Source: Mytilus trossulus (taxonomy: Eukaryota). Taken from it: DNA of 64,000 nt. Under the pieces are notes generated by a model, which was not told the DNA's origin, did not search any database, and saw only the letters and a list, made by a program, of their open reading frames with translations. Below are positions 1 through 64,000 of this stretch, in pieces. The number at the start of each line of letters is the position of its first letter. Position 1 is the first letter of the stretch. Location: positions 62,062,001-62,126,000 of the forward strand of contig NC_086377.1 of assembly GCF_036588685.1 (NCBI RefSeq), written 5' to 3'. The position numbers and the translations under genes are program-made.

Positions 1-1011
1 CACTAGTTAGCCAATAATATGGAAAGTATGCAACGTTTAAACCAAAATGTTATCCATCAAACAAAAAATCATAGCAAAAACAGCACATTTCATGTGTAGT
101 TTTGGATTGAACGATAACCAACATTGTGCGCAACAGAACTTTTTAAGTTCTTTATAAACAACGCAGATAAGGATTGATTTAACTATATAGTACATATTAT
201 AGAATACCAAAGCGCAAATGCTGTAATGTCTTGTTTGCTTTACTTATGATAGTATATGTGTTGAACGTCTATAATATCAAGTGTTTTACTAGAAGTGTCA
301 AATGCGCTTAAGATTATCAATGTTTCATAAAAAAAGGTCATGGTCAGATGAATCATGCCATACAGATCTCTACAAATATCCCGTACATCAAATAAACGTG
401 TTCCGATCCTTACAGTGCCTTAGAAACTGACAAATGTAAAAGTTATGCTTGGCCAATTAATTCGAAACATAAGGTCAAAAGTATATGAACCCTGACCGAC
501 AGCCAGACATAGACATCTTTCTATCATTTTATAAATCAAACACAATTGAAGTCATCGTGGTCATATAAGAAACATGCAGACAGACATGTACACCATACAC
601 GAAACACCTTGTCGCTATTGCATATTCAAAAGGCCAAACAACATAAAACAAGCATTGCCGAATGATGCATGATAATGAGTTCAATGTTAGTTGAAACCTT
701 GCAAAAGTCGAAAATATACACTTTACAATCATAACTACAGACAGTTATCCTAAAGCTTAACGAATCCTCGATACGGACTTGACCACTAAAATAAATCTTC
801 ATCCATGAAATGAGGCCAATTCAGAGTCAGATGAATCCTGTTTGACGGACATTTAGTTTTTTTGGATCCAATATACAAAATATGGGTATCCTATAACTCA
901 TGATAAGTGAGTACTTCACATGACGATAAAAAACTTCATCCTACAATCATCCAACTATTTTACAAACAACATGTTCACGAACGCCCAAATAATAATTTTA
1001 ATGAATTTGCG

Positions 1012-1382
1012 CGTCTTGCGTACTAAATTATAATTCTAGTACCTTCAACAACTATTTACGCCACTGGGTCGATGCCATTGCTGGTGGACGTTTCCTCCCC
1101 GAGGGTATCACCAGCCCCGTATTCAACACTTCGGTGATGACATAAATACCAATAGTGTGGTCATTTGATACAAATTTCTTGATTATAAAACTTTGAGTTT
1201 TTCGAAAAACTAAGGATCACCATAGTCGTATTTGGTACAACTTTTAGGAATTTTGGATCCTCTATGCTCTTCAACTTTTTACTTGTTCATAAATATTTTG
1301 ATATGAGCCTCACTGATGAGTCTTGTGAAGATGAAACGTACGTCTGGCGTACTGAATTATAAACCTGGTACCTTTGATAACT
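1012..1382. repeat. Interspersed repeat unit bounded by ~40-bp imperfect direct repeats
   Basis: cgtcttgcgtactaaattataattctagtacctt (1012) recurs as cgtctggcgtactgaattataaacctggtaccttt (1341). Family not determined. Confidence 0.5.
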
Positions 1383-1629
1383 GAAAGTACAAATAAAAAT
1401 TTCCTTTTACCCCGCTTATTTCCCGAGAAAGCAATGATATGGATTGTTTTTATGCGCAGCAGTCCATTTTAGCTCCTCTTTGAGATCTAAACAAAAGTTT
1501 CAAGTTCCGGGTGTAACAACTTGCAGTATACACTAACATACATTGGTGGATAATATAAAATTTGCTTTTTTGGCGACTGTACTACGTCCTACAGAGACAT
1601 CGGAAGTTGCGTGGCACCAAATCAACATT

Positions 1630-1921
1630 AGGGAGCTACCATTTGATTTTTTTTTTGGGGGGGGGGGAGTGGCCTAGGATGAAATTTGAAAAAAAATTAG
1701 GCAGGACAGGAGTATAAAGTAAAAAAAGGCAGGATGAGACACTTGCAAAAAAAAAGTCAGGATGACAATTTATGTAAAAAAAGTCAGGATAAACTAAAAA
1801 AAAAAAAGCAGGACCGGATAGAGTGAAAAATAAAAAGGCAGGACAGAGATTATAACTAAAAAAAAATGCAGGACAAAATTTTTCATCCTAGCCTTCCATA
1901 AAAATCAAATGGTAGCTCCCT
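1630..1921. mobile_element. MITE with 21-bp TIRs (Kolobok-like)
   Basis: AGGGAGCTACCATTTGATTTT at 1630-1650 and its reverse complement at 1901-1921; TT/TA flanks; internal aaaaa(g)gcagga subrepeats. Confidence 0.8.
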
Positions 1922-1935
1922 TACAGGTAAGTAGA

Positions 1936-2030
1936 TATAGGAAGATGTGGTGTGAGTGCCAATGAGACAACTCTCCATCCAAATAACAATTTAAAAATTA
2001 AATCATTATAGGTTAAAGTACGGCCTTCAA
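1936..2030 (+). repeat. Copy of the dominant interspersed repeat (agatgtggtatgattgccaatgagacaactctcca family)
   Basis: The motif recurs on both strands near 16370-16460, 17020-17210, 34030-34230, 36650-37005, 40690-40800, 43365-43552, 44020-44155, 44480-44665, 47260-47515, 48630-48760 and 61150-61325 (approximate bounds). Confidence 0.75.
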
Positions 2031-3210
2031 AATTTATTTTGATAACTATATCATTTCAAAATATAAAATTGAGCCAATGTTGATGGTCTTTAGATAAGAA
2101 AATAAAATATTGTTTGGAATAATGCTAGCTATAAAAAAATATCAAACGTTTGATTTATATTTCGCGCTTCATTCTAAAACACGCACTGTCAGCAACATGA
2201 ACGTCTTCGTAGCATCAGATCTTTCACGATCCTTTTCACGATCTTCAAAAATGCGGTACGTGTTCTTTCACGATCCAAAAAATCAATTTTGTGTGAATAG
2301 TTCTTTATTCACCAAGTTTCAGATTATATTTATATAAAATTACTATGAGAACCGTTTAAATAATTCAAATACAATGCCCTTATTTTGATAAACGTAGTTT
2401 ATTTAGTCGAATTTGTGAAAAATTCGTGTTTGTTTACATTTTTTATGTCATTGAAATGTCGAGAAGCAATCTGCCTTTTGTCGTTTTGTAATAACTGTGT
2501 ACTTTTGAAACTGGATATTCTGACATGCTGATCATAATGTTGAACCATTTTGACAGACAGTTTTATTTTGTCGTAATTGTGTCTGTGCAATTAATTAAAT
2601 TAGAATATTTACTGATCTTTCATATGTCTTCTCGATTAAATGTCTTTCACGATCCGTTACCAGAACTTTCACGATCGTCTCGCAATACTTGACTGCCGTT
2701 AGATATTCTTTCACGCCCATTTCTCTCGATAAACCGAATGACACCCGTGGAATATACTTAATTTAGTCCTGGTATATATGATGAGTTTATTCTATACTAA
2801 AGTATTCCTTTTAAATAATTGATTCCTAAACTGTTAATGGTAGACTTTTAAAAGTATGATCTTTGAATATACATAATATAACTAGTTTATGTATGTTTCG
2901 GATACATGTAGCTGCAATTGTTTTCTAAATCACAATGTCTGTCCTGAAGCTATCTTTTTACCTTCCTAAATGAGGTTTAAAAGACGTATATTTTGGAAAA
3001 ATGAAGCAATACAAAATTTGTGTAATGACATAGTCCTAAATCAATGTTTTGTTATATAATCACTATCAATGTGGTGGTCCTAATCGCAACAAGTAACGTC
3101 TGAGACTCAAGAGTCAGAAAAGTCATAATTATTTGTTTTGAATCAAGCTGATTGACCATCCTGCTAATATCCCATTGGTTGTCCTTAATAGTATTATTTA
3201 CTTGTACTTG

Positions 3211-4352
3211 TTACAATTTACTTTTAATTTCAGATATTCCCTCATCCGATGTTTGCGTTACCATGTTTATAGCTCCCTTCATCTGCCTCTGAAATTGTAT
3301 TTTCTGATTTCGTAAATGTACCATTGTTTCATGTTCAAAATTTTGTAATTGGATCTCGTCATTGTTAAGACAAGAAGAAGCTGCGTACAATGAAATACTT
3401 TTGTTTTGCTGTTTGCTTCTGTCATTTAATCTATATTCAAGTTTCTGTTGTTCTTCTTTTGTGGTATTGTAAAGGTCATTTCGGTGACAAGCTTTTGTTC
3501 TTGTCAAGTCCAGCAGCATACCTAATATTACTTGTCGTGATTTTTTACATTCCGTTTTTATACGCGTGCTCTGTTCCTTTTGTTTTGATAATTCATCTTG
3601 AAGACGACCTTTTGTCCATTCTGCATTATTTATTACATTCTCGAATTTAGTTTCAACATTTTCTGCTATTTTGAGCTTCTCAAGTACGTTTGTGCTCTCT
3701 TCTGTCAGTATTTTTGCTTGACGTTTTGAAACTGCTTCCTTGTACATGCCAATTGTATAATATTGTTCACCGTTTTCCTGTTGCATTTTATTTATTATCG
3801 TTTTCAATGACAAGATAAAAGACATCTGTTGTGTTGTGGTTCCTCTGTTGTTTACAGCAATGTATCGAAAATTTACTCGCTTTGTCAAACGATTTAGAGC
3901 TTCGGTGGAACTTTTGACAAATTTATCAATTGATATTCCTTCTGCTTCTATGTCATCAAGTCGTGTAAAAATAACAACTGTAAATGCAAAAATATCATCA
4001 CTTAACAACTCGAGAAGAATGTTAATGGATCTGTTTTCCTCTTCTGTGAATCGATCGGCTTTTATAACTAAAAGAAAAACATGTGGACCTGGAGATGACA
4101 TTTTGATACAGCGAACTATTTCATTCATGGATATTTCAGTTGTGTCGTTCGTGTGGAATACACCTGGGGTATCTACTATAACAAGTCGACGTTCCTCCAA
4201 CTTCCCGTTGCGAACTGCGCAACAATTTGTTACCGATGAACTTGACGGTATTGATTCAAATTGTGTTTTGCCCGAAATGGTTTTCCCTGTTGCACTTTTT
4301 CCCGATCCAGTTTTTCCTAATAACACCATTCGAATACAATCTTCATTTTCAA
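3211..4352 (-). CDS. GTPase IMAP family member (GIMAP/AIG1), terminal coding exon with C-terminal coiled coil
   Basis: G1 GKTGSGKS, G2 SSVT, G3 DTPG, conserved box PGPHVFLLV..RFTEEE, G4 TRLDD, G5-region VNN; Q/E/K-rich helical tail. A phase-1 acceptor ttttgcag precedes 4352 (adds ENEDCIR before MVLLG). Upstream exon not identified. Confidence 0.92.
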
Positions 4353-5331
4353 CTGCAAAAGATGAAGTATTCTACTAAAAATTTAAACACATTGCTCTTA
4401 TCTAACTGGAAAACAAATGTCTGCTGCACGTTCGTTAGAAAATAATTATAAACTAGTAATTCTTATTTCAAAAACATCAGAAGAGATTGGAAAATAAATC
4501 ATCATGTTTTATGAAGTTGAATGTCCCTATGGTATATGTCACTGCTGAAAATTCAGATATTTTTACATACTAGTAGCTTGATTTCAGTACATTCAGTACT
4601 CTACAGTTGCTATTCAAATATTGTTCATTATTTTTTATGTGTAGACTCAGTATAAAACCATTTACTGAACAGTCTGAACATATCATAATCGGTTCTTAAT
4701 TCACTGCAAGCAAATTATCTGAACAGCACTGAACTTGCTGCAGGGAATAAGTCTTAAAGTTGACCAACATTACTAAGGTTTCTTTTTTGTTTAGTTGTAT
4801 AAGAATTGTATAGATCACAATGTAGTTTATGACCAATATTGGTTTACCCATTTTCAGGGCAGATAGATATTGACTTGATAAATAATGTTCTTTTTTTAGC
4901 CATGGCGGTCATCTTGATTGGTTGGCTTGGTGACCGCACACATTTTTTAAATAAGATACACTTATAATGATTGTGGCTAAGTTTGGTGAAATTTGACCCT
5001 ATAGTTTCACGGGAGAAGATTTTTGTAAAAGATTACAAAAATTTACGAAAAATTGGAAAAAAATTACTATAAAGGTAACAACTCCTTAAGGGTTGAACTC
5101 ACCATTTTGGTCATGTGTCTTATTTGTAGATCTTACTTTGCTGAACATTATTGCTGTGTACAGTTTATCTCTATCTATAATAATGTTCAAGATAATAACT
5201 GAAAACGGCAATATTTCCTTAAAATTACCAATTCAGTGGCAGCAACCGAACAACCGGTTTTCCGATTTATCTGAAAATTTCAGGGCAGATAGATGTTGAC
5301 CTGAAATTTTTTTTTACAGATTTGCTCTTAA

Positions 5332-5902
5332 AGTCATAAGAAACCTCAAATCAAAAAAAATTAAGCATATGTTTTTTATAACTCAATGGATAGTTTTCAT
5401 TGTAAAACTTATGTACATATACGTTTTTCTGAAGAAAATTCTGTAATTTATTCATATTTAGAAGAAGTTTACTTTATTTGAATTGCTTCCTTCCAGCAAG
5501 CAATTCCCCCGATATATTTTCCGTATGCAAGGTGACCTCAGTGTGACCCATCTCGTAAAAATCCGGTGACCACAATACGCATGGATGTCCTTAAAATAAA
5601 CTATTATCTGAATTTACATGTTAAACACGTGCTCAAATTCCATGTTTTTTTGTTTATTTTTCGTCAATTGTTGACAAACAGGTGACAATCGTTAAACTTC
5701 GGCTTCAAAACACGAACTTTAATTACCTGCCATATTTTCACAACAACACTGACCGATTTAAAAAAAAAATGACGATTATACGAAATTTACACGAAAAAAA
5801 TGATAAATTCGAGCACAGAAGACTAAGTTTATGATGTTTGTATGCATTGGTTTAAGAATTGGAAGAACATTATTTTTCACTGGTCACTCGTTTCTTATGA
5901 CT
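5332..5902. mobile_element. TTAA-flanked MITE (Kolobok-like) nested in another repeat (~4845-5975)
   Basis: TTAA|AGTCATAAGAAAC ... GTTTCTTATGACT|TTAA: perfect 13-bp TIRs and a TTAA duplication. Confidence 0.85.
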
Positions 5903-6079
5903 TTAATGCTTTGGTTGCAGAGTTAAAAGCCAAAATCTACCACTATGTTCTATTTTATGGCGGCCATCTTGATATTAATACAATATGTATTTTGTAAAAC
6001 GCCCATGTGAAGCTGTTGAATAAGAAGCATCATTCGTACAAATACAGCTATTTTCGTATATCGCCTAGTTGTCTGAAAA

Positions 6080-6155
6080 GTCTAAGTGGTTAGACCAGGT
6101 ACAAGCGGTGTTGCCAGGATGTCACTGATGCATGAGTTCAAATCCAGTTGCTGGA
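6080..6155 (+). mobile_element. Possible degenerate tRNA-derived SINE head
   Basis: A-box-like tctaagtggttaga and B-box-like gagttcaaatcc at tRNA-like spacing; no cloverleaf. Confidence 0.3.
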
Positions 6156-8607
6156 AGAAATAAACATTGCTGACAGAACTTTTGAGATTGAAAATCGGTG
6201 GGTTAAATTTGAGACAAGGTATGTGCAATATCCCAAGGACTAAGTTAGTCTTTACGTTATCAAATATGTATATTTTTATATATGAATAAAGATAGATATC
6301 ATTTTAAATGGTTATCGTGGTTTGTTTCTAAAAATATTTATATTTACAGCCGTCTGCCTTTAATGATATGTGTTATCAATGATGTGGCCACCTTTTAATT
6401 TACCTTTGTGAAGTGTTTGTCAAAGAAATATATTATAGATGAAGATTTGTAGGCGATTGAAGCACAAATAACAACCAAAAAATTCATTTGCATTGAAATT
6501 GCATAACTCTTAATTGTTTTGAAACAAATGATCTTGACCTTACTTGAGCTTAAATTTTTAAAATGTTATTAAGATATGTACTTGGAAGGAAACAAATAAC
6601 ATAGATATATGAACTAAATCATGTAAAAAAGAAAATTGTAACTAAATCGGCTGATGACTGAACGAAATGGTGTGAAGATTTTGTAAAATGCATAGGAGAT
6701 ATAATTCAATTATTTTTTGAACTCATTGTGGAGTTTGATTTTGTCAGCAGAGATAGTCAAAGTCTTTTTTATCTGATTGATGGTGTATAAAATACGTGCG
6801 ATAATGTTTATCAAAGGAATATTTAATCCATGTCTATTATATACTAAATTTAGTGTCGATCAACTATCTTTAGTGAAGTAAAGTCCATTTAAAAACATCA
6901 TTGTCAGCATTTCAAAACCTACATGTCTTCTTGGTTTTTGATGAATTTTTTACCAAAGGCTTAAATCATATCACCACTGACCAAATATTTTAGTAGAAGA
7001 AACGTCTCTTTGAGATATAAGTAGTACTAAAACTTATTTTGTTTCCGAAATGACGAAAGTGTATTTCGTATATTTAGCGGTTACATGTTCAGGTATAAAT
7101 AAACCATGATGGACATGATGTAAATGTAAACAAAATCAGACGGAGATGCTGATTTATAAATATATAAAACGTAAGAAGATGTGTATTGATTACTTATAGG
7201 ACAATTCTTTAACTGAGACCAAATGGGATAAAGGTTAGCAATTATATGTAGAATCTGTAATAGAAGCCGTCTGAATGAAAAATCAGAAAATTTCGAAAAA
7301 CCACTAGCAAAAAGTTATAATGTATAAGGAGAGACATTTGCCTTGCAACGGGCAATCTACGCACACCACTTAAAGATGTTCTTGGCTTGCAAAATGCATG
7401 GTACTCTATTTACACGAAACGTTGTATAAAATGTCCCAATTCTGATCCGCTCTGGATGTTTATTTGTACATTCCAGAAACTCACTGTGGTAATGATTTTC
7501 CTGTTTGTATTTCTATGATGCTGCAAAGGATATCACCCGATAATTCGTATAAAGTTGTTGCCTTATACAACCTCAACATGCTCAAAAACTGGTTTGGTAA
7601 AGGAAATGTCCACTCAAGATTACTTTTTTTCTACTTTCAAATGTAATTAGCCAAATGTTAAAAGTAAAATAAATAACAAACGTTGTTAGGCCAAAACGAA
7701 AAGTTTTTTGTCAAGTGACAAAATTAACACTTGAAACGAATGGAAAACAGCTTATTCGTGACTTGGTACAGGCATTTCATTCATAGAAAAATTGTGGAAT
7801 CAACCAGGCTTATTGTAAATTCAAACCTCTTAATTATATGACAGTTGCATAACAACAATGTGTGGGCAAAACCAGACACATAAGGTAAACGTGTCATAAA
7901 CAAGGGTAGACACCATTGAGATATAATCTCAATCACTATAAAACCAAAAAGTGTGTCAACAAAGAAAAAAAATGGATTATATATTTAGATAAAGCACAGA
8001 AGCGAATGACAGACAAAAAGGATAAAAAATTATAATACAATTACACAATAAGACTAAAAACAATAAATCTTAATTATTCCATTCATTTTTAGTCTTTAAG
8101 TTCATTTTCAAACAAATACACTGGCGTTAAACAACTCGCTTGCTGTTAGTTTAGATCAGTTAAGTTATTGTACATATTGTTCAGTAATTGGTAATTTCCT
8201 GTACACATGCTATGCTACATGTATCTGAAAAACAAATTAACAGTGCTTAATTGACTGTAAGCGAAATGTCTAACCAGTACTGAATTTCCCGCTGTAAATA
8301 AGTCCAAACATCACTGAAAGAATGAAAATACATAATTGATTTATTTTCTAGGCTTATTCCTTTAATAATGGCTTGTTGAACCTTGTGAGTGTACAGACTT
8401 TATCGTTCCTATAAAATGTTTCGAAGCAGTCTCTTTTCTAATAAGAATATTCATCCTATGATAAGTCGATGATGTCCCAATCACGAAAACAGGAAGGTAT
8501 TCGGTTTCGACATGATATAGTTTTTGACACAGATCTAGATATTCAGAGATAACCTTGATTAAATCACACGATTTTAAAATTCCAAGGTTGAAGTTTTAAT
8601 ACAGATA

Positions 8608-8638
8608 TATAAAAGCAAAATATAGCAGTTTTTCATTC
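8608..8638 (+). promoter_or_regulatory. Core promoter (TATA box and Inr) of the LRAT-domain gene
   Basis: TATAAAA at 8608-8614 and TCATTC at 8633-8638 with canonical spacing, ~100 nt before an ATG|gtaagt exon end. Confidence 0.6.
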
Positions 8639-8731
8639 ACAGTGTAACTGATTGTTTTCGGAAGACCACTGCATGAATAGTCAGTTTTCTGATAATTAAA
8701 AAAAACAGCACTTTGATAAATTCTAAGGAAA

Positions 8732-8734
8732 ATG
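8732..8734 (+). CDS. LRAT-domain gene, exon 1 (initiator ATG only)
   Basis: aaaATG|gtaagt consensus donor, phase 0, compatible with the acceptor tttcag at 9208/9209. Confidence 0.7.
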
Positions 8735-9208
8735 GTAAGTTTATATTTTGCTATCATCAAAGCTTTAAAAACAACGTTAATTAATTTTTAAACATTGTAC
8801 TTTGAGGGATTCATGTTTGATATTGTTCGAGATTATCATAATTTATAATTTTCCTATTCGACAAAAGAGCATAAATTCTGTCTTTAAAAATATTTTTAAT
8901 TACTTTCTGTTCTAATTTCTTTGCTTTCTATTTTAAACATTTAAGTAAAAGAAAATGTAAATGTAACTTTCCATACGCTGTATCCTCAGTCTGACGGGTG
9001 AATTAAAGAATTTTCAAAATGGTGCACAGAAAAATATGATAAATACTTCAAATATTTAATCATCAAAGGAAACCTTCTATTTCATTAGATTGTGAGAAAG
9101 AAAGGTCGTAAGCCACATTATTTTAAGAATTTGTCATCGTCAATTTGATATTTGACTTTGCGTTTTTTCAAAACTTATGCTAAAATAGCTGCAATTTTCA
9201 CGTTTCAG

Positions 9209-9898
9209 ACTCTTCCATGTGGTGCACAAAGAATACCAGATATATCGTCGTTCAAGAAAAGAGTTTGTCCTTGTTCTCATATTGCTATTTACAGACCCTC
9301 CCTTAAAATCTATCATCACTTTTTAGTAAAAGAGGTGAAGGTCAACTCTGTTGTGATAATTCACAATGTAGAACTATCCGATTATATACTAGTATCTCCT
9401 GGTTTTGGTCGAATTCATGAAGATGAAATCAAGTTCACAACCGAACAACCTTACCGAGACCAAATTGAGTCTGATCATTTGGACTTTAATTCAGGCGTAT
9501 ATCTGATAGAAAGAAATGGATATCCAACTTCTACGAATAAAAAGGTAAAAGTTCTCGAAAGAGCATTTGACGGGCGTGTGGAAAAGAATCTTAACTTTTC
9601 TAGCAAAAACTCCGAATGGTTTGTTTTATGGGCACTTACAGGGCTTGACGAATGTGGACGGATGGAAATAGGTGTTAAAAATGCATGCACTGCAAGTGGC
9701 GGCTTTGGAGGAGCAGTTATCGGCCAAATGCTTGTTCCTGTTCCAATCGTTGGTGGAATGCTCGGGGGAATATTTGGTGGTTGGTTAGGTCGTACAACAG
9801 GAAAGTTGCATGACAATCAACAAGAAGAACGTCGCAAGCAAGCACTAATAGATAAGGCTGCTGCTAAACAATACTATGAACAAGGCGAAGCTCTCTAG
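9209..9898 (+). CDS. LRAT/PLAAT (permuted NlpC/P60) domain protein with Cys-to-Ser at the catalytic position and a C-terminal glycine zipper; ~230 aa
   Basis: Motifs SHIAIYR..YHHFLV, VIIH and RA...NSEWFVLWALTG (canonical NCEHF), then GGFGGAVIGQ..PVPIVGGMLGGIFGGWLG. Confidence 0.8.
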   Translation, partial: TLPCGAQRIPDISSFKKRVCPCSHIAIYRPSLKIYHHFLVKEVKVNSVVIIHNVELSDYILVSPGFGRIHEDEIKFTTEQPYRDQIESDHLDFNSGVYLIERNGYPTSTNKKVKVLERAFDGRVEKNLNFSSKNSEWFVLWALTGLDECGRMEIGVKNACTASGGFGGAVIGQMLVPVPIVGGMLGGIFGGWLGRTTGKLHDNQQEERRKQALIDKAAAKQYYEQGEAL

Positions 9899-11739
9899 AA
9901 TCAACGTCTTATCAAATTATCTTTTGTAAATTATAAACAGTGGAATGAAACTTGTATCCATGTAGATGTATATAACTCACGTTTTTGTATTGTTCAGTGT
10001 TTCCTATAAATTGTTTGTTTTATTAAATTCAGTTATAAATTTTATCTTAAAAGTGTGACTTTTTTTTAATGAAAGTCGAACATACCGTTTAGTTTCTTTT
10101 GCAAGTGGTATCATTATATTGTTTAAGCTTATTGATCGGCAATATTTGAGTGATTATTTATGTGATTTGATTTGTAAAGATTATCCACTAAATATGTCAT
10201 TTTTTCATCCATTTAAATTAATCACGATTCTTTAGTGTTTTATAGGCACACATCTCAGATTTATCACTGAAAAAATGGCTTTCCAATACAATTTTCTTTA
10301 AAAGTATAATACTCATATAGAATTAGGGTCAGTTTAAAACAAAATTGGTAGACAAAAGAGATAACTTCAGAGTTAAAACTGTTAACTTTTACTTTATACT
10401 AAGTAACAGTTTAACAATGTCTGCATATGTAAACATTGAGAATTAAAATTGGAAATGTGTCAAATTTGACAACAACCCGACAAATAGACATAAAAAAGCC
10501 GAATTTCCCTGTTGACACGATTTGTTTAATAAATTTTGAATTCTTGTTTCTCGATTTTGATCATTTTGTTTGTATTTTTCTTGTTGGCATAATCGTTGGT
10601 TGGTAAAGTGACTACGATTACAACACCATGTTGACTGATGTGCCTAAATTTTTGATATTTTTTTTTATTTATGTCTGTTTGTTTTGCTTATTCATTGCTG
10701 TCAATATAACGGAATTCTCCATGACGTATGCCACATCTGTATCAGGATCTGCCTATCATTCCGAAGCACCTAATATCACCCCCAGTTTTTGTTGAGGTTC
10801 GTTTTACTTAGATTTTTGTTTTTACTTCTTCTGTCTTGTGTACTATTATTTTAGTCTGTTTGTATTTTTATTTTTTAGACATGGTGTTGTCAGTCTATTT
10901 CCGATCTATGAGTTTAACTGTCCCTCTTGTATCTTTCATCCCTCGTCTATGCCACTGTCATACAAGCGAGATGTCTACACATTAAAATGTCTGTACCAAG
11001 TAAGGGATGTGACAGTTGTTTTTCATTTGTTTGGTGTGCTGGTGCTTCTGATTTTGCCCTTTAATGATTTTTTGTTTTAAACTTTATTTGGAGTTTATTT
11101 TTTAGTTATTTTACTTTTCAAAGTTTTACAAAAATAAAAACACTAATATACACATCCATTCAGATCTCATTATAATTTATAATATTATAACAATAATGTA
11201 AAACATGTTTACAATCACGAAAATGTCAGGCACTGTACCTCAGACTACAGTACTCTTATTTTAAAGATAATTTTTTTTGCTACATTTTTGAAACCTCTAT
11301 AAGACACAAATAAAACACGCTGATGAGGGTATCTCCATAATACATTATAAAAAATATGTATAACAAATTCATGTAAACCGAACAATTCACTAGCTTCGTT
11401 TGCAAACTATGAATGTTGAAAAAAGAAAAATAAGAGGAATAAGAATCGGAGATTTTTTTTTTATTAGAACAACGTAATCCGAATACAATACAAGCACAGT
11501 CTAATTGCGGGTTTTTATTTTTTCCATTCTTTAATGGACTTTTGAACGCTAATATGTAATGCTACATATTACACTGTCACTGTCAACACTGCAGAAATTC
11601 GGGAAGTATGCACAAAGTATATAGGTTTGTATGCTAGTGTAACCTCGTGTAACAATGAGATAACTAGCTGATATTTTGTCAAGTAGATAAGTTTTAAGAA
11701 CTGTGATGATTTTTTTCATTTATAAGCAATAAACTATGT

Positions 11740-11848
11740 TCATAGTTGTGTTACATCGTTCACTTCCATATAAATGTGGCTGTCTCCAGAATCTGAGGTA
11801 TAGTAAATATGACTGTCAATCATTGCTGTGGGCGTCTCATAATCAGGT
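11740..11848 (-). CDS. Receptor A terminal exon: cytoplasmic tail PDYETPTAMIDSHIYYTSDSGDSHIYMEVNDVTQL*
   Basis: Acceptor tttttaacag; phase 2 matches the TM exon; ends QL-TGA like the last exon of paralog B. Confidence 0.75.
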
Positions 11849-12745
11849 CTGTTAAAAAGCAAGGAAATTGCTATTTTTATTTAATGCGTTTAATAGAATT
11901 ATTAACAACCAAGTAGAGTTCATAATTAGAAAATGAAATTACTCGACATGTATTTATAAAATATTTCCTTACTCTGTTTCTAAGAACCCGTCAAATCTTT
12001 TACATACAACCAAAGCCGTTGTATGACGACATAGGTTAATAATTTGAAGGAGATTTTAATTCAATGGAGACATCATTTTCCACTCTGAAAGGTAGCTTAT
12101 GTTTTCAAAACAACATTGCTTACACTGTCAATGTAATAGTGTTTATAAGCATCGAAAATGTGTGTGTCAAATCAGTATACTGTACATTGCTAAATTATGA
12201 GCTAGGAGTAAGATCCTCTCAGAGCCTTTTCTTGTAAATTTAATCAGTTTGTGCCCTAGCTCATGTTTTATTATTTTTCGTTCCTTTTTTTTTTTGTCCT
12301 TATTATCTGTAATATATCCTTAAATATTACAAGGTTAGATGAAATAAACAAACTCCGTCATATGCTCTTGGGGTTTTTCTGTGGTATTCTACAGAACTTA
12401 AGTATCTTGAAATCACCCCTAGTTTTTGGTGGGGTTCGTGTTGTTTATTCTTTAGTTTTCTATGTTGTGTCATGTGTACTTTTGCTTGTCTGTTTGTCTG
12501 TTTGTCTTTTTCATTTTAAGACATGCAATTGTCAGTTTGTTTTAGATTCATGAGTTTGACTGTCCCTTTGGTATCTTTTGTCCCTCTTTTAGTAAGTTTT
12601 AGACAACAGCCTCAATTTGAGCACTGCCGAAATACTAGTAAACAAAACCTCATTGTTTTAACAGATCATGTACATGTCTGATTAATATTTTCACAAAATG
12701 TAGACAGATTTGGCAATTAATCGCGGTTTATGAATTGTAACTTAC

Positions 12746-12866
12746 CGTTTTCTCTTATGTCTTAGACACACTATTATTATGCAAAGAATAACAACCAGTA
12801 CCACCACTACACTACACACAGATGCTACAATAGGAACAGTATTATCTGCACGTTCTACCTGGCTAC
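12746..12866 (-). CDS. Receptor A transmembrane exon (GSQVERADNTVPIVASVCSVVVVLVVILCIIIVCLRHKRKR)
   Basis: 121 nt, phase 1 to 2, ag/gtaag boundaries, hydrophobic helix plus basic stop-transfer; same length and phases as the TM exons of B and C. Confidence 0.88.
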
Positions 12867-12947
12867 CTTCAAGTAATAGAAATCAAATTGCATTTGTATT
12901 AATTTTGACAGGTGGTTATGATATGCTCAGCAAATGTATAAACATGT

Positions 12948-13080
12948 GCTTTATCAATGCTGCTACTTTGTTTGTTTGTTTTACTGATTTTTTATTGCTT
13001 TATCAATGCTGCTACTTTGTTTGTTTGTTTTACTGATTTTTTATTGCTTTATCAATGCTGCTACTTTGTTTGTTTGGTTT
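12948..13080. repeat. 49-bp tandem repeat, ~3 copies
   Basis: gctttatcaatgctgctactttgtttgtttg starts at 12948, 12997 and 13046. Confidence 0.9.
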
Positions 13081-13770
13081 TTTTTTATTTTGTATCATGT
13101 GTTGATAATTAGATAAAATTTGAAAGTAGTTGCTGCTTTAAATGCACTAAAATTGTATAACCTCTTGATCAGATAAAAAAAAACAGGTCAGTTAAACCGA
13201 ATGCATGCTACATATTTGATGTGTATGATCTTTATCGCTATAACTGTCTCATTTGAAATTATATATGATTTCATATATAAAGGATTTACTTATCAATTTA
13301 AAGTTTGATTTCCTTGTTTTTGCTAAGAAATTGCCGTAGTTCGCAATAAGATTTCGGAATTTACAGTTGGTGATTAATCAGTTTTTCGATTAAATACTGC
13401 AGTTGCTAAAGTGTGGCAAAAGCACAAAAAACAGGACATCAAATAAATGTTTGATCAGACTAGATTTCGTCACGGTACAATCAGTTTATAGTCTGTATAT
13501 GCTTGATAAATCTTATATACAAATCACGAGGCCAGTCTTTGCGTACAAGGATGATACTGTGCTTCGTTCTATGTTCAGTGTTATAGACCTTTCGGAATCC
13601 CCATGCTTTGACCTAGCGAAGGAAGAAAGGAAATGGGGAATATGTCAAAGCAACAACAACCCGACCATAGAGCAGACAACAGCCGTTGGCCACCAATGGG
13701 TCTCCAATGTAGCGAGAAACTCCAGCATCCGTAGGCGTCCTTCAGCTTGTCCCTTAAATAAATATGTATA

Positions 13771-13978
13771 CTGTGGATTCATTTATTTTCGTGGGTAGCA
13801 ATTTTCGTGGATAAAGAAAAACTTGCATATTCGTGGATATTTTATTTCGTGATTTTGCTGAAGTCTGTATACAAACCTATAGCAAAATGAGTATTCGTTG
13901 AACATTTGATTTCGTGGTTTGACTGTGCCCACGAAATCCACGAAAATTGGTATCCAACGAATAATAATGAATCCACAG
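13771..13978. mobile_element. Tc1/mariner-type MITE with TA TSD, inserted in an interspersed repeat (~13625-14200)
   Basis: TA|CTGTGGATTCATT ... AATGAATCCACAG|TA; the empty site (tgtactagt) is visible in another host copy near 38295. Confidence 0.85.
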
Positions 13979-15400
13979 TACTAGTAAAGTGATAATGGAC
14001 GTCATACTAAACTCCAATTTATACACAAGAAACTAAAATTAAAAATAATAAAAGATTAAAAAGGACAAAGGCTCCTGATTTGAGACAGGCGCAAAATTGC
14101 GGCAGGGTTAAGCATGTTTAAGAGATCTCAACCCTCTCCTATACCTCTAGCCAATGTAGAAAAGTAAACGCATAACAATACGCTCATTAAAATTCAATGC
14201 GAAAAGAAAACATGAAGTTATACTTTAATTCACAATTTTTTTTCATTAATCTTCAATCAAATGATTTCTTACTCGACACAGGCAGAGGAAGTTAGTCCAA
14301 GCAAATTGAAATAATTAATGGAAACCTATTTTCATACATATGACATAATCGTTGACTTCTTTTTGTCAAGCTGGTTGCATACTGTGTTAAAATAATTGAT
14401 AAGAATTAATCACAAAAATATTGAACTCTAAGATAGATTAAAAAGAGGAAAACAATTAAACATGATAAAAATATTAGTCTTATTACTCTAAAACTATATG
14501 TAAGTGAAACACTGTTCATTTCCGGTGTTAGTTATATACAGTAAAGATATTGTATGTATTACAAACATGTAACACGAATGTTCAAGTAGTTGTTATTTTT
14601 TTGAAGACACATGTTTGGTATATGAAATGGTAAGCTTTATATGTAAATGTAGATTCATTTTCGAAGCATTTTGATACTGTTTATAATCTGCTAAAATGTT
14701 TTGGTAAATGCATACTTGTTGACGATAATAAATGGACCGTTGTATTCTCTATGCATTAACCTTGTTTTCGTGTCATTTGTCATTAATTTTGTATTAAATT
14801 TGACAACATCACACATTACCCATCTTCGCTAGCCACGGGTTATGATCCACTCCCGTTCTCTCCACCCTTGGCAGATGAAGCCAACATTTGTGATCACAAT
14901 GTTGCGCCATCTATCCGAAGAATAAATTCCTGACAAATGGTGGCACTTGAACTCTTCAATTTGGCAGTAAAAACACGGTAGCGTCTAGATTCTACACACT
15001 TGGTAAAGCCGGAAATGAAAATATACATTAACATTCTTGCGTGTGTGCATGAAAAGTGCACAGGAACTCCTATTAGTTGATATAAAATATTCAAGTTGTC
15101 ACTAAATATAGTCATATTTTTAGGGATGTTCAGATTTGTTGCACAATAAACACGTAACAATTGTTTACAACCAACACTTTCTACATTTACACGTGATCAT
15201 GTTAAAAACACTTTTGGATTGAATGCAGCGAGTTTCGACTGCGACCAATAAAAATCCTTACATTGTGTCTCCGAAATTTTATCTCATCCCGCCACATTAC
15301 CGGGATAAAAAACATATTCTGTATTCACGCACCTCTTTCAATAATCTGCATACGCTCCGTTCTATTTTATGTTAAATAAGACGTTCGGGAAAAGCCGCAT

Positions 15401-17737
15401 CATACCACATCTTTTTATTTCTATATATTATAGAACTTAGTTCGGGAAAAGCATCTTAAAATTTTTAGCTACATGCCCAGCAAATTTCATGCAAAACAAA
15501 TAAAAAAGAATAGTGCTGTAACAGTTTCTCTTTCTTTTATCATTAATTTTTTATTATCAAAAACATTTTAAATCAAAATGGGACGGTAATTTCATATGTC
15601 GAAATAATTTGACGATGTTAGATTCTACAAACAGACCTAGATAAAAATCTCCTTTGACAAGTCTTAAATTATTTCAATCATTTTCAATTTGGAATAATTA
15701 ATTGAATAATACAGTGTAAACTGTATCGAATTCAGATAAATAACAACTTCTTGCAACAAGTAAACATTTTAAATTTTACTATCATTAATTCCAGTATAAA
15801 ATCTTTACTTTAACAGTTAGCTCCCCTTAAATGGCTCAATTGAAGAATCGGCTAAACAACACAAATATTTAGTGTTCAACTTTGTTTAAACATTTAGATA
15901 ATACCATAAATCTTTTTTTGATGGTGGTATATAACTACACTACCCTAACAATAGTGAGTAATACTACATATATGCTATATACATATGTTACTGAGGGCAT
16001 ATGCTACTACAAATATAAAGAAAATAGTTGAAGTTGTTATATATACTGGAAAGGTAAGTTTTATTATAAGTTATCAAAATCGTTAAAATGGTTATCCTAT
16101 TAAATTTTTTTTTTTCCTCGTGCGTCAGTTAACCGATATGTTTCAGTGACCTATTAGAACTTCGATTGCCCGACTGTTATTAAAAAGTATAAAACGAATT
16201 GTAACGCAGGGGAAAAAAAGAAATCCTCGTTTTATCAATTTACTTAATTTTCACGTGCCGATTGTTAATCAATATTACGCTCCAATAAAAAAATGGCGAA
16301 CAACACTCACTGAATGAATTATCATTTGTTGATTATACGTCTTAAATAGATATGTAAAACAAGCTTCGTACTTTGACCTATACTGGTTTACTTTTACAAA
16401 GTGTGACTACGATTGAGAGTTGTCTCATTGGCACTCATACCACATCTTTTTATTTCTATATATTATAGAACTTAGTTCGGGAAAAGCATCTTAAAATTTT
16501 TAGCTACATGCCCAGCAAATTTCATGCAAAACAAATAAAAAAGAATAGTGCTGTAACAGTTTCTCTTTCTTTTATCATTATTTTTTTATTATCAAAAACA
16601 TTTTAAATCAAAATGGGACGGTAATTTCATATGTCGAAATAATTTGACGATGTTAGAGTCTACAAACAGACCTAGATAAAAATCTCCTTTGACAAGTCTT
16701 AAATTATTTCAATCATTTTCAATTTGGAATAATTAATTGAATAATACAGTGTAAACTGTATCGAATTCAGATAAATAACAACTTCTTACTACAAGTAAAC
16801 ATTTTAAATTTCACTATCATTAATTCCAGTATAAAATCTTTACTTTAACAGTTAGCTCCCCTTAAATGGCTAAATTGAAGAATCGGCTAAACAACACAAA
16901 TTTGTAGTGTTCAACTTTGTTTAAACATTTAGATGATACCATAAATCTTTTTTTTTTCTTTATTCTAACAGTCTTCCGCATAAATTTGCAGATTTAGGCA
17001 AAGAACTTTTTATATAAATAGGGCCGTTAGTTTTCTCGTTTGTATTGTTTTACATTGTCATTTTGTGACCTTTCATAGCTGACTATGCGGTATGGGCTTT
17101 GTTCATTGATGAAGGCCGTACAGTGAGATATATTTTTTAATGTCTGTGTCATTTTGGTATCTTGTGGGCAATTGTCTCATTGGCAATCATACCACATCTT
17201 CTTTTTTTTATATAGACCGATTGTGTACTGTAGTTGTACAATAAAACATGGTTGTATTTAGCTACACTACCCTAACAATAGTTAGCAATACTACATATAT
17301 GCGATATACATATGTTAGTGAGGGCATATGCTACTTCAAATATATAGAAAATAGTTGAAGTTGTTATATATACTTGAAAAGTTAAGTTTTATTATAAGTT
17401 ATCAAAATCGTTAAAATGATTATCCTATTAAATAATTTTTTTTTTCTCGTGCGCTAGTTAACCGATATGTTACAGTGACCTATTAGAACTTCGACTGCCC
17501 GACTGTTATTAAAAAGTATAAAACGAATTGTAACGCAGGGGAAAAAAAGAAATCCTCGTTTTATCAATTTACTTAATTTTCACGTGCCGATTGTTAATCA
17601 ATATGACGCTCCAGTAAAACAAGCTTCGTACTTTGATCTTTACTGGTTTACTTTTACAAATTGTGAATACGATTGACAGTTGTCTCATTGGCACTCATAC
17701 CACATCTTTTTATTTCTATATATTATAGAACTTAGTT
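15401..17737. repeat. Local tandem duplication of ~1.0-1.3 kb units
   Basis: Units start at 15401, 16436 and 17696 (partial) with cataccacatctttttatttctatatattatagaacttagtt; near-identical over hundreds of bp. Confidence 0.9.
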
Positions 17738-17908
17738 ACGTATATATGCATGAAATGGTTCATTAGTTTTCTTTACCTAATAATAAAAAAGCTCGTTTCA
17801 TATGACTTATAACATCTAAATTTACGAATTTAATGGATATAATTGTTGGCAAAATACACTTAGTGTCTGTGTAGAGATTAATTTTGTTAGTTGGTGTTAA
17901 TGCCTAAC

Positions 17909-19242
17909 CTTGATAATCACTTCCAGCACAAACGTAAAAACAAATTCCGGTCATCAATCACAAACACTACCAGATTATGATACTGGGCAGGCGTACTTAC
18001 ATTTGTGTCCAAACCAACCAGGCAAGCACCCGGATTTACAGAACCCTGTGTTCTGATCACAAATAGTGTTTACACAATTTGAACTACAGTGTTCAGTGCA
18101 TGAAAATCCATGAAGGCCATTTTCACATTCGTATGAACAATTGTTTGCAGAATTAATACACTTTTTATTTTTACACCCGGGATAGCAGCTTTGAGTACAG
18201 GAATTTCCAAAGTATCCATCATCGCATCCAAACAAACAATTTCCATTTCCAGGGTAGCAATTTCCTCTAGACGTTCCAGCACAATTTGTACAACTATTTT
18301 CACAGTATTCGCCATATCTATTAACAACACATTGCTGTGAACATTTACCTGAATCTATATCGCATTCGTTGTTGAAACAAGTTTGTGAACATTTATTTGT
18401 GCATGATTGACCATACCACCCATTTGCACAGCCGCCATTACAGATTCCAGTTAATTTATTACAAACTACATTTCCAACTGTTGTGGACTTCGAGCAATGA
18501 CTACTACACGGACTTTGACAAATTTGCCCATAATACCCAGGTTGACATGTAGAACAAGTTCCAAATAATCTTTCACAATCTATGCAAGTGTTTACACACG
18601 GTGTTTTGCATTGAGTTCCATAAAAACCGGACGTGCAGTTATATGTGCATTCACCACTATTTCTATCACACAAATTGCCATGACAATTTTCACTACATCG
18701 TAAATTACACGTAGCACCATACCACCCCGTTACACAGTTACCTGAACAGCGTCCAGTGAGACGATCGCAGACGGAATTAATGCAATGAATTTCATTGTTA
18801 CATGGTATGTCACAGTATGTCCCATACCATCCATCTTTACAATTGTTAAGGCAATGTCCGTCTATACCGTTACAAAGTATCTGTCCAGAGGAAGACAGTC
18901 CACAGTTTGTATTACAATTGCTTTGGCAATTCAGTCCACATTTACCAGGAGCACAGCCTCCACAAGTTCAAGTTGTTTGGTTGCATAAGGTACAGGAAGA
19001 ACAGGAATTAACACAAAGCTGTCCAAATTTTCCAGGTGCACATCCATCAGAACATAATCCGGTTGTCTGATTGCATCGAGATAACTTGCAGTTATTACTG
19101 CAAATGTTTGAACAAGTATCCCCATAATAACCCTCTTTACAACTACTGCATTTCCCCGTTTGCTTATCACAAGAACTACTTAAGCAACCCATGCTACAAG
19201 TCGTATTACAATTGTTTCCATAGAAACCATCTATACACTTAC
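17909..19242 (-). pseudogene. Disabled distal half of the receptor A ectodomain exon (homologous to 54105-55439 of C)
   Basis: In-frame GGA>TGA at 18970-18968, TGC>TAA at 17977-17975, and a 1-nt deletion shortly after; the old donor CAAG|gttagg remains at 17909/17908. Confidence 0.85.
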
Positions 19243-20979
19243 CTATACATATAGCAGTCGTTTGATCACATCCTGAATTATCACATCCGGTACAAATTGT
19301 CTCACACGAATCACCAAAGTAACCAGCTTTGCATCCTCCAATACATCTACCGGATAATCGATCACATGTTGTACCTTTACAGTTACTGCTGCACGATAGC
19401 TCGCATCTAGTACCGAATTTCATGTTTGGACAATTTCCACTGCACGTTCCATCGTCCTTATTACACTGATTTGTTAAACATGACGACGGACATGACCTAC
19501 TGCAATGACTACCATGATATCCGGCAACACATTCTAACGTACATGCCCCGCTGACTTTCAGGCAGGTTCTGGGTGAGCAGTTCGCTGAACAATCTAAATC
19601 ACAGTAATCTCCATATTTGCCAGAGAGGCAATTTCCCGAACATGCGCCAGTAGTTGGGTTACAAGTATTACTGTCACAGTTCGACCCACAAGGGAGTTGA
19701 CAAAATTCCCCATAGAACCCTTGTTTGCACCCAGATGTGCACTTGCTATCTACTTGACTACATTTTTTATTTAAGCAGTTGGAGTTACAGGGTTGTAAGC
19801 AATCGTTACCATGGTATCCATCTACACAACCGGTGTCACACAAGCCAGTATTACGATTACATGTAGTTAGGCAATTAAGACATTGTAAGTCACACTGCTG
19901 GCCGTAACGTTTGCTTTTACAGCCACTACTACATATGCCATTGCTATCACACTCACCTTGGTTACAGTTAGCGGTACAATTACCTTTACATGTGTTACCA
20001 TACCAACCCGTTTTACATCCATCCGTACATGTTCCTGATGTTTTATCGCAAGAATTTAAAGTTGCACAATTATCGCTACATCTAATACATTGACCGGAGT
20101 CTAGATACCAACCAGTTTGACAGCACTCACAAACGCTCGGTTGATTTGCAACACAAGTTTCGCAATTTGGCAATGAGCAGGTAAAAGTATCGCAACGCAA
20201 TCCACTCCATCCAGCAGAACAACCAAACCGACAATTTCCAGTGTTAGGAAAGCACTTTGCTATGTTGGTGTTATTTGTTTTACAACCTCTACTACATGGT
20301 TTGCAGTAACCATTGACTCCATCATAATAATATTTCGGTTGGCATTCGGTACAGACTGTTATACCAACTGATATCAATGGTTGACATTTCGTACATAAAG
20401 TATTATTTGTCACTACCGAACAAGTTTTGTCACAACTCGGACCATAAAATCCATCTATACACCCATTTAAACATTTCCGATTGCTTTGATCGCATGTTTG
20501 TAGTCCACCATTACAATTCACGCAATAAGATGGAAAACAACTAGCTGTTTGCTGATCACATCCATATAGGCAAGAAGTTGAACACGTTGAACTACAGTCA
20601 CTTCCGTAATATCCCTTTGTACAACCTGACGTACATTGACTAGAGATTCTGTCACATTCAAAGTTAATGCATCTTATCGAACAAGACTTGTCACAATAGT
20701 TTCCCCATAGTGTTTTAGGACAACTAGTACAATATCCTAGCTGTCTGTCACATCCACATGCTAATCCAGACAGGACACATTGGTCACTGAGTGAACAGTT
20801 CTGGTTACATTCCATGTTACAGACGTCACCGAAATAACTCTTTGCGCATCCATAACATTTGCCATGCAATTGTTCACATCCACATTGACCTCCATTACTG
20901 GAGCATTCGTTTCCATAATAACACGTGGTAAAACAGTTGTACTGACAACTTCCGCCCCATACACCAGGTACACAGGTAG
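19243..20979 (-). CDS. Receptor A ectodomain exon (1737 nt, phase 1-1): multiple laminin-type EGF-like repeats, MEGF10/SCARF-like
   Basis: Open frame with repeated C..G(F/Y/W)xG..C...C...C units; acceptor gattgcag before 20979; donor AG|GTAAGT at 19243/19242. Confidence 0.82.
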
Positions 20980-21347
20980 CTGCAATCATATATAAATAAG
21001 CCTTGTTGATAACAAACCTTGGTGAAAGATGGATACAGAGCAAACAAAACCATTATAACTCATAGACGGTTATAGTTATATGTATTAACCGTTTAACCTC
21101 CATTTCAAAGATTACAAGTTTCTAATATTAAAGAAAATGTATTGGTATCTCTAAATATAATCTTTTCTAAAGAGGATTTTTCATAATATAAGTATATGGA
21201 CTCTCTAATGGTTAATAAGTACGTGTAAACCGCTAGTTGTTTTCTATATCTTATAAGAAATCATATCTTGAAAGTACAATATGTTGGAGGCGATGGCTAA
21301 TAATTTGTTGTCATATAATTGTATAGTACATATATCATATCTGTTAA

Positions 21348-22027
21348 AGGGGCACTAGCTGGCAAATCCATGGTCACCGATTTGACCCAAATTCTCATAT
21401 TTCATTGATAACAATATAAATCATTTATCCAGACTATCAAAAGTCTAAAATAAAAAATTTACAGAGCATAGGGTCGATAACATGTAGGTTCGTTTTGTGT
21501 ATATTTTAGTCCAGACGCCATCTTATTGACTATCGAGTTGACCTAATATGACCATATAAGCGATGTAAACATAAATAAAGATATAAATATATTAGACCAA
21601 CTCGTGCAAATGGATTGTTATAGTTCTGTTTGAATTTATTTTATAGTTTAAACATATATGTTTCTCATTGTTTTTACCTGTATAAGAATGGTTTTATGTG
21701 GATAGAATCAGTAATCAAATGATTTACCTTTGTTTCACTTTCATAGTTGACATTCTTGTCCTATAATAAGCAGTACACGTACAATGCATGCGTTGACAAC
21801 CTCTAGCTAGGGGTTTAAAATGAAATTCACAGGAATCAAATTTACAGATTTCGAATTATTCACTTCCAAGTGAATAATTAATCATCAATGTTTCTTAGCT
21901 TAATTTGACAAAATTGCACCGTTTTGGCTGTTAAAAGCGAATAATTATTTCACTATCCCACTTTCAGTATTGATTGACAAACAAATCGTACTTTATATTT
22001 TCTATATATCTCGAAGCTAGTGCCCCT
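21348..22027. mobile_element. TTAA-flanked non-autonomous DNA transposon (Kolobok-like)
   Basis: TTAA|AGGGGCACTAGCT ... AGCTAGTGCCCCT|TTAA. Confidence 0.88.
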
Positions 22028-22449
22028 TTAATAAATGTTGTGGCCATTTCCTGTCAATAACAATCTCGTTATTGTTCCATGAGCATCTAAGATAACTAGG
22101 ACAACTATGGATGTTTTTCAATTGTACAAACACTTGTGTTGTTAAAGACTGTATGTCTACCTAAAAATGCATGGTATCGTTTGGTTGTTGCTTCAAGGAA
22201 GTATTCTCTGAAGGTCTGAAGGATGTTTCCAGAATAGAAAATAATGATTTATAGGTGCACAAAAAAGAGTTAAAAAAAGAACAAAGGAAAATAAGGAAAA
22301 TAATTTATCGACAAAGAATAATTGGGTTCTGGTTCATAAAGCATTTACATTAACCAGGATATAGAATGGAAGATTATAGTAAAATGGAGTCAATTATTGA
22401 AGAATACAGAACATAAAAAGTCTCTATTACTCATACTTTTTAAAGTATA

Positions 22450-23197
22450 CTAGAACACACCCGTGATATCACGGGTCCATGACTGAATTAAAGTATATAA
22501 CTATGCGCAAGCTTTATTTTAATATAAGTATTGTGATCTGATAAAGTCATGCTGATTATAAGTTTTTCTCTGCTTTCAAGTCTTTCTGTTTGAACTTGTC
22601 GAACTGGAACTTATCAATTATTGGTGATACTAATTATTTAAAAAAAAAAAAAAAAGGTACTGGAATGGAGTATTTTCTAATCAACAGCATTGTCCTATGT
22701 ATATAAATAAAGTTGAATTCTTTGATTCGCTGTTTAACGTCATGCTCGCTAACAAATTGAAAACTGTACCTATACGCCTTATTTTTATTCCAGGTTTTTA
22801 GTATTCGTATTGTTATCCTAGAAAGTCTTACTGAATAAAATACTACAATAGGTAACAATTTGACAATTTAGTAGTGTCAACCCTGTGGTTATGCCCCGTG
22901 TATATAGCATTAATCCTGAATACACCGTTTGGTGGTGCGCCTGTCAGATGCGGAACGTACAGATAATGTAATAGGTAATAGGTGAATATACTATTGGTAT
23001 CAGTATCGGACTCGACCCGGAACTTCTTAATTATTGGCAATATTTAATTACGTGGAAAACAAAAGGGCCTGGAGTGGTGTAATTTTTGATCCACACCTTT
23101 GTACTATATTAGTTATATATAAAGTTGAATTCTGTGATTCTTCGTTTTTACGTGATGACGGCTGACAAATTGGACCTCGTAATTTTAGTATTATATA
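22450..23197 (-). mobile_element. Non-autonomous Helitron
   Basis: On the minus strand it ends in the 18-bp perfect palindrome acccgtgatatcacgggt (22459-22476) followed by CTAG|t. The 5' end TATATAATACTAAAAT lacks the canonical TC. Internal repeat at ~22700 and ~23115. Confidence 0.65.
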
Positions 23198-24811
23198 CTT
23201 ACACGTTATAGAAAATAAGTGGGTGAACTGTTTGTCATTATTTTTGTGGAAATCAAGACTGGATTAAATCAGATGTAACTTCTCTTATTTATATGTCAGA
23301 ATTGTATTATATTTCGTTGTTAGATTAGTCGATGGTTAATCTATCATACACATATGTGTACATTTATATGGAATAGCATGCCGTTATTCCGTTGTGTAGT
23401 ATAAATGCTTTCAAATATAAAGTCCTTTACATGTATAAGAAAAAAATAAAAAGTTAAAGAAATACCAGAATTAAACCAGCATTTGACAATGTCTGAGGAA
23501 TGGGTCTTACAAATATTTATAAGTTCAAAAAATCATCATGATCATAGCACAGCTGCATAATTTGTATTTATACATATTCAGGATTCTGAAAAAATCAACC
23601 TACTACTTAATTCAAAATGACTTTAAAATTACCTATAAGAACATAAAAAAGGTTTTAATTGTGTATGCACAGTAATTTTCACACACTTACTTTCACTTTA
23701 AATATATTTGAGGGGTAATTTCAATGATGTGAATACTGTATATGAATCATATTTTTACCTGTTTTTAAAAAAATAAGTTTCGTAACATAATTTTTTCTCG
23801 TTTGATTTGTTTATTCTACATGTTTGTTTGTTAGGTTATTTTGTAATTATTTCTATGTAATATTTCAATGTATTTTTTGAGGGCACCAGGGAAGATTATT
23901 TTATAGCTAATTGTGCAAACATCTTTTAAAAAAAAGTTATTGTTTATATAAATTTGCTTTTTTATCACATATGATTGAATACACTATCTAAACACTTAAA
24001 TAACATAAACGGTACCAATTTTCTAAAACAGAAGCGCATTTCGACGATTAAGACAATCAACAAAACTGCAGTGAGGCTCGATGGCAAAACATTTTACAAT
24101 CCAAAGCTGATTAAAAAGATAAAGAGCTATGAACCAAACAAGACAAAAAGGGATAGCCAAGGCCGGACAAGGATAAAATCTTTGCACAAGGGATATGTAC
24201 TTTTTTTATTTTTAATAATTTTCAAAATTTTGAAACAGAAATGAATCCAAATTTTTTTTTTTTGTTAATTTAATTCCACAGCCTGTTTGGTTCAAATTAA
24301 TTCATCGTGAAGATTGGGTCATCAACATACTTATACTAGTTTGATTAACGAACTCTCTCTACATATTAGTATACCCTTAATAAGGGGCCAATATCCATCT
24401 TCGTAGATTGGACGCTTCACTCAATTAAGCAATATTCTTGGTATCTGATGAAACTTAAAAAACGCCTGACTCCGGGAACTGGTGTGTTTAAGCTAGTGAT
24501 TTCGGGATTGATTATTTCGGGATCAGGGATTCCTTTTGTTCGAATTTCGGGATGTCGGGATTTAAATTTCTTTAAATTCAGGACCCCAACATTTTAAGAT
24601 CAGGACCCTCCTACCCCCTCCCCCTTTCCTGACTATATCAGAGCACCCAATTGTCAATGAAGGAGGACCGGAGTACCCGGAGAGAAGCTTCAATTTAAAT
24701 TTAAAGTATATGTGGTACTTAATACATAAGCATACTACAAAAATGCGAAACATCATACATGTACATTTATCTAACCTTAGTAAACTTATATAATTGTATC
24801 AATGAACATAC

Positions 24812-24884
24812 CATGTATCCCTATATCAAACAGTGTAATATGTAAAACGACAATTAATATTTGTGGTATCACATAACCATCCAT
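24812..24884 (-). CDS. Receptor A signal-peptide exon (MDGYVIPQILIVVLHITLFDIGIH-A)
   Basis: acaATG start, hydrophobic core, G|gtatgt phase-1 donor compatible with the 20979 acceptor. Confidence 0.7.
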
Positions 24885-26599
24885 TGTATCGAGGAAGTAC
24901 TATCAAAAGGGACGTAACTTCGTCAATTTTAGTGCAAATTACATTTCAATGTTTTGAAGTTGTTATGTATAATGTTGTGTAATGTTATGCACTAATTCAT
25001 TCCACTTTTTGTTTGTTTAATTTAATTTCGGATGACAGAAGGGGTTGATTGATGTAAATTGGTCACATTTTTTTCTTAAAGTAAATATTTACCATGTCGT
25101 CCTAAATTATGGTATTAGAAAACTGTATAAAACTTTCCTTCTAAAACCGAAAACGAACAAGAGTTGTGTCTCTTCTATCAAGGCAGAGGAAATTGTCACG
25201 GACTTAGGATATAATGTAGGTTGTATGACAAAAAATCTAACAATTAATCAAAGTCCAATGGCGTGGAATAAATGTATGAGGTTGAGGGTTTACACAAAAG
25301 GGAATAATGGGTAAATGGGCAGTATAAAATAAAAGGTAAAAAAAAATGATTTTAAAAAGTGAAAAATAGGCAAATAAAATCAAAACGAAAGTACTTGGTT
25401 TGCTGAAACATAAAGAATTGAAATAATGAAAGAATTAAAACAACCTTGTTATGTCACGTTCAAAACTCTCATATATTTGTAATTCAAAAATATGTCTTCT
25501 GTTGCATATTCTTCGACTATATTTTGTTTTATCGACCCCGTGAAGATTTGTCTTTTATTCCTCTCTACTATCATGACTATTCTTTATTGTTTTCTATTTT
25601 CTTTAATCATGAATATTTGCATACAGTGAATGATAAAAATTGATAAACTTTAAGACTAAAATACCAAAACCATAACATGGTAAGTGATAAGTCGTTCGTC
25701 CGTCCGTCTGTTCCGCTAAAGTTTTTGGTCGAGGTAGTTGTGATGAAGTTGAAGTCTAATCAACTTGAAACTTAGTACACATGTTCCCTGTGATATGATC
25801 TTTCTAATTTTAATGCCAAATTCGAGATTTCCTAAATTTTCACGGTCCCCCGAACAAAGAAAATGATAGTACGTTGTCCGTTTTTTATGCGATATTAAGT
25901 TTGAATTCTATTAGGTATCTAGTCTCCGATTTAAACATAATTATCTTCGAGTCGTAAATAGCGGTACTAATGGTATCTATTAAAGTAAAGCTAGTAAATG
26001 ATATCAATTTGTTTAAGTTTTCGTTTTGTTTTCGACACTATATTTCGACCAATCGTCAGTATTCTCTTAGTCCCTTTATATGTTTAGATTTTTCTTTCAT
26101 TATCAATTAAACCACATATACTTATATATATGTATATATTGATAACATTCGTGTCGTAATAAAAAAAACTGTATCAGAAAACACACATAATATTTGATAG
26201 ACTAAGGGCACTACCATTTTTAAAGATGTTACCATAGTGTCTTGTAAGACTTTTTGTAAAAAAAATACACTATAAATAATACAATGTTAATTTACATTAA
26301 TATTTTATTCAGTAAAAGCGAATATTATTAATAAAAAAAACACATCAAAAGTTCTGGGTTTCAACATATATCAAATTATGTATATACATTTGTACATGTT
26401 AGCAATACAACTTAAACACGGTCATAGCAGTATATTAACAAATATAATAGTATCCTCCCCTCAACGATAAATTAAACATGATTATCCTATGCTAGCTGTA
26501 AATGGTAGAACAAATGTTGTTAATTTTCAACGTATCAATATTTGAAATATAAATATCAAGAACAAATTAAATCAAAATGAGATATGATGTACAATGTAT

Positions 26600-26678
26600 T
26601 CATAATTGGCTTGTTTCTGCTAGCTCTGAGTATCTTTTTGTTGGAGTGTCTTTTGAATTACTGCTGCTTGTGTCTGAT
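26600..26678 (-). CDS. Receptor B terminal exon: SDTSSSNSKDTPTKRYSELAETSQL*
   Basis: Acceptor tatttttaacag, phase 2, stop TGA; candidate AATAAA on the minus strand near 26309-26304. Confidence 0.75.
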
Positions 26679-27763
26679 CTGTTAAAAATAAAAGCATCGA
26701 TTAATAACACAATTGCAGTTTTCTCTTCCTGCATGAGGGGCATTATTAATAATCATAATTATCATAATGATGTCTCCTTCCCTTTTTGCCATTCGGGTCA
26801 TACCTCAAGGTTTCAATTCTTATAAAAGCAATGATTATCCGTATATAACTAATATATGTTGTTAATTGGTTGGGTTTTTTCACATTTGGCTAGAAGTTCA
26901 CCAAAAATTTCCTATCAAAATAAAGCAGAGGGTACAAAACGATCTTTCCACACAAAATATCGGCTGTAACTCTGTATATATATAATACCACCAAGAGTCA
27001 GTATTCTCACTTCAGCAGAATTATTATCCTGCTTTTACTTGGAATATTTGTCAGTGTACATTAAGCATTGACAAACATTTGTTTTTTATTGAACTTTGGA
27101 CAAGACAAGACAAGACAAGACAATTTATTTCAACTTATGCACACATATGGTGCTACAAGAGGATAACAATTATACATAAACAATTACATATATACTTATA
27201 CATTTACAAGCAAGACCCACAATACATAAATTCATGATATTATACCCAAAAATATGAAATAAACCATGTTTGGTTGATTTGTTTGCAAAATTCGTATTAC
27301 TGAATAGTTGTCTCATTGTAAATCATACATTGTTCCTTATATCCTTATTTCTAGAATAATCAATCATGCAAAATCATCCAATGCTTTTAAAAAACAGACT
27401 GCACTCGTATTATACCAAATATTTGATTATTTTATGCACTAAAAATAGTGATTTTTTCAAAGTTTACTACTGTATAATTTTGTAACTATATAGTTTTTGT
27501 AAGTTTCTTGTAAGCAGTAGACCTAAACGAAAAACCAAAGAAAGAAATGTTTGAAAAGAAAAGATCATGTATATAAATGTACGTTGCAAGAGATTTTCCT
27601 CAAAAGCATATACTCCAACTTAAGGTTTTTTCAGATTTCCGATATGTCACCATTTCAAGTCGATTAAAAGATTAAGATATAGATATAGAAAGATGTTGTA
27701 TGAGTGCCAATGAGACTACTCTCCACCTATATGCATAATGCTCTTTCTGTATAATGTCCTTAC

Positions 27764-27884
27764 TTTTTTCTTCTCAAACACCAATATAATATTACGACAA
27801 GAAATATTATGACCATGACGCCACCAGCAGTAGCACCTGCAATCATGATGGTGTTGTTATCGTTGTTTTCGTTCATAGATGTAC
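27764..27884 (-). CDS. Receptor B transmembrane exon (GTSMNENNDNNTIMIAGATAGGVMVIIFLVVILYWCLRRKK)
   Basis: 121 nt, tttgtag/gtaagg boundaries, phase 1 to 2, hydrophobic helix plus RRKK. Confidence 0.9.
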
Positions 27885-28461
27885 CTACAAATGTAATATA
27901 TGATTAATTTAAAATTCCTATTTTTACAAATCTTTAGGGTTTTGCTTATGTGACTAGTTGGCCGTTTTTATAGTGATTACTTGATTACCAGATCAACTAA
28001 TTCATGGTTATTTGATCATCTAGAACTTATTATTGGTTGTCTTGTTTAAAAAAAAAATGTTATGTGATTTTTTAGGCAAATTATTTGTAATTATGTGATT
28101 ACTAGGATACACCCATGAGGTGCTTCTTTTACAAGATGTTGTATATTATTCCCAACATCAATCAAAAGATCCGAAGCAGCTTCGGATGTGGCCAGAGAAA
28201 TTGATATATATACGTACATGTAAAGTGAAAATGTTATAAATAATTTTTTATAACATTTGCAAGTATGATCACAGAAACATTAATTTTTCTATATAAGTCC
28301 GAAATATACAGCATGTACAAAAACAAACTTAAGTTTAGTCCGATGCGTTGGTCAAGCAATGACGTCGAAATATAAAAGCAAGATTACCAAAAAGCTATCC
28401 TAGAAGTTTATTATTATGCAAAAGATTTATTGATTATTTACAACAATATGACAGCAGTACA

Positions 28462-28585
28462 TCAGTGGCGGATCCATTCAGGGTTTCTGTGCTTTCAATC
28501 AATGCTTTTGAATGAGAACATTTTGTTGGAACCCACTTATAAACTGGCTTTATATCCCCTTTTGATAATGGTTGGATCTGCCCTC
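28462..28585. mobile_element. Small degenerate MITE with CAGTGGCGGATCC terminus
   Basis: cagtggcggatcca ... tggatctgccc; a related terminus (ctagatccgccactg) lies at 36831-36845. Confidence 0.5.
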
Positions 28586-29077
28586 GCGTACATAAATGAC
28601 CAAAATCAATATTCATTCAGTACAGAATAAAACACTTATCATAGATGTTGACAAAACTTGTATCCGTTTGTAACGATAAGTGTCGAACTAGTATGAGTAA
28701 AAATTATGATACAGAGGCACTCAAACGTTATATATTGCATAAGAGGAACTAAGATTTACGTATTCCTTTTTAAGGCATCATAATTCTCTATTTTGTGTAC
28801 TATTTGCTCATTATCTTGATTTAGGGTTGGGTTTTTTTTTATTTGAGCACCGAATTATTCTTTATTCTTAATTATTAAGTCTACTTTGTTCTCTGTTTTT
28901 GTAGTTTATAGTTTAAACATATTTTATTGTTCCAAAAAGAGACAAATGGATTAGACACAAGTTTTCCAACTTAGTCACGTCTTCTCCAAACTGTCACTGT
29001 TTTTTGTAGTGCCCATTTTATGTAGTTTTGACTATAATCCATTCTATAAACCCCATTCAGACCCTCCTATAAAATAC

Positions 29078-30814
29078 CTTCACATTTTCCAGTATTCTGA
29101 CTACATCCCAAAGTACCACATCCGGTACACGTGCTCTGGCAAAATGTGTCATGGTAACCAATTTTGCATCCATCAACACAGGCTCCAGTCTTTTGATGAC
29201 ATAACGTGCTTTTACAGTTACTACTACATGTTTGATCACATTTGTCGCCGAATTTGCCCTCAAAGCAATCAGTAGTACAATCTCCCTTATCCTTTTCGCA
29301 CTTGTCAGTCGGACATGAATCAGGACAAGAAACATTACAATGACTTCCAAAATACCCATCCTTGCATACTGAAGCGCATGCGCCATTTTCTTTCACGCAT
29401 AAGGGCTCTAAACACTGAGATGGACATTTTATATTGCAATTTTTGCCGTAATTTCCAGATGAACAGATCCCTATGCACGTTCCCGTCTCTACATCACATT
29501 TATTTTCGCTGCAGTTTGATCCACAGGAAAGATGACAAAATTTCCCATAATACCCCTCTTCACATCCGCCTGAGCATTGCCCATTGCTTTGATCACACTG
29601 ATTTCCAAAGCAGGTATCATTGCATAATTGTTGACAATCGTCACCGTGATAAGTATCTATGCAACCAGACTCACAAAACCCAGTCTGCTGGTCGCATGCA
29701 ATCTTGCAATTGTTACACATTGTATCGCAATTTTTTCCATAACGTTTTCCAACGCATCCCTCAGTACAGTTGCCATTTACATCACACTTTCTATTCAAAC
29801 AGTTCGAAGCACATGCATGTAAACATTTAAGACCATACCAACCGTTCTTGCATCCATTCGTACAAGTTCCAGAAGCTGCGTCACATTCATTTGCAACTGC
29901 GCAGTTGGTATTGCATTCTACGCAGTTTCCAGATTCAACAAACCATCCATTTTCGCAACGAGCACATACTTGTGATTGATCATAAACACAAGAGTCACAA
30001 TTCGCAACGGTACAATCGCATTTCGATCCGATCCAATTCGATAAGCATCCAAACCGACAAATTCCTGTTTTTGGAAAGCACGTGGATAAAGACGTCACGT
30101 TTGAACTGCAACCTGTGCTACATACCTTACATTTCTTGCTGGACATGTCGTAAAAATATCCTGACTGACATTCTTCACATACGGTTAGAGTTACAATAGG
30201 TGTACTGATGTGTCTACAATTGGTACATTTTGACACCCCCGTTTCTTCTGCGCATGTCTTATCACACGTTTCCCCACTAAATCCCGTAATACATCCGGAT
30301 TTACATTTCTGTGTGACGTTATCACATCCTGACATTCCCTTGATACAGTTGATACAATATGGCGGGAAACATTCCGCCGTCTGCCGATCGCATCCACTTT
30401 GACAAGACAAAGAACATACCGAAGAACAGTCGCTCCCATAAAACCCCTTTAAACAACCGAAAGTACAAATACCATCAATCCAGCTACATTCGGAATTGAT
30501 GCAATTATCGGAACACTTATTTTCACAGTAACTACCCCATGTTGATTTTGGACACCTGTTGCAGTTACCTTGTTCTCTGTCACAGCCGCAAGCAAATTCA
30601 AAGCCGTCCTGTACACATTGTTCATTAAGAGAACAAATATCATCGCATTTTATATCACATGAAACACCATAAAAGTTGGTAGAGCATTCATAGCACGTGC
30701 CATTAGTTTGCATGCATCCACATTGACCGCCATCGGAGCAGGTGTTTCCATGGTAACAAGAGGAGGAACAGTTGTACTGGCAGTTACCTCCCCATTTTCC
30801 TAGATTGCATTGAG
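29078..30814 (-). CDS. Receptor B ectodomain exon (1737 nt, phase 1-1), multi-EGF MEGF10/SCARF-like; full protein ~663 aa
   Basis: Open Cys-rich frame colinear with A and C; acceptor gttttaag; donor GAAG|gtattt with an in-frame stop three codons into the intron. Confidence 0.88.
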
Positions 30815-31641
30815 CTTAAAACAACGTAAAATAACTATTGTTTTAGTATCTTATTTAAATGTTGCTCTTAGTGGATATAAGTTAACTTATCTTACATTAT
30901 CAAATGCGGATACATGGTTATAACGTTCTGATTGCTGAATGTGTCATGTTGTCTAAAAATGTTACATGCAATTTCCTTAAATATAGATGTACTAACATGA
31001 GCATTACTGTAACAATGGATGCCACATGTGGTCAAGGTTCTGACTTTCCTCCCTGAGCACCTGCGATCACCTCAGTGATTGGTTGGGTTCATGTTACTGT
31101 TTTTCCGTGCTGTATATTTTCTATATTGTTGTGTGTCTTTTGTCTTTTCTTTCTATTTTGAGCATGGCGTTGTGAGTTTGAATGTTCTTTTAGTATATTT
31201 CGCCTCTATTTTAAAAGCTTGGAAAAATACTTAACATTTTGTTTTTTGTGATGTTGTTTTGCATTTTTTATTTAAATTCATATTTACTCATATCTCTTTT
31301 CTGCATATGAAAAAAGGCTTTTGAAAGCTAAAACTTCCAAGAGAATAGCTCAAAGATTCTATTTCACTATGATCATTGTTTTCGCAATTTCGTTCAGAAT
31401 TTTGCTTTTGCTACTTTATGAGGCAAAGAAAATGCTATAGAGTACAATGTTAATGTTAGTGAAATAGCAAATTAACAGACAGTTGAAATAAGGAAATAAG
31501 ATCTTATGCAAGTTAAGATAAGTGTAAAACCAATTTTACGATTAATCAAATTTGTATTTTTGTATTAGATTTTTTAAATTTAATAAAGCATCTTTTATAT
31601 ATGTTGATTTAGTTTTCTGAGTTGGTCTATGCATTACGTAC

Positions 31642-31696
31642 CTTGAGCAGAGGTTATCCACACCAAGACCATGAAGTTCAACAATACGCAAAGCAT
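31642..31696 (-). CDS. Receptor B signal-peptide exon (MLCVLLNFMVLVWITSAQ-A)
   Basis: Acceptor tttatag before 31707, ATG at 31696, hydrophobic core, AG|gtacgt phase-1 donor. Confidence 0.82.
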
Positions 31697-33499
31697 AATG
31701 TTTAAATCTATAAATATAAGTAAAAACGCATTCACGTGTGTCTTGGGTAGTTTTAGTTAATTATATAGTAATGACGACGGATATGTTTCAATTGTCGAGC
31801 ATAAAATTGTCCTCTTTTCTCCGAATGTAAGTTAACGAATTAAACGTATCACATGGTTTGTAAGTACATGAGCAACACTATGGGTGCAAGCCACATGTTG
31901 AGTAGGATCTGCTTACCCTTCCGGTGAACATGCAACTGTCGATGGCGGAGGATGTGCATAATGACAAATTTTGAAAATACAAATTATTCAGTCTCTAAAT
32001 AACTTGTTATATTTCTAATAATGTTTTGTGGTTTGTTTGTTTTTTTTGGCAAAATTGATACAGCTTGGGTTATTGGTGCAATTTGTGAACTGTGACGTTT
32101 ATACAATTGCATTTCTAACATTTTTGTAACTGTACTTCCCCAGTCAGTGGTCTCGATAATGCCTCGAGTGCGACATTTCGTAGCTTCAATCCTCGGCCAG
32201 AAGCCAAAGATAACCATTCGTTATTTAGTAGTAAAGAACGATGGTTGGACAAGAAGCTGAAAAAGTTACATGTACAATACCTTTTAAACTAGCATATTCT
32301 ATATGTATCAGAAAAATAAGCAGGAGTCATATTCATATCACAGAAGCATACGCCTGTTTTGATATTAATGTAATATTTGCTACTGGACATTATTCATCCG
32401 TTCATTCACGTTAATATAATTTTTGAAACTCTTACCTTATGAGTGTGTAGCAATATAAACGTTAAAATGATATATTAGTTAGTCAAAATTTACAACTAGG
32501 TCCTCCCTTTTCTTATTACTTTAACTATTATCGAGCAATTAGCCGTCACAAATGTTATTGTGTTTTAAGTGGCATTGGAAAAGATAGAAAACAAAAGATT
32601 ACTTTGTAGTTATTCACTAAAATCGCGAGTATACACGGACTTACTTATGTTATTAGTTTTTAGTAAAAGTTTAGAAGGTGCCAATTTAAATTGCTATGTA
32701 CATGTACTTATGATTGTCAGTTTGCAGCAATGAACCTTCAAATTATACGTGTTAAATTGGAATTATTTCATTTTCGTTTGGGTGGGAAAACTGGTTTAAA
32801 CAATTGAAAAAAGCAATATAATTCTACATTTTAATTAGAACCACTTCAATTAGGTGCTATTTTAATGTTTTAAACGAAGGTAAAACGTGTCAAGCTGAAA
32901 GTACTACGACTGTTTTTTTTTTTAAATTCCTGTTGACATTTTTCTTTGTTGTAGTGACTATTCTCGGTCAAGTATTAAGAAAAAGAAAAAAATACATTCT
33001 GACTACCACAAAAAAAAGCTAGAAATCACACGTCCAATAAAATGTGAAGATAACGGAAAAACATTAAAAACCATTTGTTTCTTGCTATCAAATTACAGAA
33101 ACATATTGGGGCATATAAATGATTACGTCCACTTCATTTGAATTTTGGTTGATAGTTGTCCAATTGCCGATCATACCACTTTGATCCTAATTTTTATATA
33201 GTTAATTTCCAAGAAAAACAGGAACATCTTACAACATTTCTTAAAACAAAGGATACAACTTACATCAGTAGAAAATGACAACGATAATCATTTGAGAACA
33301 AAACTTTATGAAAAGAGATCTCAGTTTCCTAATTGTGAATTTTCCACTTCTTTATAGACACATTCCTAATTTTTATCTCCAAATTATATAAACCATATAC
33401 AAAAATATAATACAGGACCACTAATCTTTTATAATATGTCATTAACAAAGGCCTCTACTATCCGCATGTCTCCTTTGCATTTACAGTAAAACTTGATAA

Positions 33500-33710
33500 C
33501 ATAAAAGAGGGGCGAAACATACCAGAGGAACAGTCAAACTCATAAAGTTGAAAATAAACTGCAAATACCATGGCTTAAAATGAATAAGATAAACAAAGAA
33601 ATAAAAGTTAACAAGATACAACATAGAAAACTAAATACTGAGAAACACGAACCCCACCAAAAACTGGGGGCGGACACTCATGTGATCAGGAAGGGTAAGC
33701 AGATTCTGTG
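33500..33710 (+). repeat. Second interspersed repeat family (probable retroelement 3' remnant)
   Basis: Reverse-complement copies near 10725-10945, 12405-12590 and 31010-31210 (gccacat..ggatctgc.ta.c.ttcc..agcacct...atcaccc). Confidence 0.6.
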
Positions 33711-34340
33711 AGTACTCTCATATCTGTACTGGGTGTCATTTTGTTGTTGAGATGTATAAGTACCCGTCCACGTCTACATGTATTTGTAGTATTTATATTT
33801 GTATCCATCTGATGGCTTAAGCCTTTTTCAACTGATTTGTACAGTTCGTTCTCATGTTGTACTGTTACACCACTGTCCCATGTAAGGAAGGGGTAGATCT
33901 TCCGCTCACATGTTTAAGTTCACCACCACATTCTGTATTTATGTGCCTGTACCAAGTCAGGAGCCTGCAATTTAGGGTTTGTCCTTTATGTGTTACATAT
34001 TTGAATTTCGTTATTTTTTTTGTACATAAGTTAGGCTGTAAAATAATTTTCTCGTTTGAAATGTTTTCTATTGTCATTTCGGGGCCTTTTATAGCTGACT
34101 ATTCGGTATGGGATTTGCTCATTGTTGAAAGCCGTACGATGACCTATATTTGTTAATTTCTGTGTCATGTTGGTCTCTTCTGGAGAGTTCAACTTGTCTC
34201 ATTGGCAATCATACCAAATTTCCTTTTTTATAATTGATATATGAAATAGTGATTTTATTTAAGTTCATAAAGGTGAATACTTATTGAAAGAACTTATATA
34301 TGTACGACTCGAGCATCTGAATGTGGTCTTCATTTCTTTA

Positions 34341-34863
34341 TTCTTTAATTTTTTATGCCATTATTGCTATGATTCTTTAATATTTTATGCCATTATTGCT
34401 ATGTTTCTTTAATTTGTTATGCCATTATTGCTATGATTCTATAATTTGTATGCCATTATTGCTATGATTCTTTAATTTGTATGCCATTATTGCCATGATT
34501 TTTTAATTTGTTATGACATTATTGCTATGATTCTTCAATTTGTTATGCCATTATTGCTATTATGATTCTTTAATTTTTATGCCATTATTGCTATGATTCT
34601 TTAATATTTTATGCCATAATTGCTATGATTCTTTAATATTTTTTGCCATTATTGATATGATTCTTTAATATTTTTTGCCATTATTGCTATGATTCTTTAA
34701 TTTTTTGCCATTATTGCTATGATTCTTTAATATTTTTGCAATTATTACTATGATTCTTTGATATTTTATGCCATTATTACTATGATTCTTTAATATGTTA
34801 TGCCATTATTGCTATGATTTTTTAATATTTTATGCCATTATTGCTATGATTTTTTTAATATTT
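34341..34863. repeat. Minisatellite, ~32-bp unit, ~16 copies
   Basis: Contiguous ttatgccattattgctatgattctttaatatt units with small variants. Confidence 0.95.
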
Positions 34864-35612
34864 TCACCTTAATTCTATTATCTTTATTTAATTGAAAGGC
34901 CCAAGTGTTCTCAATTTTCTATCGTTTGGTCTATTCTGTAGTCCATTGTTCTGTGGTCCATTATTCTCCATTACGTTAACACCATCAAGATCCTCATTTG
35001 CTCTCTTCTTTTCTTATTGAAGTTGGCTGTGTTATATAATCTTAACTGATTCTGCAAGAGCGCACTAGAAAGTATATACAATACATGTACAAGAAACCTT
35101 TACTATAGTATTTTAATTTAAATAAAATCGATTGAAATTTACATTTTTGTAATGTACCCAATACACATCTTTTTTCTTGCACGAACCTGCAAAAACAGTA
35201 CATTTAAATATTTAAAATTCATCAATTGAAACCTTCTTGTATAACTAAACCAATATATTCATAACTTTCTCATTTTAAAAAGCAAACAATACTTGCTCTA
35301 TTCGTTAGTAGGATCAACTTATTAGCTTATTAAAACGGAAAATATTTGTGATTTAATCTTTGAAACAAACAAACATTATTGTTTCACTCTGTTTGAAATG
35401 TATACTGACATATTTAACCATATTAGCTTGTACGGTTTATATACCGTTAACTCGTGACCATTTTATTATTGGAAATTATTCAGGCGTGGCGGGTTATTTT
35501 ACGATCAAGATTCCTGTTTTGTAATGTACATGAAATTGACATTGAGGATTATAGTGAAATAGATATAATGTAGAATGAAATACACATCCCTGGATTAATG
35601 TATTGAGAAACA

Positions 35613-35679
35613 ATGGAGAAATTATTGATTTGTGTTTTAAGTTTGTTTGGAATTATTTTATTAATTGGATTTTCGAAAG
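35613..35679 (+). CDS. Receptor C signal-peptide exon (MEKLLICVLSLFGIILLIGFSK-A)
   Basis: acaATGG context, hydrophobic core, AAG|gtaagt phase-1 donor compatible with the 52368 acceptor; implies a ~16.7-kb intron. Confidence 0.75.
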
Positions 35680-36696
35680 GTAAGTCAACCGAAAGTAAAT
35701 ATTCAATATTGAATAATTTGTATGTTTACCAAGTATCTATTTATAATTGAATTTCATTTTTCACACAGTGCTTAATATTTGTAAACATAGTAGTCGTGAA
35801 AATGAAGCTAACTCCAACAGAGATTCAGGTACAGCGATAGGAAATGGACATAATTATGAACATGCTTGTAAAATGTATTAAAATTGCTTTTAAAAGATTT
35901 TTAAAAATCCTCATTTTTTGACGAAGTAAGCAGAACTAGCTCTGTGTCTTAGTGTACCCCCAACAGTGCTGTGGAATATGTAAATCTCCAGCTTATTCAG
36001 TAGAACAGTAAGGATTAATTGTTTATTGGCTAACGTCCAGTGGAAAATAGTTAATATATATATATATCCAGGGCGAAAACATATCAATAATACATACAAT
36101 AGGTAGTCCCCTGTCGTTCGTGATAAAGAATGGATGAAATTCGGACTGGAAAATGAAGGTATATTGGATAGGGTCAAAACTTTGCCTTACATCTGGTCAT
36201 CTACGGACCCGACAAATACTGTTGCTGCATAAACGGTTAGGATAGGTTCCAATGAAAGGGTGACACATATGTATCCAGAATCTTTTGTGGATTTTAAATG
36301 CACAAATATATATAACGATTAAAATCTAGCAAATGATAGTGTTCTAACCGGTGCTAAAGGCCTAAAATCTTTCGTTTCAATTATCTCACTGGTACGAAAC
36401 TAAGGAAACGTTTTAATATTGCATTAGGATTCAATAATGTTATTTTAGAAATACATTATATAATGTTATCAAACATCGATCTAAATTATAATTATCTGTT
36501 TTCAATCTATTTTAAAACCCATCTTTGAAATGTAATGTACCATAGCGATATTAAACTATAAAATGTGCAATGCATTTAACAACAATGTGTAATCGATTTT
36601 AGTAAAAGTAATAACAATAAGAAACTAAAAACATTATGTTAGATCAGAAAGTGTGGTATAATTGCCAATGACATAATTCCTCACCAGAGACAAATT

Positions 36697-36845
36697 CAGG
36701 GGTCCAAGCCCCCCCCCCCCCCCCCCCTTTGTATGACAAAAAAACTTGGCTGATTATATTGGGAATCAATGAAGCGTGACGGGAGCGGCCCCCTCTTAGG
36801 CAGCCAGTGGGCCCCTACTGATGAAAAATTCTAGATCCGCCACTG
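36697..36845. mobile_element. MITE fragment inserted in a copy of the dominant repeat
   Basis: The host repeat is interrupted at ccagaga-caaat and resumes at caaatgacgtagaaattaac; the insert ends ctagatccgccactg and contains a poly-C tract. Confidence 0.6.
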
Positions 36846-39279
36846 CAAATGACGTAGAAATTAACATGCAACTATAGGACTCCGTACAGCCGTCAACAAT
36901 GAGCAGAACATCATTCCGCATCGCAAGCTAATAAAGTATGGACCCCAAATGATAAATATACTAGTAATTAAACATTTTAAACGCGAAAACTAACGACCTG
37001 ATTTAATAATCTTAATCTAATTCAAGTTTTCTATCCCGTTGACTAACCTAAGGAATCAAATCTTGAATAAATGAAGCCTTCGCAATTTTACTTTAAAAAA
37101 AATAACTGGGTGTATACTAAATGTACTTAGGTGGAAACAAATCTGGTCTGGACAGGTTCACTCTGTGTATAAATATGGTTTACCACACAGGACATATAAT
37201 TTACCTTTTTCATCATGTCACTAAAATACTTACTCAAATTTAAATAATCAACATCTTGTCTATAAAGCAGAGGTGGGTTTTAAAAAATCTGACCTTATGA
37301 GGTGTTGAACTTTAAACGGAAGGACATGCGAAAGCTTAAAGTGGTAATGCAATTAATTCTTGACGGAAGGCCTTTTCCTGAATTATGTTAAGGAAATCCA
37401 AAGGTCCATTTATTGCAAAAAATACAATTAAAAATAAGGTGTACTGTATATTTCTCTCGTCATTTCTATGCCTGTATGGTGTTAGTTTTTGTGACGATTC
37501 TTTACCCTGTAGTGTCAACAACTATTTTCTCGTGTTCTATACGAACTGAAATTAGTGACTAGTCTTTAAACAAGACGACAAAAAGTTGCGATTTCTACAA
37601 GAAAGTCAGGACATGATTAACAATTACAAGTAAAACTTATTTTGATCCAATATCAGAACATTTTAAACTGGATACTTTACAATTAAAAAAGACGAAGACA
37701 ATAAAAAGTTTGTATTGTATGTAATTTGAATCTAATTTATAGGCTTGGAATATAACTACCCACGTTTAAATGCTATTAAAATAAGAATTTCTCCAGCACT
37801 CCCTATACTCCCGTATTAATATCCCTGAAGCCATAAAACAATAAAAATTAATCAAGCAAAATTCCTATTCCACGAAAATCGCCACCAGTTGTTGAAGTTC
37901 TTTGAGATTGTATTGCAATCTACAAAAACACGATGCTGAAATCTATAAATAAAAATCGATGACGGAAAGCAATTAAAATCCGTTCATTTACACTAAGTTA
38001 TATCCATCACTATTGTGATCCTATGTGTTAATTGCTAGGATCTCACATTAGGATTGATCCGATCAATATTTTTTAATGTCTTTTTGCATCTTTTATAACA
38101 TGTGAGAATATTTGTTCAAACTATAATCCAGGTGAAGTTCAGACATAAAATTGAGAATTGATATGTGGAATGTGTTAAAGAGACAACAACTCGACCAAAG
38201 AGCATAAATAACCCAGTGCCATTAACCGGCCATCAACACAGCGAGACAATCCCGCACCCGAAGTTGGGTCTCAGCTGACCTCTAAACAAAAATGTGTACT
38301 AGTTCAGTGATAATGTACGTCATACTTAACTCCAAAACATATCTGATTACAATTTTACTGCGAATATTTTTGGATATCAAAGAGATAACATTGTGGGCAG
38401 TCCCTAAAAACAAAAAAAATAGTAATACAAAAACAATAAGATAATGCTAAAATAAGTCATAATGCCAAGAAAAGCTGTCGTTACTCGTTTGTTTATAATA
38501 CTAGTACTTTCCGGCAACTTTCGGAAAAGTAATGTTATAATCATCATCTCCTTTATTCATATATGTATATTGAACTGAGTACTTAGTCTATGTCGAATTC
38601 TAGGGTATTTCGAGAGGAATCATTTGCATTTTAGTATTGTACTTTAAACGTCTGAAATGGGTGTGAATAACCAGTTCTAAAGACTAAACAGAAACGTCAT
38701 TAGAATGATTAAAATGATGACACATTGTTTGCATGAAGTTTCGAGGTGTGTTAATAATCCGATGCGTTTTACTAAGTTGAATAACTTGTGTCACTATGCT
38801 TTACTTATATAGAATTATGAGCTAATAAATTAGTCCTAAAGAAATAGAGGCATTTCAATTTTAAGCTGTCAAAAGGAAAATCATTACAGCAGGCTCTTTG
38901 AGGTTTTCTTTTCGTTTCTTTCTCGTTTGTTTATTCAGATTTAAGGGGACATACCCTGGCCTTATGTTCTTCTCTCAACATTTCCCTCTCTATATCAAAA
39001 TGCCGGGCACGTACCTACTAGTACCTACAAACTAAAATTGGTATTTTCAATGAAGCTCTATATCAGTCGGTACCGCTGTTGGTTGTTATCATAAGCTTAG
39101 TACACAGTAGTCGGTGCTTTGTCATGATTTATCATATGTGTTTTGTCTAAATTCACCATGTAGTAGTTAAGAAACTCTTACCAATTACCTTACAAAATGC
39201 CGACCTTAAACGATTTTGGCTATTCTAATATGTCCTTTTCTGTCACATAGCTCCGACATTTGGGTTCTGGGGGTTCCTC

Positions 39280-39362
39280 ACAGGCAGTTGTCTCAGAAAA
39301 AAATCCTATATTCCTTGGTATATGAAGGTATATAGGAAATTTTTTCTGAGACAAGTGCCTGT
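39280..39362. repeat. 83-nt near-perfect palindrome/hairpin
   Basis: acaggcagttgtctcagaaaaaaatcctatattcctt pairs with aaggtatataggaaattttttctgagacaagtgcctgt around an 8-nt loop. Confidence 0.85.
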
Positions 39363-40293
39363 TGGGTTCCGGGTGAAAGTAATCGAGAAAAGCTCTCCAA
39401 ACGTACCAAATTTTGATAACTTTGAAATCTTAAATCAAAACTGTTACCCCGTGCACTCAGTAAAGCTCATTTGTCCATTGTTGACGTGTATATAGTTGCT
39501 TACATAGATATCACTGTACTTTTTTCTATAGATGTAAAAATTGTTCATCTTAAGGTTTATACAATATTCTCCATATTCGTAATATCTATTAATATTTCAT
39601 TTAAATCGTGCATATTTTACAAACGTAGAAGATAGTTCTCATTTCAAACTTACATTTGAACAGTCAAAGTAAATGTATAGTCAAATATTGACAATTAAAG
39701 AGAATGAACGAAAACAAACATACAACCAACTTAAAGCAAAATATTGTCAAATCAGACACTTGCAAAACAGTGCCAAAATGTAAACAGAGTTGTGAATTGA
39801 TGATATACATCCGACCTACATCTTTTCAAAAATACCAAATCTACAAATTTGATTCTATCAAAAGGCCCATGGGGTGTACGTATTTTATGGGATCTATCGT
39901 CCAACCATAATGGATATAGATATATTTAAATTCAATTTGTGAACATTCGAGTTGACATTTAAACTTAAATTTTATCACATAGCATTTGAATTTTGAAATC
40001 GTTGAAATGCATCATTAGACAAGTTTGATTTTCATCAATGTATTTCAAATCATCACAGGTAGCTGTTATAAATTTTAAATATTTGTGTATTAGCATATCT
40101 TTGATGTTTGGTGTTTAATATGTACCATTTTCAGAATATACGTAATAGACAAGATGTTAGCGATATGGAATGCGATTCATCAATCATAACATGATCATCT
40201 AAAGTCAAGTCTCTGTCTTAGTTTTATAGTTTTATATTTATGTTCTGATACAATTTAAGAATGGGGTTGTTAAGTACTTTGTAAACTAGTTAA

Positions 40294-40570
40294 GGTGGTA
40301 CCTAACACTACAGGGAGATAACTCTGTAAAATCAGCTAAACGTTTTAATTACGTTGTGTTGTGTTGTTAAGGGAATATTAAGCTTCTCAATGATCAAAAT
40401 AAGTGTTTGTCAAACTGCTATGTAACCAGTGTAATTTTTCTGATAAAACGGTTGGTTCAATTTTTTCAAATTTTTATATTTTTGTCAAAGGGTCAAAGAA
40501 AATACTTTGTAAAAATTTCAAGAAAATTAAACGAGCCAAATTAATTTTATTTAAAGTGTTGGGTACCACC
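40294..40570. mobile_element. TTAA-flanked MITE (Kolobok-like)
   Basis: TTAA|GGTGGTACCTAACACT ... AGTGTTGGGTACCACC|TTAA (16-bp TIR, one mismatch). Confidence 0.88.
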
Positions 40571-40887
40571 TTAAACTCTTCATTTATGTTAAATACTAAA
40601 TATGTTCCATTTGCAAAATATACGTTATAAATAAGATTTTTACACGTCTAGTCATATTTTTTTTTTGGGGGGGGGAGGGGTTATATCTTGCTGTTCGGTG
40701 CCAGGATGATGAAAACCGTACTTTGACCTGTGGTGATTTACTTTTACAACTTTTGACATGGATAGAGAGTTTCATTGACACTCATACCACATCTTCTTAT
40801 AACTAGTTATACATAAGCTGTTAACGGTATCTATGGAATTCGATTCATTAATTTGTTACATTTAAAATCAAATTTCAGTCTTAGTTT

Positions 40888-41127
40888 AAACATATTTATT
40901 TATAGTGGATTGGGAAACAAGTTTTGCAACTTATATTAATCCCTTTCCACTTTGCGGGTGCGAGTGCTGCCTTGTAGCGGCATTAGCCTACTCTTTTTCG
41001 AAATCTACAAGGGTGTCTTTAACGTGCAAGATATGTGGCTCTCTCTTAACACGGGCCAGCCATTTATCGTCCCCGTCCGACGGACTATCATCGTTTCCTC
41101 AAGACCATACTCGCAAATGGTGTCTAG
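40888..41127 (-). mobile_element. 5'-truncated non-LTR retroposon/SINE with a 20-bp target-site duplication
   Basis: tcaaatttcagtctt(a/g)gttt flanks both sides (40868-40887 and 41128-41147); T-rich tail at the left end. Confidence 0.7.
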
Positions 41128-44100
41128 TCAAATTTCAGTCTTGGTTTTGCATAATTATGATCTCTCAGATACAGTTAAAGATTGGGGTAGCTAGGTACTC
41201 AATAAACTAGTATTTTTTTTCTTGAATTTAGTCAGTGGTGTTGTATGTCGGTGGTGTATGTCAACACAATTTTGTTTTTTTTGGATCCCAATAACTGCAA
41301 TTAAGTTAAAGAACCAAAAATACTTTGGAACATGGTCATTGTATAAGGCTTGGTTTACAAACCTTCTAAAAACGCGCTCTTTCTTTATATATTATAATTT
41401 TAAGTGTATTGCCCTCTCCCAGGATTAATATACATTCTTTTATATAAATCTCCTTAACTGATCGACGACTAAGTATTAGAATTATAAATACTAGCACCTG
41501 AAATAAACTGATACGTTTACAATAAGCTACATTCAATTAAAAATGCAGTATTATTTTACGTTTACAATAAGCTACATTCAATTAAAAATGCAGTATTATT
41601 TTATCTAATTCTTTAATCTATTTACCTATCCTTCATTGAAACAGAGGGTCTTCAAATTTAAATCTTTACATTTTTATGTTCTTTTTATTTATATGTGACG
41701 GTTTATAATATTCTCTTTTTCTTGTTTTTGCCCATTTTTCTCTTTTCTTACTTTTTGCCAATTTTCTTATGTATTGCCTCATTTTCTTTTTTTAAGAAAA
41801 CTTATCCAAACCCTTGAAACGTACAGATTTAACTTAGATTTTAACTTATGTACATGTAGCTCTATGCAGGGGCCGTATGCATCGAGCAACATAAGTTAAA
41901 AGTTGTTCCAAATGGACAGATTTTTCTACATGTCTTCCGATAACTTAGTACTACGATCGGATGTCTTAACCTAAGTGGTTTTATGCATACATGTATTAGC
42001 TCAGATCAATAAGTAAAACATATTATATTTCTATTTCCATTGTGTGTTTAAACAATAAACCAGGAAGAGATCTTGCATGAATAGAACAGAATTTTAAAAT
42101 ATTAAACTATTGAATTATCATTCAGTTATTGTTATGTGTCTGGTCATGTGCAGTACATTTAAAATGTAAACAATAGCATTAAATAGGTATTTCCGAAGAT
42201 TATGTACTTTTCAACGAGAGGCATTCCAACATATATTTCATTCTGAATAAATGCAAAATGTATGACTGCAGGTGTTTTCCACGACAAAGTCATAACAAGT
42301 AATAAGCCAGAAAATTTGGAATATAAATTGTATAATAAGAATTGAATTATTCAGCTTCGTTATTTTGCAGTGGATCATTGTAAAGCCTCGATGGTGTGCA
42401 CAATTTTTGTACATGCAAAATGTGCTTCTTCGACGTTTTAGCGCCCAAAGAAGTTACAAAAACAGTTTCATTTCCGAAGTAATAATGTAAATGAAACACA
42501 CTTTAAAGATTTGTTTCTATATATAATAAAAATTACTGAATTTCTATACAACAGACAGAGATATAACTGATCGTAACAGGTATTCAAATCAAAGTAGTAT
42601 TCGATAATAAACTAATTATCAGTATGTAATAAAATCACTCATTTTTTTACATAATAAATTGCATAAAATGTCTACACTTAAACCAACTCTAATGGGTAGG
42701 TAAACAAACGATCCACAACCTGTATGCGATGACAATCATTTGAATCGTTGAAGATTAAATGAATATTAATCGCGCAGTTCTTTTGGCAATTGCATAAATT
42801 CAGATCATTTGAATAATTGGAGATGAAATGGGATCACCAATACACAGTTATTCTTTCTATTTAAACACAACATTTAAGATTTTATAATGCAGTGTATAAC
42901 CCATTCAATTCGATAAGCAATTGATCTTTAATTAATTAGAGATTATGCACTAAGGTTGTGTAATTTTAAGTAGACACACGCGCCTTTTATTGGTATTTGA
43001 TTTCGTTATATAATAATTTAAAACCCATTTTACCAGGAAGGGGTGTATTCCATACAATGTAACCAAATATATATTTAGATATATAAAATAACATTTCCTG
43101 TAGAATTTAAGAAAAGTTCACATAATAAGTATCGTCCCGTGGCAAACATTACCGATTTTTTAACTAGTGTGTTTCCAATTTTAGGAGAACCGACCATTAG
43201 CTCATTGAAAGAAAAAAAATGATGAAAAAAGAACGTTGTTCAGAATTTGGAAATATTGGACATATGATAACATAATCAGTACATCAATGAATTTAACATA
43301 AATATCGTCAATCCTGATGGGAATATCTCTCGTAACATAAGTTCCCTTTTCATAATTAAGTATCAAAAAGAAGATGTGGAATGATTGCCAATGAGACAAC
43401 TCTCCACAAGAGATCAAAATGACACAGAATTTAACAACTATAGGTTAACGTATGGCCTTCAACAATAAGCAAAGCCCACATCGCATAGTCAGCTATAAAA
43501 GGCCCCGAAATGACAGTGAAAACTATTCAAACGAGCAAACTAACGGCCTAATTAAGGGTTTAACCATGATTACTTTACATGCATTAGATATTGACAAACT
43601 TGGTAAAATAATTCTTTTTAGACATTTTAAGTGGAATGATACTTTATTTACTTTCGTCTAAGTTAAGAATATATATGTACGACTAAGGTATTTCTTGTTG
43701 TAATAGTAGCCTTTTTTTCTCAGGCAATAAATCAAAGTCTTAATATTTTTTCTCCACATTCACGTCGACTAATTGAATTCAAACTTTCGATATATGAAAG
43801 CTTTACTTTATTTTGTCATGAACCATAACGATTTTTAAAATATTTTCCACTTGTTCATAAGACTGTAAAATTGGAATAAATTTACTAGCGTCTTACATGA
43901 ATGTTTCTGTGGTGAATGGAACGACCTTTTCAACTATATCTGGACTGAAATCACACTCAAATATTCAAATTCACTATAAATTATTAAAATATTTATTTAC
44001 AATATGCAGGCATTTCAGACTTGCTTACTGTTCGGTGTGAGCCTAGGCTCTGTGGTGAAGACCGTACCGTTGATCTATAATGGTATTTTCTTTTACACAT

Positions 44101-45554
44101 TGTGGCTTGGATAGAGAGTTGTCTCATTGGCACTTATACCACATCTTCTTATATCTATTTCAATTTCGTTCCTATAGCATTTATTTGCTTTTTGCAATAA
44201 AGTATTAATTTAATCAATATGAATATCACGGCTGCTCTCAAACGAGACAAATCCTTAGACGATTCATTAAACGATATATTTAAAACAATCTAAGGAAATG
44301 CGCTGTACCGTAAAAGGGAGGACTAGCAGATCAAAGCAAAAATAACACTTAGACGGGGAAATAGACCAATGGACAATATAAAGTATACACTACACGCAGC
44401 GAATATTCAAAATACAAACTTTTAGTACAGTAGTTTACGTTTGTTCCTGTCTGTCATTTTTTTTTTCGTAAACTATTTTGTTAGCTTCCTTATTTGAAAT
44501 ATTTTACATTTGCCATTTCTGATCTTGTATAGTTTACGATGCAGTATTTAGTTTTATTCAATGGTGATGGTCGTACGGTTACATATAGTTGTTAACTTCT
44601 ATTTAGTTGGTCTCTAGAGTAAAGTTGTCTCATTGCCAATCATACCACGTCTTCTTATTTTTATATATGCTAATAAGCGCTATAATGTCAATGTTCTTAC
44701 TGATATTTAAAATATTTTAATTCTTATACATTAACATTAAACCCTACTTCTTTCTGTCAAAATAACAAATAAAACGAATAAATTCTCTAATCCATTTCAT
44801 GATGGTCATAAAAAGATTTGATATGAAAATTTTATGTAGTTTTATTCATGTTCACATATAATTGTACTTGTCACATTAAAATGAAAATAGGTTGTTAAAT
44901 GTTCAATGGTTGTCAGCGTCTGGGCTAAACATATGTTCGAACAAACTTTAGAATCAAGAACATATAGTATAGCTGACTGATCTATTGCCGTGGGCTTCAA
45001 TACTTCTAATATTTGGGGGAACTAATTCGTTTTTGTGATGATGATGGAAGTTTTTAACGACCTTGACTTGCTATGGTGGGTGGGTTTTTGTTTAAAGTTT
45101 GGAACATTTAAATATGTTTCGGAGTCTAGAGTGGTTCCATTTCTCTAAACTAGAAGTTCCAGCTGCAGCCGGTCTGGGTGCGAGATTTCTCGCTTAGTTG
45201 AAGACCACTTTGTGGCTTTTTGATAGTTTTCTCTTCTTTGGTAGTTTTTGTCACGTCTAGATTCTGTCAGTATAATGTACTTGTATTTTGGTAGTGCAAA
45301 ATATTATGCTTTCTAAGACTCTTTAAAGAAGACTTTTTTGTTGAATATTTACATTAGTTGTATGTTTCATTATAATTCGTTATTCTGATTGGCTACACTG
45401 CAATCTCGCGTTATTCCTTAGTCAATTTCATTACACAATAAAGAAATTATCATTCATGATGACATGAGGTGCCACAATGAAGTGCACAGATAAAAAAAAA
45501 ATTTAAAATGATAAGAAATCGTGTTTTCATGGTCCTAGCTAAAAATTGTAATTA

Positions 45555-45690
45555 TAAGTATTGAATGCTTCTTTTTGTAACTTCATATGGTTGTAAATGC
45601 CGGTTGATCGAGTGCATTCATGCAAAATGTACTTCGGTCAACGCTTTTACAACCTAATAAAGTTACAAAAAGAAGCATTCAATTCTTAAA
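45555..45690. repeat. Long imperfect inverted repeat in a probable non-autonomous element (~45350-45690)
   Basis: ttgaatgcttctttttgtaactt ... aagttacaaaaagaagcattcaa. Confidence 0.75.
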
Positions 45691-48600
45691 TAATCTTAAT
45701 GTGATTTTTTTCGTTCGTCATATTAGTTTTTCAAGCATTACTGTCAAGTCATAACCAGTTCAATAGTTTGATGGATGAAATCGGATCAGAAATTTCGTAT
45801 TGTATGTTCACATGACCGTCTTGATCTTTTTGTGGTTATAAACACTATTTAAGATATTTTTAATACTACAACCAATATTTGAAAATAAGACTGAAGAATC
45901 TGCAACAATCATTTCAGTGCATGTACGGTGTACAAAAATACATAGGATGTAATTCAAACTCGTTTGAAGTAACTTAATATAAAATAAAATGATTGATTCT
46001 ATCTCATCTGATTATGCATAATGCATGTGAATGAATTGCATATAGGTGCAAATACATGTCACCGGATTTGAAACTCTGCCAATTTATATATATTTAAACA
46101 TTTCAGTATTTATATTTAATGTCCTTAAATATATTTGAATAACAGAAAAAAGATATGGCCCTTTTGTGAATATGAATGGAGCTTTCGAATTTTAAACTGC
46201 TTTTAACTTAAAGATGAAATCAAATGAAATCTGCTCTTTTAAAGATAGAAAGTGTTGTATTTACTAGATATCACTTTGTATTCATCTGGTATTCGTCCTT
46301 GAATTTATGAAGAAGGAAAAATGCCAAAATAGCTACTAGTATCTCTTTTACGATCGACTTTTAAGTCTTATTAGTCGGTAATATTTAATTTGTATTGTAA
46401 ACTTAAAGGAAGACAGAATAGTTTTTGTTGGGATGAGGAAGTGTTTTTTTTTTGTGTTTTTTTTAGGGGGGGGGGTAAAAAAAATAACAATGAGGAATAA
46501 AAAAGCCTTTTATTGTTAAAGAAATAAATAGATTTATATGTTGGATTGTTTGCATTGATGAAGCCATAAAAAGATTGAGAGCGTCACTGAGAGTGGGGAA
46601 AATGGGGGGGGGGGGGGGGGGGAGGGGGGTCATTTAACGCTGAGCAAAATAATAGTGCCCCGAGATATCTGTGAAGTTTATTCAAGCTTAAAAAAAATCT
46701 AAATTATTTATATAAGACTTTTAAGACATATTACTCTTAAGCTTGCAAATGAGCTACTATCAACTAAAAAAACCCACAAACATGGAAGTTAACTACAACA
46801 GGTCATCAATTTTTGTATGCTAATATTATCGAATATTCTTATGAGCTGATCCCTGGGTTATTACTACCACTGATTATTGAGTGTTGGTTGCTCAACGTCC
46901 AGTGGCAGATATTTCATGCACGTTCATGACGTTATTACTATAAGTGAGAATAAACTGAAAACTAGTTTTAAAAAATAATTTACATTGAAAAGCGTGATTT
47001 TTTTTTAATTTCTTTTTGCTTTTCATTGTGCGTAACATGTAGGTATTGTATTAGTCTTGTACAACATTTGATTAATTAGGCTCTGTCAAAAAGGGCACAA
47101 AAATCTCTACACGTTCAAGAACATATGCAAAAACATTTGTGCATGTCCATATTCGGGGACCAGTTGCAAAGCATATCTTCATCCCGTTTTCATCATAGTC
47201 TTTTTCTAGTGACAGTCCTTCCGACATGGCAAAAAAAACTTTCTTGATTTATTATTAATAGGTATAGACAGATGTTGTTTTAGTGCCAATGAGAACACTC
47301 TCCATTCAAATCACAATTTATAGAAGTAAACCATTTTAGGTCAAGTAACGGTCTTCAATACGGAGCCTTGGCTCACACCGAACAGCAAGCTATAAACATG
47401 AGAAAAGGCCCAAAACATTACTAGTGTAAAACCATTTAAATGGGGAAACCAACGGTCTAATTTATATAAAAAAAGAAACACTTATGAATCACATCAACAA
47501 ACTACAACTACTGAATTTGTGTTTTTGTTTGTTTTCGTATTGACCATGCTTGAAATATTAGCCACTGGAAGATCAAACAATAATGCCGCAGTAAAATCTA
47601 CCATTTCAAATATTTTTGAGTGGCATAATTTAGATAAAAAGTGAAGTTTTACTTCCTTTCGAGGAAAGTTTGATTAAGCGTTCTCCTGTTCCCTTCAAAC
47701 AAAGGCTGGATAGAAAATAAACAAAGATAAAATGAAATATTAGTTTTGAATCACGTATCACATTTTAAGCAAATATTAAATATTTGCGTCAATCATACAT
47801 TGCGATATGCAAAAGGGTGACGCCCCCTTCATGAAGAAAAACAAACACCTATTTGTTAACTGGAATATTATTGAACCATTTAACTTTTAATTACGATATA
47901 AATATTTTATCTATCTGATAACAATTTTGAGCAGCTTAAAGGTTTTTCCGTTCTAAATGATACTTAAAGTTTGTTTAATTGTCTAGTATGCTCTGTGGAA
48001 TTATTAAGAAATTAAGTAAATATTTTTCTAGCATGATTGGCTAGAAAATAAATACTTCATAAAGTTCGTTCGTCCGACACAAAGCTTATTTGAAAATTCG
48101 CCAAATTAATGGGTGCATTTGTTTAAAGATTCAGAAATGAACTGTTTGTGTTTGTCAGGAAGTAATATAGATATCATTTGCTAAAAATGATTATAAAGAA
48201 TTGTTTTATAAATATTTTAAACGTTTAAATATTGTATAATAGAATATGGAAATTAGGGAAATGTCAGAGACAACTACCTGAACAAAGAGCAGAAAACAAC
48301 TTAAGGTCACCGGTCTTTAGCACAGGGAGGAAATCCTGCACCAAAAGGCTGACTTCAAATGACCCCTTAACAATAACTTATATTGTAAATTAGGAGATCA
48401 TGTGGTATGAGTGCAAATAAGACAACTCTTTCATCCAAGTCACATTTTTTTTAAAAAGGAAACAATTTTAGTTCAGCGAAAAAGACACTAGACTTAACTT
48501 CGAAATATACCAATGAACCAAAATTTGAAGAAGAAAAAACAGCCTAACAAAGACTAGAAGTTCCTGATTTGGGACAGGCACAACATGTAGGTTCGATCAC

Positions 48601-48937
48601 GTTATGTTAGATCTCGGTTTGTGAATATAAAAATGAAGATTTGGTATGATTCCCAATGAGACTACTCTCCACAAGAGACCAAATGACACAGAAATTAACA
48701 ACTATAGGTCACCGTACAGCCTTCAATAATAAGCAATATCTATACCGCATAGTCAGCTTTAAAAGTTTGCTTTCTTTTACGTTAAACATGTATATTGTGC
48801 ACATGTATATAATGTTAGTCCGGATATTTGTTTACCTTCAAAAACAAACACAATGCATTCCCCTTTTATAAATTTAAATGATAATTTGACAGAGGAATGT
48901 CAACAAGACAAGACAAGCTTGACAGTTACTTTTACTT

Positions 48938-48995
48938 TAAATCACACGAGAACAAGATAAATCACACGAGAACAAGATAAATCACACGAGAACAA
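48938..48995. repeat. 20-bp tandem repeat, ~3 copies
   Basis: The unit atcacacgagaacaagataa is repeated. Confidence 0.9.
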
Positions 48996-51900
48996 CAGAC
49001 AGTAATCGAATACCCTCAAATTATAGATCGGAATAAAAACGTTTTGGTTAAGTAACCGTGTTAAAATGTAAATTATTTTCACCCAGTATTTCAAAAGGTT
49101 AACCGTATGGCAAAATTGAATTGCGATAAGTTCGAAATAGTAGTAATTTACGAGTTTTTGTAAATAGGTATGAATTCATTTTAAAAACATTTTTGTACGA
49201 ATCTCGTTTTGTTTACACATTTTTTTATGTATAAAGAAATTTGTGGACGTTGATGAAGCAAAGAATTTATTGGTTAAACTAAGATTGATATGGCGTAAAA
49301 TTATGTGATATCTTTTAGATGACATAGGTTAACCCATCAAAAAGTAAATTTCCAATCAACTATAATTCACAGACATTTGCAAAGCCTCGGATCTGACAAG
49401 TCTGGACAAAAAAAATATTGGTTATTTGTACAAAATACGATTTCCAAGGATCCAGAATAATAAAGAAAAGACAACCTTATGTAGTTTTATATATACATAT
49501 AATCTATTACTACCCTGTCATTTTAATTGCAACAAAAGGGGACGATAGTTGCACTACCTGCCCCCGACACCAATATAAATTTATACCACCAGTGCACTGG
49601 TGCGATTCTGTCTTGTTGACGCATTAGCTTTAACAAATAGTACTTCCTTACAAATAATATATATCGAAGTTTACATACTCAGCTCTGTACATACTGTCAT
49701 CGTTTACCTGGACAAAAATATAGCAATTTACTTTAATTAGCAATAAATCTAACTTTGTCGTCCTGTGATCAGATAAGAGTTATCTTTCCTTGTATCAAAC
49801 ATTTATGTCCAATTAAACTAACGTATCTATTGATCTCGTTTAACCTCAGGTGAATATAATGGTTTTCTTAAAGCTCCGTGTATTTATACTTTTTTAAAGG
49901 AATTGTCCATTCAAAAGAGATAACTATTCTTTAGCGTGAATCTTGTTATTTACATTTAAGTTTTAAAAGGACTAATGACAAAAAATATATAAACAAACAT
50001 ACACACGTACAAATTCTAAGTACCTCTGAAGATCAAACAGTCAACAATTAATTATACAAAATATGCTGCGTAAGATTAAATTCGACATTATGTAAATACA
50101 TGTGAAAACATCTGTAATAACCTAATTTTTGTTGAAATTTGTAACTGTTCTGAGAATTAGGTTGTTAAAACTACTAGATACAAAACAGAGCGATGTCCAT
50201 CTTTTGGGCAAATCAATCAAATTGCATTTTGCCAATTTCTATCCCTTCTGATATTAAAAGCGTAAAGCTATGGAATTTTAGATATATTAAATCTGTATTT
50301 TACCAGAAGACATATATACAACATGTCTCGTCCTGATCTTGCGTCAATTTTTTTCAACTGGACGTTAAACAACCACCAATCGATCAATCAATCATAAAAC
50401 ATCATGGTTATCGAGGATTGGCTGACTGAGTGTTCATCAGTATCGGTACATACTCATTTGGTAAAATATATAAAAGTACAATTGGGGTTCAGTGCAATCC
50501 AGTTGAATGTTTAATACACCTTTACAAAACGTGCACGAGATTGAAAGTATTGGTACAGAGCAAAACACAAAACAACAGCTTTAAAATTGCTTCATTTAGA
50601 CATAATAACATGCTATTTTTACTTCAAATTCTATTTTATAGATTATCATTATGGTTTTCTAAAATATTTGGCGAGATGTTATGATTGTGGTAATTTCTCA
50701 TCTGATATTAAAGTAAATATTTAGTAGCAATATTTCATACGATGTCATCTTGTCAAGATAGAATGATCGTCCGTAATTACAAATCTGCCCTGAGGTCAAA
50801 TTGGGTTTCAGACAAATTACTGCTATAACAGATTTCTCGATAGATTGAACGTCTATCAAGTGATTTAGAGTTGCAGTGGCTCTCGGTGATCAAGTTAGAA
50901 TAGCTTCGTTGGCTGTATTGCGATTTGCCATCAACGGAACCATGGAATTCCAGAGTGCTGCAATGCATACATCTTCCTTATAGAAAGAAGTCCAACGGCT
51001 TAAAATATTTCTTATATTTTTTTTAAGATTCAAATATTGCTACTTTATTTTGTCGACTTACGATTTTTAGGGATACACAGCCATGTATTTTATTGATTGC
51101 GCGAGACACATGTAATATCTTTAATTTTCATTGTAAAATATTCAATTTTTTGTTAGGAGCGTTTCTTCATGAAAAAATTTCGTATACTACGTAACTGGAA
51201 TTTATTTAGATGGAAGATTTATTGTTGAATTTCAAACTTTGTCCGGGTTTTTTTACCAGAGCATAGCATAAAAAGTAAAATCACAAAATACTGAACTTAG
51301 AGGAAAATCAATTCGGAAAGTCCATAATCACATGGCAAAATCAAATAAAAAAACGCATCAAAAACGGATGGACAAGAACATATCATAGCATATCATGGTA
51401 GTAACATTTGTAAGTTTTACACGAGGGTATGGATGGCAGAGTCTCCATAACTGTATTCGTTTTTTATGAGGGTCGCTATTATTCTCTATTCTTAATATTT
51501 GTTACCATTTCGATCTACATCTTTTGCGCATTATTTTCGATTCTGTAAAACCCCATGCAACCCTCTCACAGGTGTATGTCTAAAGTATGTTTTAAAATGT
51601 TCCATACAACTGAAGCTCGCAGAACGTGTTTTTGAAAGATTGGAATTATTCTAAACATTTCATAAAATATATCTATTAGTGAAATTTTATATAAAATGCT
51701 ATATTAATAAAGGAAAAACAATTGAAATACTTATTTTTCGTGTATCCGACTGTTGATTCCGGAATTAAAAAAAATGATAGATAACATAATCTGTAATGGG
51801 ACATTCTGTTACTCGGTCAAGTTAGAGCAACCGTAAGAGCAACTAAAAGAAGTAAATCAAACATATAATAGGTTCAATTTAGCAGAAGGGATACTGTTTT

Positions 51901-52367
51901 CATATGTTGTTGTGGCTTTTAAAAAAAACATAAAACAGTACTGTTCCGATTGTAAGCCAAATTGTACTTCTTAATGTTGGTCTTAGTTGACCGAGTATCA
52001 AGATGTCCTGTCACAGAGAATTAACCTGTCGAAAAAATATAAACTTCAGGGTCAAAAGTCGGTAATATAAAATATTCTTTTACAAGATAAAGAATCTCAA
52101 AAGTGTTTGAAAATTCAATTATTCCGGAACTCGTAAGATTACTAGCGACAATGGTTAGTGTTTTATAGACATAAAATGGAGTACAAAACGTATTAATCCT
52201 GGTATCTATTATGATCTATGATTAGTTAAATAACACAAGTTCCTATAAGATAGTTTGAAGTATAGAACAGCACGACACATTTGCATTCATCCTTCATTTA
52301 TGAATAAACATTCCTAGGTAATTCACAATTTTTTATAACCACTAAACTTCTTTCTATATAATTGTAG

Positions 52368-55300
52368 CTGCCTGTGGTTATGGTGTATGGGGCGAAATTT
52401 GTCAGTACAACTGTTCTACCACGTGTTATTATGGAAACGAATGCTCAATTAATGGTGGCAAATGTGGATGTGAACAATTGCATGGAAACTGTTACGACTG
52501 CGCAAAGAATTATTTTGGTGACGTCTGTAATAAGGCATGTAACCAGAACTGTTCACTCAGTGACCAATGTGTCCTGTCTGGATTAGCATGTGGATGTGAT
52601 AGACAGCTAGGAAATTGTACTAGTTGTCCTAAAACACTATGGGGCAATTATTGTGACAGGTCTTGCTCGATAAGATGCATCAACATGGAATGTCATAGAA
52701 CTTCAGGCCAATGTACGTCTGGTTGTAAAAAGGGTTATTATGGAGGTGATTGTAGTTCCCAGTGTTCAACTACTTGCCTATATGGTTGTGATCAGCAAAC
52801 AGCTGTATGTTTTCCATCTTACTGCGTGAACTGTAATGGTGGACTACCAAAATGCGATCAAAGCAATCGGAAATGTTTGAATGGGTGCATAGATGGATTT
52901 TTTGGTCCCAGTTGTGACAAAACTTGTTCTGTAGTGACAAATAATACTTTATGTACGAAATGTCAACCATTGATATCAGTTGGTATAACTGTCTGTACGG
53001 AATGTCAACCGGAATATTATTATGATGGCGTTATTGGCGAATGCAAAACTTGTAGTACAGGTTGTAAAACAAATAACACCAACATAGCAAAGTGCTTTCC
53101 TAACACTGGAAACTGTCGGTTTGGTTGTTCTACGGGATGGAGTGGACTGCGCTGCGATACGTTTACCTGCTCATTGGCAAATTGCGAATCTTGTGTTGCG
53201 AATCAACCGACGGTTTGTGAGCGCTGCCAAGCCGGCTGGTATCTAAACTCCGGTCAGTGCGTTAGATGTAGCGATAATTGTGCGACCTTAAATTCTTGCG
53301 ATACAACATCAGGAAAATGCACGGGTGGATGTAAAACGGGTTGGTATGGTAACACATGTAAAGATAATTGTACCACAAACTGTAACCAAGGTGAGTGTGA
53401 TAGCAATGGCATATGTAGTAGCGGCTGTAATGACAAACGTTACGGTCAGAAATGTGACTTGCAATGTCCTAATTGCTTAACTACATGTAATCGTAATACT
53501 GGCTTATGTGATGCCGGTTGTGTGAACGGATACCATGGTAACGATTGCTTACAACCCTGTAACTCCAAATGCTTAAATAATAAATGTAGTCAAGTAGATA
53601 GCAAGTGTTCCTCAGGGTGCAAACAGGGGTTCTATGGGGAATTTTGTCAACTCCCTTGTGGGTCAAACTGTGACGGTAATAGTTGTAACCCAACAACCGG
53701 AGCATGTTCGGGAAATTGCCTCTCTGGCAAATATGGTGATTACTGTGATTTAGATTGTTCAGCAAACTGTTCACCCAGAACTTGCATAAAAGTGGGTGGT
53801 GCATGTACGTCAGATTGTGTTGCCGGATATCATGGTAGTCATTGCAGTAGGACATGTCCGTCGTCATGTTCAACAAATCAATGTAATAAAGATGATGGAA
53901 CGTGCAGTGGCAATTGTCCAAACATGAAATTCGGAACGAGATGTGAGCTATCGTGCAGCAGTAACTGTAAAGGTACATCATGTGATCAATTATCCGGTAG
54001 ATGTGTGGGAGGATGCAAAACTGGTTACTATGGTGATTCTTGTGAGAAAATTTGTACCGGATGTGATAATTCAGGATGTGATCAAACGACTGCTGTTTGT
54101 ATAGGTAAGTGTATAGATGGTTTCTATGGAAACAATTGTAATACGACTTGTAGCATGGGTTGCGTTAGTAGTTCTTGTGATAAGCAAACGGGGAAATGCA
54201 GTAGTTGTAAAGAGGGTTATTATGGGGATACTTGTTCAAACATTTGCAGTATTAACTGCAAGTTATCTCGATGTAATCAGACAACGGGAGTATGCTCGGA
54301 AGGATGCGCACCTGGAAAATTTGGACAGCTTTGTGATAATTCCTGCTCTTCCTGTACCTTATGCAATCAAACAACCGGAACTTGTGAAGGTTGTGCTCCT
54401 GGAAAATATGGACTGAATTGCCAAAGCAATTGTAATACAAATTGTGGTCTGTCTCCCTCTGGACACATAATTTGTGACGGTATTGATGGATATTGCCTAA
54501 ATAGCTGTAAAGATGGATGGTATGGAACATACTGTGACATACCTTGTAACAATGAAATTCATTGCATAAGTTCTACCTGCGATCGTCTCAATGGACGATG
54601 TTCAGGTAACTGTGTTACGGGATGGTACGGTGCTACGTGTAATTTACGATGTAGTGAAAATTGTTTTGGCAATTTGTGTGATAGGGATAGTGGTGAATGC
54701 ACATATAACTGCACGTCTGGTTTTTATGGCACTCAATGCAAAACACCTTGCGTAAACACTTGCACAGATTGTGAAAGATTATTTGGAACTTGTTCTACAT
54801 GTCAACCTGGGTATTATGGGCAAAATTGTCAAAGTCCGTGTAGTAGCCATTGCTCGAAGTCCTCAACAGTTGGAAATGTAGTTTGTAATAAATTAACTGG
54901 AATCTGTAATGGCGGTTGTGCAAATGGATGGTATGGTCAATCATGCACAAATGAGTGTTCACAGACCTGTTTCAACAGTGAATGCGACATAGATTCCGGT
55001 AAATGTTCACAGCAATGTGTTGTTGATAAATACGGCGAATATTGTGAAAATAGTTGTACCAATTGTGCTGGAACTTCGGGAGGAAATTGCAACCCTGGAA
55101 ATGGAAATTGTTTGTTTGGATGTGACAATGGATACTTTGGAAATTCCTGTACTCAAAGCTGCTATCCCGGATGTAAAAATAAAAAGTGCGTTTATTCCTC
55201 AAACAATTGTTCATATGGATGTGAAAATGGCCTATATGGATTCTCATGCACTGAATCATGTAATACAAATTGTCAAAACAATATGTGTGATCAGAAAACA

Positions 55301-55439
55301 GGGTTCTGCACATCTGGGTGCAGGCCTGGTTGGTTTGGAGAGAAATGTAAGTACGCCTGTCCAGTTTCATGCTCTGGTAGTGTTTGTGATCAGGTGACCG
55401 GAAGTTGTGTTGACGTTTGTGCCGGAAGTGATTGTCAAG
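52368..55439 (+). CDS. Receptor C ectodomain exon (3072 nt, 1024 codons, phase 1-1; alternative short form 52368-54104), roughly 25 EGF-like repeats
   Basis: Uninterrupted Cys-rich frame; acceptor aattgtag; distal donor CAAG|gtttga where the Cys pattern ends; internal AG|GTAAGT at 54104/54105. Confidence 0.9.
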
Positions 55440-57793
55440 GTTTGACATTAACACCAATTAACAAATATAACCCCCCGCACAGGCACTTGGTGTATAGTAG
55501 TATAACCAATTAACAGTGTATTTTAGATATTAACAACAGTTATGTATCGTATATATGTAGAATAGCTCAATATGTGTATATAAATATAGCTACGGTTTAT
55601 GAAGGGTATATTATAAAAGTTATACAAGAATGTATATATTCAGACGTAGTGGGCGTATTGTATTATATAAGACACACAGGGCCATAAATGTTAGATATAT
55701 GAATGTTTGAGAATTAATGTTAGTGTTCAAATCAAAAGTAAAATAACTAAATTACCAAACCCCAAGAAAATCCAAATCGGAAATCCTCTTATTAAACGAA
55801 TTCAAAAAAAAATGCATATACACATCTTAATTTAATGAAACATTTTAACCATTCGTTTTATTTTCCTTTGAATTATAACCTTCTTCGTCACACTCTGTAC
55901 TTCATAAACCTTAGTTACATTTTTTATGTTGCAAATATATTATATGTTTTATTCTATAAAATGTCTTTATTTTGTTGTTTTAGATTCTAATTACATAATT
56001 TATAATTGTTCATTTATTTGCAGCTTACATTTTGGTATCTGATTGTATTACAAAACTTCAAGGGTTTCATATTGTATTTAAGGTGGATAGGAATTGTTCC
56101 AATTGTTATCCTTTTCTGTTAGGGATACAAATGCATTTGAATGAAACATCTATTCTATCTACTTTCACTTGCTTTAAATGTGCACAATTTTATTACTGCA
56201 GTTCTAAGTTCTTTAAAATTGAAGATGCAGATATTTTTAATATTTTTTTTTTTAGTTACTGATATGAAATTGATACCGCCGCTTTCATGAATGATACCAA
56301 TATCAGTGCGTTCAACATCAATAACCAGTAATTGAAAAGCCTATCTATTTAAAAAGACCCGAACATCAACTACAGAGAGGCGTCAAAACATACCGAAGGG
56401 ATATTCAAACTCATAAATTGAGTACAAACAAGCAACACCATTGATTTAACAACTTCAAGAAAAACAAAAGTGTTCAAAACACAATGTAGAAACTAAAGAG
56501 CAACATCAGTTATTAATAATCTGAAAGTTCATCATATATACAGTCAGTAGATGTACTACCAAACATAAGTTTAGTTCAAAACATTAGTTCCGTTTATATA
56601 ATCAGTCATTGTTCTGCCACGTGATGAAATCCCCAAATAAACGTAGATAGAAATACAACCCATCAATGGTCAATTTAAAGATGTACATTAATATTCTGCT
56701 GGTGAATTTCCAATAACAAAAAGCTGCATCTTCAATTTAAGACAATTCTATCTCTTGCTTCCACGTCTAAAGCATCAAGATCAATGTTTGTTGCAAACGA
56801 TTAATACTGTACAACCTGAAACCTGTTCCACCACCAATTTTATTCAAAAACTTTTTTTGTAAGAAGGAAGTGGTTAGAATTTTTTCTTAAAAAACGATTC
56901 ATTTCTATACTATTAAGTATATTCGACGTTAAAAGTATGTCGAGCTGTTATTGCTTCGTCAGACAGATTATTTAATTCCAAACTGAGTTGTATAAATTAG
57001 CCCACTCTCCCCACGAAAAATACCTTATTAATGTTTTTTTCCAGTAAATGTTTTAAATTTTTAGCAATATTCAATGTATTTGTCATCATTGCAATTACTT
57101 ACTATTTGCATTGTCCGTAGATAAACAAATGCCATTTTAAAAAATGTAAATTTCCGATAAAGTACAAAAAACTAATACAAATTGTCCAGCTTGTTAATAA
57201 AGATCAGATCGATTAATTGCCTTATAAAACAATTTGGAAACGAGTGATAATTTTAAGATTCAGTTAGGTACAAGGGAACTACCTGTATCTCAACGTTTTA
57301 CAAAGTATTGAATTAATGTGGTGCTTTAATTATTGTCGTACAGTATTTATTGATCTTTGCAAAGAACATATATTGACTCTGAATTCCAATTTATGTGTAT
57401 ACCGAACTCTTTTCCTATGAGTTGCTTTATGTTGTTTCATAATTCTTTCTATCTTTATTTCTTGATTCAATGAAGCTGTTTTACGTTCATTTATCATGTA
57501 AAACAACAGTTCTTTCGTACGGAAAATACATGTTTAATCATAGATTTGTTAAGCTATATTAAATATCGAAAATGAAAGATGTTAGTCAGTTTCTATGTAA
57601 GCAATTATAATGTGTTTTAAATTCATTTAATTACAAAAACTTGTATTTTGGATTTCTATGTTCTTTATCAGTCGATCAAGTCATAACAATAATTAATTTT
57701 TTAGTAAATCTTATGAAAGTAAGTCTTTTGTCTGCTTATCTGTTAATGTATTGTTTATATGTTTTTCATTTCTATATTGGTATATTAACCTAG

Positions 57794-57914
57794 GTACAAC
57801 CATTGAAGATGATACTGAAGTAGATATAGCCATTGTAATTGGTGCAACGATAGGTGGCGCTGTAGTATTGTTGATCATCATGATCATTGTATGTTGCCAC
57901 TGTCTTAGGAACAA
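57794..57914 (+). CDS. Receptor C transmembrane exon (GTTIEDDTEVDIAIVIGATIGGAVVLLIIMIIVCCHCLRNK)
   Basis: 121 nt, cctag/gtaagt boundaries, phase 1 to 2. Confidence 0.9.
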
Positions 57915-58309
57915 GTAAGTACATAATCATCAGAAAGACCGCACTCCTAGTTGAGTTCAAAGGACGCGCTATATGTCTTCATTAGACTCATCAATGGTAT
58001 CAGGCTTAATATGTTGTACACAGGACGCGCTTAATGTCTACACAAGATTCATCAAAGACACCAGGTCATTTTTTTTGTACGTCAAAATGCGTTTGGTCTA
58101 TATAAGACTTACTAGTGGAACTCGAATCAAATCAAATCAAATTAAGGACAAAATCAATTACAGAGTAAGAGAATTAAAAACGAAAATGTTGACCAAATAT
58201 GACTGGAAACTATATGTATAGATTTATTCTAATAACATTTGATAAACAGTCAAATAAGCTGAGACGTAACATTTTTTGGAAAAATAAGTAAACGTACAAT
58301 TGTGTATAA

Positions 58310-58515
58310 ATAAAGGCAACAGAACTATACTGCTGTTCGACATTCATAAATCAATAGAGAAAAAAAAAATCGAATTAGAAAAACTAAAACTAAGGGAAAC
58401 GCATCATATGTAAGAGAACTACGACACAACAGAAACACAACATTAAAATATAACACACAGAGAAAATAACTATAATATAACAATGGCCATTTCCCTGACT
58501 TGGTACAGGGCATAT
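58310..58515 (+). repeat. Third interspersed repeat family (aaaggcaacagtagtataccgctgttcga...)
   Basis: Second copy at ~61660-61910. Confidence 0.75.
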
Positions 58516-58799
58516 ATAAAAGTCAGTAAATGTTTTCGAAGATAAAAATTGCTTTGAATTTCACTTAAATTTACACATTATGCCGCTTGTTTTTACTTTT
58601 AAAATGTTTTACATTTCCATATCCAAATGCTTTTTATAGCGTATTGCACGGTTTTGATTTTGCTGTAGCCTGACATTGTTAATATATGTGTTAATTTTTG
58701 TTGTATAATTATCTATTTTGTATTCACATAGTATGTCCTTATTACTATTTATATCAAAGTACGCTTTTGCATTTTTCTGACATGAACCTTTGACAGAAA

Positions 58800-60575
58800 T
58801 ATTAAACGGACGGTATAAGAACAGTTAAATTACAGAGAATCAAATGATCATGTCTTGAGTTTACAAATGCAAGGACGGTATAAACTATACGTTTTGAAAA
58901 CATAAATAATATTTTATATTGAAAAGGCATATTTTGTTGCATTATTATCTTCTTCATAATCGTACCTCATTTCCATATTTTTATATCACAATAGATTTTT
59001 GCATTTGTAAGAAATGATATTTCGGTACGGATATTAAGAGGATGGTAAAAAACAGTTAAATAACAGAGGATCAAAAGTTCAACACTTAAAAAAGGCAGAC
59101 TGAAACTTTCACTGTTGGAAAACTTTCAAAATTTTTAACATTGAAAATTCACAATTTTACTTGTTTCATTGTTGGTATTTCACATGCATCTTCTTATATC
59201 AAAAGGTATTTTTGTGTTTATTCTAAAGAAAACTTTGGCACACATAAAGATGAGTAGAAAACAGTAAAATAACAGAAGATCAAAAGTTCATAAGTTTATA
59301 AGGAAGACATAGACTATCACTTTTTAGAAAAATTACAAAATATTTAACATTGAAAATGCACGTTATTATTTGTTTCATTGTTATCCTACCGCATCTTCGT
59401 ATTCAATATCGAAATATATTTTTGCATTTCTCATAATAAAGGAGATATTGATAGGACGGTATGAAACGCATAAATACCAGAATTTAATCAAATCTAAGTG
59501 TATAAGGAAGACACAAAATTTGACCTTTGGAAAATATACAAAATGTTTAACATTGATTGTCTTCCTAATCGTATCACATTTCCTTATTTTTATATCACAA
59601 TATATTATTGCATTTTTAATAAATAATACTTCCGTACAGAAATTGAACAGGACGGTATAAAACAGTTTAATTACAGAGGGTCAAAAGTTCATCAGTTTAG
59701 AAAGGCAGAGTTAAACTATCACTATTTGAAAACTTTCAAAATTTTTAACATTGAAAATTCACAATTTTACTTGTTTCATTGTTGGTATTTCACATGCATC
59801 TTCTTATATCAAAAGGTATTTTTGTATTTATTCTAAAGAAAACTTTGGCACACATAAAGATGAGTAGAAAACAGTAAAATAACAGGGATATCAAAAGTTC
59901 ATAAGTTTATAAGGAAGACATAGACTATCACTTTTTAGAAAAATTACAAAATATTTAACATTGAAAATGCACGTTATTATTTGTTTCATTGTTATCCTAC
60001 CGCATCTTCGTATTCAATATCGAAATATATTTTTGCATTTCTCATAATAAAGGAGATATTGATAGGACGGTATGAAACGCATAAATACCAGAATTTAATC
60101 AAATCTAAGTGTAAAAGGAAGACACAAAATTTGACCTTTGGAAAATATACAAAATGTTTAACATTGATTCTTCCTAATTGTATCACATTTCCTTATTTTT
60201 ATATCACAATATATTATTGCATTTTTAATAAATAATACTTCCGTACAGAAATTGAACAGGACGGTATAAAACAGTTTAATTACAGAGGGTCAAAAGTTCA
60301 TCAGTTTAGAAAGGCAGAGTTAAACTATCACTATTGGAAAAATTTCAAAATATTTAACAGAAGAATTCACGTTTTAACTAGTTTCATTGCTGTCATACCA
60401 CATCTTCTTGTTTTTATATCAAAATATCTTTTTGTGTTTATCCTAAAGAAAACTTTGGCACACATAAAGATGAGTAGAAAACAGTAAAATAACAGAAGAT
60501 CAAAAGTTCATAAGGTTATAAGGAAGACATAAACTATCACATTTGGAACAATTACAAATATTTAACATTGAACAG
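58800..60575. repeat. Intronic satellite-like array of ~200-bp monomers with a 611-bp higher-order duplication
   Basis: The motif aaaacagt.aa.taacaga.gatcaaaagttca recurs every ~200 bp; sequence at 59370 is near-identical to that at 59981 (offset 611). Confidence 0.85.
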
Positions 60576-61569
60576 GGATTAAAATATTTTGGAAAATTCA
60601 CAACCATTATAATAGTACGTACAAGTTTAATGACCATTTAAATTGCGGATAAACACAGTAAATAATTTCATCAACGCATGAAGCTGATGCAAAACGACGT
60701 ATGTGATCGGAACTAAAACTGATTGACAATCTTTATATGGCCTTTTTTAATAATTGAAGTGCTACTGGTGAGGAGTAGTAGACGTAATACGCGTATTGTA
60801 TAACATTTTGATAATCCTGGTACATGTATCTAGGATGATTATGTATTGAATTGTTTTGTTTTTTTACCTTCCAAAACTGGCGTATAAAACTATCAGCCAG
60901 GTATCCCTGGTGGTTGTTTTTTCTCTCTCGAACATACGTCATCACATTTGTTTCAAGAAAAAAACACCAAATATTAAAACATGTGACGAACAAAGTGTAA
61001 AGTAACACAAACGGTTTTCTAAACAATGATTCAAATACCCACAGCACGAATATAATTAAAAGTAGGGGATCTATTCTTTGACTCGCCTTCGTAGATCATC
61101 ACCCTGTAATTCGGTAGTTATCGTTTTAGCTGTTTATCATATTTGTTTTTTGCTTATTGATTTGTACATAAATCAGGCTCGTGTAAATTACTTATACTTG
61201 TCATTTCGTTGTCAATTATAGTTTTTAGGCGGGATTGGTCTTGCCTACTGTTGAATGATAACCTATAGTTGCAAAAACCATTTTGTCTCTGGTTGAAATT
61301 CATATTACACCTTCTTATTTTAATTGTCACTACTTAAAACATTAACCATCAATGAAAACACTTTTTTTAATATCTAATTGATGCACTAACAAGTCAATTT
61401 TTAATTAATGTTCAGTGACTCTTACTTTGCCTTTTTTTAATAAACATCGTTACCCACAAATAGTACTATCCCTAATTTGACTTCACAATTCTTAATATCG
61501 GTTTTAAAAACCTTGACGTAATGACTGTTTGTAAATGTGTCTTTTTCAAAAATATTATTTTGGTTTCAG

Positions 61570-61637
61570 GGACAGACATGATAGAAAAAACGGCAGTGAC
61601 GACGTATTAACACCTCATTCAGATGATTCTTTGGAAG
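61570..61637 (+). CDS. Receptor C juxtamembrane exon (DRHDRKNGSDDVLTPHSDDSLEG)
   Basis: tttcag acceptor, AAG|gttagt donor; phase 2 to 1 links the flanking exons in frame. Confidence 0.8.
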
Positions 61638-62456
61638 GTTAGTCATAATTTAACTGTCAAAAAAGGCAACAGTAGTATACCGCTGTTCGAAACTTATATA
61701 AATCGATTGAGAGAAGAAAAAAACCCGGATTACTAACTAAAACTGAGGGAAATGCATCAAATATAAGAGGAAAACAACGACACAATAGAAACACAACATC
61801 AGAATGTAACACACACAGAAACGAACTATAATATGACAATGGTCATTCTCCTGACTTGGTACAGGAAAATGGTGGGTTGAACCTGGTTTGGTGGCATGCC
61901 AAACTCCCGAAATAGGACAGAGAAACAGACGAACAATATCTAACAAAGGGTACCAGGTTTGAACATTTCGGTGAATATTGAAACAGAACATGATAATAGT
62001 TTCTTATATATGAAGGTTTACATTTTTATCCGATTGTTCGAAGTCACATTTACAGATTTCGAAATAAAACTTAATGCTCTTCATGGTCATGTTGCTTGAA
62101 ATGGTCTACGGGATCAACCTATATTTCATCAAATCCAATTGAAAGTATAAAAAAGGATAAACACCTTATAAATTGCACGCTTCCATTTTGTCCGCGCAAT
62201 GCCGATTATTTAGAAACAAATTATGCATTGGAATCAAAATATTACAAAAAAGGACATAGATAAATACTAGTAGCCAAAGTTAACTTATGAATTTTATCGG
62301 TAACTGTTAGTTTAAGCAAGTTATGAAGACCCATAAATGGTTCCTCGTCACAATGATAACAGATGAGATAGGAACTAATCTTCAAAGATTTGCATATCTA
62401 ATGGATTACATTATTATAGAAAAGAAAGTAGAACCAATCGAAGTTATATAAATACA

Positions 62457-62704
62457 TTACAGCTGATTTCCTAATGCTTGTAAAGTAAAAGTTTGGTTGG
62501 CTTGCTTGCTTTGTTTGTATAATTGTTTATTCAAGCTTTGTAAATAAGATTGACATTTTTAAACAATTTATATAGGCATAGTTTAACCTGAATATATTAT
62601 ATTTGAATTTAATTGGGTGTTATCCTAGTGATTTTACAATAAACAAACAAAGCAAGCAAGCCAACCAAAGTTTTGTTCTACATGCATTAGGAAATTAGCT
62701 GTAA
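62457..62704. repeat. Inverted repeat with ~70-bp arms and a ~110-bp spacer
   Basis: ttacagctgatttcctaatgc...tttggttggcttgcttgctttgtttgt versus acaaacaaagcaagcaagccaaccaaa...gcattaggaaattagctgtaa. Confidence 0.85.
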
Positions 62705-62869
62705 CGGAAGACTTCATACTTACATTTAATACGTCTGATAATGTTAAGATAATCAAAGACCGGTATGTTTGTATAGGTATGAAAGTTCGTAGCCAAAATG
62801 ACCTTAAGATCGTAGTGAAATTCATCGAAGGTCCAATTAGCTTAAGGGAGTTTTGAACCTCGGTTTCCT

Positions 62870-63049
62870 AATTCCCCGTTTCAGAATCTAATGCATTATG
62901 GATAATATTTGCTAAAGCGGACACCAAAACGTCGTGATTGATTAGAAATGTCATAAACAATGTAAATTCAACCAATAACGTGACCTTATTTTGTTTGGGT
63001 ACGAACAATGAGATTACCCATAGTCCTTTAGATTCTGTAAAGGCGAATT
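62870..63049. mobile_element. MITE with ~37-bp imperfect TIRs
   Basis: aattccccgtttcagaatctaatgcattatggataat versus attacccatagtcctttagattctgtaaaggcgaatt. Confidence 0.7.
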
Positions 63050-63119
63050 GTTTTCTTAATTTTTATTATTTTTCTAAAACAAAAGATGACATTATTTTTG
63101 TTTATGGTTTGATATAAAG

Positions 63120-63463
63120 GAATAGACAATCACCAGTTTGCCAGTTATGATGAAATCAAGAAAGACGATTGGGTGATGCGTAATACTATACGCTATGATA
63201 CGCCAAAACAAAATGGAACCCTTCACCCACGTGGTGGAGAGGCAGACGCACATACGGATTATTACGATTTCCCGCCACCACCACCTGAAAAAACTGTTGC
63301 AGACATAAATTCAATTTCCTTTACGACAGAGGGACTTCCTCCTCCGCCTTTAACTGTGCATTTCAGTGACTTTGACGGACGAGAAGGCATTCAAGTAGAG
63401 ATGCTCCCTCAATATGTGGAATACATGCTGCATAAGGACAACGCATTCGAATCTGAATACGAT
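63120..63463 (+). CDS. Receptor C cytoplasmic exon with Tyr/polyproline motifs and probable start of a receptor PTP D1 domain; gene continues beyond the window
   Basis: Phase-1 acceptor; GIDNHQFASYDEI...YDTP...YYDFPPPPP...LPPPP...IQVEMLPQYVEYMLHKDNAFESEYD|gtaagt. The I.V..L..YV....F..EY pattern resembles the helices that precede RPTP catalytic domains. Confidence 0.8.
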
Positions 63464-64000
63464 GTAAGTTTGCAATAGAACTTTTATCTGTTACCGTATA
63501 GCGGGTTTTTTTGCGGGTGTAACATTTCGCGATATTCATTGAATAAGGTATACGAATTAGTTTGGCGACTTATATTTTAGCAGATTCAAAACGTTTATCA
63601 ATACCTTTACATGTACACTTTTAATTGGCGGAAATATTTTGCGATTTTGTTATATCCGAGAAAATAACCTAACTTAAAGGGTTCTTTCCGAACAGCTCAA
63701 ACAGATCAAGTTACAATCTTAGTTTGTGTGAGCCCAGTCAAACAGTTAATAAGCAGGGAACGCAATGTAGATCAAACAATTGCGACACAATTAGCATGAT
63801 AGTCCATCAGTAGTGCTAAGTATTTACTGATGTTCAATAAGAACATGATACCGCTTTTTTATGCACAGCTTATACGAAACACAGAATTTTCAAACAGAAA
63901 AGGGCCTTAGTAGATTAGCTTGAAGTGTTCACGGTAAAAAAAAATGAATTTCAACCAAAGTTCCCATTGCCATGCTGATGTTCCAAGATATTATCCAAAG

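Follow-up and report, generated by a model that had tools for sequence, protein, structure and literature searches.

Three linked EGF-array receptor genes in Mytilus trossulus: a receptor tyrosine phosphatase and a short-tailed neighbour sharing one giant exon

The window analysed here, a stretch of 64,000 nucleotides of the M. trossulus genome (contig NC_086377.1, positions 62,062,001 to 62,126,000 of the forward strand), contains three neighbouring genes, of which A and B lie on the minus strand and C on the plus strand (Table 1). The three genes share a scaffold in which a signal exon precedes a giant phase 1-1 EGF exon, which is followed by a transmembrane (TM) exon. All signal exons end in phase 1, all giant exons are flanked by AG and GT, and all TM exons measure exactly 121 nt and run from phase 1 to phase 2, which bears out the common design of three paralogs proposed in a preliminary description of this DNA. 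The first exon of C and gene B are arranged head to head, and 16.7 kb separate this exon from the giant exon downstream. In the 1.3-Gb genome, A, B and C carry the sole copies of the giant EGF exon, a search for a fourth copy above ~41% identity having found none.

Table 1. Exons of genes A, B and C in the window (positions are those of the 64,000-nt stretch)
Gene	Feature	Position	Strand	Description
A	Signal exon	24812..24884	-	24 codons plus 1 nt, donor GTATGT
A	Giant EGF exon	17909..20979	-	3071 nt, phase 1-1, 90.8% nt identical to the C giant exon
A	TM exon	12746..12866	-	121 nt, uncharged membrane span
A	Tail exon	11740..11848	-	35 codons plus stop, four Tyr, YMEV, ends TQL-COOH
B	Predicted signal exon	31642..31696	-	18 codons plus 1 nt, donor GTACGT; prediction only
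B	EGF exon	29078..30814	-	1737 nt, phase 1-1
B	TM exon	27764..27884	-	121 nt
B	Tail exon	26600..26678	-	25 codons plus stop, single YSEL, ends SQL-COOH
C	Signal-peptide exon	35613..35679	+	22 codons plus 1 nt, donor GTAAGT, phase 1
C	Giant EGF-array exon	52368..55439	+	3072 nt, phase 1-1, 184 Cys
C	TM exon	57794..57914	+	121 nt, phase 1 to 2; RefSeq orthologues 87-89% identical
C	Small juxtamembrane exon	61570..61637	+	matched to RefSeq orthologue models
C	Pro-rich juxtamembrane exon	63120..63463	+	ends in the N-terminal helix of PTP D1

SCARF1/SREC-I, MEGF10, Draper and CED-1 are multi-EGF engulfment and scavenger receptors, of which MEGF10, Draper and CED-1 combine an N-terminal EMI domain with NPxY/YxxL engulfment motifs. 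Genes A and B resemble this group in encoding single-pass proteins with a long Cys-rich EGF array and a short Tyr-bearing tail. The SREC-like nature of the array in a single-pass receptor is indicated by the structure of SCARF1 (8hna, E 9.6e-6), which is the nearest solved structure to the C giant exon and the sole structure match, and the database relatives are named MEGF6/10/11 or CED-1-like. None of the Pfam EGF models reaches its cut-off on the giant arrays. In contrast to MEGF10, Draper and CED-1, A and B have neither an EMI domain, for which the Pfam search of the cluster exons gave no match, nor an NPxY motif, and their tails differ from the SCARF1/MEGF10 type in being only 25-36 residues long with a class I PDZ-type [TS]-Q-L end. 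The three genes probably form a cluster of mussel SREC/MEGF10-like single-pass receptors built on a four-part exon scaffold.

Gene C, the member of the cluster that is conserved, is an ordinary receptor tyrosine phosphatase (RPTP) already annotated in sister species. A probable tyrosine phosphatase had been proposed to follow the tail of C, and an extension beyond base 64000 had been advised in order to look for HCSAGxGR. The exons of C extend ~21 kb beyond the end of the window, with sixteen more stretches matched by tblastn after 63463, at window-equivalent positions 64142-85417 (G000:C5:62126142-62147417). PF00102 scores 38-50 bits on these exons (cut-off 20.9) and an HC(X5)R motif is located at G000:C5:62,136.9-62,137.8 kb, which confirms the phosphatase; PF00102 is also present in the precomputed annotation of the C orthologues. 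The motifs read from the exons of D1 (NKRKNRY, the WPD loop FTSWPD, VHCSAGVGRTG and the Q loop QTPDQY) support a catalytically complete, active-looking domain, while D2 (WSE, HCMNGATKVG) is degenerate.

The exons of C are collinear with RefSeq models of M. edulis, M. galloprovincialis and M. californianus, their phases are compatible, and these models join the same signal, ectodomain, TM and PTP exons. Identity to the RefSeq RPTPs amounts to 83-87% for the signal exon (against the N-termini of the Mytilus proteins, tblastn), 91% for the EGF exon and 79-100% for the cytoplasmic exons (mostly 88-100%, two at 79-85%), the last exon in the window being 95-97% identical to M. edulis and M. galloprovincialis. 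The giant exon is collinear with, and 91.4% identical to, M. edulis XP_071139551 (P0081), in which it is joined to the TM exon. Gene C is the orthologue of molluscan EGF-array RPTPs recorded in RefSeq as 'uncharacterized protein isoform X3' (XP_071139551) and, in M. californianus (LOC127721484), as 'MEGF6 isoform X1-X5'. It shares with them exon-by-exon collinearity, D1, D2 and the internal donors that give short ectodomain isoforms, and differs in nothing essential, the EGF exon protein being ~9-10% diverged. Further RefSeq relatives occur in Pinctada, Haliotis, Ostrea and Ruditapes; a full-text literature search found no paper characterising EGF-array RPTPs. The C giant exon contains two internal consensus donors, after 53390 (CAAG/GTGAGT) and after 54104 (ATAG/GTAAGT), and therefore three ectodomain lengths are possible. 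The internal donors are in use in M. edulis isoforms X14-X21. The C-type EGF sequence occurs in runs guessed to be RNA, and a search of the C introns for a short-tail alternative last exon found none.

Over the first ~580 residues of C, the EGF exon of gene B shows 52% amino acid identity, and its 3′ end corresponds to the second internal donor of C; a relic of the distal half-exon was searched for downstream of the B donor and not found. A Logan contig (P0049) carries an ORF 91% identical to this exon. The predicted signal exon is the sole Met-hydrophobic, phase-1 candidate between the B giant exon and the first exon of C. At this level of identity, gene B probably represents an older short form, with the same tail type as A.

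In gene A, the signal exon is 57-63% identical to A-type signal peptides of M. edulis (P0050), M. galloprovincialis (P0125) and M. californianus (P0135), and the TM exon is 48% identical to that of P0135, with the same GSQV start. A-type genes with a signal and a TM exon of their own also occur in these three species, the models P0050 and P0125 being older automated annotations that are truncated. The giant exon of A contains three in-frame stops (TGA 18970-18968, TAA 17977-17975 and TGA 17956-17954) and a 1-nt deletion adjoining the stop at 17956-17954, so that the full-length frame of A is broken. The two internal donors (after 19957 and after 19243) persist and are as perfect in A as in C, and every lesion is distal to both. 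All four lesions fall in the distal 43% of the exon, a placement with a chance p of 0.04 if they are independent, three of them lying within 25 nt. The proximal 578 codons are open with all Cys kept, and neither the splice sites nor the frames of the signal, TM and tail exons are damaged. Translation of 60 nt across the junction of the internal donor at 19243 with the TM exon shows that it is in frame. M. californianus P0135 is annotated as splicing from the second internal donor, in a RefSeq model of 683 aa.

The tails of A and B are homologous, with a common C-terminal end Y-x-E-[VL]...[TS]-Q-L, and therefore two kinds of tail are present in the cluster and not the three different signalling tails initially described. 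The multi-Tyr tail of A and the single YSEL of B were read as described. Each tail has one YxxΦ motif, YMEV in A and YSEL in B. The A tail contains no canonical ITAM, ITIM, NPxY or Yxx[LI] pair, its pattern being YxxS...YxxV and not Yxx[LI]x6-12Yxx[LI]; many molluscan MEGF-like short tails carry YxEL...YxEL. A search of the M. trossulus genome with the A tail returned only its own exon, no RefSeq protein of any Mytilus carries this tail, and the tail of the M. californianus A-type gene is unrelated, Tyr-free and resembles repeat-derived sequence. The proposal that A signals through kinases or adaptors is left unsupported by a tail that is unconserved and has no canonical ITAM or ITIM, an uncharged TM segment and a broken long frame. 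The stops and the deletion in A, the likeness of the A and B tails, the lack of conservation of the A tail across species, its want of a canonical ITAM or ITIM, the uncharged TM segment of A and the position of the first exon of C far upstream had been overlooked in the preliminary description.

Over the full 3072 nt, the giant exons of A and C are 90.8% identical in nucleotides and 88.7% in amino acids (1007 codons compared), so that the likeness previously noted over 115 aa (~86%) extends to the whole exon. The homology is confined to this exon and ends within ~20 nt (5′) and ~56 nt (3′) outside it. The signal, TM and tail exons, already described as dissimilar, show little or no relationship (54-63% nt identity between TM exons), the TM exons of A and C being 57% identical. 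The two genes are ~31 kb apart in inverted orientation. Comparison of the giant exons gives a dS of 0.28, a dN of 0.055 and an omega of 0.19, with all 184 Cys retained. In relative-rate tests with M. californianus as outgroup, A has 61 unique changes against 31 in C over the whole exon (p 0.002); the difference is not significant in the proximal part (34 against 22) and is marked in the distal half (27 against 9, p 0.003).

The preliminary description had recommended per-exon trees, and in those of the EGF exon the grouping by gene type is rejected. The A exon of the window groups with the C exons of the window and of the edulis group, while M. californianus A groups with M. californianus C, in trees with moderate support (80-93%) whose groups were named after viewing a first tree and in which the cross-species A/C comparisons use protein sequences only. 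An A-type clade is rejected by the AU test (p 0.0002), as are a C-type clade (p 0.008) and a group of window A with M. californianus A (p 0.018). The discordance between these trees and the presence of A-type signal and TM exons in four species was read as exon-scale gene conversion. The similarity of the A and C ectodomains thus appears, with moderate support, to be maintained by gene conversion, and the trees support an exchange of the exon that would postdate the split from M. californianus. Two C exon sequences of M. galloprovincialis are only 91% identical, and this high diversity within a species blurs the boundary between conversion and deep allelic lineages.

A search of sequencing runs with the A giant exon identified no RNA run that contains it, the values being 0.76, 0.53 and 0.42 for DNA runs and ~0.1 for runs guessed to be RNA. 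When four runs were aligned to 15200-21150, the pieces differing from A carried the letters of gene C at 29 of the 37 listed differences, which points to cross-mapping of C reads onto A. A-specific RNA was seen neither in the run search nor in the pieces aligned to A. The same alignment contains many repeat-driven joints, which are uninformative.

Paired receptors are known mainly from the IgSF and C-type lectin families of vertebrates and are taken as footprints of host-pathogen conflict. Like the KIR, SIRP and Siglec receptors, A and C are closely linked and combine a near-identical ligand-binding region with unrelated TM segments and tails, the similarity being limited to ectodomain-coding DNA and renewed after speciation, and one partner tending to decay. 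They differ from these systems in using an SREC/MEGF-type EGF array instead of IgSF or C-type lectin domains. In addition, the 'inhibitory' partner C has its own tandem PTP domains in place of an ITIM-bearing tail, and the short partner A, with an uncharged TM segment and an unconserved tail, has neither the charged TM of a receptor coupled to an ITAM adaptor nor a canonical ITAM of its own. Copying limited to the ectodomain and trees that do not follow receptor type were described as typical of paired receptors, in which the activating partner is often lost (PMC13358205). By that account, exon-limited sharing and an exchange after the M. californianus split would be a genetic hallmark of paired receptors. 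The idea of a paired-receptor system is therefore supported in that a PTP gene and a short-tail gene have one ectodomain exon in common, with signs of conversion, and is not supported as regards canonical signalling tails; the analogy holds in form only. A full-text literature search found no paper on paired receptors in molluscs.

The probable reading of the cluster is that C is a conserved RPTP, A an old short-tail gene whose EGF exon was overwritten by that of C, and B an older short form. Gene A would be an old and separate gene, as the occurrence of A-type signal and TM exons in four Mytilus species suggests. Once M. californianus had split off, the C exon would have replaced the giant exon of A by gene conversion or exon replacement, and the copied tract would extend beyond the exon by no more than ~20 nt (5′) and ~56 nt (3′). 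By likeness to the annotated M. californianus orthologue, A most likely splices from the second internal donor. The distal half would then be spliced out and now be decaying, as the three stops, the frameshift and the excess of unique changes suggest. If A is expressed at all, its product would be a membrane-anchored protein that repeats the proximal ~580 residues of the RPTP ectodomain but has no phosphatase, and it may bind a ligand in common with C or compete with C.

An ordinary duplication of the whole gene, followed by divergence of the introns and small exons around a conserved EGF exon, would explain the common exon scaffold and phases. However, a dS of 0.28 predicts introns and a TM exon ~75-80% identical, far from the divergence of the TM exons and the abrupt ends of the homology at the exon, and the A-type signal and TM exons are older than the divergence from M. 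californianus, in contrast to the EGF exon of A, which coalesces with that of C only later. On these grounds and on the tree tests this explanation was rejected as very improbable. It is also unlikely that A is simply a dying gene, its likeness to C having arisen neutrally through a single non-allelic conversion between inverted paralogues close to each other, with no functional tie. The stops and frameshift, the excess of unique changes over the whole exon, the lack of an RNA run with the A exon and a tail unique in the genome and absent from Mytilus RefSeq proteins all agree with such a fate. Yet general decay fits poorly with lesions that all lie beyond the internal donors, with an open proximal part that keeps every Cys and has accumulated no significant excess of changes, with intact splice sites and signal, TM and tail frames, and with the persistence of A-type genes in four species, one of which RefSeq models as a protein.

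Working paired receptors, in which A (and B) would signal through tail tyrosines with kinases or adaptors and C would dephosphorylate, on the same ligand and in the same cells, with selection keeping the ectodomains matched, are a rather doubtful possibility. Linked genes with an 89% identical ectodomain and differing tails are what such a system would show, and the omega of the shared exon indicates purifying selection. Exon-limited copying and trees that do not follow gene type are typical of paired receptors, and the lesions of A fit the frequent loss of the activating partner (PMC13358205). The spacing of the tyrosines in the A tail is also like that of a degenerate ITAM, and many molluscan MEGF-like tails carry a repeated YxEL. 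On the other hand, the A tail has no Yxx[LI] pair, ITIM or NPxY, follows an uncharged TM segment and is not conserved, its M. californianus counterpart being Tyr-free; the A and B tails are of one kind, the long form of A is broken, and the run search returned no A RNA.

Under the favoured reading, in which the EGF exon of A was overwritten by that of C, the locus displays the genetic signature of paired receptors on a bivalve EGF-array scaffold, in that the linked genes, with tails unrelated to each other, have exchanged an ectodomain exon since speciation; the partner is an RPTP and not an ITIM receptor. If A is expressed, it would offer a simple and testable case of a symmetric phase 1-1 giant exon that re-wires one binding module and is kept in step between genes. 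If A is silent, the locus would still be a clean example of exon-scale conversion and of half-exon decay behind an internal donor. A tentative and rather unlikely extension is an EGF-based paired-receptor module of Mytilus, with the RPTP as inhibitory arm and recurrent conversion keeping the A-type ectodomain matched. In it, A and C would recognise one ligand, or bind each other, and differ in output, A acting as decoy or competitor and C by dephosphorylation. Such an RPTP-armed module, if true, would represent an invertebrate, non-Ig origin of paired-receptor logic.

The window (G000:C5:62,062,001-62,126,000) contains no N runs. In protein searches its best matches were RefSeq entries from M. 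edulis, M. galloprovincialis and M. californianus, a result that puts the window in Mytilus and close to the M. edulis complex; genome-wide statements below refer to the 1.3-Gb assembly G000. Three very long Cys-rich open frames are prominent, the giant EGF exons of the paralogous genes A, B and C, whose splice sites were read directly in the sequence. The scaffold that the preliminary description proposed for the three paralogs is real: the giant exons match in borders and phase, each is followed downstream by a transmembrane (TM) exon of identical length, and each signal exon ends in phase 1. The layout departs from that description in that the signal exon of C lies 16.7 kb upstream of its giant exon and stands head to head with gene B, 3.9 kb apart.

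Exons and lesions of genes A, B and C (window positions)
Feature	Position	Strand	Details
Gene A signal exon	24884-24812	-	short, Met-hydrophobic, ends in phase 1
Gene A giant EGF exon	20979-17909	-	3071 nt, AG/GT borders, phase 1-1
Gene A TM exon	12866-12746	-	121 nt, phase 1 to 2
Gene A tail exon	11848-11740	-	
Gene B signal exon	31696-31642	-	Met-hydrophobic, ends in phase 1; prediction only
Gene B giant EGF exon	30814-29078	-	1737 nt, AG/GT borders, phase 1-1
Gene B TM exon	27884-27764	-	121 nt, phase 1 to 2
Gene B tail exon	26678-26600	-	
Gene C signal exon	35613-35679	+	short, Met-hydrophobic, ends in phase 1
Gene C giant EGF exon	52368-55439	+	3072 nt, AG/GT borders, phase 1-1
Gene C TM exon	57794-57914	+	121 nt, phase 1 to 2
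A lesion	18970-18968	-	TGA for GGA, C frame
A lesion	17977-17975	-	TAA for TGC, C frame
A lesion	17956-17954	-	TGA for CAG, C frame
A lesion	beside 17956-17954	-	1-nt deletion

Judged from its exons, which were traced into 30 kb of contig beyond the window end, gene C is a predicted receptor tyrosine phosphatase (RPTP). RPTP proteins of the same three Mytilus species are collinear with C from the signal exon to window-equivalent 85414; identity is 91% across the EGF exon, and most cytoplasmic exons reach 88-100% (two exons, 79-85%). The tail of C thus leads into a tyrosine phosphatase, as had been suspected: the first PTP domain (D1) is complete, with NKRKNRY, DFWRMVW, the WPD loop, VHCSAGVGRTG (the HCSAGxGR motif sought past base 64000) and the Q loop, and two of its exons exceed the PF00102 cut-off in a profile search. 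The second domain (D2) carries WSE and HCMNGATKVG, on which it looks non-catalytic. The splicing proposed for C rests on orthologous RefSeq models. In the full-length M. edulis model P0081 (XP_071139551, 1793 aa), the giant-exon end is joined directly to the TM exon, and isoforms X14-X21 differ only by the use of two internal 5′ splice sites in the giant exon; C in the window keeps both donors in perfect consensus, after 53390 (CAAG/GTGAGT) and after 54104 (ATAG/GTAAGT). Gene C is ordinary and already annotated in sister species. Annotations in many molluscs combine its EGF-array design with PTP domains, and others combine it with tyrosine-kinase domains or short tails; a sequence search with the EGF array matched SCARF1 as the sole solved structure, and a literature search found no paper characterising this type of RPTP.

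The juxtamembrane exon of C (63120-63463, +) contains EVH1-ligand-like proline runs (DFPPPPPE and LPPPPL) directly before the PTP domain. The intron between the TM exon and exon 4 holds a tandem duplication with a period of ~610 bp (58951-60572, +), its copies 93% identical and surrounded by older copies at 66-85%, while exon 5 is flanked by two ~180-bp interspersed, SINE-like repeats (62870-63050 and 63490-63670), with 82-89% identity among 40 scored of 3254 first-look genome candidates. At least 150 exon-level PF00102 matches were scored genome-wide, with dense PTP-exon clusters on contig C1 (e.g., 52.4-52.7, 59.7-60.4, 61.4 and 95.2-95.8 Mb), which suggests a large RPTP expansion in M. trossulus. 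An intronless, uninterrupted 940-aa frame with two complete PTP domains (PF00102, E 5.8e-73 and 4e-47) at G000:C2:23162569-23164125 (+), unlike the remaining matches, which are all split exon by exon, is a possible retrocopy of a tandem-PTP gene. Two further frames were observed in the window. The first (3211-4329, -) is intact, encodes 372 aa and belongs to the GIMAP/AIG1 GTPase family (PF04548, E 3.4e-49), with a long coiled-coil-like tail behind the GTPase part; this family is much expanded in bivalves. The second (9152-9898, +; 248 aa) has a Gly-zipper-like hydrophobic C-terminal part and no Pfam match, and in the ESM Atlas its features suggest a protein with an LRAT / NlpC-P60-type domain (score 0.91, 189 shared features).

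The giant exons of A and C align without gaps save one base absent from A, with 90.8% DNA identity and 88.7% protein identity across 1007 codons. Divergence is even along the exon (dS 0.28, dN 0.055, omega 0.19), and A retains all 184 Cys of C. The two exons are homologous in inverted orientation, and the similarity extends only ~20 nt upstream of the acceptor and 56 nt downstream of the donor; the latter 56 nt are 77% identical, which equals the expectation for neutral DNA at dS 0.28. Beyond these limits, 2 kb of flanking sequence on each side showed no similarity. A and C share 57% identity in the TM exon and have unrelated signal and tail exons. Whole-gene duplication at dS 0.28 would be expected to leave recognisable introns and a similar TM exon, neither of which is observed, which argues that only the giant exon was copied between A and C. 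The genome holds no copy of this exon besides A, B and C, the next relatives being ~40% identical.

The four lesions of A raise the alternative that the gene is simply dead, which is judged distinctly unlikely. All four lie in the distal 43% of the exon (p 0.04 if independent; three fall within 25 nt), beyond both internal donors; A keeps these two splice sites intact, after 19957 and after 19243. Over 17708-18206, contigs of the best DNA run equal the assembly without mismatch; the run may be the source sample and hence is not independent. When M. californianus C serves as outgroup, unique changes are not significantly more numerous in A than in C over the proximal 578 residues (34 against 22, p 0.11), but they are over the distal 430 (27 against 9, p 0.003); M. 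edulis C and window C are equal throughout. In the M. californianus A-type protein, the EGF part stops precisely where the second donor lies and is followed by the TM exon. Window A stays in frame across this junction, and the giant exon of B terminates at the homologous position. Most simply, A is still expressed with a short ectodomain, or was until recently, the distal half of its exon having presumably been copied with the remainder and now decaying as intron.

A run search with the giant exon of A found no RNA run that contains it. From two runs guessed to be RNA, short pieces matched A but none matched unique intron bins; in 29 of the 37 listed differences, these pieces carry the C-gene letter at the homologous place, marking them as probable C-type transcripts of related mussels, uninformative on A. 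The A intron contains very high-copy repeats (16195-16592, 16991-17388 and 17588-17786), with a summed contig depth of 10^4-10^6 and many spurious joints in all four runs, RNA-guessed included.

A-type signal peptides, 57-63% identical to that of window A, occur in three recorded proteins: P0050 of M. edulis (CAG2233002, its accession three numbers away from that of the RPTP, which lies on the same contig), P0125 of M. galloprovincialis and P0135 of M. californianus (XP_052084204, 'CED-1-like', 683 aa). The TM exon of P0135 is also of the A kind (common GSQV start, 48% identity), so the A-type gene would be older than the M. californianus split. EGF-exon trees, in which other species are represented by proteins only, two A-type models are old and truncated and branch supports are 80-93%, do not separate A-type from C-type sequences: M. 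californianus A is joined to its C counterpart from the same species, and window A falls, in no resolved order, with window C and edulis-group sequences. In AU tests, whose groups were chosen once a first tree had been inspected, an A-type clade is rejected (p 0.0002, lnL difference 44.6), as are a C-type clade (p 0.008) and, in a reduced set of RefSeq-grade rows, a clade of window A and M. californianus A (p 0.018, lnL difference 30.6). Our interpretation is that genes A and C exchanged sequence on the scale of this exon at least once after the M. californianus split, which is the concerted evolution that PMC13358205 describes as typical of paired receptors. A caveat is the high diversity of the C exon even inside M. 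galloprovincialis, with only 91% identity between two sequences. Two C-type RPTP records of this species, P0124 and P0006, are ~9% apart in the EGF exon and match the window cytoplasmic exons at similarly high identity, a sign that the ectodomain has unusually deep diversity, either allelic or between copies.

The tails give a different picture from the one initially drawn. Those of A and B are alike at the start and share a ten-residue end, Y-x-E-[VL]-x-[DE]-x-[TS]-Q-L-COOH, with one YxxΦ and a class I PDZ-type terminus, A having three more Tyr; they are a single kind, so the claim of three different signalling tails is not supported. Neither contains NPxY, an ITIM or a full ITAM, and charged residues are absent from the TM spans. 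By analogy with the YxEL...YxEL pairs of other molluscan MEGF-like tails, a degenerate ITAM in A is possible. No second copy of the A tail was found in the genome. The M. californianus A-type tail is unrelated, Tyr-free and resembles repeated sequence in the window; stop-interrupted stretches at 38102-38263 (+) and 13551-13731 (+) resemble the C-terminal tail of P0135, which as annotated may be an exonised repeat.

The initial observation was largely right. Its interpretation is borne out on the phosphatase and, unexpectedly, on the genetic signature of pairing, and finds no support on the tails or on function. The structural and evolutionary account given here is held to be probable; that the genes form a working paired or decoy module is unlikely. 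Interest therefore centres on the relation between A and C, a short-tail gene with no phosphatase and an RPTP-like ectodomain exon, which exon-limited exchange would keep like that of the RPTP while its unused half rots.

What the first reader, a model, noticed from the sequence alone, without database searches (positions are those of the whole stretch)
17909..55439. A shared donor 1737 nt into the ectodomain exon: a length switch caught at three stages of intronization
Seen: acceptor-to-donor distance is exactly 1737 nt in A (20979-19243, AG|GTAAGT), B (30814-29078, AG|gtattt) and C (52368-54104, AG|GTAAGT), always phase 1 and in frame with the TM exon. The following 1335 nt are intact in C, hold all of A's stops and its frameshift, and are absent in B. 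The cut falls after four Cys that can pair 1-3 and 2-4 in a laminin-type EGF unit. Inference: A is not a pseudogene but a ~679-aa short-form receptor, and C may make 579- and 1024-codon ectodomains. That could matter for size-dependent exclusion of a phosphatase from contact zones, as known for CD45 isoforms.
Basis: partly seen in the sequence, partly recalled or inferred. Interest (0 to 1): 0.85.

Follow-up and report, generated by a model that had tools for sequence, protein, structure and literature searches.

The report
Mussel receptor ectodomain length switch
A mussel (Mytilus) receptor tyrosine phosphatase gene has one 3-kb EGF-repeat exon with several in-frame internal splice donors that transcripts really use to make short and long ectodomains, and a neighbouring copy without a phosphatase seems to keep only the short form; the isoforms already stand in automatic RefSeq gene models, so this is a good example of a known process, not a new one.

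Summary
Gene C (+ strand) is a complete Mytilus receptor tyrosine phosphatase.

RNA-type contigs from independent studies join three donors to the TM exon at 57794:
- 54104, in three runs;
- 55439, in two runs;
- 55346, in one run.

RefSeq models of M. edulis, M. galloprovincialis and M. californianus carry ectodomains of 341, 579, 993 and 1024 codons, so the switch is a ladder of nested donors, not a two-way choice.

Copy A is a mosaic. It has its own signal and TM exons and no phosphatase, and its homology to C stops 21 nt before and 56 nt after the exon. All its lesions lie after the 1737 donor. Its M. californianus orthologue is modelled as a 683-aa protein spliced at exactly that donor.

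- A-C dN/dS is equal on both sides of the donor (0.195 and 0.189).
- B's 1737 nt comes from compensating indels.
- B holds no remnant of the distal part.
- Phase 1 follows from the Cys/Gly codon make-up.
- The number of GTRAGT hexamers is what chance gives.

A and C ectodomain heads group by species, not by type (AU p 0.001). This points to gene conversion, which confounds the dN/dS test. Use of A's donor in this genome and any role of ectodomain size were not tested.

The parts
35613..35679 (+). Gene C exon 1: start codon and signal peptide, donor AAG|GTAAGT, phase 1
   Evidence: Read. Matches the N-termini of P0001, P0006 and P0185. A loose end of an X1 contig joins this exon's last letters to the start of the ectodomain exon (table 7).
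52368..55439 (+). Gene C ectodomain exon: 3072 nt, open, 184 Cys, EGF-like repeats of about 32 residues. Terminal donor AAG|GTTTGA matches only 6 of 9 consensus positions.
   Evidence: Joint 55439 to 57794 in X4 and X6. A 1233-nt X19 contig covers 54117-55349 with 3 differences. Long RefSeq isoform P0185.
53388..53396 (+). Internal donor 1 of C, AAG|GTGAGT; the exon would end at 53390 (1023 nt, 341-codon form)
   Evidence: RefSeq isoforms P0006-P0010 of three Mytilus species join here to the TM exon. No such joint was seen in the four runs laid.
54102..54110 (+). Internal donor 2 of C, TAG|GTAAGT; the exon ends at 54104 (1737 nt, 579-codon form). This is the donor of the finding.
   Evidence: Joint 54104 to 57794 in X19, X4 and X6. 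P0001-P0004, P0207 and the transcript-borne P0005 are all joined at '...CIG|TTI...'.
55344..55352 (+). Internal donor 3 of C, AAT|GTAAGT; the exon ends at 55346 (2979 nt, 993-codon form). The split Cys codon is restored by the GT that starts the TM exon.
   Evidence: Joint 55346 to 57794 in X1. M. edulis isoforms X8 and X10 (P0192, P0193) and M. galloprovincialis X5 (P0200) end here.
57794..57914 (+). Gene C transmembrane exon, 121 nt, phase 1 to 2; the common acceptor of all the donors
   Evidence: Target of all three joints, and a loose end leads on to the next exon.
61570..61637 (+). Gene C juxtamembrane mini-exon
   Evidence: Its letters match the loose-end consensus behind 57915 in all four runs. 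92% identical to P0001.
63126..63463 (+). Gene C juxtamembrane exon with proline-rich motifs. The two phosphatase domains follow beyond the window.
   Evidence: 95-97% identical to Mytilus receptor phosphatases. Exons for P0185 residues 1222-1793 lie in the 21.4 kb after the window. PF00102 is found twice in P0185.
24812..24884 (-). Gene A exon 1: start codon and signal peptide, donor ATG|GTATGT, phase 1
   Evidence: Read. 62% identical to the N-termini of P0038 (M. edulis) and P0196 (M. californianus, 683 aa).
19243..20979 (-). Gene A proximal ectodomain: 1737 nt, open, 104 of 104 Cys kept. Internal donors AAG|GTGAGT (exon end 19957) and TAG|GTAAGT (exon end 19243).
   Evidence: dN/dS against C is 0.195.
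17909..19242 (-). Gene A distal part, 1334 nt: TGA at 18970-18968, TAA at 17977-17975, a 1-nt deletion near 17957, and the last Cys changed to Tyr. Otherwise 91% identical to C with 78 of 80 Cys kept. Probably intronic in A.
   Evidence: dN/dS against C is 0.189.
12746..12866 (-). Gene A transmembrane exon, 121 nt, phase 1 to 2, donor GTAAGT
   Evidence: 48% identical to the TM segment of P0196 (E 4e-7). Unlike C's TM exon.
29078..30814 (-). Gene B ectodomain exon, 1737 nt, open, ending AAG|GTATTT at the site homologous to the internal donor of A and C
   Evidence: P0039 is 90% identical. No EGF-like remnant follows the donor.
27764..27884 (-). Gene B transmembrane exon, 121 nt, 1193 nt after the donor

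Best explanation
Three tandem paralogues of a Mytilus EGF-repeat receptor family share one plan: a signal exon, one giant phase 1-to-1 ectodomain exon, and a 121-nt TM exon.

Gene C is a complete receptor tyrosine phosphatase with two catalytic domains. The terminal donor of its 3072-nt ectodomain exon is weak (GTTTGA). Three strong internal donors (GTGAGT at 53390, GTAAGT at 54104, GTAAGT at 55346) compete with it for the same TM-exon acceptor. The result is ectodomains of 341, 579, 993 or 1024 codons. The variable N-terminal head is kept in all of them, and a more conserved stalk next to the membrane is dropped. Use of 54104, 55346 and 55439 is shown here; use of 53390 is shown only in RefSeq models.

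Gene A is a non-catalytic twin. It has its own signal and TM exons and a short tail, but its ectodomain exon is exchanged with C's by gene conversion. By inference from its orthologue, A splices at 19243 (or at 19957). Its last 1334 nt are then a passenger, and they have begun to collect stops and a frameshift.

Gene B is an older paralogue in which the same site is the only exon end.

Whether ectodomain length tunes the phosphatase's access to cell contacts is inference only.
For: - Joints with GT..AG ends in RNA-type contigs: 54104 to 57794 in X19, X4 and X6; 55439 to 57794 in X4 and X6; 55346 to 57794 in X1. The intron is almost uncovered and the contig depths are comparable.
- RefSeq and ENA models carry the same junctions in M. 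edulis, M. galloprovincialis and M. californianus. So does P0005, a 1338-aa protein only 64% identical, encoded on a 4446-nt contig that must therefore be a transcript.
- The three GTRAGT hexamers of the exon are exactly the three internal donors that have evidence.
- All four forms have an even Cys count.
- C continues into two PTP domains beyond the window.
- A-C homology is confined to 52347-55495 against 21000-17854. The signal and TM exons of A and C are unlike each other.
- The 683-aa A orthologue is spliced at the 1737 site.
- The data reject a single clade of A-type heads (AU p 0.00095), and the M. californianus A and C heads pair with each other.
- The stalk is more conserved than the head in C and in its M. 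edulis orthologue: 2.3-2.7% against 4.0-4.7% lineage-specific changes.
Against: - The joint-bearing contigs have only 24-30 letters on their shorter side. That is what k=31 unitigs give at a branch, but it is below the tool's 31-letter rule.
- The runs are marked 'RNA?' (a guess).
- Contig depth is a poor measure of isoform ratio.
- No joint from 53390 was seen in the four runs.
- No reads were laid on A, and its tail exons were not found in the window.
- A's distal part is hardly decayed (78 of 80 Cys kept; dN/dS 0.189), so it was constrained or refreshed until recently.
- The donor hexamers are no more frequent than chance.
- RefSeq models are automatic predictions.
- The A-type group for the AU test was defined by the flanking exons, but it was tested after the tree had been seen.
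Confidence: 0.7

Rival explanations
1. Splicing noise. The internal donors are chance GTRAGT hexamers in a Cys/Gly-rich exon. They are used because they are strong and happen to be in frame, and the shorter proteins have no selected role.
For: The hexamer count of 3 is close to the 2.0 expected from synonymous shuffles. 73% of GT dinucleotides are phase 1 by composition. No tissue or condition pattern was tested.
Against: Depth of the short joint is equal to or above that of the long joint, and X19 shows only the short joint. The same junction is found in a relative only 64% identical (P0005) and is the fixed exon end in paralogue B and in the A orthologue. All four forms keep an even Cys count.
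Confidence: 0.15
2. A is simply a dead copy: an exon-sized duplicate of C's ectodomain exon that is not expressed as any receptor. The fact that its lesions all lie after nt 1737 is chance.
For: A has two stops, a frameshift and a lost Cys. Three lesions all falling in the distal 43% of the exon has chance probability 0.08. dN/dS is equal on both sides. There is no RNA test in this genome. The tail after the TM exon was not found. Older M. edulis and M. coruscus models of A-like copies (P0038, P0041) run out of frame.
Against: A's start codon, signal exon, 579 codons with all 104 Cys, both strong internal donors and the TM exon with its splice sites are intact. The orthologous 683-aa RefSeq protein in M. 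californianus has the same exon joins.
Confidence: 0.25
3. Reverse polarity. The short exon ending at nt 1737, as in B, is ancestral, and the 1335-nt stalk was added later in the A/C lineage. On this reading the series shows exon extension, not intronization.
For: B has no remnant of a distal part. The site is an exon end in B, in the A orthologue and in P0005. In this genome the distal part exists only in C and A.
Against: Phosphatase receptors of outgroup bivalves (Pinctada P0011, scallops P0052 and P0186) align over 97-99% of the query with ectodomains of about 970 residues or more. Adding 445 in-frame EGF codons directly after a working donor is hard to picture.
Confidence: 0.25

Closest known systems
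CD45 (PTPRC) ectodomain isoforms
   Same: A receptor tyrosine phosphatase whose ectodomain length is set by alternative splicing while the catalytic part is unchanged. From general knowledge, size is thought to affect exclusion from close cell contacts.
   Different: CD45 uses cassette exons that encode mucin-like segments. Here nested alternative 5' donors inside one EGF-repeat exon remove the stalk next to the membrane. The ectodomains are not homologous, and no functional test exists.
Alternative 5' splice-site choice, and 'intronization' of coding sequence
   Same: Several GT donors in one exon share one acceptor. In paralogue A the skipped part carries stops, as expected once a stretch is always spliced out.
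   Different: The donors are no commoner than chance. A's skipped part is still 91% identical to C's, probably because gene conversion refreshes it. The order of events among A, B and C is unproven.
MEGF10 / Draper / CED-1 and SREC-type multi-EGF receptors
   Same: Arrays of Cys-rich EGF-like units, a single TM segment and a short tail. RefSeq names the A orthologue 'cell death abnormality protein 1-like'.
   Different: No EMI domain and no Pfam EGF family passes threshold. C carries two PTP domains instead of an NPxY/ITAM tail. The names come from automatic annotation.
Vertebrate paired receptors (for example SIRP alpha/beta, KIR, PILR)
   Same: Neighbouring genes share a near-identical, co-evolving ectodomain head but have different signalling parts. 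The head clusters by species, not by gene type.
   Different: Here the heads are EGF-like rather than Ig or lectin folds. One partner is a phosphatase and the other has a short tail of unknown function. No ligand is known.

Membership tests
Alternative 5' splice-site event | Two or more donors of one exon are joined to the same acceptor in transcripts | tested here: met
   Joints 54104, 55346 and 55439 to 57794, all with GT..AG ends.
Alternative 5' splice-site event | The alternative products coexist in one sample | tested here: met
   X4 and X6 each hold both the 54104 and the 55439 joint.
Alternative 5' splice-site event | The reading frame is kept in every product | tested here: met
   All the donors used are phase 1.
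Receptor-type protein tyrosine phosphatase (Pfam PF00102) | Signal peptide, TM segment and catalytic PTP domain in one gene | tested here: met
   For C: signal and TM exons lie in the window. Exons 80-100% identical to residues 1222-1793 of P0185 lie just beyond it, and P0185 holds PF00102 twice (E 5e-132). For A and B: not met, with no PTP hit on the minus strand between 1 and 27700.
Intronization (exon sequence turned into intron) | A stretch that is coding in one copy is always spliced out in a homologous copy | tested here: inconclusive
   The A orthologue P0196 is modelled with the 1737 join. No reads were laid on A in this genome.
Intronization (exon sequence turned into intron) | Relaxed constraint on the stretch that is spliced out | tested here: inconclusive
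   Stops and the frameshift occur only distally and 2 of 80 Cys are lost. But dN/dS is 0.189 distally against 0.195 proximally, and the polarised counts give p 0.12.
Laminin-type / Pfam EGF domains | Match to a curated EGF family above its threshold | tested here: not met
   No Pfam family for the ectodomains of C, A and B or for P0196. EGF_TEN scores only 16 bits against a cut-off of 65. The Cys spacing is EGF-like by eye only.
Paired receptors kept alike by gene conversion | Ectodomains group by species while the flanking exons group by gene type | tested here: met
   The M. californianus A and C heads pair (support 83/80). A single clade of A-type heads is rejected (AU p 0.00095). A-type signal and TM exons are shared across species. 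Only the first 340 residues were tested, on protein models.
CD45-like size-dependent segregation | Ectodomain length changes the receptor's position at contacts or its signalling | not testable with these tools

The most novel reading that the evidence does not exclude
C and A form an invertebrate 'paired receptor'. A phosphatase and a tail-less twin have a hypervariable EGF head that is kept matched by gene conversion. The phosphatase partner sets its reach by choosing among nested donors that remove a conserved stalk (341, 579, 993 or 1024 codons). This would be a size-based tuning of phosphatase access that arose independently of CD45.
Probability: 0.15. Interest if true: 0.7.

Novelty: new member of a known kind. 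Interest (0 to 1): 0.45.

Why it matters
This is a well-documented case of one giant repeat exon acting as a length ladder for a receptor phosphatase, with paralogues that fix the short state. It gives a testable invertebrate counterpart to CD45 size isoforms, and a natural series for studying how coding sequence becomes intron while gene conversion keeps refreshing it. The isoforms are already in RefSeq models, and alternative donor choice is routine biology. The value therefore lies in the comparative picture and in the possible paired-receptor arrangement, not in a new mechanism.

Tried and rejected
- Remnants of the distal part after B's donor: none found. tblastn of 187 relatives against 29077-27889 gave only noise, as in nine control stretches. 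Nucleotide alignment of 29077-28878 to 54105-54304 gave z -0.5, against z 37 for the exon control. Earlier tblastn extensions past the donor were therefore taken as noise.
- Relaxation of A's distal part: pairwise dN/dS is equal on both sides. The three-way amino-acid patterns were not significant.
- Enrichment of donors: none found.
- An outgroup for the distal part in this genome: only C and A match at E below 1e-30. The best representative elsewhere is a broken M. coruscus model, 62% identical.
- Cytoplasmic exons shared by A, B and C: none found by tblastx.
- A-derived contigs among the laid reads: they cannot be told apart. 17 of 38 listed variants equal A's base and 18 do not.
- Literature: two searches found no paper on this gene family's isoforms, and one call failed on syntax.
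Exons were searched apart, by reference.
The window holds no N.


Full report
**What the window is.** The window is AT-rich animal DNA (about 32% G+C) with no N. Its proteins match Mytilus best, and the genome is 1.30 Gb. Three copies of a giant Cys-rich exon lie at 20979-17909 (A, minus strand), 30814-29078 (B, minus strand) and 52368-55439 (C, plus strand).

**The observation.**
- TAG|GTAAGT, with the exon ending at 19243 (A) and at 54104 (C);
- AAG|GTATTT, with the exon ending at 29078 (B).

The exon lengths are 3071, 1737 and 3072 nt, each behind a good acceptor. C is open throughout. A aligns to C without gaps except for one missing base at exon nt 3023. It carries TGA at 18970-18968 and TAA at 17977-17975.

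Several details need qualifying:
- B is only 52% identical in protein to A and C. It reaches 1737 nt through indels of -1, +2, +2 and -3 codons, so the end point is homologous but the equal length is a coincidence.
- Phase 1 comes free with the composition. 207 of 284 GT dinucleotides of the exon are phase 1, because they sit in TGT and GGT codons.
- The exon holds three GTRAGT hexamers, against 2.0 expected after synonymous-codon shuffling (P 0.33).

**Gene C.** Exon-by-exon matches to Mytilus proteins give this structure:
- signal exon 35613-35679;
- ectodomain exon;
- TM exon 57794-57914;
- mini-exon 61570-61637;
- exon 63126-63463.

I fetched the 30 kb beyond the window. Exons 80-100% identical to residues 1222-1793 of the M. 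edulis protein P0185 lie in its first 21.4 kb. P0185 carries Pfam PF00102 twice. C is therefore a complete receptor tyrosine phosphatase.

**Is the donor used?** I laid contigs of four runs from four studies on window:52300-57950 (5651 letters). The runs are marked 'RNA?'. The exons are covered, and the intron is almost bare in X1, X4 and X6. Three joints with GT..AG ends appear:

| Joint | Runs (contig depth) |
|---|---|
| 54104 to 57794 | X19 (22.9), X4 (8.4), X6 (9.6) |
| 55439 to 57794 | X4 (9.1), X6 (10.4) |
| 55346 to 57794 | X1 (25.7) |

- Short and long forms thus coexist in X4 and X6 at comparable depth.
- A 1233-nt contig of X19 covers 54117-55349 with three differences, where A would differ at 106 places. 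So C's distal part is itself transcribed.
- The short side of each joint contig is 24-30 letters. That is what unitigs of word length 31 give at a branch, but it is a caveat.
- The joints cannot come from A, because A's TM exon is unrelated to C's.

**Gene models agree and extend the picture.** The M. edulis RefSeq isoforms fall into four groups:
- X14-X17 (1332-1359 aa) join '...CIG' to the TM exon, giving the 579-codon form.
- X18-X21, with M. galloprovincialis X6 and M. californianus X6, join after '...CNQG', at the perfect donor AAG|GTGAGT (exon end 53390). This gives the 341-codon form.
- X8 and X10 end at 55346, giving the 993-codon form.
- X1-X4 (about 1792-1804 aa) carry all 1024 codons.

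M. galloprovincialis X7 points to one more donor near 54605. P0005 is only 64% identical and sits on a 4446-nt contig, so it comes from a transcript. It has the same '...CIG|TTI...' junction. The three GTRAGT hexamers of the exon are exactly the three internal donors with evidence. The terminal donor, GTTTGA, is weak. All four forms keep an even number of Cys: 60, 104, 178 and 184.

**Gene A.**
- A-C similarity (90.5% nt) is confined to 52347-55495 against 21000-17854. That is the exon plus 21 and 56 nt of flank.
- A has its own signal exon (24884-24812) and its own 121-nt TM exon (12866-12746). Both are unlike C's.
- No phosphatase or C-like tail lies downstream.
- The proximal 579 codons are open, with 104 of 104 Cys kept. 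The distal part has lost 2 of 80 Cys, and all lesions lie there.
- The cluster of P0185 also holds XP_052084204.1 of M. californianus (P0196, 683 aa, 'cell death abnormality protein 1-like'). It has the A-type signal peptide, the proximal ectodomain and the junction 'VCIG|SQV'. Its TM segment is 48% identical to A's TM exon (E 4e-7).

- Between A and C, dN/dS is 0.195 proximally and 0.189 distally.
- I polarised the amino-acid changes with the M. edulis long isoform. A-only changes against C-only plus E-only changes are 39 to 50 proximally and 31 to 22 distally (Fisher p 0.12).
- The test is probably confounded. In a tree of the first 340 ectodomain residues the M. californianus A and C heads pair (support 83/80). 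The A and C heads of the edulis group mix freely.
- Holding the four A-type heads together costs 37.8 log-likelihood units (AU p 0.00095). Yet the flanking signal and TM exons are type-specific across species.

This is the signature of exon-wide gene conversion between A and C. Such conversion would carry the unused distal part along and keep it looking constrained.

**Gene B.** Its exon ends at the homologous residue. A 1193-nt intron follows, then a 121-nt TM exon at 27884-27764. I found no remnant of a distal part by protein or by DNA comparison. B's tail region also holds no phosphatase.

**Reading.**
- Shown: C uses nested donors to make ectodomains of several lengths.
- Inferred: A is a non-catalytic twin spliced at 19243, and its distal 1334 nt are a passenger that has recently begun to decay.
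- Inferred: B has the short state fixed.
- Not shown: the order long to optional to short. Long ectodomains in Pinctada and scallop relatives favour it.
- The optional part is the more conserved stalk next to the membrane. Lineage-specific changes are 2.3-2.7% there, against 4.0-4.7% in the head.
- A size effect on phosphatase access, as proposed for CD45, is analogy only.

**Novelty.** Two literature searches found no paper on this. The isoforms already stand in RefSeq models of three species, and alternative donor choice and intronization are known processes. I rate the finding as a new member of a known kind, of moderate interest. The paired-receptor aspect is the part most worth following.

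**Limits.**

Noticed in passing
window 52368-53390, compared with 53391-55439: The first 340 ectodomain residues are hypervariable. Two M. edulis models differ by 10.6% and two M. galloprovincialis models by 9.1% there, against about 3-5% in residues 341-578. X19 contigs are about 94% identical to the window in the proximal part but 99.8% identical in the distal part.
   Followed up: partly
window 21000-17854 and 52347-55495: The ectodomain heads of A and C group by species, not by gene type (AU p 0.00095), while their signal and TM exons are type-specific. This points to gene conversion between a phosphatase receptor and its tail-less neighbour.
   Followed up: partly
window 3211-4329 (-): An intact 372-aa ORF with an AIG1/GIMAP-type GTPase domain (Pfam PF04548, E 3e-49). 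It is a separate gene downstream of A.
   Followed up: no
window 9152-9898 (+): A 248-aa ORF with no Pfam match and a glycine-rich C-terminal stretch, lying in the region where A's tail exons would be expected.
   Followed up: no
window 54155 and 54605: M. galloprovincialis RefSeq isoforms X5 and X7 start inside the distal part, at the equivalent of 54155. X7 leaves the exon near 54605 (CAG|GTAACT). This suggests an internal start and a fifth donor.
   Followed up: no
window 59141-59660 and 59751-60235: A tandem duplication of about 610 nt inside an intron of C; near-identical ORFs are listed twice.
   Followed up: no
window 47250-47400 and 48625-48765, with copies at about 1930, 16400, 17100, 17650, 34100, 36900, 40700, 43400, 44100 and 44600: Short dispersed repeats, 75-85% identical, scattered through the introns and intergenic DNA. 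They are probably SINE- or MITE-like elements.
   Followed up: no
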